64,000 nt of DNA from an uncultured Fidelibacterota bacterium. GTDB lineage: Bacteria > Fidelibacterota > Marinisomatia > Marinisomatales > UBA1611. A program made the position numbers and the translations under genes. Of this stretch, positions 1 to 64,000 are shown one piece after another. The notes beneath the pieces were generated by a model. That model made no database searches. It saw only the letters and a list, made by a program, of their open reading frames with translations, and was not told the DNA's origin. The stretch lies in assembly GCA_913040915.1 (NCBI GenBank), contig CAJWHW010000003.1, positions 1-64,000 on the forward strand, read 5' to 3'. Positions within the stretch are counted from its first letter, which is position 1. Every line of letters starts with the position of its first letter.

Positions 1-574
1 TATTGGTGTAGCAAAAAGACTCAATCAAGAAATACCAAATTCACATATTTTAGATCAATATTCAAATCCATCGAATCCTAATGCACATTATGAAGGAACA
101 GCCCAGGAAATATTGGATGATTTTGGAACTGATTTAAATATGATTGTAATTGGTGTAGGTACTGGCGGTACAATAACAGGTGTAGCTAAACGACTTAAGG
201 AAGAAATCCCTGGAATCAAAGTTATCGGCGCAGACCCTGTGGGTTCCATTCTTGGAGGCGGTACTGAAATATCTCCTTATTTGGTAGAAGGTATTGGCTA
301 TGATTTTTTCCCGGATGTCTTAGATAATTCGCTCGTTGATGAATATGTGAAAACCAAAGATGAAGAATCCTTTCTAATGGCAAGACGACTCATCAAAGAA
401 GAAGGATTGTTATGTGGTGGGTCATCTGGTACTGCCATGATTGCAGCACTGAAAACTGCAACACAACTAAAACAGGGACAGAATTGTCTTGTATTGCTAC
501 CGGATGGCATCCGGAATTATATGACTAAATTTCCAAATGATGATTGGATGAGAGAACAAGGGTTTTCATTCTGA
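1..574 (+). CDS. Cystathionine beta-synthase / cysteine synthase family PLP enzyme, 3' part (5' truncated by window)
   Basis: GTGGT motif, EGIGYDF, GLLCGGSSG, LPDGIRNYMTKF (CBS-like); the frame runs back to the window start (...LDQYSNPSNPNAHYEGTAQEI). Confidence 0.85.
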   Translation, partial: IGVAKRLNQEIPNSHILDQYSNPSNPNAHYEGTAQEILDDFGTDLNMIVIGVGTGGTITGVAKRLKEEIPGIKVIGADPVGSILGGGTEISPYLVEGIGYDFFPDVLDNSLVDEYVKTKDEESFLMARRLIKEEGLLCGGSSGTAMIAALKTATQLKQGQNCLVLLPDGIRNYMTKFPNDDWMREQGFSF

Positions 575-576
575 AT

Positions 577-2439
577 ATGAGCATTAAAAGATTATTAATC
601 GCACTATCTACTCTGATACTTTTTGGTTGGGTTTTTTCTGTAACATATTTATCTATATCCAATCCTGAAGTAGAGTGGGACTGGGATACAATAGATACTG
701 AAGATATTCATTTTCCCAGTACATTTGCCTGGGGTACAGCGACTGCTGCACATCAAGTGGAAGGGTATAACGATAATAATAATTGGTACATATGGGAGAA
801 TTCCTTTGATGAAAACAACAATAGCAGAATACATAATGGAGATAAATCAGGGATAGCAGCTGATCATTGGAATCAATACAATACTGATATTGGCCTCATG
901 AAAGAATTAGGAGTTAATCATTACCGATTCTCTATTTCATGGTCCAAAATCGAACCTAAAAAAGGAAAAATTGATTATAATGTAATACAGCATTATAAAA
1001 ATCTTTGTAATGCACTGATAAAATCTGAAATAACACCAGTTATTACTCTACATCATTTTACACACCCTATCTGGTTTGAAAAGTTGGGCGCATTTGAGAA
1101 AAAAGAAAATATCAAACATATCCTGGAATTCTCCGAACTAATATTTAATGAATTACACTCCCTAGTACCCATATGGTGCACAATCAATGAACCATCTGTG
1201 TATGTCTCACAGGGTTATTTTAATGGAGTATTTCCACCTGGGAAAAAAGACCCTGCACTTGCAGGAATTGTTCTTGAGAATATGCTGAATGCTCACATTC
1301 AAATTTATAATAAGCTTAAAAGTTTGCCTGGTGGAACTAAAGTAGAAATTGGATTGGTAAAAAATATATTTCAATTCGAACCTTTGAGAAGATGGCACAT
1401 CCTAGATTGGGTATTTAGTTTTGTTTTAAATGATGTTTTCACAAACTCAACCTTACAGTTTTTTCAAACTGGACAATCAATATTTTATATGCCGGGAATG
1501 GTAAAAAATGAACTCAAGAATCCTGATGCAATTGGATCATTTGATTTTATCGGATTAAACTATTATTCAAGGTTTCACGTTAAGGGCCAATTAAATCCGA
1601 ATGAACCGTTTATATTTGAAAGAAGACCAAAAGATATTCAAACGGATATGGATTATGCATTGTACCCTGAGGGATTTTATAGTGCATTACATACCATCAG
1701 CAGCTTGAAAGTTCCTATTTATGTTACAGAAAATGGATTAGCAGATAGAAATGATAATATTCGCCCCATCTTTATCAAAAGATATCTGTATGCAATGAAT
1801 CTTGCATTAAAAGATAGGTTAGATATCAGAGGATACTTTTATTGGAGTTTAATGGATAATTTCGAATGGGCTGAAGGATATGATATGAAATTTGGGTTAT
1901 ATGAAGTGGATTTTGAAACCCAAGAGCGTCAACTTCGAGCAGGTAGTAAACCATTTATTGAAATGGTAAAAAAACGTGGCTCAGATGAGAGAGGTTTTAT
2001 TGTCAATATCGGTGAGCAAGCACCTGATTTTGAAATGGAATATACTAACGGAAAAAAAGTTAGACTATCAGACTTGAAAGGAAACTTAGTTATTCTTCAA
2101 TTCACAGCAAGCTGGTGTTCTGTTTGCCGCCAGGAGATGCCCCACCTTGAAAAGGATATCCAGCAAAAATATAAAGGTGAGAATGTGGTTTTAATTGGTA
2201 TTGATCGTGATGAGCCACTTGAAACAGTCATCAACTTCAAAAAGGAAATGAAAGTTACTTATCCCCTTGCGCTAGATCCAAATGCAGATATTTTTGGAAT
2301 GTTTGCAGATAAAAATAGCGGTGTGACCAGAAATATTGTTATTGATCAGAAAGGTAAAATCGTTTTTCTAACTAGATTATTTGAAGAGAAAGAATATAAT
2401 AATATGTTAAAAATAATTGAAGAATTGATTTCTTCTTAA
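577..2439 (+). CDS. Glycoside hydrolase family 1 (beta-glucosidase-like) with N-terminal TM/signal anchor, fused to a C-terminal TlpA/AhpC-TSA thioredoxin-like domain
   Basis: FPSTFAWGTATAAHQVEG, YRFSISW, catalytic TINEP and YVTENG, WSLMDNFEWAEG; C-terminal GEQAPDF...FTASWCSVCRQEMP; ATG at 577 preferred over ORF-track start 544. Confidence 0.85.
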   Translation: MSIKRLLIALSTLILFGWVFSVTYLSISNPEVEWDWDTIDTEDIHFPSTFAWGTATAAHQVEGYNDNNNWYIWENSFDENNNSRIHNGDKSGIAADHWNQYNTDIGLMKELGVNHYRFSISWSKIEPKKGKIDYNVIQHYKNLCNALIKSEITPVITLHHFTHPIWFEKLGAFEKKENIKHILEFSELIFNELHSLVPIWCTINEPSVYVSQGYFNGVFPPGKKDPALAGIVLENMLNAHIQIYNKLKSLPGGTKVEIGLVKNIFQFEPLRRWHILDWVFSFVLNDVFTNSTLQFFQTGQSIFYMPGMVKNELKNPDAIGSFDFIGLNYYSRFHVKGQLNPNEPFIFERRPKDIQTDMDYALYPEGFYSALHTISSLKVPIYVTENGLADRNDNIRPIFIKRYLYAMNLALKDRLDIRGYFYWSLMDNFEWAEGYDMKFGLYEVDFETQERQLRAGSKPFIEMVKKRGSDERGFIVNIGEQAPDFEMEYTNGKKVRLSDLKGNLVILQFTASWCSVCRQEMPHLEKDIQQKYKGENVVLIGIDRDEPLETVINFKKEMKVTYPLALDPNADIFGMFADKNSGVTRNIVIDQKGKIVFLTRLFEEKEYNNMLKIIEELISS

Positions 2440-2445
2440 AATATA

Positions 2446-3156
2446 TTATTTCACTAAAACCAATTTCTGAACATATCGATTTTTTCCGGAAAGTAATTCT
2501 ACGAAATATACTCCACTGGTATGATTAGATGCATTCCATTGGAGTTCATGGAAACCTGCTTCCACTAGTCCATCTACTAATATGTCAACCGAATGACCGG
2601 TAATATCATATATCTTTAAAGACAGTAATTTGGCTGTAACTGAAAACGGGATATTAAAACGAATGCTGGTGATTGGATTAAATGGATTTGGATAAGATGG
2701 TAATAGTGAAATTCTGTTAATCAAATGAACTTCTTCAGACAAGCCAACATTTCCAACATAAAAGTTTACATCTACAATTTGGTGTACATTGGATTCTAAA
2801 TCAAAAATATCTAATTGTACAGTTCCCTGTCCAGCACCATTAATCCATGCTAAAAGACCGCAAGCAATTGAATCTTCAGCACTCATATCAATACTTACGC
2901 TATCTATAGATTCAAAATAACAAATAGTACCAAGACAAATTGAAGATGTCCAGTTATTTGGTAATGAATTGATCCTCCGAACTACGGCTAGACTAATAGG
3001 GCTAGATGATAGATTATAAATTGTTCCATAAAAGGATCCAACTGAATCTTCCCCAACATATATTTCTGAACTGCTAAAATTAAATTCGAAGGATGGATCA
3101 CGATTTCCATCTGCGGAAAGAATTGATAATCCTAATATCAAAAATAGGCACTGCAT
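2446..3156 (-). CDS. Secreted protein with C-terminal T9SS-type/FlgD-like sorting domain
   Basis: Signal peptide from MQCLFLILGL; C-terminal YPNPFNPITSIRF...IYDITG...SGVYFVEL...KLVLVK. Confidence 0.75.
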   Translation of the reverse strand: MQCLFLILGLSILSADGNRDPSFEFNFSSSEIYVGEDSVGSFYGTIYNLSSSPISLAVVRRINSLPNNWTSSICLGTICYFESIDSVSIDMSAEDSIACGLLAWINGAGQGTVQLDIFDLESNVHQIVDVNFYVGNVGLSEEVHLINRISLLPSYPNPFNPITSIRFNIPFSVTAKLLSLKIYDITGHSVDILVDGLVEAGFHELQWNASNHTSGVYFVELLSGKNRYVQKLVLVK

Positions 3157-3163
3157 CGTGGGT

Positions 3164-4708
3164 TTATTCCCAACTTGCAGATCCATAGCCAACCATAATA
3201 GCTCCACCTTCGATCTGCTTCATATCATGGTTAATTCCGGAAACCATTCCATTATTGAAATACTTTTCAAAACCATTTGGACCAGCTGCATTCCATTCAA
3301 CGTCAAATTCAGAGTCTAATTTGGTCACTGCATATCCAGAAACCATGAAATAGCCACCATCTTCTGTCTTATGGATCCATCCCTTTCCTCCACCAACATA
3401 ATCATTATATTTTTTTCTCCATAATTCACTACCTTGAGCATCTGTTTTAACTAATGTTGCATAGGGGGGTGGTTGAGAATATCCAAATAATAAAAAACCA
3501 TTATCTTCTGTTTGAATTAAATCAAGTGGCTCCCACAGACTGGGATCATCGTACACTTGCGACCAAAGGGAATCACCATTTTCATCAACTTTTACAAGAG
3601 TAGCATAGTCATCGGAACCACCCGTTCCAAGCACAGCAAAACCATCGTCGCTTTTAATAATCTTTCTACAATATTTGCAGGGTAAATCATTCTCTTCCAA
3701 AATTTCACCTGAGTCATATGCAAGAATAGCAATAAGGCCAGATGGCCAACTGTAAGCGGCTAAAGCCAAATCTCCATCATCTGTTTCTAATATTTCTACC
3801 TGACCAGAGCTATAGTTTAAGTCTTCAGTAAAATATGTTCTTGTCCAGATTATTTCACCTTCAGAATCCATCATAACAATCATTAGTTTATTATTCCCAG
3901 GTGCCCCAACCGTCAAAAACACCAAATCTCTGTTAGATGTCTCGATTAGTGACGTACCAATACCAAGGAGATGATCTGAATAACCAGAATTGGAAATATC
4001 TATTTCTTTATGCCACTCAATAGTTCCATTATTATCAAGTTTAATAATATCTCTATGATTATGGTCATCCGTATAGCAACATCCACTGGACTCATCACTA
4101 TGAAATTTTCCCAGAACCATGTATCCCCCACTATGCATAGGAGTAACAGATGATGCTAAATCCCAAATCCCACCATGAATATAATTTTTCCATATTAAAT
4201 CACCATCATCACTTACTGCATATACCATCATGTCTGCCGCATCCTTAGTGTATTCATATTCTTTGTCACATAGCGGTGTGAATGAATAAATAGCATCTTT
4301 TATTTTATCCCAGGTATATGTTTCATATCCTGTGATTCCATCAAAGGACACTGTAATTACGGTATCTCCTGTGATAAATAATTCACCATTGGTAATATTA
4401 CTTTCCTCATCAGTGATGATCAAAAATGTATCTGATGTAACTTCTGTTAGTGCATAGGTGTCCTTTGAGTAGCACTTAACTGTATCATCACAATTATCAC
4501 CAAGAAAATCAAAAAATGTTATACCAATTTCATCCATTATTGCATATTGGATATCAGATCTGCTACAGTCCTCATCATTGTAAAGATAGGTCCCATAGTA
4601 GTTTGGGACATCAATTATTGGTAAATCTGATTGCGGATCTGCAACATCATCTGAACAAGTGGTGAAAAAGATAAGAAAAGATAAAACTAAGTAAAATATT
4701 TTCTTCAT
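3164..4708 (-). CDS. Acidic Cys-rich lipoprotein with beta-propeller-like repeats (paralogue of 4786-6333)
   Basis: Lipobox-like FTTC; repeats of the form K(L/T)DxxGxxxWxK and DGG(Y/F). Confidence 0.7.
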   Translation of the reverse strand: MKKIFYLVLSFLIFFTTCSDDVADPQSDLPIIDVPNYYGTYLYNDEDCSRSDIQYAIMDEIGITFFDFLGDNCDDTVKCYSKDTYALTEVTSDTFLIITDEESNITNGELFITGDTVITVSFDGITGYETYTWDKIKDAIYSFTPLCDKEYEYTKDAADMMVYAVSDDGDLIWKNYIHGGIWDLASSVTPMHSGGYMVLGKFHSDESSGCCYTDDHNHRDIIKLDNNGTIEWHKEIDISNSGYSDHLLGIGTSLIETSNRDLVFLTVGAPGNNKLMIVMMDSEGEIIWTRTYFTEDLNYSSGQVEILETDDGDLALAAYSWPSGLIAILAYDSGEILEENDLPCKYCRKIIKSDDGFAVLGTGGSDDYATLVKVDENGDSLWSQVYDDPSLWEPLDLIQTEDNGFLLFGYSQPPPYATLVKTDAQGSELWRKKYNDYVGGGKGWIHKTEDGGYFMVSGYAVTKLDSEFDVEWNAAGPNGFEKYFNNGMVSGINHDMKQIEGGAIMVGYGSASWE

Positions 4709-4785
4709 ATGTCTAGTATATTGCTTCTAGGTATTTAAATAATTTATTTTCAAATAAATAGATTTATGAAATATAAATAACTATT

Positions 4786-6333
4786 TCATTCCCAACTTGC
4801 CGATCCATAGCCACACATAACTGCTCCACCATCGATCTTTTTCATATCATAGTTTATACCTGAAACCATGTCATTATTGAAAAATTTATCAAATCCTGTT
4901 GGTGCAGCTGCATTCCATTCAACATCTCCATTAATATTTAATTTTGTAACTGCATATCCTGAAGCCATAAAGTAACCTCCATCATCTGTTTTATGGATCC
5001 ATCCCTGGCTCCCTCCAATATAATCTGCATATTTCTTTCGCCATTCTTCATTTCCTTCTTCATCTGTTTTAATTAGGGTTGCATAAGGGTGAGGGTCTGA
5101 ATAACAAAAAAGTAAATATCCATCATCTGCTGTGTGAATTAAATCTAAAGCTTTTCTGGGTTTGGTTGTATCATCAGACCAAATTTTTCGCCACATCTCT
5201 TCTCCATCATCTGAAATTTTCAACAGAAATATAGGCTCATTTTCTTCATCAGCTCTTCCAATCATGGCAAAATCTCCATCTACATTGACAATTGCTCTCG
5301 GATAGTTTAATCCTTCATATTCTACTTCTTCCAAAATCTCACCAGAATCATAATCCAATAAAGAGAATCTAGCAGTACCTCCTGTTACCAATGCTAGATC
5401 ACCATCTTCTGTCTCAATGATTTCCATATTATAATTCCAAGATGAATATGAAAGATAATTAGTACTCCATTTTAATACTCCATCTGCATCCATCATAATC
5501 ACATTAACGCCTCCTGAGCCACCTGGTGTTAAAAAGACCAAATCTCCGTAGGAAGTTTGTATTAAGGATTTTCCAATTTTTTTATACCAACTTGCTTCAC
5601 CATTATTTGAAAATTCAATTTCTTTTTTCCATACAATTTTTCCTTCAGCATCTAATTTAATGATATCCCTTTGATCACCATTGAGTGTGTAGCAACACCC
5701 CCCCCACTCTATTCCTTCAAAAACACCCAATATCATATAACCCCCATCATTAAGAGGTGTTACTGATGAGCCCAGATCCCAAATACCACCATGTATATAA
5801 TTCTTCCATAATAAGTCACCATCAGTGTTAACAGCATACACCAACATATCTGCCACATCCTTGGTAGCTTCATATTCTTTATCACATATTGGGTCGAAAG
5901 GGTAAATCTCATCTTTAATTTTATTCCAATAGTATTCTACAATACCATTGTTCCCAGTATAAGATAATTTTATAGAACTATCTGCACTTATAAATATCTC
6001 GCCATTTGAAATATTACTTCCGTCTTTTGATTCTAAAAAAAATGTATCAGTTGAAACTTCAGTTAATTCATATGTTTCTTGAGCATAACAACTTACAGTA
6101 TCATCGCAGCCATCTCCCAGAAAATCAAAAAAAGTTATACCATTTTGGTCTATTGTTGCGTATTGAATATCAGCACCACTGCAATCATCATCATCATAAA
6201 GATAGGTTCCAAAGTAATTTGGAATATTAATCTCAGGAATATTAGTTATTGGATTAGCTTTGTCTTTAGAACAAGATGTTAAAAAATATAGGATGAGAAG
6301 AATGAAAATAATATTTTTCTTCATAGGATTCAA
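4786..6333 (-). CDS. Acidic Cys-rich lipoprotein with beta-propeller-like repeats (paralogue of 3164-4708)
   Basis: Lipobox LTSC; same repeats; identical C-terminus GYGSASWE. Confidence 0.7.
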   Translation of the reverse strand: MNPMKKNIIFILLILYFLTSCSKDKANPITNIPEINIPNYFGTYLYDDDDCSGADIQYATIDQNGITFFDFLGDGCDDTVSCYAQETYELTEVSTDTFFLESKDGSNISNGEIFISADSSIKLSYTGNNGIVEYYWNKIKDEIYPFDPICDKEYEATKDVADMLVYAVNTDGDLLWKNYIHGGIWDLGSSVTPLNDGGYMILGVFEGIEWGGCCYTLNGDQRDIIKLDAEGKIVWKKEIEFSNNGEASWYKKIGKSLIQTSYGDLVFLTPGGSGGVNVIMMDADGVLKWSTNYLSYSSWNYNMEIIETEDGDLALVTGGTARFSLLDYDSGEILEEVEYEGLNYPRAIVNVDGDFAMIGRADEENEPIFLLKISDDGEEMWRKIWSDDTTKPRKALDLIHTADDGYLLFCYSDPHPYATLIKTDEEGNEEWRKKYADYIGGSQGWIHKTDDGGYFMASGYAVTKLNINGDVEWNAAAPTGFDKFFNNDMVSGINYDMKKIDGGAVMCGYGSASWE

Positions 6334-6396
6334 TTGATTGTGTTAGTTTGGAGTGTGCAAAATTTAATCCAAAGAAAGTTTTAATGGTAAAATATC

Positions 6397-7287
6397 ATGG
6401 ATCCAAATAATATTAGAAGTAAATCAATACTTATTATGCTTTTGACCCTCTTTTCATGTACAGATAAAGAAGATGTTAAGGAGGATGATACCTATTATTC
6501 AGAATGGACTGTTATTGGTGATGGCCTTAGTACAAATGTAACAAAGAATGTTCTTACTGAATTCGTCGGCTCCACAAAGTGTCCTTATTGTCCTGCATCC
6601 GATAGTCTTTTATTAAGCTATTTTAACACAGTCCATGAAAACTATGTTGGTTCAAACATTGCCAGTAATTGGTTTTTAATCAATTATCATACCTATTCTC
6701 CTTCTAGAGGTGACCCAATGTATGAATTTCTCCGTGGAGAATCAGAAACAGGAGATGATGATTTCTGTTATGTTCGGTTTGAAGAAGGAGGTTGGTACAC
6801 TATTTCCGGTGTCCCCATCACCTTTACAAATGGTTTTTATAGTTCAATTTCCGCAGAGATGGCCATACCTTATATGTCCGAGAGCACACCGATCCAGATG
6901 AGTCTAGAAGGTACTACATTTGACAGTCTAACAATCACGATAGAGTTGTATCTTAATAGCAGTAAAGATCTTTCTAATAGTGATTCCCTACGTTTATTTA
7001 TCGCTGCGAAAATCGATGATGTAGATTATGAGGGATATAATGGTGAACCTCATCATCAAGATGTATTCCTGGGTTGGATTAATGATGGATTAAGTGGTGA
7101 ATCATTATCCTTAAAAAATGAAGAAGTAGTACGGAATTACACTTGGGAAATGCCCGGGAATTGGCCCCAAAATAATTATGAAACTAGTTGGTGGAAAGTT
7201 GAGTGGGATGTTGCAAATCTTGCAGTTGTCGCCTTCATACAGAATAAGTATACAAAAGAAATATTACAAGTAATTGGAACGGATTAA
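6397..7287 (+). CDS. Omp28-like lipoprotein (thioredoxin-like CxxC plus Ig-like domain)
   Basis: Lipobox LFSC; VLTEFVGSTKCPYCP; YH...GDP; GVP; C-terminal LAVVAFIQNKYTKEILQV. Confidence 0.65.
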   Translation: MDPNNIRSKSILIMLLTLFSCTDKEDVKEDDTYYSEWTVIGDGLSTNVTKNVLTEFVGSTKCPYCPASDSLLLSYFNTVHENYVGSNIASNWFLINYHTYSPSRGDPMYEFLRGESETGDDDFCYVRFEEGGWYTISGVPITFTNGFYSSISAEMAIPYMSESTPIQMSLEGTTFDSLTITIELYLNSSKDLSNSDSLRLFIAAKIDDVDYEGYNGEPHHQDVFLGWINDGLSGESLSLKNEEVVRNYTWEMPGNWPQNNYETSWWKVEWDVANLAVVAFIQNKYTKEILQVIGTD

Positions 7288-7294
7288 GGTTACA

Positions 7295-8590
7295 CTAGTC
7301 TTTTTCTATTGAGCCAATCAATTCATATTCATTCGCACTTTCAATTTTCACATTAATGAAATTCCCTGGAAGTGAATTCCCTTTTATATGGACTATATTA
7401 TCTATTTCAGGTGAATCATATTCCGTTCTCCCAACACTTATATGTTCACCTTCTTCGTCAACAATAACTTGTAATCTTTTCCCAATAAAAGATTCATTTC
7501 GTTCAAGACTAATATCATGTTGAATTTCTTGGATTATATTTTTACGATCGTCTTTCAACTGCCTAGGTACATTATCATTCAGATCAGCAGCCAGGGTCCC
7601 TTCTTCTTCTGAATATGTAAAAATTCCTAAACGGTCAAATCGAATTTCTTCAATAAATTGTCTAAGTGAATTAAAATCATCTTCTGTTTCATCAGGATAT
7701 CCAACAATTAAAGTTGTACGTAAAGCAATATTTGGAATAGCATTCCTTAGTCTCTCAATTCGATTTCTAATACCATCCTGGTTTAATCCTCGACGCATGG
7801 ATTTAAGCATAGAATCCGCAGCATGTTGAATTGGCATATCCAAATAATTACACACTTTGTCACAATTTGCAATCGCATTAATAATTCGTTGGGATAAATG
7901 AGCCGGATGTGCATAGTGTACACGAATCCACTCTAAAGCTTTTATAGTATTCAATTCTTCGAGTAAATCACTTAAATATACTTTTTTTTCTAAATCCCAA
8001 CCATAAGATGTAGAATCCTGAGCAATGACTAATAATTCTTTTGTACCATTGGAAACTAAGCGCTCTGCTTCTTCCATAATTGCAGGGATTGTTCGACTTT
8101 TTTGAAGTCCTCGCATTAATGGTATACTACAAAATGAACAGCCGTTGTCACATCCTTCTGCAATTTTCAAATAGGCATAATGACTTGGTGTCATTAAGGA
8201 TCTAAAAAATAGTGGATCATCCTTTGCATAGTCCTTACCAGTCAAAAAAGACACAATTTGCCTGTGATCATTACTTCCAAAAATTCGATCAACTTCTGGA
8301 ATTTCTTTTTTCAAATCTTCAGGATATCGTTCAGACAAACATCCCATGACAACCAATTCTTTTAAATTACCAGATTTTTTGAGTTCAGCTGCTTGAAGAA
8401 TAGAATCCACAGATTCTTCTCTTGCTATATCAAGAAAACCACATGTATTAACCACAATTGTATCTGCTTTTTCTGGTTGGTCAATTAATTCAACATTTGT
8501 TTTTTGCAAACCACCTAAAAGTATTTCAGAATCAACTAAATTTTTGGCACAACCTAGGCTAATAAGATTTAAAAGTTTCTTTTCATTCAT
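7295..8590 (-). CDS. rimO: Ribosomal protein S12 methylthiotransferase RimO
   Basis: SLGCAKNLVDSE, NTCGFL, YLKIAEGCDNGCSFCSIP (radical SAM), TRAM domain with GRTEYDSPEID. Confidence 0.95.
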   Translation of the reverse strand: MNEKKLLNLISLGCAKNLVDSEILLGGLQKTNVELIDQPEKADTIVVNTCGFLDIAREESVDSILQAAELKKSGNLKELVVMGCLSERYPEDLKKEIPEVDRIFGSNDHRQIVSFLTGKDYAKDDPLFFRSLMTPSHYAYLKIAEGCDNGCSFCSIPLMRGLQKSRTIPAIMEEAERLVSNGTKELLVIAQDSTSYGWDLEKKVYLSDLLEELNTIKALEWIRVHYAHPAHLSQRIINAIANCDKVCNYLDMPIQHAADSMLKSMRRGLNQDGIRNRIERLRNAIPNIALRTTLIVGYPDETEDDFNSLRQFIEEIRFDRLGIFTYSEEEGTLAADLNDNVPRQLKDDRKNIIQEIQHDISLERNESFIGKRLQVIVDEEGEHISVGRTEYDSPEIDNIVHIKGNSLPGNFINVKIESANEYELIGSIEKD

Positions 8591-8622
8591 AAGTTATATC
8601 AAAAATTACAGGTAGAATTTGA

Positions 8623-9513
8623 TTAATCTTTACTTTCATTTAAACCAAACAATCCATCAATGTAGGCTTCTGGATTAAACAATTCTAAGTCAGTTAAATC
8701 TTCACCTGTGCCAATAAAATGGACTGGGATTCCTAATTCCTGAAAAAGTGGAAATATAATTCCACCCCGTGCAGTTCCGTCAAGTTTTGTCATTATTGCC
8801 CCATTCAATTGAACATGTTTTCCAAATTCCTTCGCTTGGATCAAAGAATTTTGCCCTAAACTCGCATCCATGGTAATAAGAGACATTGAATCAAATTCAG
8901 AAAATCTATTGGTAATAACACGATATATTTTCTCTAATTCAGACATCAGATTTGCATAAGTATGTAGGCGCCCAGCAGTATCTACTATGACTAAATCACT
9001 ATTTACTGCTTTAGCAGATGTGATACCATCAAATAAAACTGCAGTAGGTTCTGTTGTATGCTCATTACATACTAAATTACATCCTACCCTGTTACTCCAA
9101 ATCTTTAACTGTTCAACCGCTGCTGCTCTATATGTGTCAGCTGCTACCATCGTAACTTTTTGTCCTAAATTTTTATATAATTGAGCCAACTTGGCTGACG
9201 TAGTTGTCTTACCAGTTCCATTAACACCGATAATTATTAAAATTGTAGGCTTTTGAAATGGCCTTGCTTGATATTCGTGAGGAAGCAAAGAAATCAAATG
9301 GTCTTTTACTTTTCCAATAAAATCTGATGTTGAATGATTTTCCACAACAGTCAAAATTGATTCAACAGTTTTATAACCTAAGTCAGCACTTAACAATTGT
9401 TCTTCTAATTCTTCTAGTGATTCTCTCGTAATTTTCTTTTGGATTAAAGAATTAAATGCATTAGCAATATTTGATCGGGAATTTGTAAGTGCTTTATATA
9501 GTTTACTTAACAT
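8623..9513 (-). CDS. ftsY: Signal recognition particle receptor FtsY (NG domains only)
   Basis: GVNGTGKTT, DTYRAAA, DTAGR, TKLDGTARGG. Confidence 0.95.
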   Translation of the reverse strand: MLSKLYKALTNSRSNIANAFNSLIQKKITRESLEELEEQLLSADLGYKTVESILTVVENHSTSDFIGKVKDHLISLLPHEYQARPFQKPTILIIIGVNGTGKTTTSAKLAQLYKNLGQKVTMVAADTYRAAAVEQLKIWSNRVGCNLVCNEHTTEPTAVLFDGITSAKAVNSDLVIVDTAGRLHTYANLMSELEKIYRVITNRFSEFDSMSLITMDASLGQNSLIQAKEFGKHVQLNGAIMTKLDGTARGGIIFPLFQELGIPVHFIGTGEDLTDLELFNPEAYIDGLFGLNESKD

Positions 9514-10096
9514 GATTTCTCCGAATAGCTATATAAAATTGGTTTAAATATTGAATACTGCTGATTGCTAATAGCCCAGTGGCAATATAAATAGAAAGCA
9601 TCTTTAACCATGGTAAAGCTTGAAAATCAAAGATATGGAGAAATACACCCAAAACTGTAATACCGGTCGCCCATTTCCCCCACCAGTTCGATTGAAGAAT
9701 CATGTAACCATAATTCATACAATACAATGATAAACCAGCGATAATAGTATGTCTTGCTAAATAAAATGCAAAAAACCAAAAAGGAAATTCACCATTCAAC
9801 ACCAGGTACAGCACAATTGCAATTATGACAACAAAATCAGCAATTGGATCTAACCATTTTCCAAAATGTGTAACTTCATGTGCACGACGAGCAAAATAGC
9901 CATCTAAAGCATCAGATAAAACAGCCAACATAATTAAGGTTGCCGTCAACCATTCAAAACCTGGAAATGCCATACTGTAAATGATTGGTATTGCAGAAAG
10001 CGCACGTAACATACTGATAAAGTTGGCAAGAGTCAGTACCCTTGTTGGGTCACCAATAATTCGGTCTTTAAGTTTTAGCTTTTTGTCTTTGTTCAC
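9503..10096 (-). CDS. CDP-alcohol phosphatidyltransferase (PgsA-like)
   Basis: ANFISMLR; signature DALDGYFARR...GKWLDPIAD. Confidence 0.85.
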   Translation of the reverse strand: MNKDKKLKLKDRIIGDPTRVLTLANFISMLRALSAIPIIYSMAFPGFEWLTATLIMLAVLSDALDGYFARRAHEVTHFGKWLDPIADFVVIIAIVLYLVLNGEFPFWFFAFYLARHTIIAGLSLYCMNYGYMILQSNWWGKWATGITVLGVFLHIFDFQALPWLKMLSIYIATGLLAISSIQYLNQFYIAIRRNHVK

Positions 10097-11393
10097 CTTG
10101 AAATTCCGATGTATCTATATTATCCAAATCTAAAATTTGATCACAGATGGATTGAATAAATAGTTGATCATGAGAAACAATAATAAAATGAATATTTGTC
10201 ATACATTCTCTTAAAAATAACCGCAGTTTTTTTCGTTGATTCCAACCTAATCCAAAAGTGGGTTCATCTAAAATAAGAATATCAAATTTTGAATGAGCTA
10301 GCGCCACAATAATAAATATTCTAAGCACAGCCCAGGGTAGATGAATTCCCTGTATATTTTTAATGCGATCCCAATAAATATTGAATCGCCTTAAACGATT
10401 ATTAAAGGTCTTATCCAATTCTACATTAAAAATACCATTTTCAGTTAACTGTTTTATAAATTCTTCCGGTGTCTTTAATTGCAATAAATATTCCGGAAAT
10501 TGATCCGCATATCCGATCAAGGGTTTATCATTCCCATTAACAGATATTTTTATTTGACCTATTTGGGGCTTTAAATATCCAAAACACATTCCAGCAAGAG
10601 TGGTTTTACCTGAACCATTCTCACCTATTAAGCCAAAAGAACGACAATTTTTTATGGACAAAGTGAGATTTGAATAAATATTTCTGGATTGTTCGTAATG
10701 AAAACACAAGTTTAGAAAACTCAAATTAAGATAACCAGGTGGTATTAAAATCTCATTGTACGAAACATTGTTTTGTTTTTTCAATGAAGAAAATGAGTTC
10801 AAACTCAATTCCCAAGTTTTATCTCCGTATTTTAAATCATTTTGTTCGGATGAAACCCAGATGACAATGCCGTTTGAATTATCTATCCATTCCCGCAACC
10901 AGCTTATTGCTAAATTTTTATTTACGTCTGATAAAAATGACAATCCATCATCTATTAGTAAAATATCAGGTTTTGTATTTAACGATGTAGTCAGATTTAA
11001 CAATTCTTTTTCCCCACCTGATAAAAAGCCTGGATTCATATAAGGGTCAATAGTTGATGGTAATTTCTTCAAAATTGCTGTTAAAATCTTTTTCACTTCA
11101 ATTGGTTTAAGCCCAGAACATTCTGAAGTGAATGTTATTTCATTTTGAACAGTAGGTGTCAATATCTGTTGGTCAGGATTTTGAACAATACGGTAAATAC
11201 TAGGATCCTCTACAATAACATCAATTTCAAAATTTTGATCATGTCTATAGACGGGATTTTCAAGGCAAGATAAAAATACACTTTTTCCCACTCCACTTTC
11301 ACCATAGATAATATTAATTCCTTTAGAAAATTTAATCTCCTGCTGATAAGATATAAATTTTTTGAAATGAATATTGATTATATAATCAATCAC
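10068..11393 (-). CDS. Twin-domain ABC ATPase, ECF (EcfA-A')-like, partly degenerate
   Basis: Two Walker A motifs (GESGVGKS, GENGSGKT), QNPDQQI, LSGGE, DEPTFGL, SHD. Confidence 0.7.
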   Translation of the reverse strand: MIDYIINIHFKKFISYQQEIKFSKGINIIYGESGVGKSVFLSCLENPVYRHDQNFEIDVIVEDPSIYRIVQNPDQQILTPTVQNEITFTSECSGLKPIEVKKILTAILKKLPSTIDPYMNPGFLSGGEKELLNLTTSLNTKPDILLIDDGLSFLSDVNKNLAISWLREWIDNSNGIVIWVSSEQNDLKYGDKTWELSLNSFSSLKKQNNVSYNEILIPPGYLNLSFLNLCFHYEQSRNIYSNLTLSIKNCRSFGLIGENGSGKTTLAGMCFGYLKPQIGQIKISVNGNDKPLIGYADQFPEYLLQLKTPEEFIKQLTENGIFNVELDKTFNNRLRRFNIYWDRIKNIQGIHLPWAVLRIFIIVALAHSKFDILILDEPTFGLGWNQRKKLRLFLRECMTNIHFIIVSHDQLFIQSICDQILDLDNIDTSEFQGEQRQKAKT

Positions 11394-12675
11394 GGATCAA
11401 ACTCCTAATGATTCGAGTAGCAGAGCCTAAATTATTATGAATAACATCTGTGGCAGCAAAACTCGCCTTTATAAAATAGGATTCATCAAAAGCAAGATGT
11501 CTTAGTTTGGTTATGAACTCATCTCCATGCTGAATACAAAAACCACCACCATATTTCAGAAGTTCTTCACCCTCATGCGCATGGTGATATTTTGGACCAA
11601 ATATTACTGGTAAACGAGCAATTGCAGGTTCCATCACATTGTGAATTCCTGTTGAAAATCCGCCACCGACATAGGCGATCATTCCCTGCCAATAGAGTTT
11701 AGATAGAACACCAACAACACCCAGAATAACAACTCTGTCATCAGGCAATTGGAGAGTATCCTTACGTATAATGGAAGGCTCAATCCCTAAATCTGAAAAT
11801 AGAACCTTAATCCTGTTAATTTCAGATTCATTTGGTTCGTGTGGTGCATATAATACTTTCCAGTCAGGATTGGATTGAAGAAAGGAGAATAAAACAGGAA
11901 TAAGAAATCGGTCATCTTCCGTATGTGCACTACCAATAATAATTCTTTTATCCCTATTTAGAACCGATTTTTGGTGTTCATTAGTGAATTCATCTGAAGA
12001 TTGCTTGACCATATCATAACGTGGATTACCAAGAGAACGTAAAATAGGACTTTTCCTGTTTCCCACGATATTCCTAATACGATCGTAATCTTTTTTTGCG
12101 ACGGTATATATTGTTGTAATAGAACAATAAATAGCTTTATAAAAACTTCGAAATCCAAATTTGGATTTTAAGGATCCATCTTTGACTATTGCTGCAAAAA
12201 TATTTGAATGAATTGCCATTCTTTCCAAGCTCCAAATTAGGTTAGGCCAAATATCATAGGATGCAAAAATCACCTTCTTGGGCCGAATAATCTTCAGTGC
12301 CTGCCTTACAGTCCAAATAAAATCAAAAGGAATATAAAATCTAAAATCAATATCATCACTCGTTGCATTTTCATATCCAGAAGGTGATGAAAAACTGACG
12401 ATACAAATCACTTCCGGCTCCACTTCTTTTAATCCTTTCAATACAGGTAGGACTTGATGATACTCACCAAGACTTGCTGAGTGAAACCAATATATTATGT
12501 GTGATGAATCTATATTTTTAAAGTATAACTTTAATTGCGATATTGAATTAAACTTACCTTTAATACTTTGTCTTAATTTTAGATGAAAAAAAGATGCTAT
12601 ACATGCCCCAGTAAATAATAAAGGATACAAAATTAAGTTATAAATCACTGACCAAAAGACTTTCATCTTAATCAA
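11386..12675 (-). CDS. waaA: 3-deoxy-D-manno-octulosonic acid (Kdo) transferase
   Basis: WFHSASLGE, PFDF, IWPNL, GNPRYD, YVGGGF, HNVMEPA. Confidence 0.85.
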   Translation of the reverse strand: MIKMKVFWSVIYNLILYPLLFTGACIASFFHLKLRQSIKGKFNSISQLKLYFKNIDSSHIIYWFHSASLGEYHQVLPVLKGLKEVEPEVICIVSFSSPSGYENATSDDIDFRFYIPFDFIWTVRQALKIIRPKKVIFASYDIWPNLIWSLERMAIHSNIFAAIVKDGSLKSKFGFRSFYKAIYCSITTIYTVAKKDYDRIRNIVGNRKSPILRSLGNPRYDMVKQSSDEFTNEHQKSVLNRDKRIIIGSAHTEDDRFLIPVLFSFLQSNPDWKVLYAPHEPNESEINRIKVLFSDLGIEPSIIRKDTLQLPDDRVVILGVVGVLSKLYWQGMIAYVGGGFSTGIHNVMEPAIARLPVIFGPKYHHAHEGEELLKYGGGFCIQHGDEFITKLRHLAFDESYFIKASFAATDVIHNNLGSATRIIRSLIRD

Positions 12676-13667
12676 TTAGGAATTGAATTAAAAATATCTT
12701 TTACTGAAATACTATCCATACATACCTGAGTTTTTCTATAACACGGTATGCTACCATTCTGCGAACATGGCCTACACCAGACATCATCCTCAATTATTGT
12801 AGAACTATCTAAATAAGCACCGGCACCTGTCTGTCTGGATGTTGGCCCTAAAATCATGGTAACTGCGACATCCAAGGCTTCCGCTGCATGAAGTAACCCT
12901 GTATCACTGCCTACAACATAATCAGATTGAGATAAAATAGCTAGTGACTGCCGTAATGTCGTTTTTCCTGCAAGATTCAAAGCATCTGGTAGTTTTTCAG
13001 CAATTTGAAAACAAATTTTGTCCTTGCTTGAACCAATAATGACCACATCTTTTTCTATTTTTTTAATTAGGCTGATATATTTTTTTATAGACCATTGCTT
13101 CTGTCTCCAAGCAGAACCTGGTACTATCGATAGATATGGACCTTCTATGGAATTTGATTTCAATAATTTTATAGCAAAAGATTTTTCTGCTTTTGATACA
13201 AATAAAGATGTACCTGGAACTTCATCGCCATTTTTCCAAATATTACCTAAATGTTGGTGATACATTTTTCTAGTAGAAAAATTTTCAGAGAACTGATTTT
13301 TATGAAATTGGAAAAGCATAAACCTATTCCATCGCGGCTTTTGTAATTGATATATAGGGTTTGAGATTTGCATTGTCAGCAATTTTGAACGTAATGAATT
13401 ATGTAAATCATAAGTTATATCATATTGCTTATCTTTGATAAATGTTGAAAAATTCCATAGATCTTGAATGGATTTGTTTCTTTGGATTCCTATTACTTCA
13501 TCAATGTCATGATGAAATTCTAATAAAGGGACAAATTGATTTAATGTGAGAAATGTTATTCTGGCCTTTGGGTAATTTAGTCTTATAGTTTTCAATGGAG
13601 ACGTAGCCAGAATAATATCTCCGATAGAACTAAATCGGATGATCAGAATTTTCTGATCAAATGACAT
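12672..13667 (-). CDS. Glycosyltransferase family 9 (LPS heptosyltransferase, WaaF-like)
   Basis: IIRFSSIGDIIL, KQWS, NLAGKTTL, DTGLLHAAEA, CRPCS. Confidence 0.85.
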   Translation of the reverse strand: MSFDQKILIIRFSSIGDIILATSPLKTIRLNYPKARITFLTLNQFVPLLEFHHDIDEVIGIQRNKSIQDLWNFSTFIKDKQYDITYDLHNSLRSKLLTMQISNPIYQLQKPRWNRFMLFQFHKNQFSENFSTRKMYHQHLGNIWKNGDEVPGTSLFVSKAEKSFAIKLLKSNSIEGPYLSIVPGSAWRQKQWSIKKYISLIKKIEKDVVIIGSSKDKICFQIAEKLPDALNLAGKTTLRQSLAILSQSDYVVGSDTGLLHAAEALDVAVTMILGPTSRQTGAGAYLDSSTIIEDDVWCRPCSQNGSIPCYRKTQVCMDSISVKDIFNSIPN

Positions 13668-13671
13668 AATT

Positions 13672-14661
13672 TTATTTTACCCGTAGTGTGTTAAAAACCA
13701 CAAGATCAGTCAAGGATTGTTTTACAGCTGATTCAGGATAAAATTGAATAGCATCTATTGCATTATTGGAAAAATCATCCAGTTTCTGGCGTGCATATTT
13801 AAAGCCGCCAGACTCTTCTACCATCCATCGAATCTCTGATAATACTTTCTTTGTTTTAGTTTTAGCACGAAGCAGTTTTTTTAAACGACGGTTTTCTGAT
13901 TTCGTCATATTGGAATACGAAAATATTAGGGGCAAGGTCATCATATTTTTCTTTACATCCCCACCTCCATTTTTTCCGGTGTCACTTTCACTTCCTAATA
14001 AGTCAAATAGGTCATCCTTAATTTGGAATGCCATGCCTAAATTTTCCCCATAATCAAAAGTCGCTTTTCTATCTTTGTCCGTCTTCGTAGTCGTAATTGC
14101 TCCCAGCTCACAACTTGTGGCAATTAAAGAAGCTGTTTTTTGATTAATCATATCAAAATAAATTTTCTCTGTCATGGATTTAGTAATACTTTTTTCAATT
14201 TGTAGAATTTCACCAGCGCTTAACATTTCAGCAGTATTCGAAATTCTTTCTAGAGCATCAAAATCTTTGATTTGAATCATATTTATAAGTGCTTTACTTA
14301 AAATAAAATCTCCCATAAGAATCGAAATTTTATTTTTCCAAATTTGATTAATTGAGGGCTTTCCTCTTCTGATTGTTGCATCATCTACCACATCATCGTG
14401 AATTAGAGTGGCAATATGCAAAAGTTCCATCATTGCAGCTGCTTTATAACTGTTTAGTGTCGGTTCACCACATAGTCTAGCAGATAAAATTGTTAAAATT
14501 GGGCGGATATTTTTGCCTCGATTCTTTATCATATACTTTGAAATAGAATTGATAAGACGAACCTCAGATTTTAACGCATTTTCAAATTCTTCTTGAAAAA
14601 CTTTAATGTCATCAATAATGGGGGCAGTAATTTGTTTTAATGTGACTAAATCTTTATGCAT
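13672..14661 (-). CDS. Polyprenyl diphosphate synthase (IspB/HepT-like)
   Basis: GKNIRP, HDDVVD..RRG, GDFILS, KTA, FQIKDD; ATG at 14661 preferred (ORF track 14691). Confidence 0.9.
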   Translation of the reverse strand: MHKDLVTLKQITAPIIDDIKVFQEEFENALKSEVRLINSISKYMIKNRGKNIRPILTILSARLCGEPTLNSYKAAAMMELLHIATLIHDDVVDDATIRRGKPSINQIWKNKISILMGDFILSKALINMIQIKDFDALERISNTAEMLSAGEILQIEKSITKSMTEKIYFDMINQKTASLIATSCELGAITTTKTDKDRKATFDYGENLGMAFQIKDDLFDLLGSESDTGKNGGGDVKKNMMTLPLIFSYSNMTKSENRRLKKLLRAKTKTKKVLSEIRWMVEESGGFKYARQKLDDFSNNAIDAIQFYPESAVKQSLTDLVVFNTLRVK

Positions 14662-14709
14662 AACTAAACAGAAATTACCGAAGCGAACCAAAGGTGTTCA
14701 AACAGTTAT

Positions 14710-15429
14710 CTACCTGTTGACCATCCACGATACACCTATACTTATTTCATATAAAAAAATTAAAGGAAATGCCATTATTATCATTGAAACAGGGTCTGGA
14801 GGTGTAATAAAAGATGATAAAATGAGAATCACAATTATAGCGTGTCGTCGATAATGGCGCATGAATGGCGGCGTCAGGAGTCCAATAACAGATAACAATA
14901 GCGAGACCACCGGTAATTGAAAAATGACACCCGAGCCTAGTAATAACCAGGTTAAGAAACTAAAATAATATTGGATAGAAAAATTATTTTCCACATGGCC
15001 TCCACTTATACCACTAAAAAATTCTAATGAAAATGGTATTAAGATAAAATAGCCAAAACTGACTCCGATAATAAATGAAGAAAATGCAAAAAAAACTACA
15101 GGAATTGCATATTTTTTCTCATTTACCTTAAGTCCTGGGGCAACAAATTTCCAAAATTGATAAATCAAAACCGGTAAAGCGATGATGAATCCTGATATAA
15201 ATGAAATAAACCATTTAATTATAAACATTCCCTGTACTGATAAAACCTGAAGGTAAATTGCACTAGAAGTATTTTTTGTTGGTAAAAGTAAGAACTTTAA
15301 AATTTCATCAATATATCCAAATGAAAGAGCAGAGCCAATAACAATAGCTAATAAAGATTTTACTAATCGCCATCTTAATTCTTCAAGGTGTTCTAAAAAA
15401 CCCATTTCATTAGGTGATTCATCATGCAT
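14710..15429 (-). CDS. tatC: Twin-arginine translocase subunit TatC
   Basis: HLEELRWRL, YQFWKFVAPGL..EKK, FQLP, ITPPDPVS. Confidence 0.95.
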   Translation of the reverse strand: MHDESPNEMGFLEHLEELRWRLVKSLLAIVIGSALSFGYIDEILKFLLLPTKNTSSAIYLQVLSVQGMFIIKWFISFISGFIIALPVLIYQFWKFVAPGLKVNEKKYAIPVVFFAFSSFIIGVSFGYFILIPFSLEFFSGISGGHVENNFSIQYYFSFLTWLLLGSGVIFQLPVVSLLLSVIGLLTPPFMRHYRRHAIIVILILSSFITPPDPVSMIIMAFPLIFLYEISIGVSWMVNR

Positions 15430-16366
15430 TTTTCTGTTTATCTAATAATTGTTGAGCCATCATTACCGGAGATGATTGAATTGATTGCAAAGATCGTGTA
15501 GTTTTATTAAGAATTGATATTTTCTCTTTTGTCCAAAATACATTTTCTAAACTTTCTCGGATTAAATCAGAAACTCGTGTTCTATACCTATTTAATCTCC
15601 TATCATCCACTAAACCAATTTTTTCCATCATTTTTAAATGATTCTGAATACCTAAAAATAATTCCACTATACCATTATCCTGGTTAGCAATTGTATTGAA
15701 TACCGGTGGTTCTATTTTTTTATTAGTTGAAAAATTATGAATAATATTCTTTAGTAAAGATGCTAAACGATTTGCTCCATCTCTATCAGCTTTATTAATT
15801 ACAAATATATCTGCAATTTCAATTAGGCCAGCTTTCATTAATTGAATCTCATCACCAGACTCTGGGACTAACAATACAATGGTCAAATCTGCGGCTTTTG
15901 CTATATCATGTTCACCTTGGCCAACACCAACAGTTTCAAATAAGATTATATCTTTCCCACTGGCAGAAAGGATGTCTGCAACTTCCTGGGATTTTCTTGC
16001 TAAACCACCTAATTCACCATGGCTACCCATACTTCGGATAAATACACGCTCATCCCATAGATATTTATTCATGCGTACACGATCGCCAAGAAGAGCGCCT
16101 CCAGAAAATGGACTAGTGGGATCAATGGCAATTACTCCAACTCTGTGATTATTGGATAGGAATATATCTATCAATGTATTGGTTAGAGTACTTTTTCCTG
16201 CACCGGGGGGGCCGGTAATACCTATGCGATATGATTGGGAAGAGTTTTCAAATAGTTCTTCAAAAAAGGAATAAGGAATAGTTTGGTTATTCTCGATTTG
16301 TGTAATTGCTTTTGAAATAGAACCGGCATCATTTTTTAATATACCAGAGATTAGAGATTCAGGCAT
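15422..16366 (-). CDS. meaB: Methylmalonyl-CoA mutase-associated GTPase MeaB
   Basis: GITGPPGAGKST, DPTSPFSGGALLGDRVRM, ETVGVGQ, GDEIQLMKAG, NKAD. Confidence 0.9.
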   Translation of the reverse strand: MPESLISGILKNDAGSISKAITQIENNQTIPYSFFEELFENSSQSYRIGITGPPGAGKSTLTNTLIDIFLSNNHRVGVIAIDPTSPFSGGALLGDRVRMNKYLWDERVFIRSMGSHGELGGLARKSQEVADILSASGKDIILFETVGVGQGEHDIAKAADLTIVLLVPESGDEIQLMKAGLIEIADIFVINKADRDGANRLASLLKNIIHNFSTNKKIEPPVFNTIANQDNGIVELFLGIQNHLKMMEKIGLVDDRRLNRYRTRVSDLIRESLENVFWTKEKISILNKTTRSLQSIQSSPVMMAQQLLDKQKNA

Positions 16367-17050
16367 CTATGAATCAAATTCCTGTATAAAGATGTTATAA
16401 TTATTGATGGTTAGCTCTCTTCCTTTTCTTGAAATATATCCTTCTTTTTCCAGTAATTTTAATGCACGAGAGACTGTTTCTCTTGATGTACCAGACATAT
16501 TTGCTATATCCTGCTGAATAGGAGCTTTTGAGATATTGACACTTCCTTTTTTAATCACACCACTTTCATCTGCAATTCTTAATATACATAAAGCAATACG
16601 TTTTTCTGCAGCACTTAAAGAAAGACTCGCAATTTGTCTATCGCTTTTCCTTAACCTTAAAGCCATCTCCTTTAAAAGTTGAATTGCAATTTGTGGGTAA
16701 CCTTTTAAGACAATTAAAAAGTCACTTCGGTTCAAAGTCAAAACCTCTGTATCATCAAGTGCAATAACATTTGCTGATCTAGATTCACCATCTAGAAGGG
16801 ACATTTCACCAAAAAATTCTCCATCATTCAATATTGCTAAAATTACTTCCCTCCCTTCTTTACTAAGTCGTGTAATCTTAACACTGCCCTTTGTGACAAA
16901 AAAACACTGTTCAGCTTCGGTCTCTTCCAATAGGATTATATGTCCTGCTTCATATTCACGTGACACCATTTTTTCCGATATATAGCCCAATTCTTTTTCA
17001 GGTAAATCCCAAAATAATGATACAGATTGTAAAAGTTGAATTTTGTCCAT
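16367..17050 (-). CDS. Crp/Fnr family transcriptional regulator
   Basis: cNMP-binding FFGEMSL...RSA; HTH QQDIANMSGTSRETVSR; ATG at 17050 preferred (ORF track 17083). Confidence 0.9.
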   Translation of the reverse strand: MDKIQLLQSVSLFWDLPEKELGYISEKMVSREYEAGHIILLEETEAEQCFFVTKGSVKITRLSKEGREVILAILNDGEFFGEMSLLDGESRSANVIALDDTEVLTLNRSDFLIVLKGYPQIAIQLLKEMALRLRKSDRQIASLSLSAAEKRIALCILRIADESGVIKKGSVNISKAPIQQDIANMSGTSRETVSRALKLLEKEGYISRKGRELTINNYNIFIQEFDS

Positions 17051-17173
17051 ATTAAAAGATACCAAGACATCAGGTATTTTCAAATTTTATATATCAGAAT
17101 AATGTAGTTTTTATTGAGCAAGTTAACTTGTATGACTAACAACAATTTGCCTAAAATATACCTTAACAGTTGG

Positions 17174-17203
17174 TTGACTATGTTTTTCAAGATTTTGTAA
17201 TAT
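17174..17203 (+). promoter_or_regulatory. Candidate sigma70-type promoter for rpsT
   Basis: TTGACT-N18-TAATAT, followed by RBS AGGGAG at 17221-17226 before ATG 17235. Confidence 0.45.
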
Positions 17204-17234
17204 TGCCAGCTTTAAACTAAAGGGAGAATATTAA

Positions 17235-17489
17235 ATGGATAGACATCCACAGCAGATTAAAAGGGAACGGCAGGATATAAAAAGAAGAGCTAGAAATGTA
17301 GAAAATATGTCTAAACTTAGAACACATATCAAGAAAGTTTTATCAACTAAGAAAAAAGCTGACGCAGAAAAAGTTTATTCAGAAGCAGTAAGTGTAATTG
17401 ATAAGGCTGTAAATAAAAACTTGATTCATAAAAATACCGGCGCGAGACGAAAAGCTCAAATAACACACCATCTGAATTCCCTTAGCTGA
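17235..17489 (+). CDS. rpsT: 30S ribosomal protein S20
   Basis: Basic 84 aa; KR..Q..KRR.RN, SKLRTHIKK, IDKAVNKNLIHKNTGARRK. Confidence 0.9.
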   Translation: MDRHPQQIKRERQDIKRRARNVENMSKLRTHIKKVLSTKKKADAEKVYSEAVSVIDKAVNKNLIHKNTGARRKAQITHHLNSLS

Positions 17490-17508
17490 TTAAAGGTTAA
17501 TCTTTTTT
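17488..17508 (+). terminator. Weak candidate intrinsic terminator after rpsT
   Basis: GATTAA-agg-TTAATC hairpin followed by a T run, between convergent rpsT and guaB; stem is AT-rich. Confidence 0.25.
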
Positions 17509-17512
17509 ATAA

Positions 17513-18982
17513 TTAAGCTTCAGATATCTGATAATTTGGGGCTTCTTTTATAATTCGGACTTCATGAGGGTGATTTTCTTTAATACCAGCAGCTGTTATC
17601 TGAATAAATTTTGTACTCTGTCCGAATTGAGAAATCGTTTTGCAACCGCAGTATCCCATAGATGAACGAATACCACCTATTAATTGATGGATCGTATTTC
17701 TAACTTGCCCCCTATAAGGTACCATTCCTTCAATACCTTCAGGAACTAATTTTGTAGAATCAGCACCTTCTTGGAAATATCTATCGCCACTTCCCTCTTG
17801 CATTGCTTCCATAGAACCCATTCCACGATAAGATTTATACTGGCGACCTTCATATAAAATCGTTTCTCCGGGACTTTCATCCATCCCAGCAAGCAAACTG
17901 CCCAACATCACAGAATCTGCACCTGCAGCTAGAGCTTTTGCAATATCTCCGCTATAACGAAGCCCACCATCAGCAATCACAGGAACTTTACTATCTCTAG
18001 CCACATCTACAGCATCCATGATTGCAGTCAATTGTGGCACTCCTACTCCTGCAATTACTCTCGTGGTACAGCTTGCACCGGCACCAATCCCTACTTTCAC
18101 GCAATCTACACCCGCATCAATTAAGGCTTGAGTACCATTGCCCGTTGCAACATTACCAGCTATAACAGCAATTTTAGGAAAGGTATTCTTTATGGCTTCA
18201 ATTGTTGATAAAACACCCTTAGAATGACCATGTGCAGTATCTATTACAATGGCATCTACTTCTGCATCAGCTAGGGCACCTGCTCTATCAATAGAGTCAT
18301 CTGATACACCAACAGCTGCTGCAACTCTAAGGCGTCCGTTCTTATCCTTACAAGCGTTAGGATTATCTTCTTTTTTCTGAATATCTTTAACTGTAATAAG
18401 TCCAGTTAAATTTCCATTATTATCTACCACTAACAATTTTTCTATCCGATGTTTCTGAAGAATGTCTTTGGATTTTTCTAATGACGTTCCAATTGGTACT
18501 GTTACCAAGTTTTCTGAAGTCATTCTTTCAGATACTTTTAAAGAATTATCAGTCTCAAAACGTATATCACGATTTGTAAGGATTCCAACTAGATGTTCAT
18601 CTCGAATTACAGGTAAACCACTAATCTTATATTTCGCCATGATGTTTTTAGCTTCTGATATTGTTGAATCAAAGGTTATCGTTACAGGATTGATGATCAT
18701 TCCACTTTCTGACCGTTTGACTCGATCAACCATTTGAGCCTGGTCTTCTATAGACAAATTTTTGTGAATAATACCCATACCTCCTGTTCTTGCCATAGCA
18801 ATAGCCATTTCACTTTCTGTTACCGTATCCATTGCAGCACTTAAAATGGGAATATTTAGAGTAATTTCTTTAGTTAAACGAGTAATTAACTCCACATCAC
18901 GCGGTAAAACTGATGACTCCTGCGGAACAAGTAATACATCATCAAAGGTCAATGCCTGTTGAAATGGTGGACGATTATTCAC
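17513..18982 (-). CDS. guaB: IMP dehydrogenase
   Basis: [20 protein letters not shown] pair, [24 protein letters not shown]. Confidence 0.97.
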
Positions 18983-18984
18983 TA

Positions 18985-20511
18985 TTACTCCAAGTTAGTT
19001 TTGTTTAAAATATTATTTATCAATTCGCCTGTTATTATGGAGCCTAATATAAGATCAATTTCTTTCTTGTAGAACCTATCACCCGTACTATATCTACAAA
19101 ATGAATTTAAAAATTTTAGTACTGATCCAGTCCCCCTGCCAGGTTTTATACCATTTGATGCCTGGTAATTGGCAGCTCCTGCAATAAAAAGCTCAATTGC
19201 TAAAATATTGGCTATATTTTTTTGAATTTGGAATAGTTTCAAACCAGACCAGGGAGCCATACTTACAAAATCTTCATGCCCACCAGAAGTCGGTATAGAA
19301 TCAATACTTGCAGGATGTGCCAATGTTTTATTTTCAGAAACAAGTGCTGATGCTACTACATGCGGAATCATATAACCCGATTCTAGTCCAGGATTATTTG
19401 CGACAAAAGGCATGATCTTATGATCAATTCCTTTCATAAAATAATGAGATCTTCTTTCCGAAATAGCACCTAATTCAGACATTGCGATTGCTAGTATATC
19501 TAAAGACTGGGCTACATGCTCAGCATGAAAATGGCCTGAATTAGCAATTTTACCATTTGTTAAAACCAAAGGGTTATCACTTACACTATTTATTTCATTA
19601 TTAATTATATCTGCAGCCATAAAAAAACTGTCTCTACTGGCGCCATGGATATGTGGAATACATCGAAAACTGTAGGGATCCTGCACTATATCACAATTTT
19701 TGTGTGATTGGACAATTTTACTTCCATGAAGTAACTTGAGTATATTATTTGCTACAGTTCGTTGCCCAGGGTGCTTTTTAAGATATTGAATTTCTTTGTT
19801 AAATACATTTCTACTAGAAAAACTATTTTCAACAGATAAAGCACCAGCTATATCCGCAGTTTTTAGTAGCATCTCACCATCCAATAATGCTTTTATACCT
19901 AATGCTGTTGATACTTGAGTACCATTAATTAAGCTCAATCCTTCTTTTGGATGCAGTACTAAGGGTTTGATACCAGCCTTCTTTATTGCTGTACTCGCTG
20001 ACATTGTTCTGCCTTGATATAATACTGAACCTTCACCAACCATAGCAAGTGCCAGGTGTCCCAATGGCGCTAAATCTCCACTCGCCCCTACAGAACCTTT
20101 TTCTGGGATTATTGGTAAAACATCTTTATTTAAAAATTGAATTATTTTATTTGCAACTTGAGGACGAACACCGCTATAACCTTTTACATATGTTAATAAT
20201 TTTAAGATAAATATAGATCGTACAACTCCTGGTTCTAAAGGATCCCCAAAGCCAGAAGCATGACTGCGAACTAAATTCAATTGTAGTTGTTTTTGGTCTC
20301 GTGGCTTAATGGAATGCTGACTGAGTTTTCCAAAACCAGTATTTACGCCATAAATTATTTTTCCAGCTTCTATTTGACTAAGGAGAAGCTGACGTGATCT
20401 TTTTAAATTTTTGACTGATTCTTTGGTGATAGAAACCTTTACAGGTCCCTTAAAAAGTGGGGCAAAATCCTTATAAGAAAAAGAACGGGGTGAAATACTT
20501 AGGTTTTCCAT
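18985..20511 (-). CDS. hutH: Histidine ammonia-lyase
   Basis: YGVNTGFG, MIO-forming GSVGASGDLAPL, KEGLSLINGTQ, QDPYSFRC, DNP, EDFVSM. Confidence 0.85.
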   Translation of the reverse strand: MENLSISPRSFSYKDFAPLFKGPVKVSITKESVKNLKRSRQLLLSQIEAGKIIYGVNTGFGKLSQHSIKPRDQKQLQLNLVRSHASGFGDPLEPGVVRSIFILKLLTYVKGYSGVRPQVANKIIQFLNKDVLPIIPEKGSVGASGDLAPLGHLALAMVGEGSVLYQGRTMSASTAIKKAGIKPLVLHPKEGLSLINGTQVSTALGIKALLDGEMLLKTADIAGALSVENSFSSRNVFNKEIQYLKKHPGQRTVANNILKLLHGSKIVQSHKNCDIVQDPYSFRCIPHIHGASRDSFFMAADIINNEINSVSDNPLVLTNGKIANSGHFHAEHVAQSLDILAIAMSELGAISERRSHYFMKGIDHKIMPFVANNPGLESGYMIPHVVASALVSENKTLAHPASIDSIPTSGGHEDFVSMAPWSGLKLFQIQKNIANILAIELFIAGAANYQASNGIKPGRGTGSVLKFLNSFCRYSTGDRFYKKEIDLILGSIITGELINNILNKTNLE

Positions 20512-20591
20512 CGACTAATTTAGGATTTTGTAACCTTTCATTCAAAATATTGTTAGGCAACATAATGAATCTATTACGATTAGGAAATAGT

Positions 20592-23405
20592 TTAAGATTG
20601 AATTGATTCCAAATGAGAGAAAACACTCATTTTTACAGGAATGGAATTAGCAAATATTTCGCCATATCGTTTTGTCACAATTCTATTATCTAAGCAAATA
20701 AATTTACCATTGTCATAGGTCGTTCTTATCAATCGACCAAATCCTTGCCGAAATCGGATAGCGCATTCTGGCAATGCATACTCCATGAAACTATTTCCAC
20801 CATACTTATTAATATAATCACCATAAGATTTAACTAAAGGTTCGGTTGGCACATCAAAGGGCAATTTAACTAATACTAGTATTTCTAATAGATCGCCAGG
20901 TAGGTCGACACCTTCCCAAAAACTGTTTGTACCAAATAAAATACCATCAGGTTGTTGATGCATTCCTTTAATAATTGCAGGCCTTGATGCACCTCTGATT
21001 TGGGCAAATAACGGTAAATCCCTACCACCTGGTTTTTCTCTTAGAAAATTTGCTGTATCGGAAAGTAACTTTCTTGATGTGAATAATACCATCATCCGTT
21101 TTCCATAGGTATTATGTAAATGATAAACTAAATCTGAAATTTTTTCTGGATTATTTGAAATTTCACTTAACCCACCATATTGATAGTAGTTTACCTGCTC
21201 TTCATATATAAAAGGGCTTGAAAATTCTTTTGTTATGATATTTTCTTGTTCAAAAAGTCCTGATCTTTTCAAAAAATAATCAAATTTATTATTAACCTTT
21301 AATGTTGCGGATGTTAGGAATGTGTGATCAAATCGACTAAAAAGCTTTGCATTGAGTGTTTCAGCAACATCTACTATAGATGCATGAAGAGAGATGATTA
21401 ATTTTTCATTAGAAGTATTTCGTTTAAAATAATCACCTTCCATCCAATAAACCCAATCTAAATCTTGATTCTCCGTCAATCGAATTAGGTTTGTCATGAG
21501 TCCCATTATTGTATCTGAGCTTCTATCCAGAACAGAATGTAGTACTGGGTATTCTGATCTTTTTGGGTCTAGTTCTAAAATTGCTTTTTTAAGTTGATCA
21601 AGAATTTTGAAGATTATTTCTAATCCCTGTTTTAAGGTAAATATTTCTGTCTGAACAAAATTATAGGTTTGCTCAATATTATTAAGTATAGGTTTATCTT
21701 GATAAGCTTTAGTAGGCGTAAACCTGTGTTGATTATCTTCGGCTAGATTAATCATAAAATCTTTTAAAATATTTTGGGCTTCCTTTATGGCATCCTTCAA
21801 TTCATTTCGCATTTTAGTAATACCGGGCTCTAGTTCCCCTATTTGATTGAGCATATTATTCCATCTAGCAGATCTGGGAAATGATGGATCTATTGATTGA
21901 AGTAAATGTGCTGTTCTCTTTTCACTCCAATCAGTTTTAAACTGATCATAAGCTGATTTAATGAGATTATGACTCTCATCTACAACTACAGCATTAAATT
22001 GAGGTAAAAAACCAGGAGATTCAGCTTCGGTCATCAATAAAGAATGATTTATCACAAGTATATTCGCTTTATAAATTTCAATTTTTAGTTTGCCATAGTA
22101 GCAACCATGGTTCCGGTTACAAACTTCTCCAGTACAAAATCCCGGTTCACTACAGATAGCAGATTTAAGCCATGTTCTCCTTGAATTCAGAAACCCTGAG
22201 CATTCGGAAAGGTCTCCAGTCTTCGTCCACTCTAGCCAGAAAAGTAATGGGAGTAATGCTTCTATATCAATTTCATCAAGGGTTTTATAATCCCCGATTA
22301 ACCAATTAAAACGAGTTTTACAAACATAATTGTTACGTCCCTTCATCATAACTGCTTTAATGGTCACATTTAGAGATTCTGCTAATAAGGGTAAATCTTT
22401 ATAAAATAACTGATCTTGCAAGGGTTTGGTATTGCAGGCAATTACAGTTGGACCATCTTCTTCTGATTGTAAAGACTTTTTAAAGGCGCCGAATAAGTAG
22501 GCTAATGATTTTCCCAAACCTGTACCTGCTTCAGCAACTCCAACAAACTTTTCACCATTTAAGACCGTTTCAGCCATTTCAGCATAAGAAACTTGATTTA
22601 AACGGTGTTCAAAATTTGGATGGACAGATGTCAATAAGCCATTAGGGCCAAAAACGTCTTTAGCCGAAATTTCAGAAATTGAGTTTTTACCTTGCCACCT
22701 AAATGTATTTCCATGGTAATCGTGTGTTAACTTTAAGTTAGTGAGACCTTGTTTCATGTCTCCCCTCTTCGTCAATTCATTGCCAAGGTCCACATATAAT
22801 TGTTTATTGGGAATTTCAGAACCTTTTATAAGGGATAAAACCTTTGAAATTACTTCCAGAGGATAACATGCTAAATGCTCAACCAACTTGATAAAAATAA
22901 GACCTGTATTTTCAGTATCTTTCTCAGCTCTATGGGCTCCTTTTGATGATAATCCAAAATGCTCTGATAATGCACTCAGATTAAAAACTGGTAAATCAAA
23001 ATATAACGATCGAGCTAACTGCAATGTGTCATATTTTAAATTATCGGGTTCATCTCTACCCAGTCTAGTACATAACTGACTTAAAAACTTTTCATCAAAA
23101 TGAATATTATGGGCGACTAGTGGATTATCACCCAAAAAGTGAAGAAAATCATCGACTATCAATTCTTCTGTCGGTGCTGTACTCACCATTTTATTTGAAA
23201 TGCCGGTGATCTCTGTGATCATTGGGGAGATATCTCTTTCTGGATTAATTAAAGATACAAATCGATCTGAAATTTCTCCATCGATAAAACGAATAGCAGC
23301 AATTTCAATAATTCGGTCATTATAGGGGTCTAAGCCTGTCGTCTCATAATCAAAAGCAGTGAATTGAGAAAGATTTAATTTTTGTAATACTTCTTTTATT
23401 TTCAA
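20592..23405 (-). CDS. dinG: DinG-family helicase with N-terminal DEDDh 3'-5' exonuclease
   Basis: FDYETTG, HNIHFD, HRAEKD; EAGTGLGKS, DESH, TSATL, FWEGVDLPG, QGFGRLIR. Confidence 0.9.
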   Translation of the reverse strand: MKIKEVLQKLNLSQFTAFDYETTGLDPYNDRIIEIAAIRFIDGEISDRFVSLINPERDISPMITEITGISNKMVSTAPTEELIVDDFLHFLGDNPLVAHNIHFDEKFLSQLCTRLGRDEPDNLKYDTLQLARSLYFDLPVFNLSALSEHFGLSSKGAHRAEKDTENTGLIFIKLVEHLACYPLEVISKVLSLIKGSEIPNKQLYVDLGNELTKRGDMKQGLTNLKLTHDYHGNTFRWQGKNSISEISAKDVFGPNGLLTSVHPNFEHRLNQVSYAEMAETVLNGEKFVGVAEAGTGLGKSLAYLFGAFKKSLQSEEDGPTVIACNTKPLQDQLFYKDLPLLAESLNVTIKAVMMKGRNNYVCKTRFNWLIGDYKTLDEIDIEALLPLLFWLEWTKTGDLSECSGFLNSRRTWLKSAICSEPGFCTGEVCNRNHGCYYGKLKIEIYKANILVINHSLLMTEAESPGFLPQFNAVVVDESHNLIKSAYDQFKTDWSEKRTAHLLQSIDPSFPRSARWNNMLNQIGELEPGITKMRNELKDAIKEAQNILKDFMINLAEDNQHRFTPTKAYQDKPILNNIEQTYNFVQTEIFTLKQGLEIIFKILDQLKKAILELDPKRSEYPVLHSVLDRSSDTIMGLMTNLIRLTENQDLDWVYWMEGDYFKRNTSNEKLIISLHASIVDVAETLNAKLFSRFDHTFLTSATLKVNNKFDYFLKRSGLFEQENIITKEFSSPFIYEEQVNYYQYGGLSEISNNPEKISDLVYHLHNTYGKRMMVLFTSRKLLSDTANFLREKPGGRDLPLFAQIRGASRPAIIKGMHQQPDGILFGTNSFWEGVDLPGDLLEILVLVKLPFDVPTEPLVKSYGDYINKYGGNSFMEYALPECAIRFRQGFGRLIRTTYDNGKFICLDNRIVTKRYGEIFANSIPVKMSVFSHLESIQS

Positions 23406-23417
23406 TGGTTATTCAAA

Positions 23418-24632
23418 TCAGGAAAAAAGGATTTTAAAATAAAATAAAGGATTGGATAGTTCATCTTTTGGAATTTCATGTGATAACATTCCTGAGATGA
23501 TCTCTTGGACCTCTTCATTTCTGGCAGCTCGATTAATTACAAAGTTTAATAAAAAGCGTGACCTGGCAAGATTTTGTAATTTGGTGCTTGTCCTGAGTTC
23601 TTTACCAATTTCGTACCATAATAATTGATCATATTCGCTAAATGCATTTTTAGAATAATTTCCCGATGTTTTACTTTTTGCTGCAATCTGCATTGCATAT
23701 TTTGCAGATACCATTGCATTTCCAATCCCTTCACCTGTGAATGGATCAATCAAACCTGCCGCATCTCCTAACAGCATAAATCCATTCCCATGATTTTCCC
23801 TATGGATCCTTCCTAATGGTAAATTCCAACCAATTGGTTTTTCTAATTGTTTAGCTCCTTCAAATCGATCTTTGAAATATTCAGAATTTGTAATTTCATC
23901 CAAAATTTGTGTAAGCGTTCGACTATCTTTTTTGATATCATTTTTACTAAGACCTAAACCTATATTGGCAATACCATTTCCAGCTGGAAATAACCAAAAA
24001 TATCCTGGATTAACCTCCTTCACATAATGCAATTCTATTTGATCCTTAAGACCTTTTACACCTTCATAATAACAACGAATTGCAACTGAAGTGTTATCCA
24101 TATCCATTTCATACAGTCCTAACTTCCTAGCAACAATCGAATTATACCCATCACACCCCATTACAATCGATGCTTCAATTTTCTGTTTATCTCCTTTTTT
24201 TTTCCTACCTTCAATACCAACAACTCTTCCATTATCTTGAAGTAAGTCTGTTACAGAAAAACCCTGAATTGTATCGGTAACTTTTTCTGCTTGTTGGAAA
24301 AGAAAATGATCAAAAATCTCCCGTTTTATCACAAATCCTTTTGTGATATAATCATTCTTTTTTGAACCATTGAGATAAACATTAAAATTTTTATGACTTG
24401 GAGCGCCAAAGGTGATTCTATTGATAACTGCACCATCAAGATTTTCAATTTCTTCTAATAAATCAAGTTCACGGAATATTCTAACTGATTTTCCCGATAG
24501 AGCATCACCACATATCTTATCTCTTGGAAAGGTAGATTTATCAACTAATAGACACTTTAGGCCTGCTCTATGTGCATATAATGCGGCTGTAGAGCCAGCT
24601 GGACCAGCACCTACAATAATAACATCATACAT
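23418..24632 (-). CDS. Geranylgeranyl reductase family FAD-dependent oxidoreductase
   Basis: GAGPAG, FPRDKICGD, GYFWLFP, GDAAGLIDPFTGEGI. Confidence 0.9.
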   Translation of the reverse strand: MYDVIIVGAGPAGSTAALYAHRAGLKCLLVDKSTFPRDKICGDALSGKSVRIFRELDLLEEIENLDGAVINRITFGAPSHKNFNVYLNGSKKNDYITKGFVIKREIFDHFLFQQAEKVTDTIQGFSVTDLLQDNGRVVGIEGRKKKGDKQKIEASIVMGCDGYNSIVARKLGLYEMDMDNTSVAIRCYYEGVKGLKDQIELHYVKEVNPGYFWLFPAGNGIANIGLGLSKNDIKKDSRTLTQILDEITNSEYFKDRFEGAKQLEKPIGWNLPLGRIHRENHGNGFMLLGDAAGLIDPFTGEGIGNAMVSAKYAMQIAAKSKTSGNYSKNAFSEYDQLLWYEIGKELRTSTKLQNLARSRFLLNFVINRAARNEEVQEIISGMLSHEIPKDELSNPLFYFKILFS

Positions 24633-24634
24633 TT

Positions 24635-25447
24635 CTATAAATCATCAGAAAAATCCACACCAAAAGATGGATATACAATTCCATATCGAAAATAATTCAC
24701 AACTCTTAGCATGTAAAATAACAATGCAATTGGAATGAAAAACCAAGGCGCTCGAACACATAAAAACATAGCAAAAATAAATAGAGGATAAAATCTTACA
24801 CGCTGTAAATGACGGATTCGATTAGGCCAGATCAACGTAATAAGAGGAAAAGGTAAGGTAACCATTCCTGCCGTACTAATAATTGGGTCATCAAAATAAA
24901 AGCCTAAGATAACTGCTGCTGATAATGATAATGTTGAAAATAAAAAATTTTGTTCTTTTTGATCCCAGTCAAAATTATACCATTCACCCTTTGTCTCATC
25001 GTATTCAAGATTAACTTGAAAAGCAAATAAACATCCCATAAATGCAAAAACATATGGGGTGATTCCTATAAAATTTGCAATTGAAGCGCGATGATCTATC
25101 CATCCAATTAAAATTAAAAGTAAGGCTATGAAAGTATGGAGAAATATTTCACTTCCACTTAATCTCTTTAATCCAGCTATCCAAAAAGATTTTGGTTTTA
25201 AAATAAAATAAAATAAGACTGTTACAGCAATAAGCTTTATGAGTCCATATTCCCACCCAGTCCAATCCATGTAGACAAATCGGTTTTCCTGTCCTGAACC
25301 GAGTACAAATCCTGATACGGTTAAAGTCCAAATAGAGAATAATTGAGTGATGCTTATGGCATCTAGCTTTTTTCCAAAATCCGAAAAACGATTCCTGTTC
25401 CTATTGTAAAATTTTGAATCTGGTGGAAAAATTCGTTCAACAATCAT
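24635..25447 (-). CDS. Hypothetical multi-pass membrane protein
   Basis: About 7-8 hydrophobic segments; packed in an operon with 2-3 bp gaps. Confidence 0.7.
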   Translation of the reverse strand: MIVERIFPPDSKFYNRNRNRFSDFGKKLDAISITQLFSIWTLTVSGFVLGSGQENRFVYMDWTGWEYGLIKLIAVTVLFYFILKPKSFWIAGLKRLSGSEIFLHTFIALLLILIGWIDHRASIANFIGITPYVFAFMGCLFAFQVNLEYDETKGEWYNFDWDQKEQNFLFSTLSLSAAVILGFYFDDPIISTAGMVTLPFPLITLIWPNRIRHLQRVRFYPLFIFAMFLCVRAPWFFIPIALLFYMLRVVNYFRYGIVYPSFGVDFSDDL

Positions 25448-25450
25448 TTT

Positions 25451-26818
25451 TTAACCAACTATAGGTGATCCGGTAACAAGCGAAATAATTTCATTTAGAA
25501 GAATAAAGCCTACCACAATTGCAGAAATTGAGAATAAAATTTTAACAAGCCCACCATCAATATCTTTATCCATCCCTTTTGATAAATCACGAATAAATTC
25601 AGATACTCCCCATTTGTAAAGAACAAATACTGCAGTCAAAAGTCCACCTATAGGCAGCATGTATTTTGATGATAAATAATCTAATACATCAAAGAAACTC
25701 ATATCAAAAATCGAAGTGATATTGAATGCTCCCATGGACAGAGAACAAAATACACCTACCACAGTCACGACTGATCCAAAAATTATGGTGGCTTTTTCAC
25801 GACCCCAGCCTTTTGCATCGATGAAATATGCTGTTATCACTTCTAAAATAGAAATTGCAGAAGTCAAAGCAGCCATAAATAATAGAAAGAAAAATAATGA
25901 TCCCCATATTGCACCACCAGCCAGTTTAGGAAAAATAGTTGGCAATACTATAAAAATGAGTCCAGCACCTTCGCTGGGATTAGCCCCCATAGCAAAAACA
26001 GTTGCAAATATCGCTACACCCGCCATCATAGCAATAAGCGTATCCAACATTATTATCCAAACAGCAGACGTCAATAAATTTTGATCTTCTTTTAGGTAAC
26101 TACCATATGTTATCATAGTTCCCATTCCTAAACTTAGAGTAAAAAATGAATGTCCTAATGCTAATACGATGCTTGATGCAGTTAAATCATCAAATTTAGG
26201 TTTAAATAAAAATTCCAATGCCTGTGCTCCATTTGGTAATGTTAAACCTCGTACCATGAGCATTACCAGAATAACTAAGATAGCAGGCATCATAATTTTT
26301 GTCCATTTTTCAATCCCTCCTTTTACTCCTTGTATGATAACAAAAATAGTGATTATCATAAAGATAATTTGCCAAAAAACAGGAGGAATTGTATCTGAAA
26401 TAAAATCTGAAAATAACTTACCTGAGACTTCAGGTTTCCCTGCTAAATCCTGAAAACCACCTGTCAGAGAAATAAGTGTATACTTCATTGTCCATCCCCC
26501 AACAACACCATAAAAGGATAGAATTACAAATGCCGATGCCACACCAAGCATTCCTACCCATTTCCAATTGGAATTTGGGGCAACGGTTGCAAAAGCGCCT
26601 ACAGGACTTAATTGCGTTTTTCTCCCTAACACAAATTCACCAATTACGATAGGCAGACCAACAACAAAAATGCAAAGTAAATAAACAACTGTGAATGCTG
26701 CCCCACCATTCTCACCCGCCATATGTGGATATTTCCAAATGTTTCCCAAACCTACTGCGGAACCCGATGCTGCTAAAATAAATCCTATTCTTGATCCCCA
26801 CTGCTCTCGATTATTCAT
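25451..26818 (-). CDS. Sodium-dependent transporter (NSS/SLC6 family)
   Basis: REQWGSRIGFILAASGSAVGLGNIWKYP, FFTLSLGMG. Confidence 0.93.
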   Translation of the reverse strand: MNNREQWGSRIGFILAASGSAVGLGNIWKYPHMAGENGGAAFTVVYLLCIFVVGLPIVIGEFVLGRKTQLSPVGAFATVAPNSNWKWVGMLGVASAFVILSFYGVVGGWTMKYTLISLTGGFQDLAGKPEVSGKLFSDFISDTIPPVFWQIIFMIITIFVIIQGVKGGIEKWTKIMMPAILVILVMLMVRGLTLPNGAQALEFLFKPKFDDLTASSIVLALGHSFFTLSLGMGTMITYGSYLKEDQNLLTSAVWIIMLDTLIAMMAGVAIFATVFAMGANPSEGAGLIFIVLPTIFPKLAGGAIWGSLFFFLLFMAALTSAISILEVITAYFIDAKGWGREKATIIFGSVVTVVGVFCSLSMGAFNITSIFDMSFFDVLDYLSSKYMLPIGGLLTAVFVLYKWGVSEFIRDLSKGMDKDIDGGLVKILFSISAIVVGFILLNEIISLVTGSPIVG

Positions 26819-27227
26819 TTATATTTTCTTCCTTCTCTTCATTTTCTATTGGACTTTCCATTACCTGATCGAATTTATCCAAGTGTGCATCTACAATAGC
26901 ATCAATCATACCGTAAACGTAAATAATTCCTATCCACCAAGCATATTTATTCCGTTTGGAAAGATAACGATACTTTGATAATTCACGATTCTTCAAATCA
27001 TAATTATTATATATGTTTTTATTTCGAGACCAAGCTTCATAAGCAGCATATTCTAAACTAATGATTATTAAAGATTTGACCCATTTACCGTTATATACCT
27101 GTCCCAACCCTGGTACGAGAGAAAAATAGAATGCTTTTCTTGGGCTTTTTGTTTGAATATTCTCTTTGGTATTAGCAAGGATAATTCCAGAAATCAAAAT
27201 TGTGCATATTAAATATTTATGATCCAT
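26811..27227 (-). CDS. DUF5683-like membrane protein
   Basis: SPRKAFYFSLVPGLGQVYN, IDAIVDAHL; ATG at 27227 preferred. Confidence 0.7.
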   Translation of the reverse strand: MDHKYLICTILISGIILANTKENIQTKSPRKAFYFSLVPGLGQVYNGKWVKSLIIISLEYAAYEAWSRNKNIYNNYDLKNRELSKYRYLSKRNKYAWWIGIIYVYGMIDAIVDAHLDKFDQVMESPIENEEKEENINE

Positions 27228-27235
27228 TGAATTAA

Positions 27236-27616
27236 CTAACCAAAAGCGATACATTCTATTTCAACCTTTGCCCCTAAAGGAAGAGCTGAAACTTCGACGG
27301 TAGATCTGGCTGGATAGTCAACATCACCAAAAAAATCTTTAAATGATTCATTTACATAATTAAAACCACCCAAATCAGTTAAAAATACTGTCAGTTTAAC
27401 TATATGAGTTTTATCTACTCCAGATTCTTTTAGTATCGCTTCAATATTTTGCAACGCTCGAAATGCTTCTGATTTAATTCCGCCTTCTACAAGTTTTTGC
27501 GTATAGTGATCAATTCCAAGTTGACCTGAAGTAAAAATAAAACCGTTATACTGTACTGCTTGATTATAGGTGCCAATTGCTGCAGGTGCAGCATTTGTTT
27601 GGATGATTTTCTTCAT
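27236..27616 (-). CDS. RidA/YjgF family enamine deaminase
   Basis: APAAIGTYNQA, SGQ, YPARSTVEVSALP, VEIECIA. Confidence 0.92.
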   Translation of the reverse strand: MKKIIQTNAAPAAIGTYNQAVQYNGFIFTSGQLGIDHYTQKLVEGGIKSEAFRALQNIEAILKESGVDKTHIVKLTVFLTDLGGFNYVNESFKDFFGDVDYPARSTVEVSALPLGAKVEIECIAFG

Positions 27617-28056
27617 AATAGTGATTCAAGTTTGTTTTCTAGACATATACATGGAAGTCCTATGTCTTCATTAAGCTCTCTATATGCATCTCCGGAAAAT
27701 TTTCTTAGAAAAAATTCACCAACAGCAGCAACGGTTGTCTCAAATAAATGACCACCAACGGTTTTCATTTCATGATTGGATAATATAACATGAGCATGTA
27801 CAAATGGTTCTCCATCTTTTAAAGTCACATTCCCTTCATAGCTTACCAGTTCCCAGACATCATCAAAGTGATTTTGAAAATATTCTTTTTTTTCTGTATC
27901 ATAAGCACCAATTCCAGTTTCCTTTACCGCACCAATCCCTGAAATTTTTGCATTTTTAATATTTTGATCTTTACAAAATTGAGTTAAAGTACTCATAACT
28001 TTTTCATTTTTTTCAATATATATAAAATAATCTATACCTTTACATTGAAACTGCAT
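27613..28056 (-). CDS. PPC-domain (DUF296) protein
   Basis: GIGAV, ELVSYEGNV, HAHVIL, GGHL. Confidence 0.85.
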   Translation of the reverse strand: MQFQCKGIDYFIYIEKNEKVMSTLTQFCKDQNIKNAKISGIGAVKETGIGAYDTEKKEYFQNHFDDVWELVSYEGNVTLKDGEPFVHAHVILSNHEMKTVGGHLFETTVAAVGEFFLRKFSGDAYRELNEDIGLPCICLENKLESLL

Positions 28057-28059
28057 CTT

Positions 28060-30633
28060 TTATCCTTTCAATACATCTGTTATCAATTCATGAGTTTTTT
28101 CCATCACTAGTTCTAAAGACTTTATATCTTTGCCACCAGCGGTTGCAAGATGGTGTTTACCGCCGCCGCCACCACCCATAAATCCGCCGATTATTTTGGC
28201 TAAATTTTCGGCCGTAACACCTTTATCTATAAGGTCGTTTGAAACTATAATTACGGCAGACGGCTTACCTTCTACTTCACTAAAGAGAATACCAACTCCG
28301 CTACTCAAGTGTTGAAATAATTTATCTCCCAAGCCCTTCAGCTGATCCATTGAATTTGTATTTACTTGTTTTAATAGTATTTGATAATCTCCAATGGATT
28401 CAATTTCCTTTGATAAATCCAAATCTTGATTGGATTGCAAAAAGTGATGTTTTAGTTGTTTTTCCAGGTCCTTCTTTTCATTGAGAAGATTTTCTACACG
28501 TTCAGTAATGTCATTTGGTGGTGTTTTTAGTATTTCCTGTAACTCTTGTAATATAAACGAATTCTCCTGCATTTTTTCTACAGATTTTTTTCCAGTGATA
28601 GCTACAATACGCCGAACACCTGATGAAAGTGAAGATTCTTCAGTTATTTTAAAAGAACCAATATCTCCGGCACGATCTACGTGCGTACCACCACATAATT
28701 CCATAGAAAATTCGCCCACTTTAACCACCCTCACTTTTTCACCATATTTTTCTCCAAATATAGCCTCTGCACCTTCGGATTTTGCTTCATCAAAACTTTT
28801 AACTGAAACTTCTAAATTACTATTTAACAGAATTTGCTTATTAACTATTGTTTCAATTTGTATAATTTGGTCTGTAGATATTTTTTCAAAATGAGTTAAA
28901 TCAAATCTTAGATAATCTGGATGGACCAAAGAACCAGCTTGATTCACATGCTCACCAAGAACTTTCTTAAGAGCTTTATGCATTAGATGTGTTGCAGTAT
29001 GATTCTTACGAATAGATTGACGACGTGGCTCATCCACCCTACACTGTACCATGCCTTTTCCTTCCATAGATCCTGTACAGATATGGATGAATGAATCGTT
29101 ATCCTTTTTTACATCCAATACATGAAGGGAAATTCCGTCTCCTGTAATGGATCCTTGATCCCCAATTTGGCCCCCAGATTCCGCATAAAATGGTGTTTGA
29201 TTTAAAACTACAAAAATTTGGTCTTCTAAAATAGAATATTGCCGAATTTCTGCTTCGCATTCTATTGTTTCATATCCTAAAAATTCAGAGTCATCACCTT
29301 TGGAAACAATTATCCACTCTGTTTTATCTGTCTCAGTTTTGAAGTTACCTGAGTCCTTAGCCCGTTTTTTTTGGTCATCCATAGCACTGATAAACCCTTT
29401 TTCATCCACAGCTAAATGTCTTTCACGGGCCATTAGCTGCGTAAGGTCCAATGGAAATCCATACGTGTCATAAAGCTTAAATGCATCTGAGCCACTGATC
29501 TCTGACCCTTCCAATTTGGCAACTATTTTTTCAAAATGATTGATACCGCGATCTAAAGTATGATTAAAAGATGATTCTTCAGATTCAATAACTTTTTCTA
29601 AATGAGCCTTTTTTTCCACAACTTCAGGGAAAATACTACCCATAATCCCTCCAACGGTTTCTACCAGTTTATATAAGAAAGGATCGTATAGGCCAAGTGT
29701 CCTCCCAAACCGGGCACCACGCCTTAATATTCTCCTTAAAACGTATCCACGACCTTCATTAGATGGCAGAGCACCATCTGCAATGGAAAAGCACAACATA
29801 CGAATGTGATCTGCAATCACTCGAAAAGGGATTGGGTTTTTTTCATATGATGTATTTGATAGAGTCTCTATCCTTCTGATAATAGGTAAAAACAGATCCG
29901 TGTCATAATTACTATTTTTACCTTGAAGAACTGCTGCTATACGTTCTAGTCCAGCACCAGTATCCACATGTTTATCTGGAAGATCTTCCAAAGAACCATT
30001 TTTATTACGATTATTTTGGATGAAAACTAGATTCCATAATTCCCAGTATTGTTCCGATTTATTGACACCTGAAGAATCTTGTTTTTTTAGATCATCCCCT
30101 ACAAAATAATGTATTTCTGAGCATGGGCCACAAGGTCCAGTCTCGCCCATTTCCCAAAAGTTATCTTTTTTACCACAGCGTAATATTCGTTCATCTGGGA
30201 TATCTGTGATATCCATCCAAAGGTTGTAAGCTTCGTCATCGTCCTTATAAACTGTAGCCCAAAGACGTTCCTTATCTAATTTCCATACTTCTGTTAATAA
30301 CTCCCAGGCCCATTTTATAGCTTCTTTTTTATAATAATCACCAAAGGACCAATTCCCAAGCATTTCAAAAAATGTATGATGAAATGTATCTACACCAACT
30401 TCTTCCAAATCATTATGTTTACCTGACACTCTTATGCATTTTTGGCTGTTTACTGCACGAATACTTTTTGGTTTTGCTTGACCTAAAAAGATTGGTTTAA
30501 ATTGATTCATTCCTGCATTGGTAAATAAAAGAGTCGGATCATCATGGGGAACAACAGAAGAACTTCGAACAACTTTGTGATCTATATCTTCAAAATATTT
30601 TATAAATGAGTTTCTAATATCTGTGGAATTCAT
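28060..30633 (-). CDS. alaS: Alanine--tRNA ligase
   Basis: DPTLLFTNAGMNQFK, HHTFFEMLGNWSFGDY, HTATHL, ELCGGTH, DHHA1 GGGGG. Confidence 0.98.
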   Translation of the reverse strand: MNSTDIRNSFIKYFEDIDHKVVRSSSVVPHDDPTLLFTNAGMNQFKPIFLGQAKPKSIRAVNSQKCIRVSGKHNDLEEVGVDTFHHTFFEMLGNWSFGDYYKKEAIKWAWELLTEVWKLDKERLWATVYKDDDEAYNLWMDITDIPDERILRCGKKDNFWEMGETGPCGPCSEIHYFVGDDLKKQDSSGVNKSEQYWELWNLVFIQNNRNKNGSLEDLPDKHVDTGAGLERIAAVLQGKNSNYDTDLFLPIIRRIETLSNTSYEKNPIPFRVIADHIRMLCFSIADGALPSNEGRGYVLRRILRRGARFGRTLGLYDPFLYKLVETVGGIMGSIFPEVVEKKAHLEKVIESEESSFNHTLDRGINHFEKIVAKLEGSEISGSDAFKLYDTYGFPLDLTQLMARERHLAVDEKGFISAMDDQKKRAKDSGNFKTETDKTEWIIVSKGDDSEFLGYETIECEAEIRQYSILEDQIFVVLNQTPFYAESGGQIGDQGSITGDGISLHVLDVKKDNDSFIHICTGSMEGKGMVQCRVDEPRRQSIRKNHTATHLMHKALKKVLGEHVNQAGSLVHPDYLRFDLTHFEKISTDQIIQIETIVNKQILLNSNLEVSVKSFDEAKSEGAEAIFGEKYGEKVRVVKVGEFSMELCGGTHVDRAGDIGSFKITEESSLSSGVRRIVAITGKKSVEKMQENSFILQELQEILKTPPNDITERVENLLNEKKDLEKQLKHHFLQSNQDLDLSKEIESIGDYQILLKQVNTNSMDQLKGLGDKLFQHLSSGVGILFSEVEGKPSAVIIVSNDLIDKGVTAENLAKIIGGFMGGGGGGKHHLATAGGKDIKSLELVMEKTHELITDVLKG

Positions 30634-30635
30634 AA

Positions 30636-32192
30636 TTAAAAGGAAAAACTTGTTTCTATGCTAGTCATATTTATCATCTCATCATTGTCCATTACATCAC
30701 CGTCTCCATTCAAATCTTGGAATGTGCGGCGGAAAATATAGGTGAATATCATCCCATTTCCCATTCGAAGTCCAACATTATAGCCCATGATGGTAGATTC
30801 TGAATATTCAAATTCAAATGGGTTGGGTACATTCCTTTGCTGATAGAACCAGGAAGCGCGGTCAATTTTGCTGATAGATTTCTTAAGTTTTAAAATTGCC
30901 ATAAAACTTTGGTTTGCAGTCTCTTCAAATTTATTGATCGTTTCACTATACTGTTCACCTTTTAAATTTTGATAAGATAAACCGACATCAAATAAATTAC
31001 CTAAATCAAGATCTAAACCTGAAAAGATTCCATTTTGTTTTCCATAAATTCCCAATTTATTTGCTTTGGTTTGAATCACCCCCTGATTTCCAGAAATACC
31101 TTGAAAAGTCGCTCGTTCAATTTCATATGAACGATTAAAATACCCAAATTCAAACTTCCCATTAGGTGCCATTCTAAATTCCAATGAAAAACGTGCAGGT
31201 CCTAATTTCATGGATAATCCTAACGGAATGATACCGTAACCAACATCTTCTTTGTCTCCGCTTATAGGATTTATCGTTTTACCCAATAGTGTAGCATATT
31301 GTGCATAGGCGTCCATTGCAATAGGCCCATCTCTTAAAAGCGGTATACCTACATCGAAAGCAAAAGAATGAATACCTTCTGACTCTTCATCAATATTTAA
31401 AGGTTCAGGTTTTGTTTGTATATCAGTATCTAAAACAATTATGGTGTCTAAATTCCAACCAGTGATACGGCTATCCAAAGTATCTGTAATACCGTCTCCA
31501 TCAATATCCAATTCGCTAGGATCACTATCCGCCCACCCATCTCCATCCGAATCTAACCAATATAGTTTATCATTAGGAAAATCATCAACTAGATCTGGAC
31601 GTCCGTCATCGTCAGAATCACGCAGTCCTAAATACTGGTTACGGTCACCTGCCCATGAAAAACTACCATTAAATCCGTAAGCCATCGGCGCAGTTACTCT
31701 TATACCTGACAAGCCAAGGTCTTCCTTAAAATCATTTGTAAAACCGTATATATTTAGGCCCATTGATTTTGCAACAAATTCCATTCCAACTTTTCTAACT
31801 TGCGGATATAATAATGTATTTGTGTAATTACTTATTAGAATTCCGTAACCCATAGTTACATGATCCAATGCACCTACTTTAAAATAATTCTCCCCATAGC
31901 GATTACCATATTTTATATAATATATTTTATCAATTAACGTATTTTTTACTTTCTCTCCAGAAGAAAAGTCCCATTCATCCTTATGAATATTTCCATCCTG
32001 GTCAATATAAAATACCAGATCTAACGCTATAGATAATTTTCCAAAAGGCAGGATTGGACGTAGGGCTAATTGGTTCCAGATTTTGCCATCGATTGTCACT
32101 GCACCGAAAGCACCCTGTACAGATTTATCATTCTGCGCCTTAATCAGGTTTGCTGAAAAGAATATTAAAATTATTTTTGTTTTAAGGCGCAT
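30636..32192 (-). CDS. Probable outer-membrane beta-barrel protein with Asp-rich Ca-binding-like insert
   Basis: Signal peptide, amphipathic strands, terminal ...ETSFSF; DxDxDG repeats. Confidence 0.55.
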   Translation of the reverse strand: MRLKTKIILIFFSANLIKAQNDKSVQGAFGAVTIDGKIWNQLALRPILPFGKLSIALDLVFYIDQDGNIHKDEWDFSSGEKVKNTLIDKIYYIKYGNRYGENYFKVGALDHVTMGYGILISNYTNTLLYPQVRKVGMEFVAKSMGLNIYGFTNDFKEDLGLSGIRVTAPMAYGFNGSFSWAGDRNQYLGLRDSDDDGRPDLVDDFPNDKLYWLDSDGDGWADSDPSELDIDGDGITDTLDSRITGWNLDTIIVLDTDIQTKPEPLNIDEESEGIHSFAFDVGIPLLRDGPIAMDAYAQYATLLGKTINPISGDKEDVGYGIIPLGLSMKLGPARFSLEFRMAPNGKFEFGYFNRSYEIERATFQGISGNQGVIQTKANKLGIYGKQNGIFSGLDLDLGNLFDVGLSYQNLKGEQYSETINKFEETANQSFMAILKLKKSISKIDRASWFYQQRNVPNPFEFEYSESTIMGYNVGLRMGNGMIFTYIFRRTFQDLNGDGDVMDNDEMINMTSIETSFSF

Positions 32193-32350
32193 TTTAAGTA
32201 AGAATTAGGAAGATAAAATTACCCTACGTCATTTTACTGAACAACGTGTAAATGAACCATTTCTGACTATTTATAATCGTATAATCGCTCAGAAAAAATA
32301 AATCAAAACATATTCAGATAAATACAAACTTTTTTTTAATTTTAATAATC

Positions 32351-32962
32351 TTGCATCGAGTAATTCAGATTAGTTTTTTCAAACAAATTATCGGTTTTAT
32401 TATTTGGTTTACAGTTCTATTTCCACAAGTGAATCAAATAAAAACACTTAATTTAGAGTCCAAAGTAAATGGTATTATGATTCTTATGGAATTAGATACC
32501 TTACCGGATTTAGCGAATATAACTGGTTGGCAGGCAAACTCAGGGTGGTTTTATATAACACTTTACCAATTTAAAGGTGATTCTTCCAAACTGATGCCAA
32601 AAATTCTAAATAACAGTATCCGGGACTTTCAATTCATTCGGACCAATGAATCAATACAATTAGGTATTCGCCTTAATAATCCTATTCAAAATCATGAATT
32701 TTCACTAAAGGATGAAAAAAATACATTAGTGGCATCTCTGCATTATTCCACTGAATATTTGGCTCAATCAGATACCATCAAACAAATGGAGTTAGAGCAG
32801 CCGAAAAACATTATTAGCGATAATTTTAAAAACTGGCTTTATATCACCAGCACAGGACTTACAGCAATAGGAATCCTAAATAGTTTCAATGATAATATAG
32901 ATCATAAAACTACTATTGGGTTAGGCATTTTGATTTTTACCTTTATTCTAGATAAAATTTGA
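32351..32962 (+). CDS. Hypothetical exported/membrane protein (AMIN-like N-terminal part, two C-terminal hydrophobic segments)
   Basis: ORF with N-terminal signal-like segment and C-terminal hydrophobic segments; start uncertain (TTG). Confidence 0.55.
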   Translation: MHRVIQISFFKQIIGFIIWFTVLFPQVNQIKTLNLESKVNGIMILMELDTLPDLANITGWQANSGWFYITLYQFKGDSSKLMPKILNNSIRDFQFIRTNESIQLGIRLNNPIQNHEFSLKDEKNTLVASLHYSTEYLAQSDTIKQMELEQPKNIISDNFKNWLYITSTGLTAIGILNSFNDNIDHKTTIGLGILIFTFILDKI

Positions 32963-32970
32963 TTGAAAAA

Positions 32971-33081
32971 ATGAAAGAATCTGTCATATTTCTAGCAATT
33001 ATCTGGGCAATAGTTTTTATCATTATGGGCGTTTATCTCCGATTCAAGTATAAAGATCGATTTGATGAATTGGATAAATAA
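32971..33081 (+). CDS. Candidate 36-aa single-pass membrane microprotein
   Basis: MKESVIFLAIIWAIVFIIMGVYLRFKYKDRFDELDK* fills the gap between two + strand genes; below the ORF-track cutoff. Confidence 0.5.
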   Translation: MKESVIFLAIIWAIVFIIMGVYLRFKYKDRFDELDK

Positions 33082-34723
33082 ACTTCTTTTAAATCTGTCA
33101 ATCATTTCTCTTATAAGCGCAAGCGAATTATCTGTTCGACAATCTTACCATACCCTTTTTCTCGATAGCAGTAATGTCTGTGGTACTCCGTACATAAACA
33201 ATATAATTCGCCAAGGCCCCAGCGAACTAACAGAAGCTGAAAAATTAAAGATGGATGAAGTTGGACTGTTTATTCAGGGTAATGAAATTATTTCAAAGAA
33301 ATCTACTGATTTAGATCAAATATATGATACAGAACATTTTCGGTTTTATTATACTCTCGATGAATCATCTATTCATGTTGTGGAAAATCAAGGTTATGTA
33401 ATCACTATGGGTGAAGTGTTTGAAAATGTCTGGGACTTTTTTATGGATACTCTGGGATTCGAACAACCTCTTTTAAATCCGGAAAATGATCATTCACTAT
33501 ACGAAATCTATATTGAATATTTATCCCCTCAATATTTTGCTCTAACATATGGGCAAGGTTTTGGAGCATCCTGCCATGGATTTATAAAAATGCGAAATTC
33601 ATATTCTGGTTCACAATTTGATGATAATACAGTATTAGAAAATATCCAGGTTACAGCAGTACATGAATTTTTTCATGCAATTCAATTCAGTTATAATTGT
33701 TATGAAGAATTCTGGTTTATGGAAGCAACTGCAGTCTGGAGTGAGGATGAATTATTTAATGATATCAATGATTTCTATCGTTATATACCTACTTTTTTTT
33801 CAAACCCAGATGATCCCATTGGCACAGAAGGTAATTTCATGTATGGGACCTGTATCTTTTTCCAGTATATTGATGAACATTTGGGAGGGCGAGAAACCAT
33901 CCGCAAAAGCTGGGATTATTCTAGAGATTATGCCAGCCCAACAAAAAATATAAGTTACATGTCAATAGATGCTGCACTTCAGGATAACAATTCCAGTTTA
34001 GAAACGGCAATAAATCAGATGCGGATAGCGAACCTAATTCTTAGTTCCAATGAAGCAGCTGGTATTTATGCGTATGATGAAGCTGATGGCTATTTAACTG
34101 TGGTAAATCATCCACCAAAAGAAGATTACCTAATATTTGAAAAAGGGAACATTGATCAGATTGAAAATTTTTCACTCCAACGCTACAGTTCACATTATTA
34201 CTCTCTTACTACTGAATCTCCCGTATCATTATCACTAATAGCAACAAGTGGAGAGTTTTACTTTACATCGGTAGTGAAAATTTATGGGACTGACCAATGG
34301 GTAGTAAAGAGTGGATCAGAACTCAATATAGATCCAAAAATTGGGATTGATTGGATCGCATTAATTGTTTCTGCAATTGGAAAAGATGCAGATAATTGGG
34401 ATTATATTTTACGCTTAGATGATGGCTATTCAGAGGATTATACATTTTACCCACCTTACCCTAACCCTTCTTATGGACAAAGCATAAACTTTCAATTTCA
34501 AGTAATCACAGAACAAACTGTTGATTTTCGAATAATTGATTTATTAGGTCAGGAAATTTGGCATATCTCTAACTATTATGATGAACCCGAAGTCATAACT
34601 ATTGTTTGGCATGGAACAAACCATTTTGGCAAACAGGTCGCAAATGGTATTTATTTAGGTATTATGAAAGGAGAATCAAAAACAACACTACAGAAGTTTA
34701 CCTATTTAAAAAAATCAGATTGA
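33065..34723 (+). CDS. Secreted HExxH metallopeptidase (MXAN_6640-like) with C-terminal FlgD/T9SS-type domain
   Basis: Signal peptide; TAVHEFFHAIQ; WFMEATAVWSED; YPNPS...WHGTN..G..VANGIY. Confidence 0.75.
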   Translation: MNWINKLLLNLSIISLISASELSVRQSYHTLFLDSSNVCGTPYINNIIRQGPSELTEAEKLKMDEVGLFIQGNEIISKKSTDLDQIYDTEHFRFYYTLDESSIHVVENQGYVITMGEVFENVWDFFMDTLGFEQPLLNPENDHSLYEIYIEYLSPQYFALTYGQGFGASCHGFIKMRNSYSGSQFDDNTVLENIQVTAVHEFFHAIQFSYNCYEEFWFMEATAVWSEDELFNDINDFYRYIPTFFSNPDDPIGTEGNFMYGTCIFFQYIDEHLGGRETIRKSWDYSRDYASPTKNISYMSIDAALQDNNSSLETAINQMRIANLILSSNEAAGIYAYDEADGYLTVVNHPPKEDYLIFEKGNIDQIENFSLQRYSSHYYSLTTESPVSLSLIATSGEFYFTSVVKIYGTDQWVVKSGSELNIDPKIGIDWIALIVSAIGKDADNWDYILRLDDGYSEDYTFYPPYPNPSYGQSINFQFQVITEQTVDFRIIDLLGQEIWHISNYYDEPEVITIVWHGTNHFGKQVANGIYLGIMKGESKTTLQKFTYLKKSD

Positions 34724-35584
34724 TTCTGTAATTGTTCGAATCTCTTTTAGAATTTCTAAATAGTTTTCTTTTCCTTCTGTAAATCTAGAAATGTATTTCA
34801 TAGGTTTATCTTTTCTACCTACCAGAATGACATTAGCACCAGCTTCTTTTCTTGCTACTCTATCAATATTAGATAAAAACTGTTCATATTTATCTAATTT
34901 AATCCTGTATTCCTCGAGTTGAAGTGAGAGTTCTTGCACATAAAGCGAATAAGATGATTTAGGGTCTTGAAATAATGATTCATTTAAAACCTTATTAAAA
35001 TAATCAATATGCGGATCCAACAATTCTCTTTTATAACGGATGGTGTACAGGTGTTTTTTCAAAGGGATTGCTTCTTCATCCACATAAATGATCATCTTTT
35101 TAACTTTTTTAAAACCCTTTTCTAGTTTTTCTCTTTCTTTCGTATACTGTCTTTGAGATTTCTGAATAGAAATACTAAGGGAACGTAACATTTTTTGATA
35201 AGTAACGTTAGTGTCTGATGGGATTGTTTCGAGATCTATTGTATCTGTTTTTTTCATCTTACGTACTAATTTAACCAATTCCCTTGTAAGACTATCAACT
35301 TCTAAAATAGCATTGTTCATTCCTGTGTAACTGGGATCCAATCTCTCATATATTCGCAAATCATTATCTAAATAATACCGTAACTCCTTTTTCATTATTG
35401 GTTGCAGGTCATCCATATTTCTTGTTTCGGTTTTAGACCATTGCCGAATATTCAAGATCTGAACATCTACGGAATATACGTCATGCAATCTCCAAGGCTT
35501 AATTCGTCCCGCACAGTCCGCAAAAAAAAACAGGGTTCCCACTATTGCGAAAACCCTGGTCAATGCAAATAAACTGAAATTCAA
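34715..35584 (-). CDS. Hypothetical helical/coiled-coil lipoprotein
   Basis: Hydrophobic N-terminus with FADC lipobox-like Cys; charged, helix-prone body. Confidence 0.6.
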   Translation of the reverse strand: MNFSLFALTRVFAIVGTLFFFADCAGRIKPWRLHDVYSVDVQILNIRQWSKTETRNMDDLQPIMKKELRYYLDNDLRIYERLDPSYTGMNNAILEVDSLTRELVKLVRKMKKTDTIDLETIPSDTNVTYQKMLRSLSISIQKSQRQYTKEREKLEKGFKKVKKMIIYVDEEAIPLKKHLYTIRYKRELLDPHIDYFNKVLNESLFQDPKSSYSLYVQELSLQLEEYRIKLDKYEQFLSNIDRVARKEAGANVILVGRKDKPMKYISRFTEGKENYLEILKEIRTITESI

Positions 35585-35820
35585 ACTTTCAAATTCCCTT
35601 CATTGTAATATTGAACCAGGTTATCAAACCCACCAATGGGTTTTTCATCAATCACAATTTGGGGAACAGTACGTCCACCGGTCAATTTAAAAAGATCATC
35701 ACGACTAATCTCTTTTTCTTCAATGTCTATAGTTTGAAAAGGGAGACTCAATTCATTCAATAAACTTTTGGCAGAATTACAGGGTCCACACCAACTAGTT
35801 GAGTATATTTTAATTTTCAT
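35581..35820 (-). CDS. Glutaredoxin (GrxC-like)
   Basis: WCGPC, RTVPQI, IGGFD. Confidence 0.9.
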   Translation of the reverse strand: MKIKIYSTSWCGPCNSAKSLLNELSLPFQTIDIEEKEISRDDLFKLTGGRTVPQIVIDEKPIGGFDNLVQYYNEGNLKV

Positions 35821-35822
35821 AT

Positions 35823-38800
35823 TTATTTCAAAAAGAGCAATTTCTGTACTTTAGTTTTTTCTCCATACTTCATAACAGCAAAATAAGTTCCTGAAGAGAC
35901 TGAATTTCCTAACCTGTTTGTACCGTTCCATATAATTTTATAATGCCCGGAAGCCAATATCCCATTTTGTAACTCAGCTATTTCTCGACCTAGGATATCA
36001 ACAATAAATATTTTTATTCTGCCTGTAATCGGAATAGTATAATCCAAACTTGTTACAGGGTTAAATGGGTTAGGATAAGGCGAATTTAATACAAATTCGT
36101 TTGAATTTATTTGATCATCTACTGCTAATGGAGCAACATAATTATCTGGTGCTTCCGTTGTGAAACGAATGACCCTTTCATTTACTAATGGGGCTGCACC
36201 AGGTGCATAAACATTATTAAAGACATACTGTAAACCGTAACTTTTTGTCGGAGATTCTATCCCAACAGTAGAATAATTTTTTGTTACATCCACATCTTCA
36301 ACCTCTAAATATTGAAAATCAATAACACCGTCCCCTGTTGCAGTAGGCATAGATGATTGATCATGGAGAATAATTTGAAACGTCTCTTCTGTTTCTTCAT
36401 CATAGCCATTTAATGCTCTCGACCATTCAATAATAAATCGACCTATTTCTTCATCGAACCAAGTATATACATTGATCCAAATATCTATAATTTCATCATT
36501 ATTTGTGTCAATGGTTTCCAAATCATCGGAGAAAGGAGCTAACAACGCTTTGGGCCCCATATACATTGGAATTGACATATTCCAAAAATAATCAATATAA
36601 CAAGGAACGAATGATGCCCATCCATTTGAACTTACTGTTATTTGATTATAATTAATCCCATGATATTTAAATGTAAATGGAAGCTCTATATTTACGTGGT
36701 CATCATCATCTAATTGGTAATGTGTACCACCACTCCCTCCAAAACCAGGATCCAATTCCACCCAATTAAATTCAGGTGTTTGTTCATAACCCACATCAGT
36801 ATCATCATAGGCCCAATAACCGTACCTGTTCGGTGCAACAGGATTATTCGTTGTAGGTGGTGAAATATGAAGTTGAACTTTTTGGGAAAAAAAAGTATTC
36901 CCTTCTTTTTGTAATTCAATTAAAAATGTTAAGTCACTGCCATAAGCAACTTCTTCAATGGAAAAATTATAATTTGTTGTATGAGATGATGTTGTAAATG
37001 GATTAAACGAAGACAAAATATCTGACGCACTATTCAGAGTAATAGTCACACCTTCTGTCAATGCAGAAACTCCAATCCATAGATCTTCATATGAACCTGC
37101 GGAAAAATTTGAAATGGATAATTCGGGTGAGATCTCTGTATTAGGTGTAACAGAACTACTTTCAAATGAAATATTGAAGAAAGGTAGTTCAACATCAACG
37201 AAAAATTCGCAAATCAAATTTCCATTTCCATCTTCCAATAACCCAATCACACCTTGACCAGCATCTAAATTGTTTATTACAAATTCAATGCTAGGCAGAT
37301 TCACACTATTTCCTGGAGCTATAACAGGAACATCCAATGTAAATGTATTCGGTGATACCCTATCAGAAAAAATAACCTGCCCAGAAAAAGCGTTGGAAGA
37401 ATTTCCAGAACTATTTTCCAATGTAATAGTCAGGTTGACCAATTCCCCAAGCACAGGTTTGTCATCGCTGTTTTGTCCGATAACATGAATATTTGATAAT
37501 AACAAAGTGTTATTTGTTGGCTCTGGATTAACTACTTCATGACCCTGTATAAATCCGCCTTTATTAGCATAGACATTTAATGAACTGACTCCGGACATAT
37601 CTATAGTTGAAATAAATTTTCCTGATGCATCCGAAATTCCCTTAGCAATCAATACACTTCCATTCATTACACTGATTACTGCGCCCTTGACTGCATCTCC
37701 ATTGTTATTTTTTACTGTTAAATTCAATAATCCATCTTGAGATTTGAATGGACCAACTTCAAAATTAAACTGCTCTGGAGTATCAACATACACCTGGAGT
37801 GAAGGGTCACCTAAAATGTTATAAACATGTGCATAAAATTCCTGAGCTTCACCAGGTCCATTTTGAGCAGGAAATTCTTTAATTAAACCTGATTGTCCTG
37901 CCTGCATAGCAGGACCTAATTCCACAATGTCATGATTTAATATTGCATCGTACATATATGCATTAATTACATTATTATATTTTGTGCTTGTGTGAAGATC
38001 GGATGGTCCGACAAATGCCACTCCGCCTTTAGGTACCGAAGGAGTTCCACCTCTCATCACAGCTTCAGCGAAACAAGGATCCACATTATTGGCAAAATCG
38101 TTTGAGTTACATACATAACTCATGAAAACCGGAGTTAGCCAGCCATTATTCAAATCATTTACATCATCTACATGAAATTCCGGATAGTGCCATCCATTTG
38201 CATCACCCCATCCTCGGTAATTCACTATTCCTACACCACTATTTATTGCAGGAATTATATACGGTGCTCCCTGCTGAACAGGTGGATAAAAAACCGTATC
38301 AACTTGGCTATATCCAAAATCTAATAATTCATCCATCAGCCAATATGATGTCCATTTAGGTGTAATCGGAATTGGATACGTATTGGCATAATTTCCAGCA
38401 ACAATGAGTCCACGACTTAACCAATTAGCATCATACGCAAGTGGGTCCCTAGCGTATTTTATTGTTTTTGCCATCATGACCGCTAAATCAGATAAAGAAT
38501 CAATTGAAAATCTGCCAATAAAGACATCTGGAATATTATCATTACCAATAATGTAGGTGTATCTCTGATCTGATACGTCATTCTCCGGACCGTAATAAAA
38601 AGATGGAAATGCAGCAAAGCCATCCACATCACCAAGCAAAAGAACATACTCTAACATAGGATTTTCAGACAACTTATTTGAAATTGTAGTTTTTATTGCT
38701 TCTGCTGTCTCTCCTGCTTCTGACAGCGGAATGACCTGAACATCAAATCCTTGGGAATTTTTGAATTCAATAAAGTCACCTAAATAGTTCACAATACCAT

Positions 38801-39008
38801 CTGGTGTAATTATCATGAATGTACCTCTCTGGGGATTGATTTGAGATGGTAAAATATTATACTCATTCATAACCATATTTGTAAAAGCCATCGGTATTGG
38901 ATTTCCTATGATTTGTTCCTTTGTTTTACCACGGAATAATTTTCCTTCTCCATAAACAAAACATAATGAAAATAGAAAATAAAAGATAAATATTTTATTC
39001 AGTCTCAC
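35823..39008 (-). CDS. Peptidase C25 (gingipain/PorU-like) family protein with C-terminal FlgD/T9SS-type domain
   Basis: YVLLLGD, SDQRY, PDVFIGRF, VNYRGWG, SYVCNS, YNILGDPSL; YPNPFNP...SSGTYF...KLLFLK. Confidence 0.85.
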   Translation of the reverse strand: MRLNKIFIFYFLFSLCFVYGEGKLFRGKTKEQIIGNPIPMAFTNMVMNEYNILPSQINPQRGTFMIITPDGIVNYLGDFIEFKNSQGFDVQVIPLSEAGETAEAIKTTISNKLSENPMLEYVLLLGDVDGFAAFPSFYYGPENDVSDQRYTYIIGNDNIPDVFIGRFSIDSLSDLAVMMAKTIKYARDPLAYDANWLSRGLIVAGNYANTYPIPITPKWTSYWLMDELLDFGYSQVDTVFYPPVQQGAPYIIPAINSGVGIVNYRGWGDANGWHYPEFHVDDVNDLNNGWLTPVFMSYVCNSNDFANNVDPCFAEAVMRGGTPSVPKGGVAFVGPSDLHTSTKYNNVINAYMYDAILNHDIVELGPAMQAGQSGLIKEFPAQNGPGEAQEFYAHVYNILGDPSLQVYVDTPEQFNFEVGPFKSQDGLLNLTVKNNNGDAVKGAVISVMNGSVLIAKGISDASGKFISTIDMSGVSSLNVYANKGGFIQGHEVVNPEPTNNTLLLSNIHVIGQNSDDKPVLGELVNLTITLENSSGNSSNAFSGQVIFSDRVSPNTFTLDVPVIAPGNSVNLPSIEFVINNLDAGQGVIGLLEDGNGNLICEFFVDVELPFFNISFESSSVTPNTEISPELSISNFSAGSYEDLWIGVSALTEGVTITLNSASDILSSFNPFTTSSHTTNYNFSIEEVAYGSDLTFLIELQKEGNTFFSQKVQLHISPPTTNNPVAPNRYGYWAYDDTDVGYEQTPEFNWVELDPGFGGSGGTHYQLDDDDHVNIELPFTFKYHGINYNQITVSSNGWASFVPCYIDYFWNMSIPMYMGPKALLAPFSDDLETIDTNNDEIIDIWINVYTWFDEEIGRFIIEWSRALNGYDEETEETFQIILHDQSSMPTATGDGVIDFQYLEVEDVDVTKNYSTVGIESPTKSYGLQYVFNNVYAPGAAPLVNERVIRFTTEAPDNYVAPLAVDDQINSNEFVLNSPYPNPFNPVTSLDYTIPITGRIKIFIVDILGREIAELQNGILASGHYKIIWNGTNRLGNSVSSGTYFAVMKYGEKTKVQKLLFLK

Positions 39009-39043
39009 AGCTATTCCTTTTGATTGATATTCGATAGGTTATC

Positions 39044-41377
39044 TTAATTTTTTAATATTAAACATTTTTTCACAACTTGACTATTCTGTGAATCGATACG
39101 GATGAAAACCATTCCAGAACTATTGGGAACCCCGCTCATGCTGCTCAAATTAAAATTAATTAAATTCCTACCTGGTGATAATCTTTGAAATTTTTGGAAA
39201 TATATTTCCTGTCCAAGTAGATTATATGCCTTTACTGTTGCTTCCCCACCAGGGAAATTAGTTAAATCTATTTGAAATGAACCATTTGATGGGTTTGGAT
39301 AAAGTCCACTTATTCTCATCGGATTTTTAGGTGCTTTATTAATATTCGTTTCTGTGATACCTAAGTAATCATCCATAGTAGAAAACAATGTTAAAGATTG
39401 TATTTCCCAACCACGATAATTCACAGTTTGATCAGGTAAAAAAGATAACCGTACCTTAATATTAGAAAATTCATTCAGAGACGTAGCGGATATTAAATCT
39501 GTACGAAATTCTTCCCATTGATTACCTGTCCAACTTTTATTTACTAAAACATTTGATCCTTCATCTAAAATAGATAAGGAAACATGATCATAGTCCCATT
39601 CTGTCTCAAAGCGATGATCAATGGTAACAACAAGACGGTTTGTCCCTGTTACATCAATTAAATCGGACTCCATCCACTGTAGAGTTTGTGAAGAATCGCC
39701 ATTCTCATAATAAAATTCTTCTTGAGATTTCAGAATTAGGTTCTCTGTACACCATGGCCCTTCAGAATTAGTCCAAATCCAAGAATCGCTCAATGATTGC
39801 GGATTACCATACCAATAAGGTACTGTCATTTCCATATTGCTGGTTATTGTAATATTATTATGCCAAGGCATCATTTCTCCATCCATCTTAAAGGATAGTA
39901 TGTAATTCCCTTCATAAAGAGAAAAATTATTTGGACCGGTTGAAATTTGTATCTCATCTTTTCCAAATTCATTTTCAATAAATCCAGTTATCGTATTATT
40001 GTCAGTTGTTTCATGATAAAGGTTCAGTATTAATGATCGTAAGGGGGCAGGTTCAAGATAAATATCTTCATTGGTTATACCACTATTATTGGTTACGACT
40101 GTTACTTCTTTTGGGATATATCCCTTTGCACGAATAGAAAGTGTATATGTACCAGCATCTAAAATTCTTCTGTATCTTCCAAATTCATTTGTCAATCGTG
40201 GTTTTAGAACAGAGCCTGTATGCTCTAAAATTTCTACAATTGCATTTTCTATAGGCTGGTTACTTGTTGCATCCGAAATAATTCCGGTGACCTGTGCCGC
40301 ATCAGTATAATAACCGAGGGCACGGTCCATTAAATAAACCATTGCCGGCTTGTTACGTTCTATTGTATCTTCAATTAAAGTGCTGCCTGGCTGAAGATTT
40401 GCTGTTCCGCATTCTACCAGATACTGTATACAACCTGTTTCACGATAAAACCAATCATGAAGTTTTCCATTCCTTGAGCCGCTGTATACAGATAAATAAG
40501 TACCTGTTCCATCTTCAGTCTCTATGAGCCCCGCAAAGTGATCTGCTATAGATTTCATTACGTTTAAATCTGGAGAATCTTTCGTTTCTTCCCAGCGCCA
40601 GCTGGTAAATACTTTTTCTGATAGATTACCTGAGCGTGAGCTGTGCCAAACGATTGAGAAGACAAAATTGTTTTCTAAGGCTAAGTCCCTAATAGCGATT
40701 GCTTCTCCTTCAGAAAAAGGTTCTTCACCCTTGTAATAATCATAATGTGATGCGTAATCAGAATTGTCTGGTTCTAAAAATGTATCTCCAAACACCCAAT
40801 TAAAGTTAAAATTACGGTTCAGATCCACCCCGTCTATATCGTTGCCAATCGAAGGATCATAATCGAATAATTCATTCGGATACGGACCTTCAGGACTTAA
40901 ATCTCTTTTTGTTTTTCTATAACTGACATCCAAGCCTTCATGCACGACATTTAACCCATCTGGGTTAGCAGTAGGAATAATCCAAATCTCTAAATATTGC
41001 TTAAGGATATTCATATGCGTGAATATACTATTATCAGGAAACAATAAATCATCTATCAGATCTAATACTATTTCGTTGCCCAATATTTCTTCGGCATGAA
41101 CCTGCCCAACAAATAAAACACTGGGCTCATCTTCTCTAACATCAACATTATCTGAAATTTTTACCGCCAAAATAGGTATTTGGTCATGAGTAGAGTAACC
41201 AATTGTATCTACTCGGTACCATCCATCCAATTCTTCTAATTGATCCAGTGAATCTAAATATGCATAAATTTCATCCACGGTATGATAGCGACTATCTAAT
41301 ACCTGTCCATAATTAGGATTGCCTAAATGAAATATAATGAGAATAGAACTTATATTAAAAATTGAGGATAATTTCAT
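39044..41377 (-). CDS. M14 zinc carboxypeptidase with carboxypeptidase regulatory-like domain and C-terminal sorting domain
   Basis: HAEE, NPDG, GVDLNRNF, EPFSEGE, WHS, VECG; YPNPSNG C-terminus. Confidence 0.88.
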   Translation of the reverse strand: MKLSSIFNISSILIIFHLGNPNYGQVLDSRYHTVDEIYAYLDSLDQLEELDGWYRVDTIGYSTHDQIPILAVKISDNVDVREDEPSVLFVGQVHAEEILGNEIVLDLIDDLLFPDNSIFTHMNILKQYLEIWIIPTANPDGLNVVHEGLDVSYRKTKRDLSPEGPYPNELFDYDPSIGNDIDGVDLNRNFNFNWVFGDTFLEPDNSDYASHYDYYKGEEPFSEGEAIAIRDLALENNFVFSIVWHSSRSGNLSEKVFTSWRWEETKDSPDLNVMKSIADHFAGLIETEDGTGTYLSVYSGSRNGKLHDWFYRETGCIQYLVECGTANLQPGSTLIEDTIERNKPAMVYLMDRALGYYTDAAQVTGIISDATSNQPIENAIVEILEHTGSVLKPRLTNEFGRYRRILDAGTYTLSIRAKGYIPKEVTVVTNNSGITNEDIYLEPAPLRSLILNLYHETTDNNTITGFIENEFGKDEIQISTGPNNFSLYEGNYILSFKMDGEMMPWHNNITITSNMEMTVPYWYGNPQSLSDSWIWTNSEGPWCTENLILKSQEEFYYENGDSSQTLQWMESDLIDVTGTNRLVVTIDHRFETEWDYDHVSLSILDEGSNVLVNKSWTGNQWEEFRTDLISATSLNEFSNIKVRLSFLPDQTVNYRGWEIQSLTLFSTMDDYLGITETNINKAPKNPMRISGLYPNPSNGSFQIDLTNFPGGEATVKAYNLLGQEIYFQKFQRLSPGRNLINFNLSSMSGVPNSSGMVFIRIDSQNSQVVKKCLILKN

Positions 41378-41416
41378 AGTGTGTATACTAAGTATTTAAG
41401 TACTAACTCTAAATTA

Positions 41417-44400
41417 TTACTTTAAGTATGTTACCTTACCTCTATTTATATTTTTACTTGTATTGAATTCATAAAAATATATTCCACTTGTAACTAATTG
41501 TCCTGCAATATTCATACCATCCCAATAAATTCTGTAATTGCCACCAAAATCTGGTAGAATTAATTTATCTGTTACTACTCTTCCGGTAATATCATAAATC
41601 CGAAAATTAACAGCTTCCTTTTCCGGCATAAAAAATTCAAAAGCCACCTTGCCATTGAAGGGGTTAGGATAAGCTGGCTTTAAGGAAAATTCAGTAGGAA
41701 TATCACAATCAAAGCATTTTGGTTCATTGGATAATAATTCTGCCTTTGACAGAATGCGACCATAATAATTTGCCAGATCCTCCTTTCCTGAGCTTCGGTA
41801 ATCAACCCAATCCAAAAAGAATTCTTCTCCTGAATAGTGTGTGATTTGGAGATTTTGCTGTTTATGATAAGCAATACAAATAGGGACTCCATTTATATCA
41901 GTTGTCATACCCTGTCCGACTTTAAACCCAGATCCATATAAATCAACTCCATTAATTAATAATGGATCGTCATTGATATATCCCCGTCCGTCTTCCCATA
42001 TAACCATAAATTCATCACCCGTAACATTTTCAACCGTAGGCATATAATTATCAATAGAATCATTCACAACCGAAGTAAATTGAACAAATTCACTAGAAAG
42101 TGAGCCATTTTCTAAATTTAATAGTTGACCAAATATTTCAAAGTTTTGTCCATTTCTGAAATCTTCCCAAACAATTAATGCTTTTGTCTGTGTATCGTTC
42201 ATTGAAAAGGAAAAGTTTGTTTGATCATTTTCATCATCAGTGACAATAAGTCCGTTGGTTTCCCATAGTTTATTGCCATCCCAATCAACTTTTTGGGCAT
42301 AAATATCCGCAAAATTACCAATCTGATTCCATAAACAAATTATGCCTGTGCCATCATCTAGTGTTTTGACCTGCAGAGAACTAGATGCCGAAAAATTATC
42401 CGTTAAATTAATCCCACCAGGATTCCATCCTATTTCAGTATTACCGTTTTGATCGATCTTTAAATATTTAATCACTATATAGGAACCAGAAGGGTTCCAT
42501 TGCTCATTCATCCAAAATACCATGAGTTTATTATCTGGTGTAGGTATAGCTGTTATAAAGAAATCATCATTACTAGCATCCACTAGTTCCACTCCACCAC
42601 TTTCTAATATCGCATTTCCTTCGTTATCTAAATATTGAAAATAAATATTATTGTCCCATAATCTGCTCTCAGACCAAAAACATCCAACACCGCTTCCTAT
42701 AGAAACCAGTTTTGCATTTCTCATATCAGCTTCAGAAGATATTGCAACCCCTACAGAGTCCCACAAATTTTCAAATGATTCATCTAACTTATTAATTCGA
42801 AGATATTTCGGTGTAGAAGTTGCATCATATGTACCAACGAAAAAATTATTATCATCTTTAATAACAATAGGTAATGCAATTTCATCTGAAGAATTGTCAC
42901 TGTAAGAGAGTTGCTTACCATCTTGGTATAGTACAGAATTTTCAGTAATTCTTGTTCCATAGATTCTTTTTGCTGAACGATTATCTTCCCATGTAAGAAA
43001 AAAATCATTTTCGCCTTTCCGAAACCGTGATGTGTATTTTATGTCCCCATCTAAACCAACCATTGCAGTAATTCCACTATTTCCCCAAACAGTAGAACCA
43101 TTATCTATTTTTTGAATTTTGAGATCAATGCTTCCTGTCCCTTGATCTGCATAAATAATATAGAATTGATCATTAGTTGACCCTATCAAAATGGGTGAAA
43201 ATTGATACCCGTCTGAATTGGTAAGATTAAGCGGCTCAGCTGGAAATGTACCATCAGCATTGATTGTACGCACCATAATCTCAATATCAGGAAAAGTGCC
43301 ACGTTCCCATGCTACATTAAGCCCACCATTTTCATTGGAATTGAACCTTGCACTAAAATCTCGATATGCCCCGGGATCAATTTTTACACCATTACCCCAT
43401 TCACGATCACCATTTACGTTCACTTTTTGAAAATATTGATCTCCATCAACAGCATCATCTCTATAATCTGTCCATTTAACAAATACTTCGCCTAGTGAAT
43501 TTCTTTTCACTCGTGGTTTTGCCTGCAATGTTTCATCATCAGAAATTGCTTTTTCATTTGTAAATACCAAGCCGCTTTCATTCACAAATTGGTAATATAC
43601 TTTTGAGTTCGCGTCACCTCTTTTCCAAGTAACAAATGAAGTTTCTCCATTTACAAATGTAGCACGAGGCTTTGTCTCTTGATCAGTGGTATTTGCTATT
43701 GGAATACCATTTTCTGCAAAAACCGCTGTCATATCCATATTGAGGCGTTGACCATAAATATTTGCATTTTCACCTTCTCGGTAATCAGCCCAAGCAATAA
43801 ATGCCTGATTGTCTCCTGCATATTCAATGGTCTTTGCATTTTGATTTCCACCTTCAACAGCTATTGCAACGCCAACTCCGGGTGCAACTATCTCATTATC
43901 TGCAGAAACATGGGTTCCATATATATCTTCATCCACTCCGCCACGCTTATCCTGCCAGGTAACAAAGACACCACCAAGGCTATCTGTACACATATTGATA
44001 GTTATTTGATTCCCATCAACTTGAGCCAGTGCAATTCCATTTTCATCCATTAAGAGATTTCCATCTGAATCTAAATGCTGAATAAAAATATCTCCCTGTG
44101 CATCAAATCGATAATCAACCCAGGCAATAAACACACCCCCGTTACCATCTTCGATTGAAACAGGGTCTTCTTGCCTACCAGGCAGATTAGTAACGATTGC
44201 TCCAGACTCACCCCATAGCATGGACCCATCATGATTAACTTTATGTGCAAAAATGTTTCGCATGCCGTATCGTGTATCTGACCACACAAAAATTGCTTCA
44301 CCTTGATCACCAGGAGAAACAGTCCTATACCATTCAATATGTACACCCTGTCGGATGGGTGCACCATCATTCGAATCAAAACCTGTTGAATAGGTTAATG

Positions 44401-44434
44401 ATACAAACATAATTGAAAAAACTAATTTTTTCAT
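41417..44434 (-). CDS. Large secreted beta-propeller repeat protein with C-terminal FlgD/T9SS-type domain
   Basis: About 14 repeats of (F/V)xxWxDxR...IYxQ; YPNPFNG...WDG..SGIYF; RBS-supported start near 44434-44443 (ORF track 44476). Confidence 0.75.
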   Translation of the reverse strand: MKKLVFSIMFVSLTYSTGFDSNDGAPIRQGVHIEWYRTVSPGDQGEAIFVWSDTRYGMRNIFAHKVNHDGSMLWGESGAIVTNLPGRQEDPVSIEDGNGGVFIAWVDYRFDAQGDIFIQHLDSDGNLLMDENGIALAQVDGNQITINMCTDSLGGVFVTWQDKRGGVDEDIYGTHVSADNEIVAPGVGVAIAVEGGNQNAKTIEYAGDNQAFIAWADYREGENANIYGQRLNMDMTAVFAENGIPIANTTDQETKPRATFVNGETSFVTWKRGDANSKVYYQFVNESGLVFTNEKAISDDETLQAKPRVKRNSLGEVFVKWTDYRDDAVDGDQYFQKVNVNGDREWGNGVKIDPGAYRDFSARFNSNENGGLNVAWERGTFPDIEIMVRTINADGTFPAEPLNLTNSDGYQFSPILIGSTNDQFYIIYADQGTGSIDLKIQKIDNGSTVWGNSGITAMVGLDGDIKYTSRFRKGENDFFLTWEDNRSAKRIYGTRITENSVLYQDGKQLSYSDNSSDEIALPIVIKDDNNFFVGTYDATSTPKYLRINKLDESFENLWDSVGVAISSEADMRNAKLVSIGSGVGCFWSESRLWDNNIYFQYLDNEGNAILESGGVELVDASNDDFFITAIPTPDNKLMVFWMNEQWNPSGSYIVIKYLKIDQNGNTEIGWNPGGINLTDNFSASSSLQVKTLDDGTGIICLWNQIGNFADIYAQKVDWDGNKLWETNGLIVTDDENDQTNFSFSMNDTQTKALIVWEDFRNGQNFEIFGQLLNLENGSLSSEFVQFTSVVNDSIDNYMPTVENVTGDEFMVIWEDGRGYINDDPLLINGVDLYGSGFKVGQGMTTDINGVPICIAYHKQQNLQITHYSGEEFFLDWVDYRSSGKEDLANYYGRILSKAELLSNEPKCFDCDIPTEFSLKPAYPNPFNGKVAFEFFMPEKEAVNFRIYDITGRVVTDKLILPDFGGNYRIYWDGMNIAGQLVTSGIYFYEFNTSKNINRGKVTYLK

Positions 44435-44485
44435 TTTCATCATTCCTTCGTCAAATTTATGTTGTTTTATAAACAAATAATTTTA

Positions 44486-45523
44486 TTATTGATTAATTGA
44501 GAGTATTTGTAATCCTTCGCGGGAACAAACAATTAAATTTTCACCCCAGAACTCTGTTTTGTAAACATAGCCTATAGGAAATAGGCCTTTCTCAATGGGC
44601 TTATTTGGATCGGTAATATCATAAAGTGCAATCCCCTTCGATCCAAGAGACAATGCAGCAATTCCATCATTTACAGAAATATGATCTACAGTCAAATCCT
44701 GTGCAAATCTCACATGTGAATTGCTTGAAGCAGAAAAAACATTATAAGGTATATAAGCAGCTCCAACATCATCACATGAGACAAAAACCCCAGCATCTGC
44801 TAATACAACTTTCTCTGCATTCCCTTCTGTATCAACTCGACCTATGAATTCAGGATCAGCTTCAAGTGAAGCTAATTCATATAATTCCACGCCTAACTGA
44901 TCTACAGCGAGAGCAATATAATTTTCTCCATTAGAGTCTATTCCCTGAGGCTTACCTGGTGTATACAGTTCACCGGCACTCCCCTCTGGATATACCGGAT
45001 TCCAAAAAGAATAACCAAAAACTTCGTAAGGTTCATAAATACTCCACTTTAGACCATCATCATTATCTGCTGCATACATCACAAAGCGACCCGTATCTAT
45101 TGGAAAAGAAACAAATTCTCTAGTCCTTGCACTCATGATTGTATTAATAAAGCTTAAGTTGGAATCACCTACTGTATAATTAAAAATTTGCACATCTTTA
45201 TTTGTTTCAGATGAAAAGATCAGATTATTAGTAATATCAATTTCAATAAGTGAGAGATCATCAAACTCTAAAAAGGATCCCAATTCATAATACCCACTGA
45301 AATCACTCAGTTTTATTTTATCTTTTAGATTCCATATTTGTATCCCTGATTGTCCTGCAGCAATGAAAGCTGTATTGCCGTGAATGGCCACATCTCTTGA
45401 AAAGCCTGTTGTATTTAATACTTCAACTTCCGTTACAGACCACAAATCTTCTACATTAGGTTCAATACACCCAAATAATAATATACTAATAACAGCTATA
45501 AAATGTTTTCTAATATCGATCAT
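44486..45523 (-). CDS. LVIVD-repeat-like beta-propeller lipoprotein
   Basis: Lipobox LFGC; repeats AFIAAGQSGIQIWN, ALAVDQLGVELYE, GIALYDITDPNKP, GLQILSI. Confidence 0.7.
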   Translation of the reverse strand: MIDIRKHFIAVISILLFGCIEPNVEDLWSVTEVEVLNTTGFSRDVAIHGNTAFIAAGQSGIQIWNLKDKIKLSDFSGYYELGSFLEFDDLSLIEIDITNNLIFSSETNKDVQIFNYTVGDSNLSFINTIMSARTREFVSFPIDTGRFVMYAADNDDGLKWSIYEPYEVFGYSFWNPVYPEGSAGELYTPGKPQGIDSNGENYIALAVDQLGVELYELASLEADPEFIGRVDTEGNAEKVVLADAGVFVSCDDVGAAYIPYNVFSASSNSHVRFAQDLTVDHISVNDGIAALSLGSKGIALYDITDPNKPIEKGLFPIGYVYKTEFWGENLIVCSREGLQILSINQ

Positions 45524-46541
45524 ATACCATATCCCATTCTATTTTGCACCAAAATTGAATTTGATTAAAACTTTTTAAATCTTTTACCCATTCATATGCT
45601 GAATCAGTTGTGCGAATTCTATATCTTCCTGTAAACAAAACTGATACTGCTTCAAATATCTCTTTTTTCACCCATACATCATATTTAGAATCTATGTGAT
45701 CTCTTCCTGCATGGAGCGGGTCATCAGGGTCTTCAGCTCCATACTTTCTATATTCTTCACGTATTGAAAAACCAATTTCATCAACAATTGGAATATTTCT
45801 ATGTATTTTAACTGGCATATACCATTCCATATTGTTATAGGAACGATTAAAACTACTTGGTCGCTCAGTTGATAAATGAGATGTACTTCTTGCATGTCCA
45901 CGGTTGATTTGAAAAGATATAGTTGCTATCCTTTTAATCTTATAATTCACCCTTCCTTTGATATAATGAATATCTAAATCAAACTCCGTAAATGGTTTAT
46001 CATAATATCGTTGAAGATAGCCTGTACTTAGGTTGATCCAGGACTCTCTTAATATCTTTTGTGTGATTGTAATACTTTGATTTCTATCGGTAAAATAGCA
46101 AGGAGCTAGCAAATCATTGCTAATATCACGGTTAATATAATGTCTCAGATAAAAACTATTTAAGTGTCTAACAGAATATTTTATATTTTTATAACTTCCC
46201 CATTTATAAATCGCATCCAGTCCACCACTCCAATATTTTCTTTCAGTGTTATTTTGATAATCAGACCAACTGTAAAAACCATTTATGGAAAAATCTTTTC
46301 TTCTGGAATGCCAAACAGACTTTTTTCCTGATAATCGTAATTTATAAACAAAACTGTCAAAAGTTGATGCACCACCCATGAGAGAATTATCAAGTGCTGC
46401 TTCACCAAATTCATATGTAGAAAATCGTAAAACATTATTATCATACCCACCAGTAATCCCGATGGTATACTCAATAGGTGTTTTACCCAGTAAGTATGAT
46501 GAAATAAAAATAATGTAAAATATATATTTTTGAGAATTCAT
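45510..46541 (-). CDS. Probable outer-membrane beta-barrel protein
   Basis: Signal peptide; first strand ending GGYDNNV; alternating aromatic/hydrophobic strands, Tyr/Trp/Arg-rich. Confidence 0.6.
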   Translation of the reverse strand: MNSQKYIFYIIFISSYLLGKTPIEYTIGITGGYDNNVLRFSTYEFGEAALDNSLMGGASTFDSFVYKLRLSGKKSVWHSRRKDFSINGFYSWSDYQNNTERKYWSGGLDAIYKWGSYKNIKYSVRHLNSFYLRHYINRDISNDLLAPCYFTDRNQSITITQKILRESWINLSTGYLQRYYDKPFTEFDLDIHYIKGRVNYKIKRIATISFQINRGHARSTSHLSTERPSSFNRSYNNMEWYMPVKIHRNIPIVDEIGFSIREEYRKYGAEDPDDPLHAGRDHIDSKYDVWVKKEIFEAVSVLFTGRYRIRTTDSAYEWVKDLKSFNQIQFWCKIEWDMVYDRY

Positions 46542-47419
46542 TAATATAAAATAAAACGAGTAAGGACCACTTTATCCTTATCTGCAACTTCAATTGAATA
46601 AGTGTGTCTCCCTTTTGGTACAGGTATCTCACAAGATCGCCATTTACCCGGAACTTTATCATCCCTTCCTAAAATTTGTGATGCAGATGAGCGCTCAGAA
46701 TTAAAATAATAAGTACCAATGACTTTTTTACCTTCCTTCACTCTAATGCGATATGATTCTTCCTGGCCCATAGAATCAGAAAACTCTAATCGATTCAAAA
46801 TTCTTAGATTATTTTTCCCCCTTGCTTCTATTTGCAAAGGTAATTCCGATGTACACTCAAAATATTTAATCTCTTTTTTATTCGAGATTAGACTGACAGC
46901 ATTTTGATGAACCATTGGAGTAAGCACTTTTTTGTTTTTTCCTATTGATTCAAAATTTTTTGCCAGAACCCGAATTAAAACTGGGTATTTTAACTTTTCA
47001 TTCGATATCAATTCTATAGTTTGGGTTCCTTTTTCTAGGTTAATGAAATAGTTACCAGAATGTGTGTATTTATGTTTTGGGTGTTGTATAGATTTAATGG
47101 ATTTTTGAACTTTGTATCTATGATTTACTTGAATAGTATCTACTCCATTTAATACTATTTTATAATTAAAGGGATGACTTTTATTCTTCTTTTTTATCAC
47201 AGGATATCGTGAAATGAATTCTAAACGTGTAGGGCCTTCTATCGTATAAATAAGTCCTTCATTATTGATGGGATAGTAGAGTCTTCTTTTGGAATTAATA
47301 ATTAAAATCTCTTTATTTTCCCCATTTTTACTGGGCTTCAAAAGTTTTGCTTGCAGTGGCACCGCCATGGTTACAAAAAGAATAAATAGAATTGATTTAG
47401 AGTAGACTGTCAGGTTCAT
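46541..47419 (-). CDS. Highly basic exported protein with two internally repeated beta-rich domains
   Basis: Signal peptide ending PLQA; Lys/Arg/His-rich; two similar halves. Confidence 0.65.
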   Translation of the reverse strand: MNLTVYSKSILFILFVTMAVPLQAKLLKPSKNGENKEILIINSKRRLYYPINNEGLIYTIEGPTRLEFISRYPVIKKKNKSHPFNYKIVLNGVDTIQVNHRYKVQKSIKSIQHPKHKYTHSGNYFINLEKGTQTIELISNEKLKYPVLIRVLAKNFESIGKNKKVLTPMVHQNAVSLISNKKEIKYFECTSELPLQIEARGKNNLRILNRLEFSDSMGQEESYRIRVKEGKKVIGTYYFNSERSSASQILGRDDKVPGKWRSCEIPVPKGRHTYSIEVADKDKVVLTRFILY

Positions 47420-48548
47420 GTTGTATTAAATGCTCTTTAATTTTTGTTTTACTTTGGAGACCAACCATAAACACACATCCTCCTACAACAAATAAGCAAA
47501 TTGCTGCAACAATTAAATTATAGCGTTCATCAGCATAAAGGCTTCCCGTACCAATATCCGGAATAGGGATTGGTGCAAAGGGCATGTTAAACTGTTCTAT
47601 GAGCGGTCTGATATTGAGAATGTGAATTCCAGGAATATCCATTTTTATCATTTTGGAAAATACTCCTTCAATTCCGCCAGGACGAATAATATCGGTCACA
47701 TTTTTACGGTTTACGACTCCAGGTGGTAATAATTTTAAATTAAAACTAGTTCCTAAGCTGGCAACACCTCCACCAACATTGATTACAGCTTTATAATTCA
47801 TTTTTGGTAATATAGAAGAATATGTCATCATACGATTTTGAATATTATCAGCTAATTTTTCCATTTTGATAAGTGGCAGTTGATGATTTGCTATATTTTC
47901 GGTTATTAGTTTCCTCCCTGATGGAGATAACAAACGTCCCATATCATTTCTTCCACCAATTGAAGCTGCAACGCTTTTCGCTGGAATAAGACTATTGTTA
48001 AAGAGAATTGATTCCATATCTAGCCAGGTGAAATCAACCTGATTGGCACCCCATTGAGAAGCACCAACACTTGTAATGGTAATTGGATATACCCCTAACG
48101 ATTTACATGCCGTTAAAACAGCAATATTCGCTCCTGGCATAGAACCTGTCATTAGAATTGCAACCGTATCACTTTCTTTTAGATCAACCTGATACATTAA
48201 ATCAACAATAGCAGCTGAAAAATTAGGATCCAATGTTGTCAATTTCGCATCCAGATCTCCTTCATCTGTTGTAATTAAACTAAATGGACTCCCCACCAGT
48301 CCTGTCTCATTTGGATCATTTTCTATATCAATAAAAATGCCCTGTTCCATTCTACTTTCTTTCAGCAAATTCATTGCTTTTTCCATTAGACGAGCTGCTT
48401 TCACCTTATGTTCATAGGAAGGAGATACATCAATGGTTTTTGTATTCAAAGCAATTAGAAAACAAAGCAAGGATAGAATGGATAAACTCACCAGAGTCGA
48501 TGTCTTTTGAATAGCAGGAATAAAGGGTTGTTTTTTATAATTATTCAA
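47397..48548 (-). CDS. pgsW: Poly-gamma-glutamate system protein PgsW
   Basis: DPNETGLVG, ITT..G.L.AK.T..DPNF, GSMPGANIA, SVGASQWGAN, NVGGG; follows pgsBC; TTG start at 48548 with GGAG RBS (ORF track 48563). Confidence 0.85.
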   Translation of the reverse strand: MNNYKKQPFIPAIQKTSTLVSLSILSLLCFLIALNTKTIDVSPSYEHKVKAARLMEKAMNLLKESRMEQGIFIDIENDPNETGLVGSPFSLITTDEGDLDAKLTTLDPNFSAAIVDLMYQVDLKESDTVAILMTGSMPGANIAVLTACKSLGVYPITITSVGASQWGANQVDFTWLDMESILFNNSLIPAKSVAASIGGRNDMGRLLSPSGRKLITENIANHQLPLIKMEKLADNIQNRMMTYSSILPKMNYKAVINVGGGVASLGTSFNLKLLPPGVVNRKNVTDIIRPGGIEGVFSKMIKMDIPGIHILNIRPLIEQFNMPFAPIPIPDIGTGSLYADERYNLIVAAICLFVVGGCVFMVGLQSKTKIKEHLIQHEPDSLL

Positions 48549-48984
48549 ACAGTACTCCACCAAATAATAACATCACAGCCAGTTTTACCAAAACAGCAGT
48601 CAGAATTACGACTGCAACTGTACGAATAACTCCTTGCCGGTCCATCCAATTTGCAATTAGGCCAGGAATTATATTCCCAATTACAGCGACTGAACCTAAT
48701 TCTTCAGGCATAAAGATAAAATTTCGAGATATATAACCAAAAAAGAATCCAAGAATTAAGGCCAATACAATTCTACGTTTGCCATATAAAAACATAAATT
48801 TCCCCATTACCTGGATAATTGCCCAGACTAATATTGCAACTCCGAACGTGACTAAAACCTGGATCGGATGGTGAAGATAAAGGGAAATATAACCAGGAAC
48901 AATAATCCCTCCCGCCGTGACTCCTAGAGTCTCTGACAATACTAAACTTAATACAATTCCTAGTCCTATGCTGATCTCAGCCAT
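48541..48984 (-). CDS. pgsC: Poly-gamma-glutamate biosynthesis protein PgsC/CapC
   Basis: G.TAGGIIVPGY.SL, LYGKRR, IGNIIPGLIANWMDRQG. Confidence 0.93.
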   Translation of the reverse strand: MAEISIGLGIVLSLVLSETLGVTAGGIIVPGYISLYLHHPIQVLVTFGVAILVWAIIQVMGKFMFLYGKRRIVLALILGFFFGYISRNFIFMPEELGSVAVIGNIIPGLIANWMDRQGVIRTVAVVILTAVLVKLAVMLLFGGVLFE

Positions 48985-50158
48985 GGTATCGATATTCTGC
49001 TATTTTATTTAGTAGTTCTTGTCCAGCACCGACCTGATTTCCAATTGCATAAATCAATGTATCATGAGGCAAATCAATTAATGTATCTACAACAGTATCA
49101 AAATTATCATTCAATCCAATTATTTGTACTTTGGTACCTGGGGAATGGTGCAATAATCTTTGGACAGTATTTTCCACCTTATCACCTCTGATAATGAAAT
49201 GGTCAGGTTTTATCTCTTCAAGTGTCAATTCAATCATTTGGCGCGTACGAATAGGACGGTCGTCACGGGAATTAAAAAAAACACAGGTGCCTCCTTCAGC
49301 GGGATAACGGTCAATAATAAATTTCCATATCTGCAAAGTTGAAACGGGGTCATTAGCAGCCATACCATTAATAAATTGAATTCGTTTATCGTCCTTATCA
49401 AGGTACCATGCTATCAGAGCTCCTAAATCTGGCTTAACCTTGTGCATACCAGATAAAGCAATATCTCTGTCAACACCAACTTTAGTACAGACATCCAAGG
49501 CTACTGCCACGTTCGCTGGATGTTCCATATAGCTGAAATTGTCTAGATCTTTTAGCGTAATTTGTGTTTCATCTGACTGAATAAATTCTGTGTTATTAGC
49601 TGCGGCAACATTTTTTAGTATTTCAGGTTTTTGCTCTTCTCCTGTTATAAGTGTTCCGCCTACTGGAATAGTATTGCATAGAGAGTATGCTACATCATCT
49701 TCAGTCGGTCCCATTTCATCTAGATGGTCTGGACGTACATTAGTAATTACAGCTATATGTGATTGAACCATTTGATGCTCAGCTATCCACTGGTATTGAG
49801 GCTGTACTGCCATGCATTCCATCACAACTGCATCAGGTTTTTCATCTGCGAAATAGCTTAATAGTCTTGTTTGTTCACCTATGGACGGTAGACGCAAGCG
49901 ATGTATGATTCTGTCCTTTCCTTCAGCGTCAATAACTCTAGGTGCCGTGCCTGTAGTTTTTGCAAAGGTTCGGATACCTGCTTCACGAAGTCCCGCTGCT
50001 ATTAACCTTGTTACACTCGATTTTCCCCGGGTTCCATTAACATGGATTCTTAATGGGATAGCGGCCAAAGACCGCATATGATATTGAAATTCAAGAATTC
50101 CCGCGATGCATAAAGCTAATGCCAATGCACCGAGTACAATCAAGGGAGTGATGGACAT
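48977..50158 (-). CDS. pgsB: Poly-gamma-glutamate synthase PgsB/CapB (Mur-ligase fold)
   Basis: IHVNGTRGKSSVTRLIAAGL, AKTTGT, ECMAVQP, TNVRPDHLDEMGP, AANDP. Confidence 0.95.
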   Translation of the reverse strand: MSITPLIVLGALALALCIAGILEFQYHMRSLAAIPLRIHVNGTRGKSSVTRLIAAGLREAGIRTFAKTTGTAPRVIDAEGKDRIIHRLRLPSIGEQTRLLSYFADEKPDAVVMECMAVQPQYQWIAEHQMVQSHIAVITNVRPDHLDEMGPTEDDVAYSLCNTIPVGGTLITGEEQKPEILKNVAAANNTEFIQSDETQITLKDLDNFSYMEHPANVAVALDVCTKVGVDRDIALSGMHKVKPDLGALIAWYLDKDDKRIQFINGMAANDPVSTLQIWKFIIDRYPAEGGTCVFFNSRDDRPIRTRQMIELTLEEIKPDHFIIRGDKVENTVQRLLHHSPGTKVQIIGLNDNFDTVVDTLIDLPHDTLIYAIGNQVGAGQELLNKIAEYRYHG

Positions 50159-50183
50159 ATAAGATTAGAAAAACCCTCCGGAT

Positions 50184-53100
50184 TTACTGGTACCCCAATA
50201 CCATCCGTATCAACGCAACCATGTCCATTACATTCACTAAACCATCTCCGTTGATATCACCAAAATATTCATTCACTAAGCCTTCATTACCAAGATTGTA
50301 GTCAACTAATAAGAGCACATCTTGAACATTAACTTTTCCATCATAATTCAAATCTCCAGCAAGACGTATTGTACTCCCACGAGTTGTAATTAATAATGCT
50401 TTACCATCACCTAATTCCATAGCTGCTGGATGATACTCATCATTGAATGTATATTGTAATCCAACAGTCATTGTTTGATCTTCAATCCCAACAGTACAAT
50501 AATTACCATGAATCTGGTCCCAACTATAAGCACCATAAGATGTATTATTAAAGTCCATATATTGTATAAGAATATCACCATCACCTGTTGGTGTAGAATA
50601 GTATTCAGGATCGAATAAAACTGCTTGGAAGGTTTCAGTCGAATTATTCTGATATGTTCTGACTCTTGACCATTGGATATAAAACCTTTTTTGATCCTCA
50701 TCGTACCAGGTATAAACGCGACCATTATTGGTTAATTTTAAATCATCCCAAAAGACAGCAATCATTCCACCGGGACCACCAACACCAGGAATTTGATAAT
50801 TGCGAAAAGATTCTAAAGTAGACTCGCCCATAGCAATCCACCCGTTGGAACAGATACTTACCTGATCATATTCCTGACCATAAAATTTAAATGTGAAGGG
50901 CAAATTTATTGTCTCTACATCATCTTGGTTATTCCCACCATCCGTTAGGGATGATAAATGAGTACCACTTCCTCCATATCGTCCATCAATTTCAATCCAA
51001 TTATATGTAGGAGATATAGTATATCCAATATCACCACTGTCATATATGTAATATCCATGGGCATCCGGACCAACCGGATCTAATACTGTTGGTTCACCGA
51101 TCTGCACTTCAACAATAGAGTTTGACGTATACCCTTGTTCCGTTTCTATATTAACAATAAAATGGACAATCGCTCCTGGTATTGTTTGTGCTAAAGCTCG
51201 TACCTGAAAATAATCATTACCATTGAGTGAAGAGCCACCAATGGGTACGGTTGTCCATGTGCCGAATGGATCCAAGATTTCTATAAATGGGGATGCACAT
51301 GTAATTGTCCCCGTCACAGCGATTGCATTTGTCGTTCCAGAATTTCCTAATTCAATTTTAATAAAGGAAGTTTCACTAGGTGTCAAAATATCAATTGCAG
51401 ATCCAATCACATCTATATCAATGGCATTTATATTATTTCCAGAAACATTTACATTCAATGCACCAGTAGTTGTGTTTCCTTCGATATCATAAAAATTTAT
51501 TAAAAGATCTAAGTTCGAACCTTCCTGTAAACCTTCTTCTAATGTAATTATAAATGGTGTTGGCGCATTCACAGTATTACCTACTGCAATGGATCCATAA
51601 TTAACTGTGGCAGATTCTATCATCACGCTACTAGATCCACTTGTAATAACTCCATTAATATTACCAGCATCATCACTACCAAAGTTTGTGGCGCTCACAA
51701 ATATTTCTAGTGTTTCACCACCATTAGCAATACCATCTCCATTTCCACTAGATGCACCATAATTATCATCATCAATAGTAAGCGTTGTTTGTAAAAGATT
51801 GACAGCAACTCCTGGATCATAAATCTGGAAAGAACTTTGATAAGGATAGTGATTTTTCTTGGTTACCGTAATTAATACTTCCCCTGTTTCTGATGATGTA
51901 ATTGGTAGACGAATAAATCCATTATCATCAGTATAACCTGATTCAAAAATTTCTCCATCCTTAAGTATTGTAACCCACGCATCTTCTAAAGCGCCATTAC
52001 CCTTGGTAACAGTAACATCTATAAAATTCGTACCCTTGGCTAAAGAATATAGATGTTCAACCGTTATTTGATCTGGGTAACTAGTCCACATGGGCAATGA
52101 TGACTCCCCCATCAGATTATTCCAATGTGTAAAAATATGACAATAGTTATCTGGATTAGTTGGATAATTTTTATACAGTTGCATTTTCCCATACATTAAG
52201 GCTGCACCTACTGTCTCAATACCTTCAATCAATGCCCCATAATAAAAGCCCATATCCACCATGTTATTAAACATTGTATGGGTCCCCAATGTAGCCGTTC
52301 CAATACATGCGACAGATCCTTTTGGATTTGATGATGTACCTGCTCGTATGAAAGATTCAATCAGAGCTTCTTCACTTCCAAACGAACCGGTTCCACAGGT
52401 AATAACTGTTGCCACTGGTAACATGAATCCGTTATTTGTATTATTAACATTTCCAGAAGTAAAACCACTGACACCATAATAGCCACGATAATTAAAAAAG
52501 GAAACACCTTCTGATAGTCCGGCCTGCATTTGATTGGCAAAAGACCCGCTGTAAACAGTGTTAACTTCTTCAAAACCTGCTACATCTAGCATTTCATGGA
52601 TCATTTCATTGCTGATCACACAAGAAACACCAGAAGTAGTTGGATCTCCAACTAAGCAGGCTCGTTGAAACCAATTGTCTCCCAAGTAAGGATTAGATTC
52701 ATAATTAAGTGTTTTACTTATTATTGTAGCCAGTTCAGAACTTGTATCAAATGATAGGCGGCCTAAAAACACTTCCGGAAATTGATCATTCCCTTCCAAG
52801 GTTGAGTATGGATGATCCCCATCACCATTATAATATGACCATGAATCTGACCATGTAGGAATGTCGTAGGTTCCTTCTGCATCACCTACAATGGTAACAA
52901 ATACAGGTGGGTTATCCCAGTCTTCATAGGCATCTTGAATATATGCCTTCAAATTATTTCTATTATTTACAATGGCAGAAGTGTTTATATAATTCACTTC
53001 ATACCCAACACGATTTTTCCATTCCATTAATTCTTCAACATAATTCATCATTGAAGTACTTAGATTATTAGGTAACACGTAGAGGATTGCTGGACGCTGG

Positions 53101-53765
53101 TAGTCAACATTTCTACTTATTGTTGAATAATTTACTACCAAGGATTTATATAGATCTTCAAATGCACGTGATTTTTTTTGAGGGATAAATGGCTCAGTCA
53201 TCATGCCATTTTCTACAAGTTCAACTTCTACACTATGGATGATTGACAACTCTTTTGTAACAGGGTTGTATTGAAACGGCGTGACTGAGACTTGGACCAT
53301 GGTCAAATCACGAAAAATTATTGGTTCAGATACCGTTGCTATTGATGACGGATAAATACTGTCTCTTTCATAAGAGCGGCCTTTAGTAATCTTTCCTGTC
53401 AAATTAGGGTCCCAACTCTCAAATGGACAAACATCAATATTGTTTAATGTTTCAGTTTCTTCAATATTAACCTGTACTGAATAAGATTTTCCTGGTTCTA
53501 CAGCATAAAATGTTGAAACTGTAGGCAAATATGGTTCCCCTGGATTAGCTATAGATCCTGCATTTAGCATTTCTGGTTTTATAAAAACGGATCCATCTTG
53601 CTCAATTTGTTTTAATTCATATCCGGGCATCTCATAACGAATTTTCTTGCCTTGCAATGATGAAATATCATTAAAACCATCATAGACCACTGGTGCTGGG
53701 TTTTCTGCAGCATAGCCAAAGGTTACCGCTACCATGATTACAAGTTGAATGCGAATTTTTGTCAT
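50184..53765 (-). CDS. Peptidase C25 family protein with propeptide-like N-terminus and C-terminal dockerin type I domain
   Basis: GEPYLP...PFQYNP propeptide; IVGD, PEVFLGRL, FNYRGYYG, ITCGTG, NLMGE; twin GDLNYDGKVNVQD / GDINGDGLVNVMD. Confidence 0.85.
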   Translation of the reverse strand: MTKIRIQLVIMVAVTFGYAAENPAPVVYDGFNDISSLQGKKIRYEMPGYELKQIEQDGSVFIKPEMLNAGSIANPGEPYLPTVSTFYAVEPGKSYSVQVNIEETETLNNIDVCPFESWDPNLTGKITKGRSYERDSIYPSSIATVSEPIIFRDLTMVQVSVTPFQYNPVTKELSIIHSVEVELVENGMMTEPFIPQKKSRAFEDLYKSLVVNYSTISRNVDYQRPAILYVLPNNLSTSMMNYVEELMEWKNRVGYEVNYINTSAIVNNRNNLKAYIQDAYEDWDNPPVFVTIVGDAEGTYDIPTWSDSWSYYNGDGDHPYSTLEGNDQFPEVFLGRLSFDTSSELATIISKTLNYESNPYLGDNWFQRACLVGDPTTSGVSCVISNEMIHEMLDVAGFEEVNTVYSGSFANQMQAGLSEGVSFFNYRGYYGVSGFTSGNVNNTNNGFMLPVATVITCGTGSFGSEEALIESFIRAGTSSNPKGSVACIGTATLGTHTMFNNMVDMGFYYGALIEGIETVGAALMYGKMQLYKNYPTNPDNYCHIFTHWNNLMGESSLPMWTSYPDQITVEHLYSLAKGTNFIDVTVTKGNGALEDAWVTILKDGEIFESGYTDDNGFIRLPITSSETGEVLITVTKKNHYPYQSSFQIYDPGVAVNLLQTTLTIDDDNYGASSGNGDGIANGGETLEIFVSATNFGSDDAGNINGVITSGSSSVMIESATVNYGSIAVGNTVNAPTPFIITLEEGLQEGSNLDLLINFYDIEGNTTTGALNVNVSGNNINAIDIDVIGSAIDILTPSETSFIKIELGNSGTTNAIAVTGTITCASPFIEILDPFGTWTTVPIGGSSLNGNDYFQVRALAQTIPGAIVHFIVNIETEQGYTSNSIVEVQIGEPTVLDPVGPDAHGYYIYDSGDIGYTISPTYNWIEIDGRYGGSGTHLSSLTDGGNNQDDVETINLPFTFKFYGQEYDQVSICSNGWIAMGESTLESFRNYQIPGVGGPGGMIAVFWDDLKLTNNGRVYTWYDEDQKRFYIQWSRVRTYQNNSTETFQAVLFDPEYYSTPTGDGDILIQYMDFNNTSYGAYSWDQIHGNYCTVGIEDQTMTVGLQYTFNDEYHPAAMELGDGKALLITTRGSTIRLAGDLNYDGKVNVQDVLLLVDYNLGNEGLVNEYFGDINGDGLVNVMDMVALIRMVLGYQ

Positions 53766-53773
53766 AAGAGCCT

Positions 53774-54418
53774 CTAATATATGATCAATAAGTGAAAAAA
53801 TCCCGGGTAATAAATACTGCCCACATAAACACCAATACCTGATACGGCTAAAAATGGTGCCATTGGCAATGCCCGATCTTTGTCAAAGTCTTTCACCAAT
53901 GAAACGGCTAACCATGTAAATAAACTCAATAGTGAAGCAGAAAATAGCGTTATTGCCATTCTCATAGGGCCTAACCATGCTCCAAGTACAATTCCCATTT
54001 GAATATCACCATATCCCATCCCTTGTCTTTTAGTAACCATCTTCAGAAGTAACATTATTATCAGAGGAATAACTGCACCAACGAAAATTCCCCAAAGCGC
54101 TGCAGTAATATAGGTTAACTTAAGTAAAACATTTACAATTATACCGATGACACCCAGAAGGATAAAAATCAATGGGATTTGAAATGTGTAAAAATCTATA
54201 ACTCCGATCCCCACAAGCAATGTGGAAATAAATGCAAAAATAATCGCTTCACTTAGGGGCAGGCTTAGGAAAGCCCATATCCAGATTAAACTACACATTA
54301 ATTCTAGAAGAATATTTTTTGGTTTAATGTGATACCCATCAATACTTAGCCAATTAATGGTTTGTTTCAATCCAAACCCCGATAGGCATCCACAAATTGT
54401 TGTTAAAAGTAATTCCAC
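53774..54418 (-). CDS. pilD: Prepilin peptidase (A24), short form
   Basis: Catalytic Asp motifs IDFYTFQIP and GMGYGD; LPMAPFL. Confidence 0.8.
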   Translation of the reverse strand: MELLLTTICGCLSGFGLKQTINWLSIDGYHIKPKNILLELMCSLIWIWAFLSLPLSEAIIFAFISTLLVGIGVIDFYTFQIPLIFILLGVIGIIVNVLLKLTYITAALWGIFVGAVIPLIIMLLLKMVTKRQGMGYGDIQMGIVLGAWLGPMRMAITLFSASLLSLFTWLAVSLVKDFDKDRALPMAPFLAVSGIGVYVGSIYYPGFFHLLIIY

Positions 54419-54420
54419 TT

Positions 54421-55668
54421 CTACAGGCCGGATTGCAGCGCAGCACCCATGTGAAAAACAGGTAAATATGTCAGGACAACCATCAACGCTAAAATAGCAC
54501 CCACCATCAGGATTAATAATGGCTCAATTAAGGTGGTCATTCTCTCTACCAACGCATCTACTTGCTTCTGGTAGTAATCAGCGGCGCGATCTAGCAAATC
54601 ATCTAATTCACCGGTCTCTTCACCAGTGGACGCTAATTGTAACAGTATTGATGGGAATACTTCTGTACGACGGAGAGCTGTTGAAATATTATATCCATCT
54701 CGTATGTAATCAGATGCATCTTCAACAGCTTTTTCATAGACACGGTTATCAACAACTTTTTTCAATAATGCTGTGGATTCTAAAACAGGTACACCAGCAC
54801 CAATTAAAATTCCAAAAGTCTTACAAAATTTATTTAGTATAGATTGTTCTAATAATACTCCAAATACGGGGACTTTTAGTTTAAATGAGTCAATTACAAA
54901 TCCACCACGTTGAGTTTTAGAAATCAACCATATTATAAAAACAACAATGAATCCCATAAAGATCATAAATCCAGCATTAGCCTGCAACCAGGCACTTAAA
55001 TCAATCATTTTACGTGTGGCCAGAGGTAGTGACGCTCCTAGAGTTGCATATACTTCAGAAAATTTAGGAATGATAAGTAACATCATGACAAGAAGCATTA
55101 CGCCAAGAAAAACAACCATAAAGATTGGATAGCTCATGGCTGATTTTACCTTTCGTCGTGTATCATCTAGACTTTCTAGATAGGATGATAATTGTTCTAG
55201 TATTTCATTTAGGTTACCACTTACTTCACCAGCTTTCACCATGGCGACAAACAAAGTATTGAATACACCGGGATGTCTTGATAAAGATTCGGAAAGATTA
55301 AGACCCTTTCTGATATTTTCACTGACAGTGGTTAGAATTCGTTTAAACTTTTTGTGTTTTTCTTCAGCTCCAAGACTATGTATAGCTCTTTCAAGTGTCA
55401 AACCAGCAGCAAACATTGTTGCTAACTGGCGTGTGAAAAATACAATATTTGAAAGTGGAATTCTATTCTTAGCTCTTTCAATTGAAAGTTGTATCTCATC
55501 TATAAATGGTCCTAAAAAATCAAATGAATCATCCACTTCCTTCAATGTGATGACCATTTGGCCATTTGCCGATAATTTTTGAATGGCTAAGTCCAGAGAG
55601 TCTGCACGTATTTCCCCTTCCTTACGCTGTCCTTCTGAATTTTTAGTTAAATATGAAAAAATAGCCAC
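54421..55668 (-). CDS. pilC: Type IV pilus/T2SS inner-membrane platform protein PilC/GspF
   Basis: FTRQLATM, AGEVSGNL, AMSYP, GEETGELD, LIEP, YLPVF. Confidence 0.93.
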   Translation of the reverse strand: MAIFSYLTKNSEGQRKEGEIRADSLDLAIQKLSANGQMVITLKEVDDSFDFLGPFIDEIQLSIERAKNRIPLSNIVFFTRQLATMFAAGLTLERAIHSLGAEEKHKKFKRILTTVSENIRKGLNLSESLSRHPGVFNTLFVAMVKAGEVSGNLNEILEQLSSYLESLDDTRRKVKSAMSYPIFMVVFLGVMLLVMMLLIIPKFSEVYATLGASLPLATRKMIDLSAWLQANAGFMIFMGFIVVFIIWLISKTQRGGFVIDSFKLKVPVFGVLLEQSILNKFCKTFGILIGAGVPVLESTALLKKVVDNRVYEKAVEDASDYIRDGYNISTALRRTEVFPSILLQLASTGEETGELDDLLDRAADYYQKQVDALVERMTTLIEPLLILMVGAILALMVVLTYLPVFHMGAALQSGL

Positions 55669-57386
55669 TATAAATCTTCAACTGTTGATCTCATAACTTC
55701 TTCTATAGATGTTGTACCATCCAAAATACGTTCTAACCCAGCTTCCCTCAGTGTTACCATTCCATTATCTAAGGCAGCCTGTCTTATATCATCTTCATTA
55801 GCATTTTCAAAAACAAGTTTTCTGAGTTCTCTTGCCATTGGTATCATTTCAAAAATTGCTAATCGTCCCTTGTAGCCCGTATTACGGCATTCTGTACACC
55901 CTTTTCCATGGTAAAGCGGCCCTTTTATACGGCTTGATTCTAAGCCAACCAATGCTAATTCTTCATTTGATGGTTTATATTCTTCTTTGCATGATTTACA
56001 TATACGCCTTACCAAACGCTGGGCCATAACCAGATTTAAACAAGAACCAACCAGAAACGGTGCAATTCCAATATCAAGCAAACGTGTTAATGTTCCCGGA
56101 GCATCATTTGCGTGAACCGTTGAAAAGACTAAGTGACCAGTCAGTGCAAACTTTACCGCAATATCCGCTGTTTCACCATCACGGATTTCGCCAATAAGCA
56201 ACACATCAGGATCTTGACGCAAGATTGAACGCAGCGTTGAACCAAATGTAAGTCCAATATCTTCAAATACCTGTACCTGGTTCACTCCATCTAACTGGTA
56301 TTCCACTGGATCTTCAACAGTAGTTATATTAGTACGTTCACTTTTGATCTCTTTTAAAGCAGCGTATAGGCTTGTCGATTTACCGGAGCCTGTTGGGCCG
56401 GATACCACAACCATACCGTAAGGCTGATTAATTACCTTTTTAAAAACCCCAAGATTTCTTTTAGGAAAACCTAATGAAGTTAAATTGAAATCAAATCCAG
56501 TTTTATCTAAAAGACGCATTACAATCTTTTCCCCATAAACGGTTGGCAGTATTGAGACACGAACGTCGAGCTCTTTTCCGGGAGACTTTATTGAAAATCT
56601 ACCATCCTGGGGTAATCTTTTCTCTGCAATATTTAATTTTGACAGAATCTTAATTCGGGTTACTAAACCACTTAAGGATGTGACTGGTGGTGTCATAATC
56701 GTCTGGAGTACACCGTCAATGCGAATTCGTACATAAAGCTGTTTTTCCATAGGTTCAATATGCACATCTGTCGCACGCTCTTTAATGGATTCCTGTAAAA
56801 TCAAATTAACTAACTTTACAATAGGAGCATCTTCTTCTGAAGCTTTGTCCGGAGATAGATTAACTTCTTCTTTAGAGCCTTCATCACCAGAGATAACTGT
56901 AATATTGTCTAATACATCACTCACTTCTGCAGTTTTTTGGATCTCTCCATAAACTCTATCGAGCGATTTTTCCATCATGTCATGACCACAGACAATAATA
57001 TCAGGATTAAGGTTTGTTAATCGCTTGATGGAATCAATAGCCACTAAATCTTCAGGATCTTCCATGGCAACGGTAATTGCTGAATCATTTTTGTTTACTG
57101 CCAATACTCTGTTCGTTCTGGCAAAATCTTCAGGTATCATGGCAGCAATATTGGCATCGGCTTCCAGTAAAATAAAGTTGTCTGCTTTGCGGTATCCTAA
57201 CTGTTGAGCAAAAGCCGTTACAAAATCATCTTCTTCAATGATACCCATCTCAATAAGAGTAACGCCTATTTTTTCATTAGTTGATTTTTGTTGTGCTAAC
57301 CCTTCATTTAATTGGCCTTCTGTGACTTTTTCATTATGAAGAAGTATCTCACCTAATTTTGAAAATTGTGGGTTAAAATCATTCAT
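55668..57386 (-). CDS. pilB: Type IV pilus assembly ATPase PilB/GspE
   Basis: MshEN-like N-terminus, RLPQDGR, GPTGSGKS, TVEDPVEY, LRQDPD, CKSC/CTEC zinc motif. Confidence 0.93.
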   Translation of the reverse strand: MNDFNPQFSKLGEILLHNEKVTEGQLNEGLAQQKSTNEKIGVTLIEMGIIEEDDFVTAFAQQLGYRKADNFILLEADANIAAMIPEDFARTNRVLAVNKNDSAITVAMEDPEDLVAIDSIKRLTNLNPDIIVCGHDMMEKSLDRVYGEIQKTAEVSDVLDNITVISGDEGSKEEVNLSPDKASEEDAPIVKLVNLILQESIKERATDVHIEPMEKQLYVRIRIDGVLQTIMTPPVTSLSGLVTRIKILSKLNIAEKRLPQDGRFSIKSPGKELDVRVSILPTVYGEKIVMRLLDKTGFDFNLTSLGFPKRNLGVFKKVINQPYGMVVVSGPTGSGKSTSLYAALKEIKSERTNITTVEDPVEYQLDGVNQVQVFEDIGLTFGSTLRSILRQDPDVLLIGEIRDGETADIAVKFALTGHLVFSTVHANDAPGTLTRLLDIGIAPFLVGSCLNLVMAQRLVRRICKSCKEEYKPSNEELALVGLESSRIKGPLYHGKGCTECRNTGYKGRLAIFEMIPMARELRKLVFENANEDDIRQAALDNGMVTLREAGLERILDGTTSIEEVMRSTVEDL

Positions 57387-57405
57387 AGAATATTTCCTTT
57401 CAGTA

Positions 57406-60339
57406 TTAATCGCACTCTACTGGAGATCGAACCAATAAAATATCTAATGGATCACTCGTTGTAATAGTTGGAATCATTAATGTAGCGCTGATACTTGATG
57501 TAAAATCATCATAACTGCAGATTGGAGGATCATCAGTTGATGTATTTGCCAGATTACAAAGTTCTTTCAAATATCGAACAGATATACTCGCATACCCATC
57601 TTCATCAGTTAAAACAATTGGTTCGCATCCAATCATTGAGTAGCCATTCCATTCTCCGTCACCTTCTCCCTGATCAGCTGTACCTTCTAAACCATCTAAA
57701 CCAAAATCATCAAAATTCTCAGAAACTTCAGATACATCCCACTCACCATCACCTGTTGTGTCAATTGCATCATGGATATTATTATAATTTCCCCAATCAA
57801 CGGTCTCAGGGTCATCATCAGCTCCATAGTCCCTCCATGAAAAACAGCCATCATTTTCGCCAGCTAATATATCTCCTGAGTCTTCTAAAGTATCCAGTCC
57901 CCAATCTTCGTAGGCTTCATATCCTACTTCTACCCAGCGACTAACACCTGTACCTACAAATGACACTGGAGCACCTACTACTGGGTTTCCATAATAGTCA
58001 ATAACAATCGCCGTGACTGTAATGTCAACGGAGTCTGTAGGAAATGGTATGCTAAAATCATGGTAGGTTGCATTCGATGTAAGTGTCACCGCTCCTGGCA
58101 GGAAAAACAAGGTAGCATCTCCTTCACCTTCATTAATGTAAGACGATAGAAAATCACTTTCACCATCACCATCCAAGTCACCAGTCGCTGTTGTTGCCCT
58201 AACTTTTCCAATATCACCAATCGCATCTGTGGAATAAATTATAAATGATCTAGCCATACCAACAGTTGCTTCACCACTTTGAACACCTTCATTATTTGTA
58301 AAACTTACGCCTTCAACTACAGCATCAATAGTTGTATCAGGAGGCAGAGGAGCAATATCCCAATAAACGTAGGTTGTATCTTCTACGGGGTTACCATGTA
58401 TATCTGAAACAAGTGCGGCACACTCAGTCCGATAAAAACCTCCACCTACAGCTTCAGTACTGTTTGGATCATATTCAGCTTCTATACGATGAGGTTGTCC
58501 AGAAGCAATTGTTACAGGTACATCAATGACAGTTAGATCATTGCTACCATCCTGGTCACAGTCACAAGTAGCAACAATTCTTACTGGTCCTGGTTCGGAC
58601 CCACTATTAATAGAAACCGTAGCCACACCATTCACAGTATAAATTGTAGCCGATGTTTGCCCAGGTGTCTCTAAGTAAGCGTCACCAACTAAAGGTTCAA
58701 TTGTGAAGACGACTGGGGTTGGTGTGTTTATTAGTGTTCCATTATCATCATAGACTTCTGCCTTAATAAAAGTCGACTCAAGCCCACCACCATCTCTAAC
58801 AACAATATCGCCTGGTATTGACGCTGGAATCTCCATAAACGCACAGGTTTGAAAAGATGGATCTTCTATATAGACCTGTAGTGAATCTTGGATTAAGGTT
58901 GATGAAAACCCTGGGTGAGAAAACGTCGCCGAAATATCGGATACACCAACATCTTCCGGATTTCCTAAGTCTGTAAATACAGCAGTATCTGTACCTACAG
59001 TATCTGTTAAACCTATAGCATTAATAAAACCTAGGGTGGCTTCATAATTGATTTGAGCATTCCCAACGGGATTTCCGAGCTTATTGAGCAGCCGCGTTAC
59101 AATATTTGCAACTGTCTCCCCTCCATCAAGGGCAATTACATCTGTGTCTGTAGTAACAAAAAGATTGTAGGGCCACACATCATCTTCAGAATAGACATTG
59201 AATCTTTCACCTTCTGTAATTTTATCTCCAAATTTTGCAACTACAGTTACACCTTCAAAATTCGGCGTTCCAGGATTATCTTTATAGGTATTGCCGCCGT
59301 CATCAAAATGAGCAATGACCTGCCCATCTGAATTAGATACACTGCTCTGATAATTTATTGTACCCACATCAACATTGCTTGATGTGGCAACAAATTCTAC
59401 AGATTGTCCTGATATTGGATTTCCAGCTGTATCAGTAACCGTTGCAATGAGCCTGGTTTGAGATGCATCCCCTGCTATATCTTCACCAACCACGACTGTA
59501 TTATTCGATTCATCAAATGAGACTGGTAAGATCTCCATTGAGAGTCCATTATCGGTTCCAATGATAACTTGGACTGAATCAGATATGGACAAATCAAAAC
59601 CTTCATGGGTAAATGTGCATACAATATTTGCTGGTCCAATATCTTCTGGAACCCCATTATCCTGAAAAGTTAAGGTAACTGCTCCTGTGCTATCTGTTTC
59701 ACCTTCAGAATCAATAAAGCCCCGATCCGTATCAAATGATAGGATAACATTTTGAAGAGGTATATTTGATTTATTCAACAGTCGCGCTTCTATTTCTGCC
59801 GTAGTAGCGCCATTATCTAACTTGATATTGTCCACGTCCGATGAAACGAATAGTGTATATGGCCACACATCATCCTTTTCCTGATAAACATTAAATTGAG
59901 CTTTTGCCGTGATAGTTGTATTTGCATATGTCGCAGTAACAGTTAGACCTTCATAATCAGGCGTTGTTGTCCTGTCAACCATTTCTTCTGAACTGTTTGG
60001 CTTAAACGTGTTCACCACCTCTCCATTCTCATCAGTATTAACAGACCTACCATTAGTATAGTCTCCACCACCGCCACCATTATCTGAAAATGTGATGCTT
60101 TCATTTTTTATCGGAGTTCCGTCTGAATTATTCAGTGTAAACACCATACGCATATTAGATGAGCCAGATACAACTTCACCAACTGATGTACCATCATTTG
60201 TAACAGCCTGTAAGGAATTAAGTGTCAGTGTAGCATTCGGGTTTGTGGTCTCTTCAGGCAGTCTTTCATCACAAGCAAGGTTCATAAAAATAATGCCGTA
60301 GAAAATGGGATAAATAGATTTTGATTTAATTTTAAACAT
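57406..60339 (-). CDS. Large acidic lipoprotein with tandem Big_1/invasin-like Ig domains
   Basis: Start MFKIKS... at 60339 with AGGAG RBS (ORF-track start 60492 overlaps pilQ); lipobox NLAC; repeated ATVTD..GNP..G..V.F and TD..G motifs. Confidence 0.75.
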   Translation of the reverse strand: MFKIKSKSIYPIFYGIIFMNLACDERLPEETTNPNATLTLNSLQAVTNDGTSVGEVVSGSSNMRMVFTLNNSDGTPIKNESITFSDNGGGGGDYTNGRSVNTDENGEVVNTFKPNSSEEMVDRTTTPDYEGLTVTATYANTTITAKAQFNVYQEKDDVWPYTLFVSSDVDNIKLDNGATTAEIEARLLNKSNIPLQNVILSFDTDRGFIDSEGETDSTGAVTLTFQDNGVPEDIGPANIVCTFTHEGFDLSISDSVQVIIGTDNGLSMEILPVSFDESNNTVVVGEDIAGDASQTRLIATVTDTAGNPISGQSVEFVATSSNVDVGTINYQSSVSNSDGQVIAHFDDGGNTYKDNPGTPNFEGVTVVAKFGDKITEGERFNVYSEDDVWPYNLFVTTDTDVIALDGGETVANIVTRLLNKLGNPVGNAQINYEATLGFINAIGLTDTVGTDTAVFTDLGNPEDVGVSDISATFSHPGFSSTLIQDSLQVYIEDPSFQTCAFMEIPASIPGDIVVRDGGGLESTFIKAEVYDDNGTLINTPTPVVFTIEPLVGDAYLETPGQTSATIYTVNGVATVSINSGSEPGPVRIVATCDCDQDGSNDLTVIDVPVTIASGQPHRIEAEYDPNSTEAVGGGFYRTECAALVSDIHGNPVEDTTYVYWDIAPLPPDTTIDAVVEGVSFTNNEGVQSGEATVGMARSFIIYSTDAIGDIGKVRATTATGDLDGDGESDFLSSYINEGEGDATLFFLPGAVTLTSNATYHDFSIPFPTDSVDITVTAIVIDYYGNPVVGAPVSFVGTGVSRWVEVGYEAYEDWGLDTLEDSGDILAGENDGCFSWRDYGADDDPETVDWGNYNNIHDAIDTTGDGEWDVSEVSENFDDFGLDGLEGTADQGEGDGEWNGYSMIGCEPIVLTDEDGYASISVRYLKELCNLANTSTDDPPICSYDDFTSSISATLMIPTITTSDPLDILLVRSPVECD

Positions 60340-60349
60340 GCTGCACTCC

Positions 60350-61783
60350 TTATTCAGAATCTTCTTCAGATTCATCATGATCTTGTTGACTATGACTATC
60401 ATCATCTTCACGTTTATCATTTTTTGGCCCTTTGATAACATAATCTTCAAATTCAACCATATCTTCAGACTTTGTAATACCTGTATATGCATCTACAACA
60501 ATCTTTGGTGTTATTTGGATAATTAAATCTGTTTTACGTTCGACGATACCATTCGATGTAAACAATTTTTTCCCCAACCATGGAATTTTGCTTAAGACCG
60601 GGACTTGGTAGGTAGTCCTTTTTTTATCATTACTTAGTAAACCACCAATGATAATTGACTCACCGTCCCTTACCCTTATCGTCGTAGATGAAATTCTGCT
60701 TTTTACACGTGGAATATTCTGGTCCGGGCCTATAAACTCGAATATTGTAGATACTTCTGGCTCTACCTTACAGGTTATATACCCATCTGTATTCACTGTA
60801 GGCAGTATATTCAGCTTGATCCCTACTTCTTCACGCTGTACCTGTACCTGACCCCCAACACCACCTGAACTAAGGATGTAGGGTACAATATCAACTAATT
60901 TAATATTGGCTTCACGACCGTTTATTGTTGTCAGCCTTGAGTTTGCCAATACTTCAGCTTTGTTTGTTTTTTGAAGCATGTCCAGTGTAATATCAAAAGC
61001 AGTGAGTTGTCGGCTAAAGTACCGTGGGATAATGGCTGTTTCATCTTTTTTATCACTCAATCTATTGAACAGCATTGTCGCAGGGAGATCACCAAGTGTC
61101 TGCTCTGCAGGGACTACGGAACCACCCCCGTCTGTTTCAGGAACACCATTTTCAGCTAAAATAGTTTTATAATTTGATAGTTTAGACCAATCAATTCCCA
61201 GCTGCTCTTCTACATCTGCCGCAACTTCAATCAACCTAGTCTCTAACATAATCTGGATTGCAGGAACATCAATTTCTCGTACAACCTGAATGATTTCAGC
61301 GATTTTTTTTGGAGAAGCATTAACCAAGAGTTTATTACCAGGGATATCAACCTGAACCTGACCTGAAATGTCCTGGAGTAAGTTTTTCACATCTTCAGCT
61401 GATGCATATTTAAGCTCTATGACATGGGAAGAGACACCCACTTCTTCTTTTAACTTTTTGGGATCAGCAATTAAAAAAGAATTACCAACTACTTCGTAGC
61501 TCAAGCCAACGGCTCTTACAACCAAGTTAATCGCCTGTTCTATTGGAACTTCATCCAAATGAATAGATATTTTATCTTGCCTGTTCACATTGGGATCAGT
61601 CACAATATTATATCCACTTTCTGATGCTAAGATCGCTAGAATACTTGGTAAAAAAGCATCTTCAGCGTGTACACTGATTAATTTTTCTTCGTTAGACTGA
61701 GTAGGCTCGCTATCTTGACCCCAGAGCGGAAAAATAACTGCCCATATCAGCGCAAGAAGTTTTACCTTTTGTAAATAGTTCAT
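60350..61783 (-). CDS. pilQ: Secretin PilQ/GspD family (compact form)
   Basis: N0-like domain, LKYASA N3 domain, IDVPAIQIMLE, LGIDW, GIKLNILP, IIGGL, VPVLSKIPWLG, IQITPKIV. Confidence 0.9.
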   Translation of the reverse strand: MNYLQKVKLLALIWAVIFPLWGQDSEPTQSNEEKLISVHAEDAFLPSILAILASESGYNIVTDPNVNRQDKISIHLDEVPIEQAINLVVRAVGLSYEVVGNSFLIADPKKLKEEVGVSSHVIELKYASAEDVKNLLQDISGQVQVDIPGNKLLVNASPKKIAEIIQVVREIDVPAIQIMLETRLIEVAADVEEQLGIDWSKLSNYKTILAENGVPETDGGGSVVPAEQTLGDLPATMLFNRLSDKKDETAIIPRYFSRQLTAFDITLDMLQKTNKAEVLANSRLTTINGREANIKLVDIVPYILSSGGVGGQVQVQREEVGIKLNILPTVNTDGYITCKVEPEVSTIFEFIGPDQNIPRVKSRISSTTIRVRDGESIIIGGLLSNDKKRTTYQVPVLSKIPWLGKKLFTSNGIVERKTDLIIQITPKIVVDAYTGITKSEDMVEFEDYVIKGPKNDKREDDDSHSQQDHDESEEDSE

Positions 61784-61804
61784 TGTGGCATATCCCTTTA
61801 AGAT

Positions 61805-62404
61805 TTAATTCTTTTTATTATTTTTTTTCAAATAGCTGTAATCAGTTCCGTGCACCCAAACCAGATTTTGATTTGTCATGGGATTGACCTTACTCTTTTG
61901 ATTGAAGCTTGTGTTCAGATTACCGGGAGCTGGATAAGCTTTAAGACCAGCACTTGTTCGGATAAGTACTTGGGTCGCATCAATCAACTCGACCTTACCA
62001 ATATTTTCTATGTTATCTCCCACCGATACAGTATAAGCTTTACCTCTGTAATCTATTTGAGCTTGAAAGTGATTATTCCTCTGATACACCAGGGCAACAC
62101 GTACTGCATTTCGGTTTCTTCTGGAACGCCTACCTGTACCGTCAGCCATCGTTAATACATTTGTCAGCATCATTGGAGTATTGTTCAATGAAAATCGAAA
62201 ATCGCTTCTCTCAGCCAAACGGTTTTCTAGATAAGCGATAATATCTTCTAATTCTTTGTCTGTACCAAATTGCAGATTATTTGACCTCTCTTTTAGTCGA
62301 TTATATTTTTTATTCATTGGAAATAGCTTAAAACTGGTAGCAATCAGGGAAACGATTGTTATGCCAACCAACAGATTCCATATAGTCACTGATCTTTCAC
62401 TCAT
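61805..62404 (-). CDS. PilP/GspC-like protein (TM-anchored, no lipobox)
   Basis: Sits between pilO and pilQ; HR-like motif AQIDYRGKAYTVSVGDNI...V..I....VLI. Confidence 0.5.
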   Translation of the reverse strand: MSERSVTIWNLLVGITIVSLIATSFKLFPMNKKYNRLKERSNNLQFGTDKELEDIIAYLENRLAERSDFRFSLNNTPMMLTNVLTMADGTGRRSRRNRNAVRVALVYQRNNHFQAQIDYRGKAYTVSVGDNIENIGKVELIDATQVLIRTSAGLKAYPAPGNLNTSFNQKSKVNPMTNQNLVWVHGTDYSYLKKNNKKN

Positions 62405-62976
62405 TAGGATACCTTCGTTTTTGATTTGACAAGCGTTATCGTTGAGAGACTGACAACAAATTCTTGATCTATTAAGTCTTCTTCCTGAATATTTGCTTTT
62501 ATCCGTTGAATTCCATTTTTCACTTCAAATTCATCAATTGTGATTAACCTCGGTGATCTCTCTATCTCAGAAAGAAATTCCCCAAATTGCTCAAATGTGC
62601 ACTCAAGTGTTATGATGTACGGTGCTTCGAAGTATGTGGTTTTATTTTTTCGTGGTTTCGGCTTTATACCCAGCAGCTCAATATCTAAAGCTTCTAACAT
62701 ATTGGTTAGATTATTTAAAAATGGGAGATTCGCATCGTCAGCCAGAGAGTCTGCTTGTGACAAGGCCAGATTCTCCTGAAATAATGTAAAGACACGGTCT
62801 AACTGACTAGCTAAAATTTGTGCACTGATTAAATTCTCATTCAGCTCAGCCTGCTCATCTTCCAACAGCCTAATATCAAATGGTTTTTCCCCGATCATTA
62901 TGGAAGAACTGACCCAGAATGTGATGGTAAGTAAAACCAGAGCGCCAAATAATAATATATTTCTTTTTTCAGCCAT
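62404..62976 (-). CDS. pilO: Type IV pilus alignment protein PilO
   Basis: N-terminal TM, coiled coil, PYIITLECTFEQFGEFLSEIERSPRLITI; synteny. Confidence 0.8.
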   Translation of the reverse strand: MAEKRNILLFGALVLLTITFWVSSSIMIGEKPFDIRLLEDEQAELNENLISAQILASQLDRVFTLFQENLALSQADSLADDANLPFLNNLTNMLEALDIELLGIKPKPRKNKTTYFEAPYIITLECTFEQFGEFLSEIERSPRLITIDEFEVKNGIQRIKANIQEEDLIDQEFVVSLSTITLVKSKTKVS

Positions 62977-62984
62977 CTATCTCT

Positions 62985-63578
62985 CTATGAATAAGATTTA
63001 CGTCGATTCTTCTTAATTGTGGCTTCAATCTCAAAGCGTACAATATCCTGTCCTCGTACATTTATTTTGCTGTGACCAACATATTTGATTTTTCCAAAAT
63101 TTTGGGAGAAATTTTTATTCCTGCGCAGCGTTTGAACATATTCATCGATAATCTCAAAATCTTTGCGATCTTCAAAGGTAAGTGCAATACCACGAACTAC
63201 CAGTTTTTGCTTTTTATATCGCAGACCCGTTATTGCCATATCATCCGGTGTCATTGTTCCAAGAATCTCTAAATTTTGAGCCCAGAGATATCTGTTCTGC
63301 TCTAAATCAGCAAAGGCAAGGATATCATCCTTGGACAAATTTTTTCCTTCAGTCTGAAGCTTGGCAATTTCATCCTTTAATCTTTGAATTTCTTCTTTCT
63401 TCTGATCAATTATTTTGTTGTATCCTAATCCTATCATCCATGTTCGAATATTTACACCCAACAGAATAATCAGTAAGACTGCGAATGTACCCCATCTGAA
63501 CTGCTCCCTTATTCGCTGAAGTCTTGTTTCTGCACTCTCAGCTTTATTCAGGTTGATAAGAATGAACTGCCTATCCAT
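62985..63578 (-). CDS. pilN: Type IV pilus alignment protein PilN
   Basis: INLN (INLLP-like) N-terminal motif, TM, coiled coil, TPDDMAIT, RGIA; synteny. Confidence 0.75.
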   Translation of the reverse strand: MDRQFILINLNKAESAETRLQRIREQFRWGTFAVLLIILLGVNIRTWMIGLGYNKIIDQKKEEIQRLKDEIAKLQTEGKNLSKDDILAFADLEQNRYLWAQNLEILGTMTPDDMAITGLRYKKQKLVVRGIALTFEDRKDFEIIDEYVQTLRRNKNFSQNFGKIKYVGHSKINVRGQDIVRFEIEATIKKNRRKSYS

Positions 63579-64000
63579 TAGACATTCCTCCCCGAATACT
63601 CAAGCCCATCGCAGTGGCATATTGACTCTTATTTGTTAATGAAATGGAATCGCTCCCTTCAATATTTTCAAATGGATCGAATGAAGTGCATTCAATATTC
63701 AGTTTACTTGTAATAAAATCTGAAAGACCCTTGGTCTCACCACCACCGCCCAATAAAAATAGTTTTAAGAAAAAACTCTGACCAGTTTGTTTCGCATAAA
63801 ACCTCAGTGATCGTCTTAAATCTTCAACTAAATTATCGTAAACAGTACGCTCAGCAATTCCAACACCTGTAGATGGTTCATCGGTTTCAACGCTGCCAAC
63901 AGCGGCTAAACCACCCTTGTAGAGTAAATCTTGTGCTTCTATATAACTAATTTCTTTTAATTGAGATAATTCTTTAACAAAATGGTGTCCACCTATAGGT
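63571..64000 (-). CDS. pilM: Type IV pilus protein PilM, 3' part (5' truncated by window)
   Basis: LVEDLRRSLRFY...IFLLGGGGETKGL...FDPFENI...YATAMGLSIRG (actin-like PilM C-terminus). Confidence 0.85.
   Translation of the reverse strand, partial: PIGGHHFVKELSQLKEISYIEAQDLLYKGGLAAVGSVETDEPSTGVGIAERTVYDNLVEDLRRSLRFYAKQTGQSFFLKLFLLGGGGETKGLSDFITSKLNIECTSFDPFENIEGSDSISLTNKSQYATAMGLSIRGGMSNG

Follow-up and report, generated by a model that had tools for sequence, protein, structure and literature searches.

The minus strand of a 64,000-nucleotide stretch of DNA (the window) from an uncultured Fidelibacterota bacterium carries genes of a type IV pilus-like machine, of poly-gamma-glutamate (PGA) synthesis and of secreted peptidase-family proteins in a single run, raising the question of whether they form one functional unit. 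A sequence-only reading had answered that they do: the unit would make PGA, move it over the outer membrane and process or anchor it, with the secretin machine exporting the protein components.

Gene content and packing of the run

The ORF listing of the window agrees with the claim of at least 21 tightly spaced minus-strand genes, as 34715-64000 comprises 21 consecutive minus-strand ORFs. A terminator-like hairpin lies near the downstream end.

63571..64000, minus strand: pilM, 3' part (PilM_2 and TIGR01175), pilus block
62985..63578, minus strand: pilN (Pfam PilN 25.3 bits, cut-off 22.8)
62404..62976, minus strand: pilO (Pfam PilO 40.2 bits)
61805..62404, minus strand: PilP-like protein, weak assignment (TIGR03021 25.7 bits, below the cut-off of 34.65)
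60350..61783, minus strand: pilQ secretin (Secretin 128 bits, Secretin_N, STN)
57406..60492, minus strand: Big_1 (Ig-like) lipoprotein in the pilus block (Big_1 79 bits; lipobox MNLAC)
55668..57386, minus strand: pilB assembly ATPase (T2SSE 450 bits; MshEN 46 bits)
54421..55668, minus strand: pilC platform protein (T2SSF 198 bits)
53774..54418, minus strand: pilD prepilin peptidase, A24 (Peptidase_A24 38.3 bits)
50184..53765, minus strand: C25 (gingipain-fold) protein with propeptide and C-terminal dockerin (Peptidase_C25 153 bits)
48977..50158, minus strand: pgsB, poly-gamma-glutamate synthase, ATP-dependent amide ligase (TIGR04012 414 bits, cut-off 222.7)
48541..48984, minus strand: pgsC, membrane subunit (TIGR04011 116.7 bits, cut-off 96.45; Pfam CapC)
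47397..48563, minus strand: TIGR04332 poly-gamma-glutamate system protein, "pgsW" (297 bits, cut-off 100)
46541..47419, minus strand: secreted basic protein, two jelly-roll beta-sandwich domains (model pLDDT 87)
45510..46541, minus strand: basic 14-stranded outer-membrane beta-barrel (model pLDDT 89, pTM 0.82, 14 strands)
44486..45523, minus strand: lipoprotein, fold without assignment (lipobox LLFGC)
41417..44476, minus strand: 1019-aa surface protein with T9SS CTD (Por_Secre_tail 30 bits; TIGR04183 31.5 bits)
39044..41377, minus strand: M14 zinc carboxypeptidase with transthyretin-like domain and T9SS CTD (Peptidase_M14 120 bits)
35823..39008, minus strand: second C25 (gingipain-fold) protein, T9SS CTD (Peptidase_C25 199 bits; TIGR04183 23.5 bits, cut-off 23)
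35581..35820, minus strand: glutaredoxin (TIGR02196 and TIGR02181 ~69 bits, below cut-offs)
34715..35584, minus strand: basic lipoprotein-like protein, 289 aa (lipobox-like FFADC), last gene of the run
35522..35558, minus strand: terminator-like hairpin (12 pairs, 6 G-C, then nine T)

From pilM downward, the 20 junctions measure -8, 8, -1, 21, 10, 19, -1, 2, 8 and 25 bp, followed by -8, -23, -23, -1, -14, 9, 39, 35, 2 and -4 bp; 13 of the 20 overlap or are at most 10 bp wide, and the largest is 39 bp. The value of 10 presumes that the Big_1 ORF starts at codon 52, just before the lipobox, which is probably its true start; at the listed start it overlaps pilQ by 143 bp. The run continues past the window to C3:77239 (contig C3, 84,144 bp), reaching ~42.5 kb in total, and besides the full PilM (352 aa, L023:571-1629) and a 750-aa protein, the off-window part encodes a pilin, two minor pilins and PilT, as well as three T9SS-CTD proteins.

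Packing of this density is usual in this streamlined Marinimicrobia (SAR406) genome and therefore has no value as proof of a single unit. According to a crude gene call, same-strand gaps have a median of 7 bp, 72% of them are at most 50 bp, and the genome contains 11 same-strand runs with 20 or more genes each. The neighboring run at 7295-32192 consists of 21 unrelated housekeeping genes, including those for AlaRS, IMPDH, TatC, FtsY and MiaB, and 18 of its 20 junctions do not exceed 32 bp. The run at 34715-64000 thus exceeds chance only in part. The hairpin lies 23 nt past the glutaredoxin stop, within the codons that specify the signal peptide of the following ORF; it is the sole strong one among 16 terminator-like entries (two of which recur in an overlap), a count not above that in shuffles. 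RNA-library signal amounted to only two contigs of ~155 nt, neither across a gene junction and both on the C25-dockerin gene, for which DNA carry-over is possible.

The pilus block and its neighbor

Including the off-window genes, the pil block is, as judged from its gene content, a complete retractile type IVa pilus cluster: pilin, minor pilins and PilT are all encoded. Pfam and NCBIfam uphold the earlier names PilM, PilN, PilO, PilQ, PilB, PilC and A24 peptidase, but not "PilP-like", whose match stays below cut-off; the gene sits between pilO and pilQ, a placement kept in relatives. The best NCBIfam match of PilQ, TIGR02515, is under its cut-off. PilB carries an N-terminal MshEN-type c-di-GMP-binding domain (NF053729 54.5 bits, cut-off 38), and the Big_1 lipoprotein occupies the same position in relatives.

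If all of the 21 or more genes formed one system, with the pilus/secretin machine exporting protein components of a PGA layer, the single strand and close spacing of the whole run would be expected. The order pilB-pilC-pilD-C25-pgsB is indeed kept collinear in 56 of the 58 loci that could be assessed, the C25-dockerin gene lying directly upstream of pgsB; PilQ orthologues occur in eight of ten pgs-positive families and in none of six pgs-less genomes; and a divergent pilin-pilT block adjoins the C25 gene in six of nine loci of families f17-f20. However, the unrelated genes next door are equally dense, and unrelated flanking housekeeping genes are likewise collinear in the relatives where pil adjoins pgs. 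No pil genes flank the pgs module in metagenome contigs, in seven loci from other classes or, within the same order, in families f2, f4, f5, f6 and f10, and a secretin-family gene is absent from four of the five pgs-positive f4/f5 genomes checked (88–97% complete). The pilin, minor pilins and PilT argue for a retractile type IVa pilus. Nor is export of the protein components through the secretin borne out, because the exported proteins carry T9SS CTDs, and PorU (563 bits) and SprA are encoded elsewhere in the genome, which has ~45 CTD matches. Together, these points strongly weaken the idea of a single pil-pgs system, which we regard as very improbable. The comparison of gene neighborhoods confirmed the expected linkage of pgsBCW with barrel, C25 and M14 genes and failed to confirm that with pil; the pilus block is therefore judged to be a neighbor outside the pgs module.

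Conservation of the polyglutamate module

PgsB and PgsC belong to a family that polymerizes glutamate at the inner membrane. Both identities, and that of the TIGR04332 protein, hold above curated cut-offs; the label "pgsW" is that of the sequence-only reading and had no occurrence in this sense in the 20 of 33 matching papers that were listed. Hydropathy segments at residues 20-44 and 346-373 predict two transmembrane helices around an extracytoplasmic domain of ~300 aa. As claimed earlier, no CapA, CapE, CapD or PgdS lies adjacent to the synthase; unlike in systems with PgsA/CapA, the TIGR04332 protein stands in that place.

The C25-dockerin gene is the first of the conserved module. Among 80 species loci, the basic protein and barrel are linked to pgs in all 67 assessable cases, the 1019-aa CTD protein in 51 of 51 and M14 in 50 of 50. 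Because close families are collinear throughout this region, part of this linkage is inheritance. Of 20 more distant loci, which belong to the same phylum but to other families, orders or classes, 19 combine pgsBCW with the basic protein and/or barrel, the CTD protein and a C25 homologue; gene order varies, and 18 of these 19 have both basic protein and barrel. The exception (G274) has pgsBCW at 27–35% identity without any partner. Four metagenome contigs related to a Krumholzibacteria barrel extend the pattern: L143 and L145 contain C25-like, pgsBCW, basic, barrel and lipoprotein-like genes, L147 the full set save a detected lipoprotein-like match, and L150 is without the basic protein, lost at the locus end.

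Phylogenetic profiling gave the same picture. Across 41 relatives, PgsW, barrel, basic protein, C25, CTD protein and M14 share one presence/absence pattern, occurring in the same 10 GTDB families (the CTD protein in 33 and M14 in 32 of the 41), and all are missing from the same six genomes (92–99% complete), which may reflect few losses, the compared kin not being independent. PgsB exceeded its cut-off in none of the five checked among these six. At the downstream end, a glutaredoxin gene comes after the one for C25-CTD in relatives from four families and, as gene order indicates, is a conserved neighbor of the module. Membership of the 289-aa lipoprotein-like protein, which has no Pfam or NCBIfam family and shows 22–34% identity in relatives, is doubtful.

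Envelope and surface proteins and their possible roles

The basic protein has no Pfam or NCBIfam match. Its modeled structure resembles the BcsB carbohydrate-binding domain (Z 8.2) and CBM6/35/36-like domains (a middling Z of 8-9), and its median pI is 9.7 (39 orthologues), making it a candidate periplasmic binder or guide for a polyanion. The barrel, of a family with 621 representatives, has a median pI of 9.15 (37 orthologues), whereas the cluster's remaining exported proteins lie at pI 4.0-4.5. Its model is closer to the general 14-stranded channels CymA (Z 23.9) and OmpG (Z 21.8), its best structural matches, than to the polymer-export barrels PgaA (Z 14.6), BcsC (14.0) and PelB (13.8). 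The barrel is thus a candidate outer-membrane exit channel for the polymer, although its likeness to CymA and OmpG makes an uptake channel possible. The position of the following lipoprotein is conserved, and its earlier name "LVIVD" did not hold (Pfam E = 0.14, below cut-off).

The C25-dockerin, M14-CTD, C25-CTD and glutaredoxin names agree with Pfam and NCBIfam, and the former includes Propeptide_C25 (92 bits) and Dockerin_1 (29 bits) matches; its orthologue in other families has a CTD instead of the dockerin. Clan CD enzymes require a His-Cys pair. In alignment to RgpB, the C25-dockerin protein has Tyr at the catalytic His position and keeps the Cys (Y, F or W in 92 of 92 loci, Cys in 91), and the second C25 protein has Trp there and likewise keeps the Cys (Trp in 64 of 66 loci and Tyr in the other two; Cys in 65). 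His is never found at the catalytic position of pgs-linked C25 proteins, whereas PorU and a third C25 paralogue encoded by this genome retain GHG. Both are C25 family members, as had been proposed, but without this His probably not ordinary peptidases. The second was rejected as PorU itself (41 bits against a cut-off of 420). In the M14 protein (CarboxypepD_reg 46 bits, CTD 36.6 bits), HxxE and the catalytic Glu match those of carboxypeptidase D/T in an alignment, so that the active site is intact; PghP, a known PGA hydrolase, is carboxypeptidase A-related (PMC4497714). No family match was found for the body of the 1019-aa protein, whose CTD alone was detected, and the name "propeller" was not borne out. 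As their tails suggest, the CTD proteins are cargo of the T9SS encoded elsewhere.

On balance, we favor the explanation that the stretch holds a conserved two-membrane PGA module (35823-53765) beside a separate, ordinary type IVa pilus cluster. The most likely function of the module is to make polyglutamate, carry it over the outer membrane and process it at the surface, which retains the pgs-barrel-surface part of the earlier proposal and drops its pilus/secretin part. PgsB and PgsC would polymerize glutamate at the inner membrane, the TIGR04332 protein would pass the chain to the periplasm, and the basic jelly-roll protein would capture the polyanion and direct it toward the barrel, its presumed outer-membrane exit, with the lipoprotein as a putative export accessory; these export roles are suggested by fold and charge, by signal peptides, and by an invariant linkage together with co-occurrence. 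The 1019-aa protein, M14 and the second C25 protein would reach the cell surface through the T9SS, and the first C25 protein may dock there through its dockerin. On the surface, more speculatively, they could trim, hold or anchor the polymer, M14 as a candidate gamma-glutamyl exo-peptidase and the His-less C25 proteins as binders or non-canonical transpeptidases. The pilus cluster (from 53774 to beyond the window) would lie upstream by inherited gene order, the module having no need of a pilus.

Two other readings keep the pgs genes and differ in the surface proteins. Gamma-glutamyl chains, short or long, could be attached covalently to surface proteins or lipopolysaccharide by PorU- or CapD-like transpeptidases, the His-less C25 proteins, with no free capsule. 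Retention of Cys along with a propeptide favors a chemical role over decay, the T9SS sortase PorU shares the C25 fold and is matched weakly, and linkage of the C25 subfamily to pgsBCW crosses phyla; a precedent exists in Bacillus anthracis, whose PGA is anchored by the transpeptidase CapD (PMC4928254). Yet no base replacing the His has been identified, no acceptor is known, and free-polymer transport explains the barrel and basic protein better, so that we find this account unlikely. Alternatively, the C25, M14 and CTD proteins and the barrel could serve feeding, through breakdown and uptake of outside peptides or PGA, and lie beside pgsBCW by shared descent only. Marinimicrobia genomes have been read as those of peptide degraders, with C25 among the extracellular peptidases (PMC8359207), the uptake channels CymA and OmpG are closest to the barrel, and M14 looks active. 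But both C25 proteins are without the catalytic His that the genome's other C25 paralogue keeps, all parts share a single presence/absence pattern with pgsBCW, and their linkage outlasts changes of gene order between classes and also holds in another group of phylum rank; a feeding role thus appears quite unlikely. Returning to the favored PGA module, we found no description of it in the literature searched, in line with the earlier statement that no characterized system has such a layout. In an uncultured ocean SAR406 bacterium, it links PGA synthesis genes to outer-membrane and surface proteins not previously described as a set, which probably carry the polymer out and process it.

Gene content and packing of the run

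The ORF listing recovered the unbroken series of minus-strand genes described in the sequence-only reading: 21 ORFs between 64000 and 34715, with intergenic junctions of -23 to +39 bp. Nearly all of the gene names proposed there were supported by Pfam and NCBIfam, but the labels 'LVIVD' and 'propeller' found no support in family or PDB searches. The source genome (G000) comprises 1.86 Mb at 85% completeness, and close homologues carry the names Marinimicrobia, Neomarinimicrobiota or Fidelibacterota, all denoting SAR406. We refer to the conserved poly-gamma-glutamate (PGA) gene set at 35823-53765 as the module; CTD denotes the C-terminal sorting domain of the T9SS (type IX secretion system).

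Genes of the run as assigned by Pfam and NCBIfam
Pilus block (53774 to beyond the window), minus: PilM, PilN, PilO, a PilP-like protein (weak assignment) and the secretin PilQ
Pilus block, minus: Big_1 lipoprotein, between pilQ and pilB
Pilus block, minus: PilB (55668-57386) with an MshEN c-di-GMP domain, PilC and an A24 peptidase
50184-53765, minus: C25 protein with a gingipain propeptide and a dockerin
47397-48563, minus: TIGR04332 protein ('pgsW'), adjoining pgsB and pgsC
46541-47419, 45510-46541 and 44486-45523, minus: three proteins without a family, here called basic protein, barrel and lipoprotein
41417-44476, minus: 1019-aa protein with a T9SS CTD
Module, minus: M14 carboxypeptidase with a CTD
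35823-39008, minus: second C25 protein, with a CTD
End of the run, minus: glutaredoxin and a 289-aa lipoprotein-like protein

The contig (C3) is 84 kb long, and the minus-strand run extends to C3:77239. Beyond the window this strand encodes PilM in full, a 750-aa protein, two minor pilins, PilT, a pilin and three CTD proteins. The latter lie 5' of the pilin gene (L023:6613-14239, i.e., C3:69613-77239) and are a 1324-aa M6-like peptidase that carries an RTX repeat, a protein of 249 aa and an 893-aa PMP-repeat protein.

Such packing is ordinary in this genome. By a crude gene call it is 92% coding, with a median same-strand gap of 7 bp and 11 same-strand runs of at least 20 genes; in the run at 7295-32192, whose 21 members are unrelated housekeeping genes, 18 of the 20 junctions measure 32 bp or less. 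Therefore, strand and spacing say little about function. Matches to promoters, scanned with a sigma-70 model only, were not in excess over shuffles (79 versus 93.5 and 46 versus 51.2), nor were terminator-like matches (10 versus 10.4 and 6 versus 8.7). A strong terminator-like hairpin of 12 pairs followed by a nine-T run is located at 35522-35558 (minus), directly 3' of the glutaredoxin gene and among the codons for the signal peptide of the 289-aa ORF; the transcription unit may end there, or the hairpin may arise as a side effect of FFF codons. A search of RNA libraries over 45500-55400 gave no match, and assembled metatranscriptome contigs from three runs of the same sample bridged no gene junction on 41000-60999. 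They yielded there two contigs of ~155 nt on the C25-dockerin gene (51331-51485 and 52548-52698, with 1-2 differences), which may stem from RNA or from DNA carry-over, and a few short partial fits.

Elsewhere in the window, a 631-aa ORF at 544-2439 (plus) combines a glycoside hydrolase family 1 domain (288 bits) with a C-terminal AhpC/TSA peroxiredoxin (86 bits), an unusual fusion.

Conservation of the module and of its pilus neighbors

Neighborhoods were compared in 27 relatives of the same order, in 80 species loci, in 20 distant loci that represent further families, orders and classes of the phylum, and outside the phylum. Among the same-order relatives, four GTDB families (f1, f7, f11 and f14) keep the full order from the pil genes to glutaredoxin wherever contigs reach. 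Five genomes (G025, G027, G028, G029 and G033; families f2, f4, f5, f6 and f10) have no pil genes adjoining the module, and all of them keep the series C25, pgsB, pgsC, pgsW, basic protein, barrel, a gene for 360-410 aa and the CTD protein. Assessable loci of the 80-species set contain both the C25 gene and pilC upstream in 56 of 58 cases, basic protein and barrel in 67/67, the CTD protein in 51/51 and M14 in 50/50. Nineteen of the 20 distant loci retain pgsBCW together with a C25 homologue, the CTD protein and at least one of basic protein and barrel (18 have both); the remaining one (G274) holds a distant pgsBCW only, devoid of partners. In other classes (f28, f30 and f31; seven loci) the C25 gene follows that of the lipoprotein, with no pil gene nearby.

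The barrel profile recovered 621 representatives among 1.84 billion proteins, and named members outside the phylum come from MAGs of Stahlbacteria, Cloacimonadota and Krumholzibacteria. As a metagenome query, the Cloacimonadota barrel found nothing, and the Krumholzibacteria barrel found eight loci, on contigs where C25-like, basic, barrel and lipoprotein-like genes accompany pgsBCW in one of two arrangements. In the Atlas, the leads for the barrel are PF10082 (46% of one cluster) and SlipAM (19% of a second one). The TIGR04332 protein, present in 150 of 316 Marinimicrobia genomes searched (about half), has sister clusters in the Atlas from Synergistota, Bipolaricaulota and WOR-3. Scanning genome contigs with the PgsW alignment confirmed 329 relatives; the best 80 of these are all Marinimicrobia-type or unnamed records, and the scan covers the phylum only.

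Across 41 relatives, PgsW, barrel, basic protein, C25, CTD protein and M14 occur in the same ten families, and none of them was found in the same six genomes (92-99% complete), of which five were checked for PgsB and had no match over the cut-off. This shared presence and absence is a consistent pattern rather than a statistic, as kin are not independent.

The pilus block contains every core type IVa part: PilMNO(P)Q, PilB, PilC, PilD, the retraction ATPase PilT and pilins, with a prepilin cleavage motif G|FTMIE. It departs from standard type IVa machinery in the Big_1 lipoprotein gene between pilQ and pilB and in the N-terminal MshEN-type domain of PilB (NF053729, 54.5 bits, cut-off 38), which suggests that pilus assembly is under c-di-GMP control. 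The same genes were compared with type II secretion models. The GspF model scores higher on the platform protein than the PilC models (335.3 versus 313.1 bits), and PilB stays below its equivalog cut-off (621 versus 675.65). The GspE, GspF and GspD models all remain below cut-off, ATPase and secretin score better with PilB and PilQ models, and PilT and PilMNO, both present, argue for a pilus. The proposal that the secretin machine exports the protein components is not borne out: exported proteins of the module carry T9SS tails, T9SS genes are present, and there is no evidence of the type IVa machinery acting in secretion.

Two observations count for an association of pil genes and module: no PilQ orthologue was found outside pgs-positive families, and a pil block lies beside the module in each of two different arrangements; a single inversion can explain the second observation. 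On the other side, where pil adjoins the module, the unrelated far-side genes (AlaRS with its neighbors and two plus-strand genes) are collinear too, so that the adjacency is background synteny at most. PilQ orthologues lie on other contigs in f2, f6, f10 and f16, and four of five pgs-positive genomes of f4 and f5 have no secretin-family gene at all. Six of nine loci from f17-f20, in other orders of the class, place a pilin-pilT-minor-pilin block divergent from the C25 gene; in these (L128, L129, L130, L137, L139 and L140) the block stands head-to-head ~370-920 bp from the C25 gene, as opposed to the collinear order in the window. Of the proposed linkage of pgsBCW to C25, M14, barrel and pil genes, the first three are conserved, whereas pil linkage is absent from several families; of the single functional unit, the PGA and surface half is real and conserved, but the pilus half is ordinary and separable.

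PGA synthase core and predicted outer-membrane passage

PgsB is a family member by TIGR04012 (414.1 bits, cut-off 222.7; model positions 2-380 of 380), as are PgsC by TIGR04011 (116.7 bits, cut-off 96.45) and Pfam CapC (111.6, cut-off 27), and the third protein by TIGR04332 (297.1 bits, cut-off 100). The TIGR04332 gene adjoins pgsB-pgsC in every locus examined. Its product has hydrophobic segments at 20-44 and 346-373 that flank a large domain; it gave no Pfam match even at E 10, and a PDB profile search returned chance-level matches only (best E 0.0032).

Like PgsBCA(E) and CapBCADE of Bacillus, in which roles of PgsA, CapD and hydrolases are set out in passages of PMC4928254, the cluster has true PgsB and PgsC family members and follows the same logic of a synthase accompanied by enzymes for anchoring or cutting the polymer. 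It differs in that the cell has an outer membrane, that TIGR04332 stands in the place of PgsA/CapA, and that barrel, periplasmic basic protein, lipoprotein and T9SS/dockerin surface proteins are added. The reported absence of CapA holds, with no PGA_cap match by Pfam in the 21 cluster proteins, and neither a CapD nor a PgdS family was detected in the cluster. CapD of Bacillus anthracis belongs to the gamma-glutamyltranspeptidase family; two full-length genes of that family are encoded far from the pgs cluster (C14:24491-26032, 543 bits; C48:2653-4191, 534 bits). The three-gene core is the same as in Francisella capBCA and other diderm pgsB-pgsC-TIGR04332 triads, for which, unlike here, the portions of the sources consulted describe no barrel, jelly-roll or C25 partners. 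Francisella capA is likened to TIGR04332 by name only: its annotation in Table 3 of PMC5362203 is 'poly-gamma-glutamate system protein', a term that in the literature searched occurred in this one paper.

The barrel was modeled from an alignment of 37 sequences with 14 strands (pLDDT 89, pTM 0.82). Its closest structures are CymA (Z 23.9, rmsd 3.3, 284 aligned) and OmpG (Z 21.8); the polymer-export barrels PgaA (Z 14.6), BcsC (14.0) and PelB (13.8) all rank below these, and AlgE is not among the best 50 structural matches. The basic protein, modeled from 39 sequences (pLDDT 87), comprises two jelly-roll domains (approximately residues 22-157 and 160-292) that resemble CBM6/35/36 modules and the BcsB carbohydrate-binding domain (Z 8.2), with middling Z of 8-9. 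Median pI is 9.15 for the barrel and 9.7 for the basic protein, both being basic in nearly all orthologues, and 4.0-4.5 for the other exported proteins of the cluster. A positively charged periplasmic binder and a positively charged channel, as modeled, would fit a polyanion. No PDB sequence relatives were found for the lipoprotein or the 1019-aa protein.

Together, these parts would form a scheme in which an inner-membrane synthase passes polymer to a periplasmic polymer-binding module and on to an outer-membrane barrel, the same as that of alginate (AlgK/AlgE), PNAG (PgaA), cellulose (BcsB/BcsC) and Pel (PelBC). There is no sequence relationship to those synthase-dependent systems, whose polymer is a polysaccharide rather than a polyamide and whose porins AlgE, PgaA, BcsC and PelB have 16-18 strands and usually TPR or a partner lipoprotein, whereas the barrel here has 14 strands and no TPR.

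Fusobacterium nucleatum is reportedly the first Gram-negative bacterium shown to make PGA. In the literature searched, we found no explanation of how PGA crosses the outer membrane of two-membrane bacteria, and the module offers named candidates for each step.

Surface proteins and a possible polyglutamate coat

Both C25 proteins contain the catalytic domain by Pfam (153.5 and 198.9 bits, cut-off 23), share by sequence the fold of the gingipains RgpB and Kgp and of PorU (PDB 1cvr and 4ief, E 1e-20 to 1e-31) and, like gingipains, have a propeptide in one case and T9SS or surface-attachment tails. The protein at 35823-39008 is not PorU (NF033707, 41.1 bits, cut-off 420); the true PorU is encoded on contig C9 (563.5 bits), SprA is present, and the genome has ~45 CTD matches. 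TIGR04183 CTD scores of 31.5, 39.0 and 23.5 bits (cut-off 23) mark the tailed module proteins as T9SS cargo.

Aligned to RgpB, both proteins keep Cys244, as do 91/92 and 65/66 loci, but the position of His211 in the GHG motif is Tyr in 50184-53765 and Trp in 35823-39008. It is Y, F or W in 92/92 and 66/66 loci of the order and never His in 19 distant or five metagenome loci, whereas PorU and a third, dockerin-tailed C25 paralogue (contig C5) of the same genome keep GHG. The gingipain S1 residues Glu152 and Asp163 are not kept in our reading of the alignments. Judged from these sequences, the His-less C25 proteins are a distinct subfamily tied to pgsBCW, not products of decay. In G025, G033 and G039 the C25 gene encodes a 1810-1836-aa form with a T9SS CTD replacing the dockerin. 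The C25-dockerin orthologues of this length and with this tail in f2, f10 and f16 (L018:2580-8057, L026:9137-14569 and L028:12308-17818) contain a nidogen-like (NIDO) domain.

In the M14 protein, the zinc motif reads vHaeE and aligns with HxxE in domain II of carboxypeptidase D, while the Glu within 'vECG' aligns with the catalytic Glu of that domain. Since the phage PGA hydrolase PghP is described, in a passage of PMC4497714, as related to carboxypeptidase A, a role of the M14 protein on gamma-glutamyl chains is by analogy plausible.

The genome encodes a cohesin-dockerin set. Dockerin_1 exceeds the cut-off at seven places, which include the C25-dockerin protein and the His-keeping C25 paralogue, with two more below it. 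A 1147-aa protein with two cohesin domains and a T9SS CTD (C15:37201-40644; L152:2202-5645) could be a surface scaffold. The genome's single PGA_cap domain resides in a 1584-aa secreted protein on contig C14 (C14:4276-9030; L151:1277-6031) that combines PKD, PGA_cap (CapA-like, 199 bits) and dockerin. Of the 41 relatives, 23 have orthologues of the latter, and the six pgs-less genomes have none; it was rejected as an obligatory partner, being not found in eight pgs-positive genomes of 92-99% completeness.

We conclude that the module extends the PGA synthase for two-membrane cells; this extension is real and conserved widely, and its function we infer. As far as the literature searched shows it is undescribed: in line with the earlier view, we found no characterized system with this layout, nor any paper joining Marinimicrobia with poly-gamma-glutamate or, among the papers listed, SAR406 with a pgs/cap term. 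A bolder reading, which we consider improbable, is that the His-less C25 proteins are a new class of PGA enzyme that, with other module parts, builds a covalently anchored polyglutamate coat. The kept Cys would form an acyl-enzyme with the gamma-glutamyl chain, the free alpha-carboxylate of the substrate would replace the missing His, and the proteins would cleave the polymer and pass it on to cell-surface acceptors. The basic jelly-roll protein, the barrel, M14 as a trimmer and, in the family of the window, a cohesin-dockerin scaffold would be their co-workers.

Marine protein-degradation surveys count 'gingipain-like extracellular peptidases' (in a passage of PMC8359207); given the His-less C25 subfamily, genes counted in this way may not encode proteases. 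If the new-enzyme reading were true, such a coat would be worn by a bacterial group that ranks among the most abundant in the dark ocean. On cells this abundant, a polyanionic coat would matter for the binding of metals and cations, for grazing and phage resistance, and for the nitrogen-rich dissolved organic matter that these cells release.

Follow-up and report, generated by a model that had tools for sequence, protein, structure and literature searches.

A predicted 14-stranded outer-membrane barrel encoded with a poly-gamma-glutamate synthase in Marinimicrobia (Fidelibacterota) is a candidate conduit for the polymer

The pgsBCA(E) and capBCA(DE) operons of Bacillus are poly-gamma-glutamate (PGA) synthase operons. 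In the secretion systems represented by AlgE/AlgK, PgaA, BcsC and PelB/PelC, the operon for an inner-membrane polymer synthase also contains the gene of an outer-membrane barrel; the known polymer-export porins have 16-18 strands, and AlgE possesses an electropositive pore lining for its anionic polymer. The known 14-stranded relatives of the barrel described here are uptake or diffusion channels, OmpG and CymA being sugar-entry channels, and barrels of the FadL/PorV type contain an N-terminal hatch domain inside the barrel. For PGA, no outer-membrane route of release or display was described in the literature searched, which comprised titles and the beginnings of abstracts, with subscription journals mostly outside its scope.

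The locus analysed here is contained in a stretch of 64,000 nt (the window) and is similar to the Bacillus operons in that the operon begins with genes for PgsB and PgsC equivalogs and polymer-processing accessory enzymes are encoded nearby (Table 1). It differs from them in that 1) the third subunit is a TIGR04332 protein, not PgsA/CapA, 2) three more envelope genes are present, encoding a basic secreted protein, a barrel and a lipoprotein, and 3) the host has an outer membrane. Compared with the other type of TIGR04332 locus, a C25-like peptidase is found in place of gamma-glutamyltranspeptidase. PgsB, PgsC and the TIGR04332 protein each scored above the curated NCBIfam cut-off, and their genes were adjacent and overlapping. 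Alignment revealed hydrophobic stretches at the N- and C-terminal ends of the TIGR04332 protein, for which pgsW is used as a label only; this name was not found in the polyglutamate sense in the titles and abstracts searched. It was also noticed that the TIGR04332 gene occupies the position held by PgsA/CapA in Bacillus.

Table 1. Features of the PGA locus, with positions counted from the first nucleotide of the window
Feature	Coordinates	Strand	Basis
M14 zinc carboxypeptidase with T9SS sorting domain, phylum-specific neighbour	39044..41377	-	Peptidase_M14 2.2e-34, Por_Secre_tail 5.5e-09
1019-aa protein with T9SS C-terminal sorting domain, phylum-specific neighbour	41417..44476	-	Por_Secre_tail 6.7e-07 / TIGR04183
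p345, lipoprotein, third member of the envelope module	44486..45523	-	LFGC lipobox by inspection of the sequence; shares 14 nt with p343
p343, predicted 14-stranded outer-membrane beta-barrel of a family without a name, candidate PGA conduit	45510..46541	-	AlphaFold2 model; OmpG/CymA fold matches
p292, 292 aa, secreted, strongly basic, family without a name, proposed periplasmic barrel partner	46541..47419	-	Net charge +25; adjoins barrel gene
TIGR04332 "poly-gamma-glutamate system protein" (pgsW), 388 aa	47397..48563	-	TIGR04332 1.3e-88, 297 bits (cut-off 100)
pgsC, membrane subunit, 147 aa	48541..48984	-	TIGR04011 116.7 bits (cut-off 96.45); PF14102 CapC 4e-32
pgsB, PGA synthase ligase subunit, 393 aa	48977..50158	-	TIGR04012 E 4.4e-124, 414 bits (cut-off 222.7); Mur_ligase_M match
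C25 (gingipain-family) peptidase-like protein with C-terminal dockerin	50184..53765	-	Peptidase_C25 1.2e-44, Propeptide_C25 2.9e-26, Dockerin_1 1.2e-06

All minus-strand ORFs were found where the first-pass annotation had placed them, forming a run of nine genes (53765 to 39044) with a longest gap of 39 nt between genes. The overlap of start and stop that had been noticed from pgsB through to the gene for the 343-aa protein was confirmed, and p345 was found to be a sixth overlapping gene beyond those originally listed, giving five consecutive overlapping junctions (-8 nt for pgsB/pgsC; -23 nt for pgsC/pgsW, or 8 nt of overlap if the start is the TTG at codon 6; -23 nt for pgsW/p292; -1 nt, TAATG, for p292/p343; and -14 nt for p343/p345). 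The host genome encodes BamA (446.6 bits vs a cut-off of 297), indicating that the host has an outer membrane which PGA would have to cross. The stretch is best explained as the core of an operon for PGA synthesis and putative export in a two-membrane Marinimicrobia/Fidelibacterota bacterium.

AlphaFold2 modelled p343 as a closed 14-stranded barrel (pLDDT 82.5, pTM 0.79), as had been anticipated for the 343-aa protein, with short turns at one end and long loops at the other; a separate plug domain was not seen. In place of the putative signal peptide that had been proposed, a hydrophobic N-terminal segment was seen, modelled as a helix (residues 2-18) preceding strand 1, which begins at residue 23. 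The GGYDNNV motif was located at residues 31-37, with G32, Y33, D34 and N36 invariant among 26 relatives, and the reported richness in aromatic residues and Arg/Lys was also evident (54 of the 323 residues in the mature part are aromatic; 48 K/R vs 39 D/E). The C terminus was aromatic (...VYDRY). Judging from the model, p343 would be located in the outer membrane.

The best fold matches were OmpG (Z 21.6, rmsd 3.4 Å, 244 of 252 residues) and CymA (Z 21.2, rmsd 3.8 Å, 290 residues). Thus, p343 shares with them a monomeric 14-stranded barrel fold, nearly whole chains being aligned, but the identity was 7-8% without a family match, the p343 gene is the operon partner of a synthase, and the long loops are its most conserved part. 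Lower scores were obtained for FadL-type 14-strand barrels (Z 15-16), PgaA (Z 14.9), PelBC (Z 13.7) and BcsC (Z 13.1), and AlgE, with a Foldseek rank of 28, was not among the 50 best VIA rows; AlgE and PgaA, with which the barrel had been compared, are therefore not its nearest folds. By model and gene linkage, p343 still resembles the barrels of the AlgE/AlgK, PgaA, BcsC and PelB/PelC systems in sharing an operon with a polymer synthase of the inner membrane, with a putative periplasmic partner that is either separate or fused N-terminally, as in relative L204, where TPR repeats and a barrel are joined. It differs from them in having 14 strands, not 16-18, in fold, in the absence of any sequence relation, in the polymer, a polyamide here, and in the usual partner, which is non-TPR here. 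No family match was found for p343 in Pfam (E <= 0.01) and NCBIfam, or for the barrel-family profile in a PDB sequence search (E <= 1), and 41 family members searched against Pfam at E <= 5 gave single chance-level matches only, with neither BBP2 nor PorP_SprF among them. The BBP2-type resemblance suggested in the first-pass annotation was thus not borne out.

A cationic lumen had been proposed for this barrel. By a strand-parity estimate, the 98 lumen-facing residues of p343 included 20 K/R and 12 D/E (+8), which weakly suggests a cationic lumen in this protein, and cross-phylum alignment showed that R306 and R310 in strand 13 are kept in a Fibrobacteraceae relative. As a trait defining the family, however, it was rejected, since charge is not conserved, the bulk net charge of barrels outside the phylum ranging from -21 to +19. 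Six residues invariant across phyla were all situated in the long loops, which in the model could close or fill the barrel lumen.

The neighbouring p292 was the sole basic secreted protein in the cluster (+25, the others ranging from -30 to -91). Its basic nature was conserved in 23 relatives (+19 to +27), and a range of -9 to +27 was observed when p292-like proteins outside the phylum were included. Searches with p292 yielded no match in Pfam or NCBIfam and none in PDB sequences (profile, E <= 1), and an Atlas search gave nothing beyond its own family. That p292 probably consists of two tandem domains is suggested by two HMM stretches seen in its homologues and by a weak alignment of the protein with itself (hhalign E 0.12). 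Its contact with the barrel is proposed here; prediction of the complex scored 0.02 against a mark of 0.32, a value that counts neither for nor against binding. The lipoprotein p345 is possibly a beta-propeller of the LVIVD type, a lead provided by Atlas clusters in which 13-26% of the members carry PF08309. Among the flanking genes, that for the C25-like protein was in the cluster across phyla and was retained after rearrangement, and those for the 1019-aa protein and the M14 carboxypeptidase were conserved in the Marinimicrobia loci. Outside the phylum, only the C-terminal domain of the 1019-aa protein was matched and the M14 carboxypeptidase, a possible polymer-trimming enzyme, had no match in 67 loci.

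Linkage within the phylum was counted over 78 loci, only where the contig left room. In Marinimicrobia, p292 adjoined the barrel gene in 76/76 such loci, p345 followed the barrel in 64/64, pgsB was present in 63/63, and pgsW was upstream in 66/66, including one locus (L031) with a gap of 1.6 kb. In a sample of 151 genomes from the phylum, TIGR04332 was detected in 46, the barrel in 41 and both in 40; the barrel gene adjoined the TIGR04332 gene in all 41 barrel genomes, pgsW being cut by the contig end in the 41st (G048). Five genomes of this phylum had TIGR04332 without p292 and the barrel. The matches listed in a homologue search with PgsW were all from close Marinimicrobia relatives.

Outside the phylum, 67 barrel loci were identified, with record labels of Eiseniibacteriota (14), Fibrobacterota (12), Krumholzibacteriota (12), Gemmatimonadota (2), Latescibacterota (1) and Verrucomicrobiota (1), plus 25 without a phylum label. 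Fifty-six of them contained pgs genes: 47 were colinear in the order pgsW-(p292)-barrel, two ended at a contig edge right after p292, and in seven the barrel lay upstream of pgsBCW at a distance of 4-6 kb. In Eisenbacteria (Eiseniibacteriota) records, the barrel adjoined the C25-like peptidase gene, not pgsW. The remaining 11 loci had no pgs gene within the stretch fetched, and TIGR04332 was found above the cut-off elsewhere in the genome in 10 of the 10 genomes tested. Homologues of p292 were found beside pgsW in other phyla, and p345 followed the barrel in 18 of the 67 loci (tblastn). By their titles, all module-bearing records were MAGs or single-cell assemblies. These results substantiate the expected co-occurrence of the barrel with a pgsW-type synthase in diderms; no genome with the barrel but without TIGR04332 was found among those surveyed within and outside the phylum. 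The reverse did not hold. Neither p292 nor the barrel was present in 71 of 80 TIGR04332 loci obtained from other phyla through a search that ranked by similarity to the barrel-less type, with Bacteroidota, Ignavibacteriota and Zixibacteria among the labels. Together with the five Marinimicrobia genomes, these loci show that diderm PGA systems do not in general depend on the module.

When "barrel in locus" was mapped as a label onto a 150-row PgsW tree, 2 changes were required, compared with about 50 after shuffling. This indicates that one synthase lineage kept the module as barrel identity fell to about 20%, and that the barrel family goes with a single synthase clade. Many barrel ORFs outside the phylum began with a signal peptide, an N-terminal domain of about 150 aa and a Lys-rich linker, and in two loci the ORF had two such domains. 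The domain aligned to the first half of p292 with identical motif order, albeit weakly (hhalign E 0.0026). The TPR repeats of L204 matched TPR_19 (1e-22), and none were detected in p292 or p343 of the window. An 851-aa frame in L162, comprising a p292-like part, an extra domain and a barrel, was rejected as a clean natural fusion because of an internal segment resembling a signal peptide; it may represent two genes or an assembly error.

The barrel might instead be an accessory or anchor for T9SS cargo (the C25-like protein, the 1019-aa protein and the M14 carboxypeptidase), in the manner of PorP/SprF or PorV, and be present in a PGA cluster only because a surface enzyme belongs there. It is of similar size to T9SS barrels and, like them, lies beside T9SS cargo genes in FCB-group bacteria: going by record labels, every carrier phylum belongs to the FCB group, the cluster encodes proteins with T9SS sorting domains, the barrel comes directly after the C25-like gene in the seven loci where it is distant from pgsBCW, and 6 of the 11 loci that lack pgs genes have a C25-like gene close by. 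In addition, FadL-type barrels, to which PorV presumably belongs, were among the fold matches. We consider this explanation improbable, since p343 and 41 relatives, the latter searched at E <= 5, had no match to PorP_SprF or other T9SS families nor to the FadL family, the hatch of FadL/PorV was not seen in p343 given the position of strand 1, and the main layout is pgsW-p292-barrel with overlapping genes. Moreover, the N-terminal additions to the barrel consist of p292-like or TPR domains and include no T9SS parts, and the C25-like protein of the window ends in a dockerin domain, with no sorting-domain match in the Pfam search. In the genomes surveyed for TIGR04332, the occurrence of the p343 family followed this protein. 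A whole-genome search with PF11751 gave no match, but its control was likewise without a match anywhere, so that it provides little information.

It is also unlikely that the barrel takes up glutamate or gamma-glutamyl oligomers freed by surface peptidases, for recycling or from foreign PGA. The nearest folds are solute-entry channels, peptidases flank the cluster, and a SusC/SusD-like pair, a type that normally imports, occurs in Bacteroidales loci of the other TIGR04332 type; however, translational coupling links the barrel gene with the synthase genes and not with those of the peptidases, the barrel gene is strictly tied to genomes capable of making the polymer, and the cluster has no conserved inner-membrane importer within or outside the phylum. 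Little probability is likewise given to a non-conducting outer-membrane anchor or scaffold for a p292/PgsW assembly or for the polymer, with PGA leaving elsewhere or staying in the periplasm. The loops bearing the conserved residues could fill the lumen, charge is not conserved, and other diderm TIGR04332 systems are without the barrel. Against it, the best fold matches are open channels, no separate plug domain precedes strand 1 in the model, and an anchor would presumably not need a 14-strand barrel.

The best reading is that p343 would be a PGA export pore, to which we assign a probability of about 0.55. The model with its open-channel matches and the aromatic C terminus count in favour of this, and the weak, non-conserved positive charge and the presence of 14 strands, not 16-18, count against a polyanion channel and against polymer export, respectively. 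By this reading, PgsB and PgsC would polymerise glutamate at the inner membrane with the TIGR04332 protein as a third, periplasm-facing subunit in place of PgsA; the basic p292 would take up or guide the polyanionic chain in the periplasm and dock on the barrel; the chain would reach the cell surface through, or at, p343; and the p345 lipoprotein, together with surface C25-like and M14 peptidases, would hold, trim or attach the polymer. That PGA passes through the barrel is what we infer, as is each enzymatic role in this scheme. A broader proposal, which we put forward tentatively and at somewhat below even odds, is a dedicated trans-envelope polyamide machine of the FCB group, composed of PgsB-PgsC-TIGR04332, the basic adaptor p292, a 14-strand channel representing a new family, a lipoprotein with a propeller fold and an enzyme of the gingipain family that would process the polymer or attach it to the cell surface, like CapD in Bacillus anthracis.

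The locus names three candidates, the barrel, its basic periplasmic partner and the lipoprotein, all of families without names and kept with one synthase lineage in six or more phyla according to the record labels, and so reduces the question to a five- or six-gene set open to reconstitution. If the broader proposal of a dedicated machine is true, PGA would have its first defined route across the outer membrane, and the secretion systems for alginate, PNAG and cellulose would have a counterpart for a protein polymer. The locus also suggests that the abundant ocean SAR406/Marinimicrobia may carry a coat of anionic polyamide or release it, which would be relevant to dissolved organic nitrogen in the sea and to particle formation.

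Nine open reading frames on the minus strand of the window, running from 53765 to 39044 with intergenic gaps of no more than 39 nt, make up the cluster listed in the table. Overlaps of 8, 23, 23, 1 and 14 nt were found along the successive junctions from pgsB through pgsC, pgsW, p292 and p343 to p345; the start/stop overlaps from pgsB to p343 described in the first-pass annotation were therefore confirmed, and the coupled run reached one gene further, to p345. The name pgsW, used here for the TIGR04332 gene, was not found as a polyglutamate gene name among the listed titles and abstracts of papers that contain it. Relatives of the window's proteins carried the labels Candidatus Marinimicrobia, Neomarinimicrobiota or Fidelibacterota, and the organism is a diderm, since its genome encodes BamA above the cut-off (446.6 bits). 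The same strand carries, directly upstream (53774-57386), a prepilin peptidase gene (Peptidase_A24), a gene for an F-type platform protein of T2SS, and one for a T2SS/T4P E-type ATPase that has an MshEN domain.

Reading frames of the poly-gamma-glutamate (PGA) cluster, in order of reading
Product	Coordinates	Strand	Bits	Cut-off
C25 (gingipain-family) peptidase-like protein, C-terminal dockerin domain	50184-53765	minus		
PgsB	48977-50158	minus	414	222.7 (NCBIfam)
PgsC	48541-48984	minus	116.7	96.45 (NCBIfam)
TIGR04332 'poly-gamma-glutamate system protein' (pgsW)	47397-48563	minus	297	100 (NCBIfam)
p292 (292 aa)	46541-47419	minus		
p343 (343 aa), the predicted barrel	45510-46541	minus		
p345 lipoprotein (345 aa)	44486-45523	minus		
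p1019 (1019 aa), T9SS sorting domain	41417-44476	minus		
M14 carboxypeptidase, T9SS sorting domain as in p1019	39044-41377	minus		

A pattern search for the barrel gave 78 Marinimicrobia loci. Where the contig left room, p292 adjoined the barrel gene in 76 of 76 loci, pgsW lay upstream of it in 66 of 66 (with a 1.6-kb gap in locus L031), and pgsB and p345 were found in 63 of 63 and 64 of 64, respectively. The p292 and barrel genes of locus L056 overlap. Among 151 sampled genomes of the phylum, TIGR04332 was detected in 46 and the barrel family in 41, both being present in 40; in the 41st barrel genome (G048), pgsW was cut off by the contig end. Six of the 46 TIGR04332 genomes gave no barrel match, and the loci of five were read, the sixth (G064) matching TIGR04332 only partially, on a short contig. 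These five carried a divergent operon, with a TIGR04332 protein of 349-369 aa sharing 25-31% identity with that of the window. Downstream ORFs in three of these operons (G032, G072 and G109) matched a T9SS sorting-domain region.

Beyond the phylum, this divergent barrel-less type served as seed for a search that returned 80 TIGR04332 loci, with labels including Bacteroidota, Ignavibacteriota, Zixiibacteriota, Thermodesulfobacteriota and others; p292 and/or barrel homologues stood directly 3' of pgsW in nine, while both were absent at E <= 0.01 in 71, and the sole Bacillota-labelled locus (L153) had neither. A barrel search seeded with extra-phylum sequences yielded 67 loci, whose records were labelled Fibrobacterota (12), Krumholzibacteriota (12), Eiseniibacteriota (14), Gemmatimonadota (2), Latescibacterota (1) and Verrucomicrobiota (1) or were unnamed (25). 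The order pgsW-(p292)-barrel was colinear in 47 of them, two ended immediately upstream of p292, in seven the barrel came next after a C25-like gene and pgsBCW lay another 4-6 kb along, and 11 had no pgs gene within the fetched stretch; TIGR04332 was above the cut-off elsewhere in the genome in 10 of 10 of those 11 genomes examined (all but L228). Loci L160 and L212 are two contigs of one genome, with p292 and pgsW on one and the barrel on the other. By these locus and genome counts, barrel homologues are clearly not found mostly in genomes lacking pgsBC, an outcome that would have spoken against the proposal of the first-pass annotation. When 'barrel in locus' was scored as a label on a FastTree tree built from 150 PgsW sequences, two changes sufficed, compared with about 50 when labels were shuffled; because relatives share labels, this shows a single lineage retaining the module rather than an association that arose independently several times.

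No Pfam or NCBIfam model matched p343, its family profile found no PDB sequence at E <= 1, and 41 family members searched against Pfam at E <= 5 gave isolated chance-level matches only, with no BBP2-type family among them, so that the suspected BBP2-type resemblance was not substantiated. An AlphaFold2 model of p343 (26-row alignment; mean pLDDT 82.5, pTM 0.79) placed 14 strands after a helix at residues 2-18; when the N-terminus was taken as periplasmic, turns at that end measured 2-8 residues and loops at the opposite end 6-30. Together with the C-terminus (...VYDRY), this predicted arrangement is the usual layout of outer-membrane barrels. An all-against-all structural search with the model gave OmpG (Z 21.6; rmsd 3.4 Å, 244 of 252 residues aligned), CymA (Z 21.2; 3.8 Å, 290 residues aligned), Bacteroidota BAM-complex chains (Z about 17), FadL-type barrels (Z 15-16), PgaA (Z 14.9), PelBC (Z 13.7) and BcsC (Z 13.1), and AlgE ranked 28 in a Foldseek search. 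The first-pass annotation had proposed a cationic export pore like AlgE or PgaA; the barrel fold stood, but p343 is predicted to belong to a 14-strand fold class nearest to OmpG and CymA rather than to the class of the known polymer-export porins.

The lumen lining was estimated roughly from strand parity, several strands being only weakly amphipathic; by this estimate 98 residues faced the lumen, including 20 K/R versus 12 D/E, and the lipid-facing residues included 8 K/R versus 5 D/E. According to the alignment, R306 and R310 of strand 13 were kept in the Fibrobacteraceae relative L156. Bulk charge ranged from +3 to +17 in Marinimicrobia barrels, from -10 to +18 in distant relatives and from -21 to +19 outside the phylum, and is no trait of the barrel family. 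A cationic lumen is weakly indicated by the parity estimate in p343, and bulk charge was not kept across the family. Six residues were invariant across phyla (N36, S41, R133, D188, D274 and K323, numbered as in the window's protein), all in the long loops, and their placement suggests that these loops form a conserved cap or constriction; such loop-centred conservation is compatible with a gated channel but also with a closed barrel.

Many extra-phylum barrel ORFs consisted of a signal peptide, a domain of ~150 aa, a lysine-rich linker and then the barrel, the domain occurring twice in L223 and L224 and having the recurring motifs GPG.L.GY.R, GVPG, DDRPG.PSGG.KF and LYY.GP.QP. A profile of 15 such domains aligned modestly to p292 residues 26-150 with the same motif order (hhalign E 0.0026, probability 12%). 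The p292 HMM matched twice in tandem in the L150 and L160 homologues, and the two halves of Marinimicrobia p292 aligned weakly (E 0.12). In another relative (L204:6053-8011), about 300 residues of TPR repeats were fused before the barrel (TPR_19, 1e-22), the layout of PgaA, BcsC and PelB. A C25-like gene precedes this L204 frame, and pgsB lies about 6 kb downstream. Both kinds of addition are located where the barrel faces the periplasm and are the best, though indirect, evidence that p292-type domains may work at the barrel. An 851-aa frame (L162:2271-4826), in which a p292-like part and the barrel occur together with an extra domain, was rejected as a clean p292-barrel fusion because a signal-peptide-like segment lies inside it; it may reflect a fusion, the loss of a stop codon or faulty assembly.

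The p292 protein has a signal-like N-terminus and matched no family and no PDB sequence. Its net charge is +25 (+19 to +27 in 23 relatives), all other secreted proteins of the cluster being acidic (-30 to -91); homologues outside the phylum ranged from -9 to +27. A p292 relative labelled 'Euryarchaeota archaeon' (P0194) and one Atlas cluster labelled Methanobacteriota are probably mis-binned marine contigs, not archaeal genes. The p345 protein has an LFGC lipobox, and LVIVD repeats occurred in 13-26% of members of its Atlas clusters, which is a lead only.

The C25-like gene was kept with the cluster across phyla, rearranged or not. Its place in most loci was upstream of pgsB, but in a single branch of the phylum (L084:1-11456, L085:240-8127 and L147) it had shifted from there to downstream of p345. 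The window's C25-like protein carried a dockerin type I domain at the C-terminal end (1.2e-06); no T9SS sorting domain was matched in it. In the Fibrobacteraceae counterpart the last domain is FlgD_ig-like, and extra-phylum counterparts match the p1019 sorting-domain region with their C-terminal regions. In loci with Eisenbacteria/Gemmatimonadetes labels (L205, L208, L214, L215, L220 and L221; L209, L212 and L217), all that preceded the barrel in its frame was an N-terminal linker rich in Lys and Ser, and the barrel followed or neighboured the C25-like gene, not p292. Barrel-less TIGR04332 loci had instead an upstream gamma-glutamyltranspeptidase (PF01019, 1.5e-134 in L103), and we infer only that the C25-like enzyme would be the counterpart of a CapD/GGT-type polymer-processing enzyme, taking its place in barrel-bearing clusters. 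Downstream, those of Bacteroidales had a SusC-like/SusD-like pair and an Asp/Glu racemase-like gene. The order in the Bacteroidales-labelled L103:3652-13806 (and in L089, L097, L098, L102, L104 and L106) was gamma-glutamyltranspeptidase, pgsB, pgsC, pgsW, SusC-like TonB-dependent receptor, SusD-like lipoprotein and Asp/Glu racemase-like gene. A SusCD pair within a polymer-synthesis operon is unusual, and such loci may deal with the outer membrane in another way for this polymer.

Several observations weigh against too firm a claim of export: some layouts have the barrel beside the C25-like gene, charge is not conserved, conservation centres on the loops, and diderm TIGR04332 systems without a barrel exist. 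The barrel might be associated with T9SS cargo and tied to the C25-like protein, beside which it stands in those layouts; given its colinearity with pgsW in most loci, we regard this as unlikely. It is similarly improbable that the same pgs-linked barrel serves as an uptake channel for breakdown products of PGA, and we give little probability to a non-conducting anchor, with which a closed barrel capped by its loops would agree. Literature titles and abstract openings yielded no account of an outer-membrane route for PGA or of the p343 barrel.

The best-supported explanation, to which we assign a probability of roughly 55%, is export: p292, p343 and p345 would make up the outer portion of a system that synthesises and exports PGA, in which p343 is the candidate outer-membrane passage and PGA would cross the outer membrane by way of this predicted barrel.
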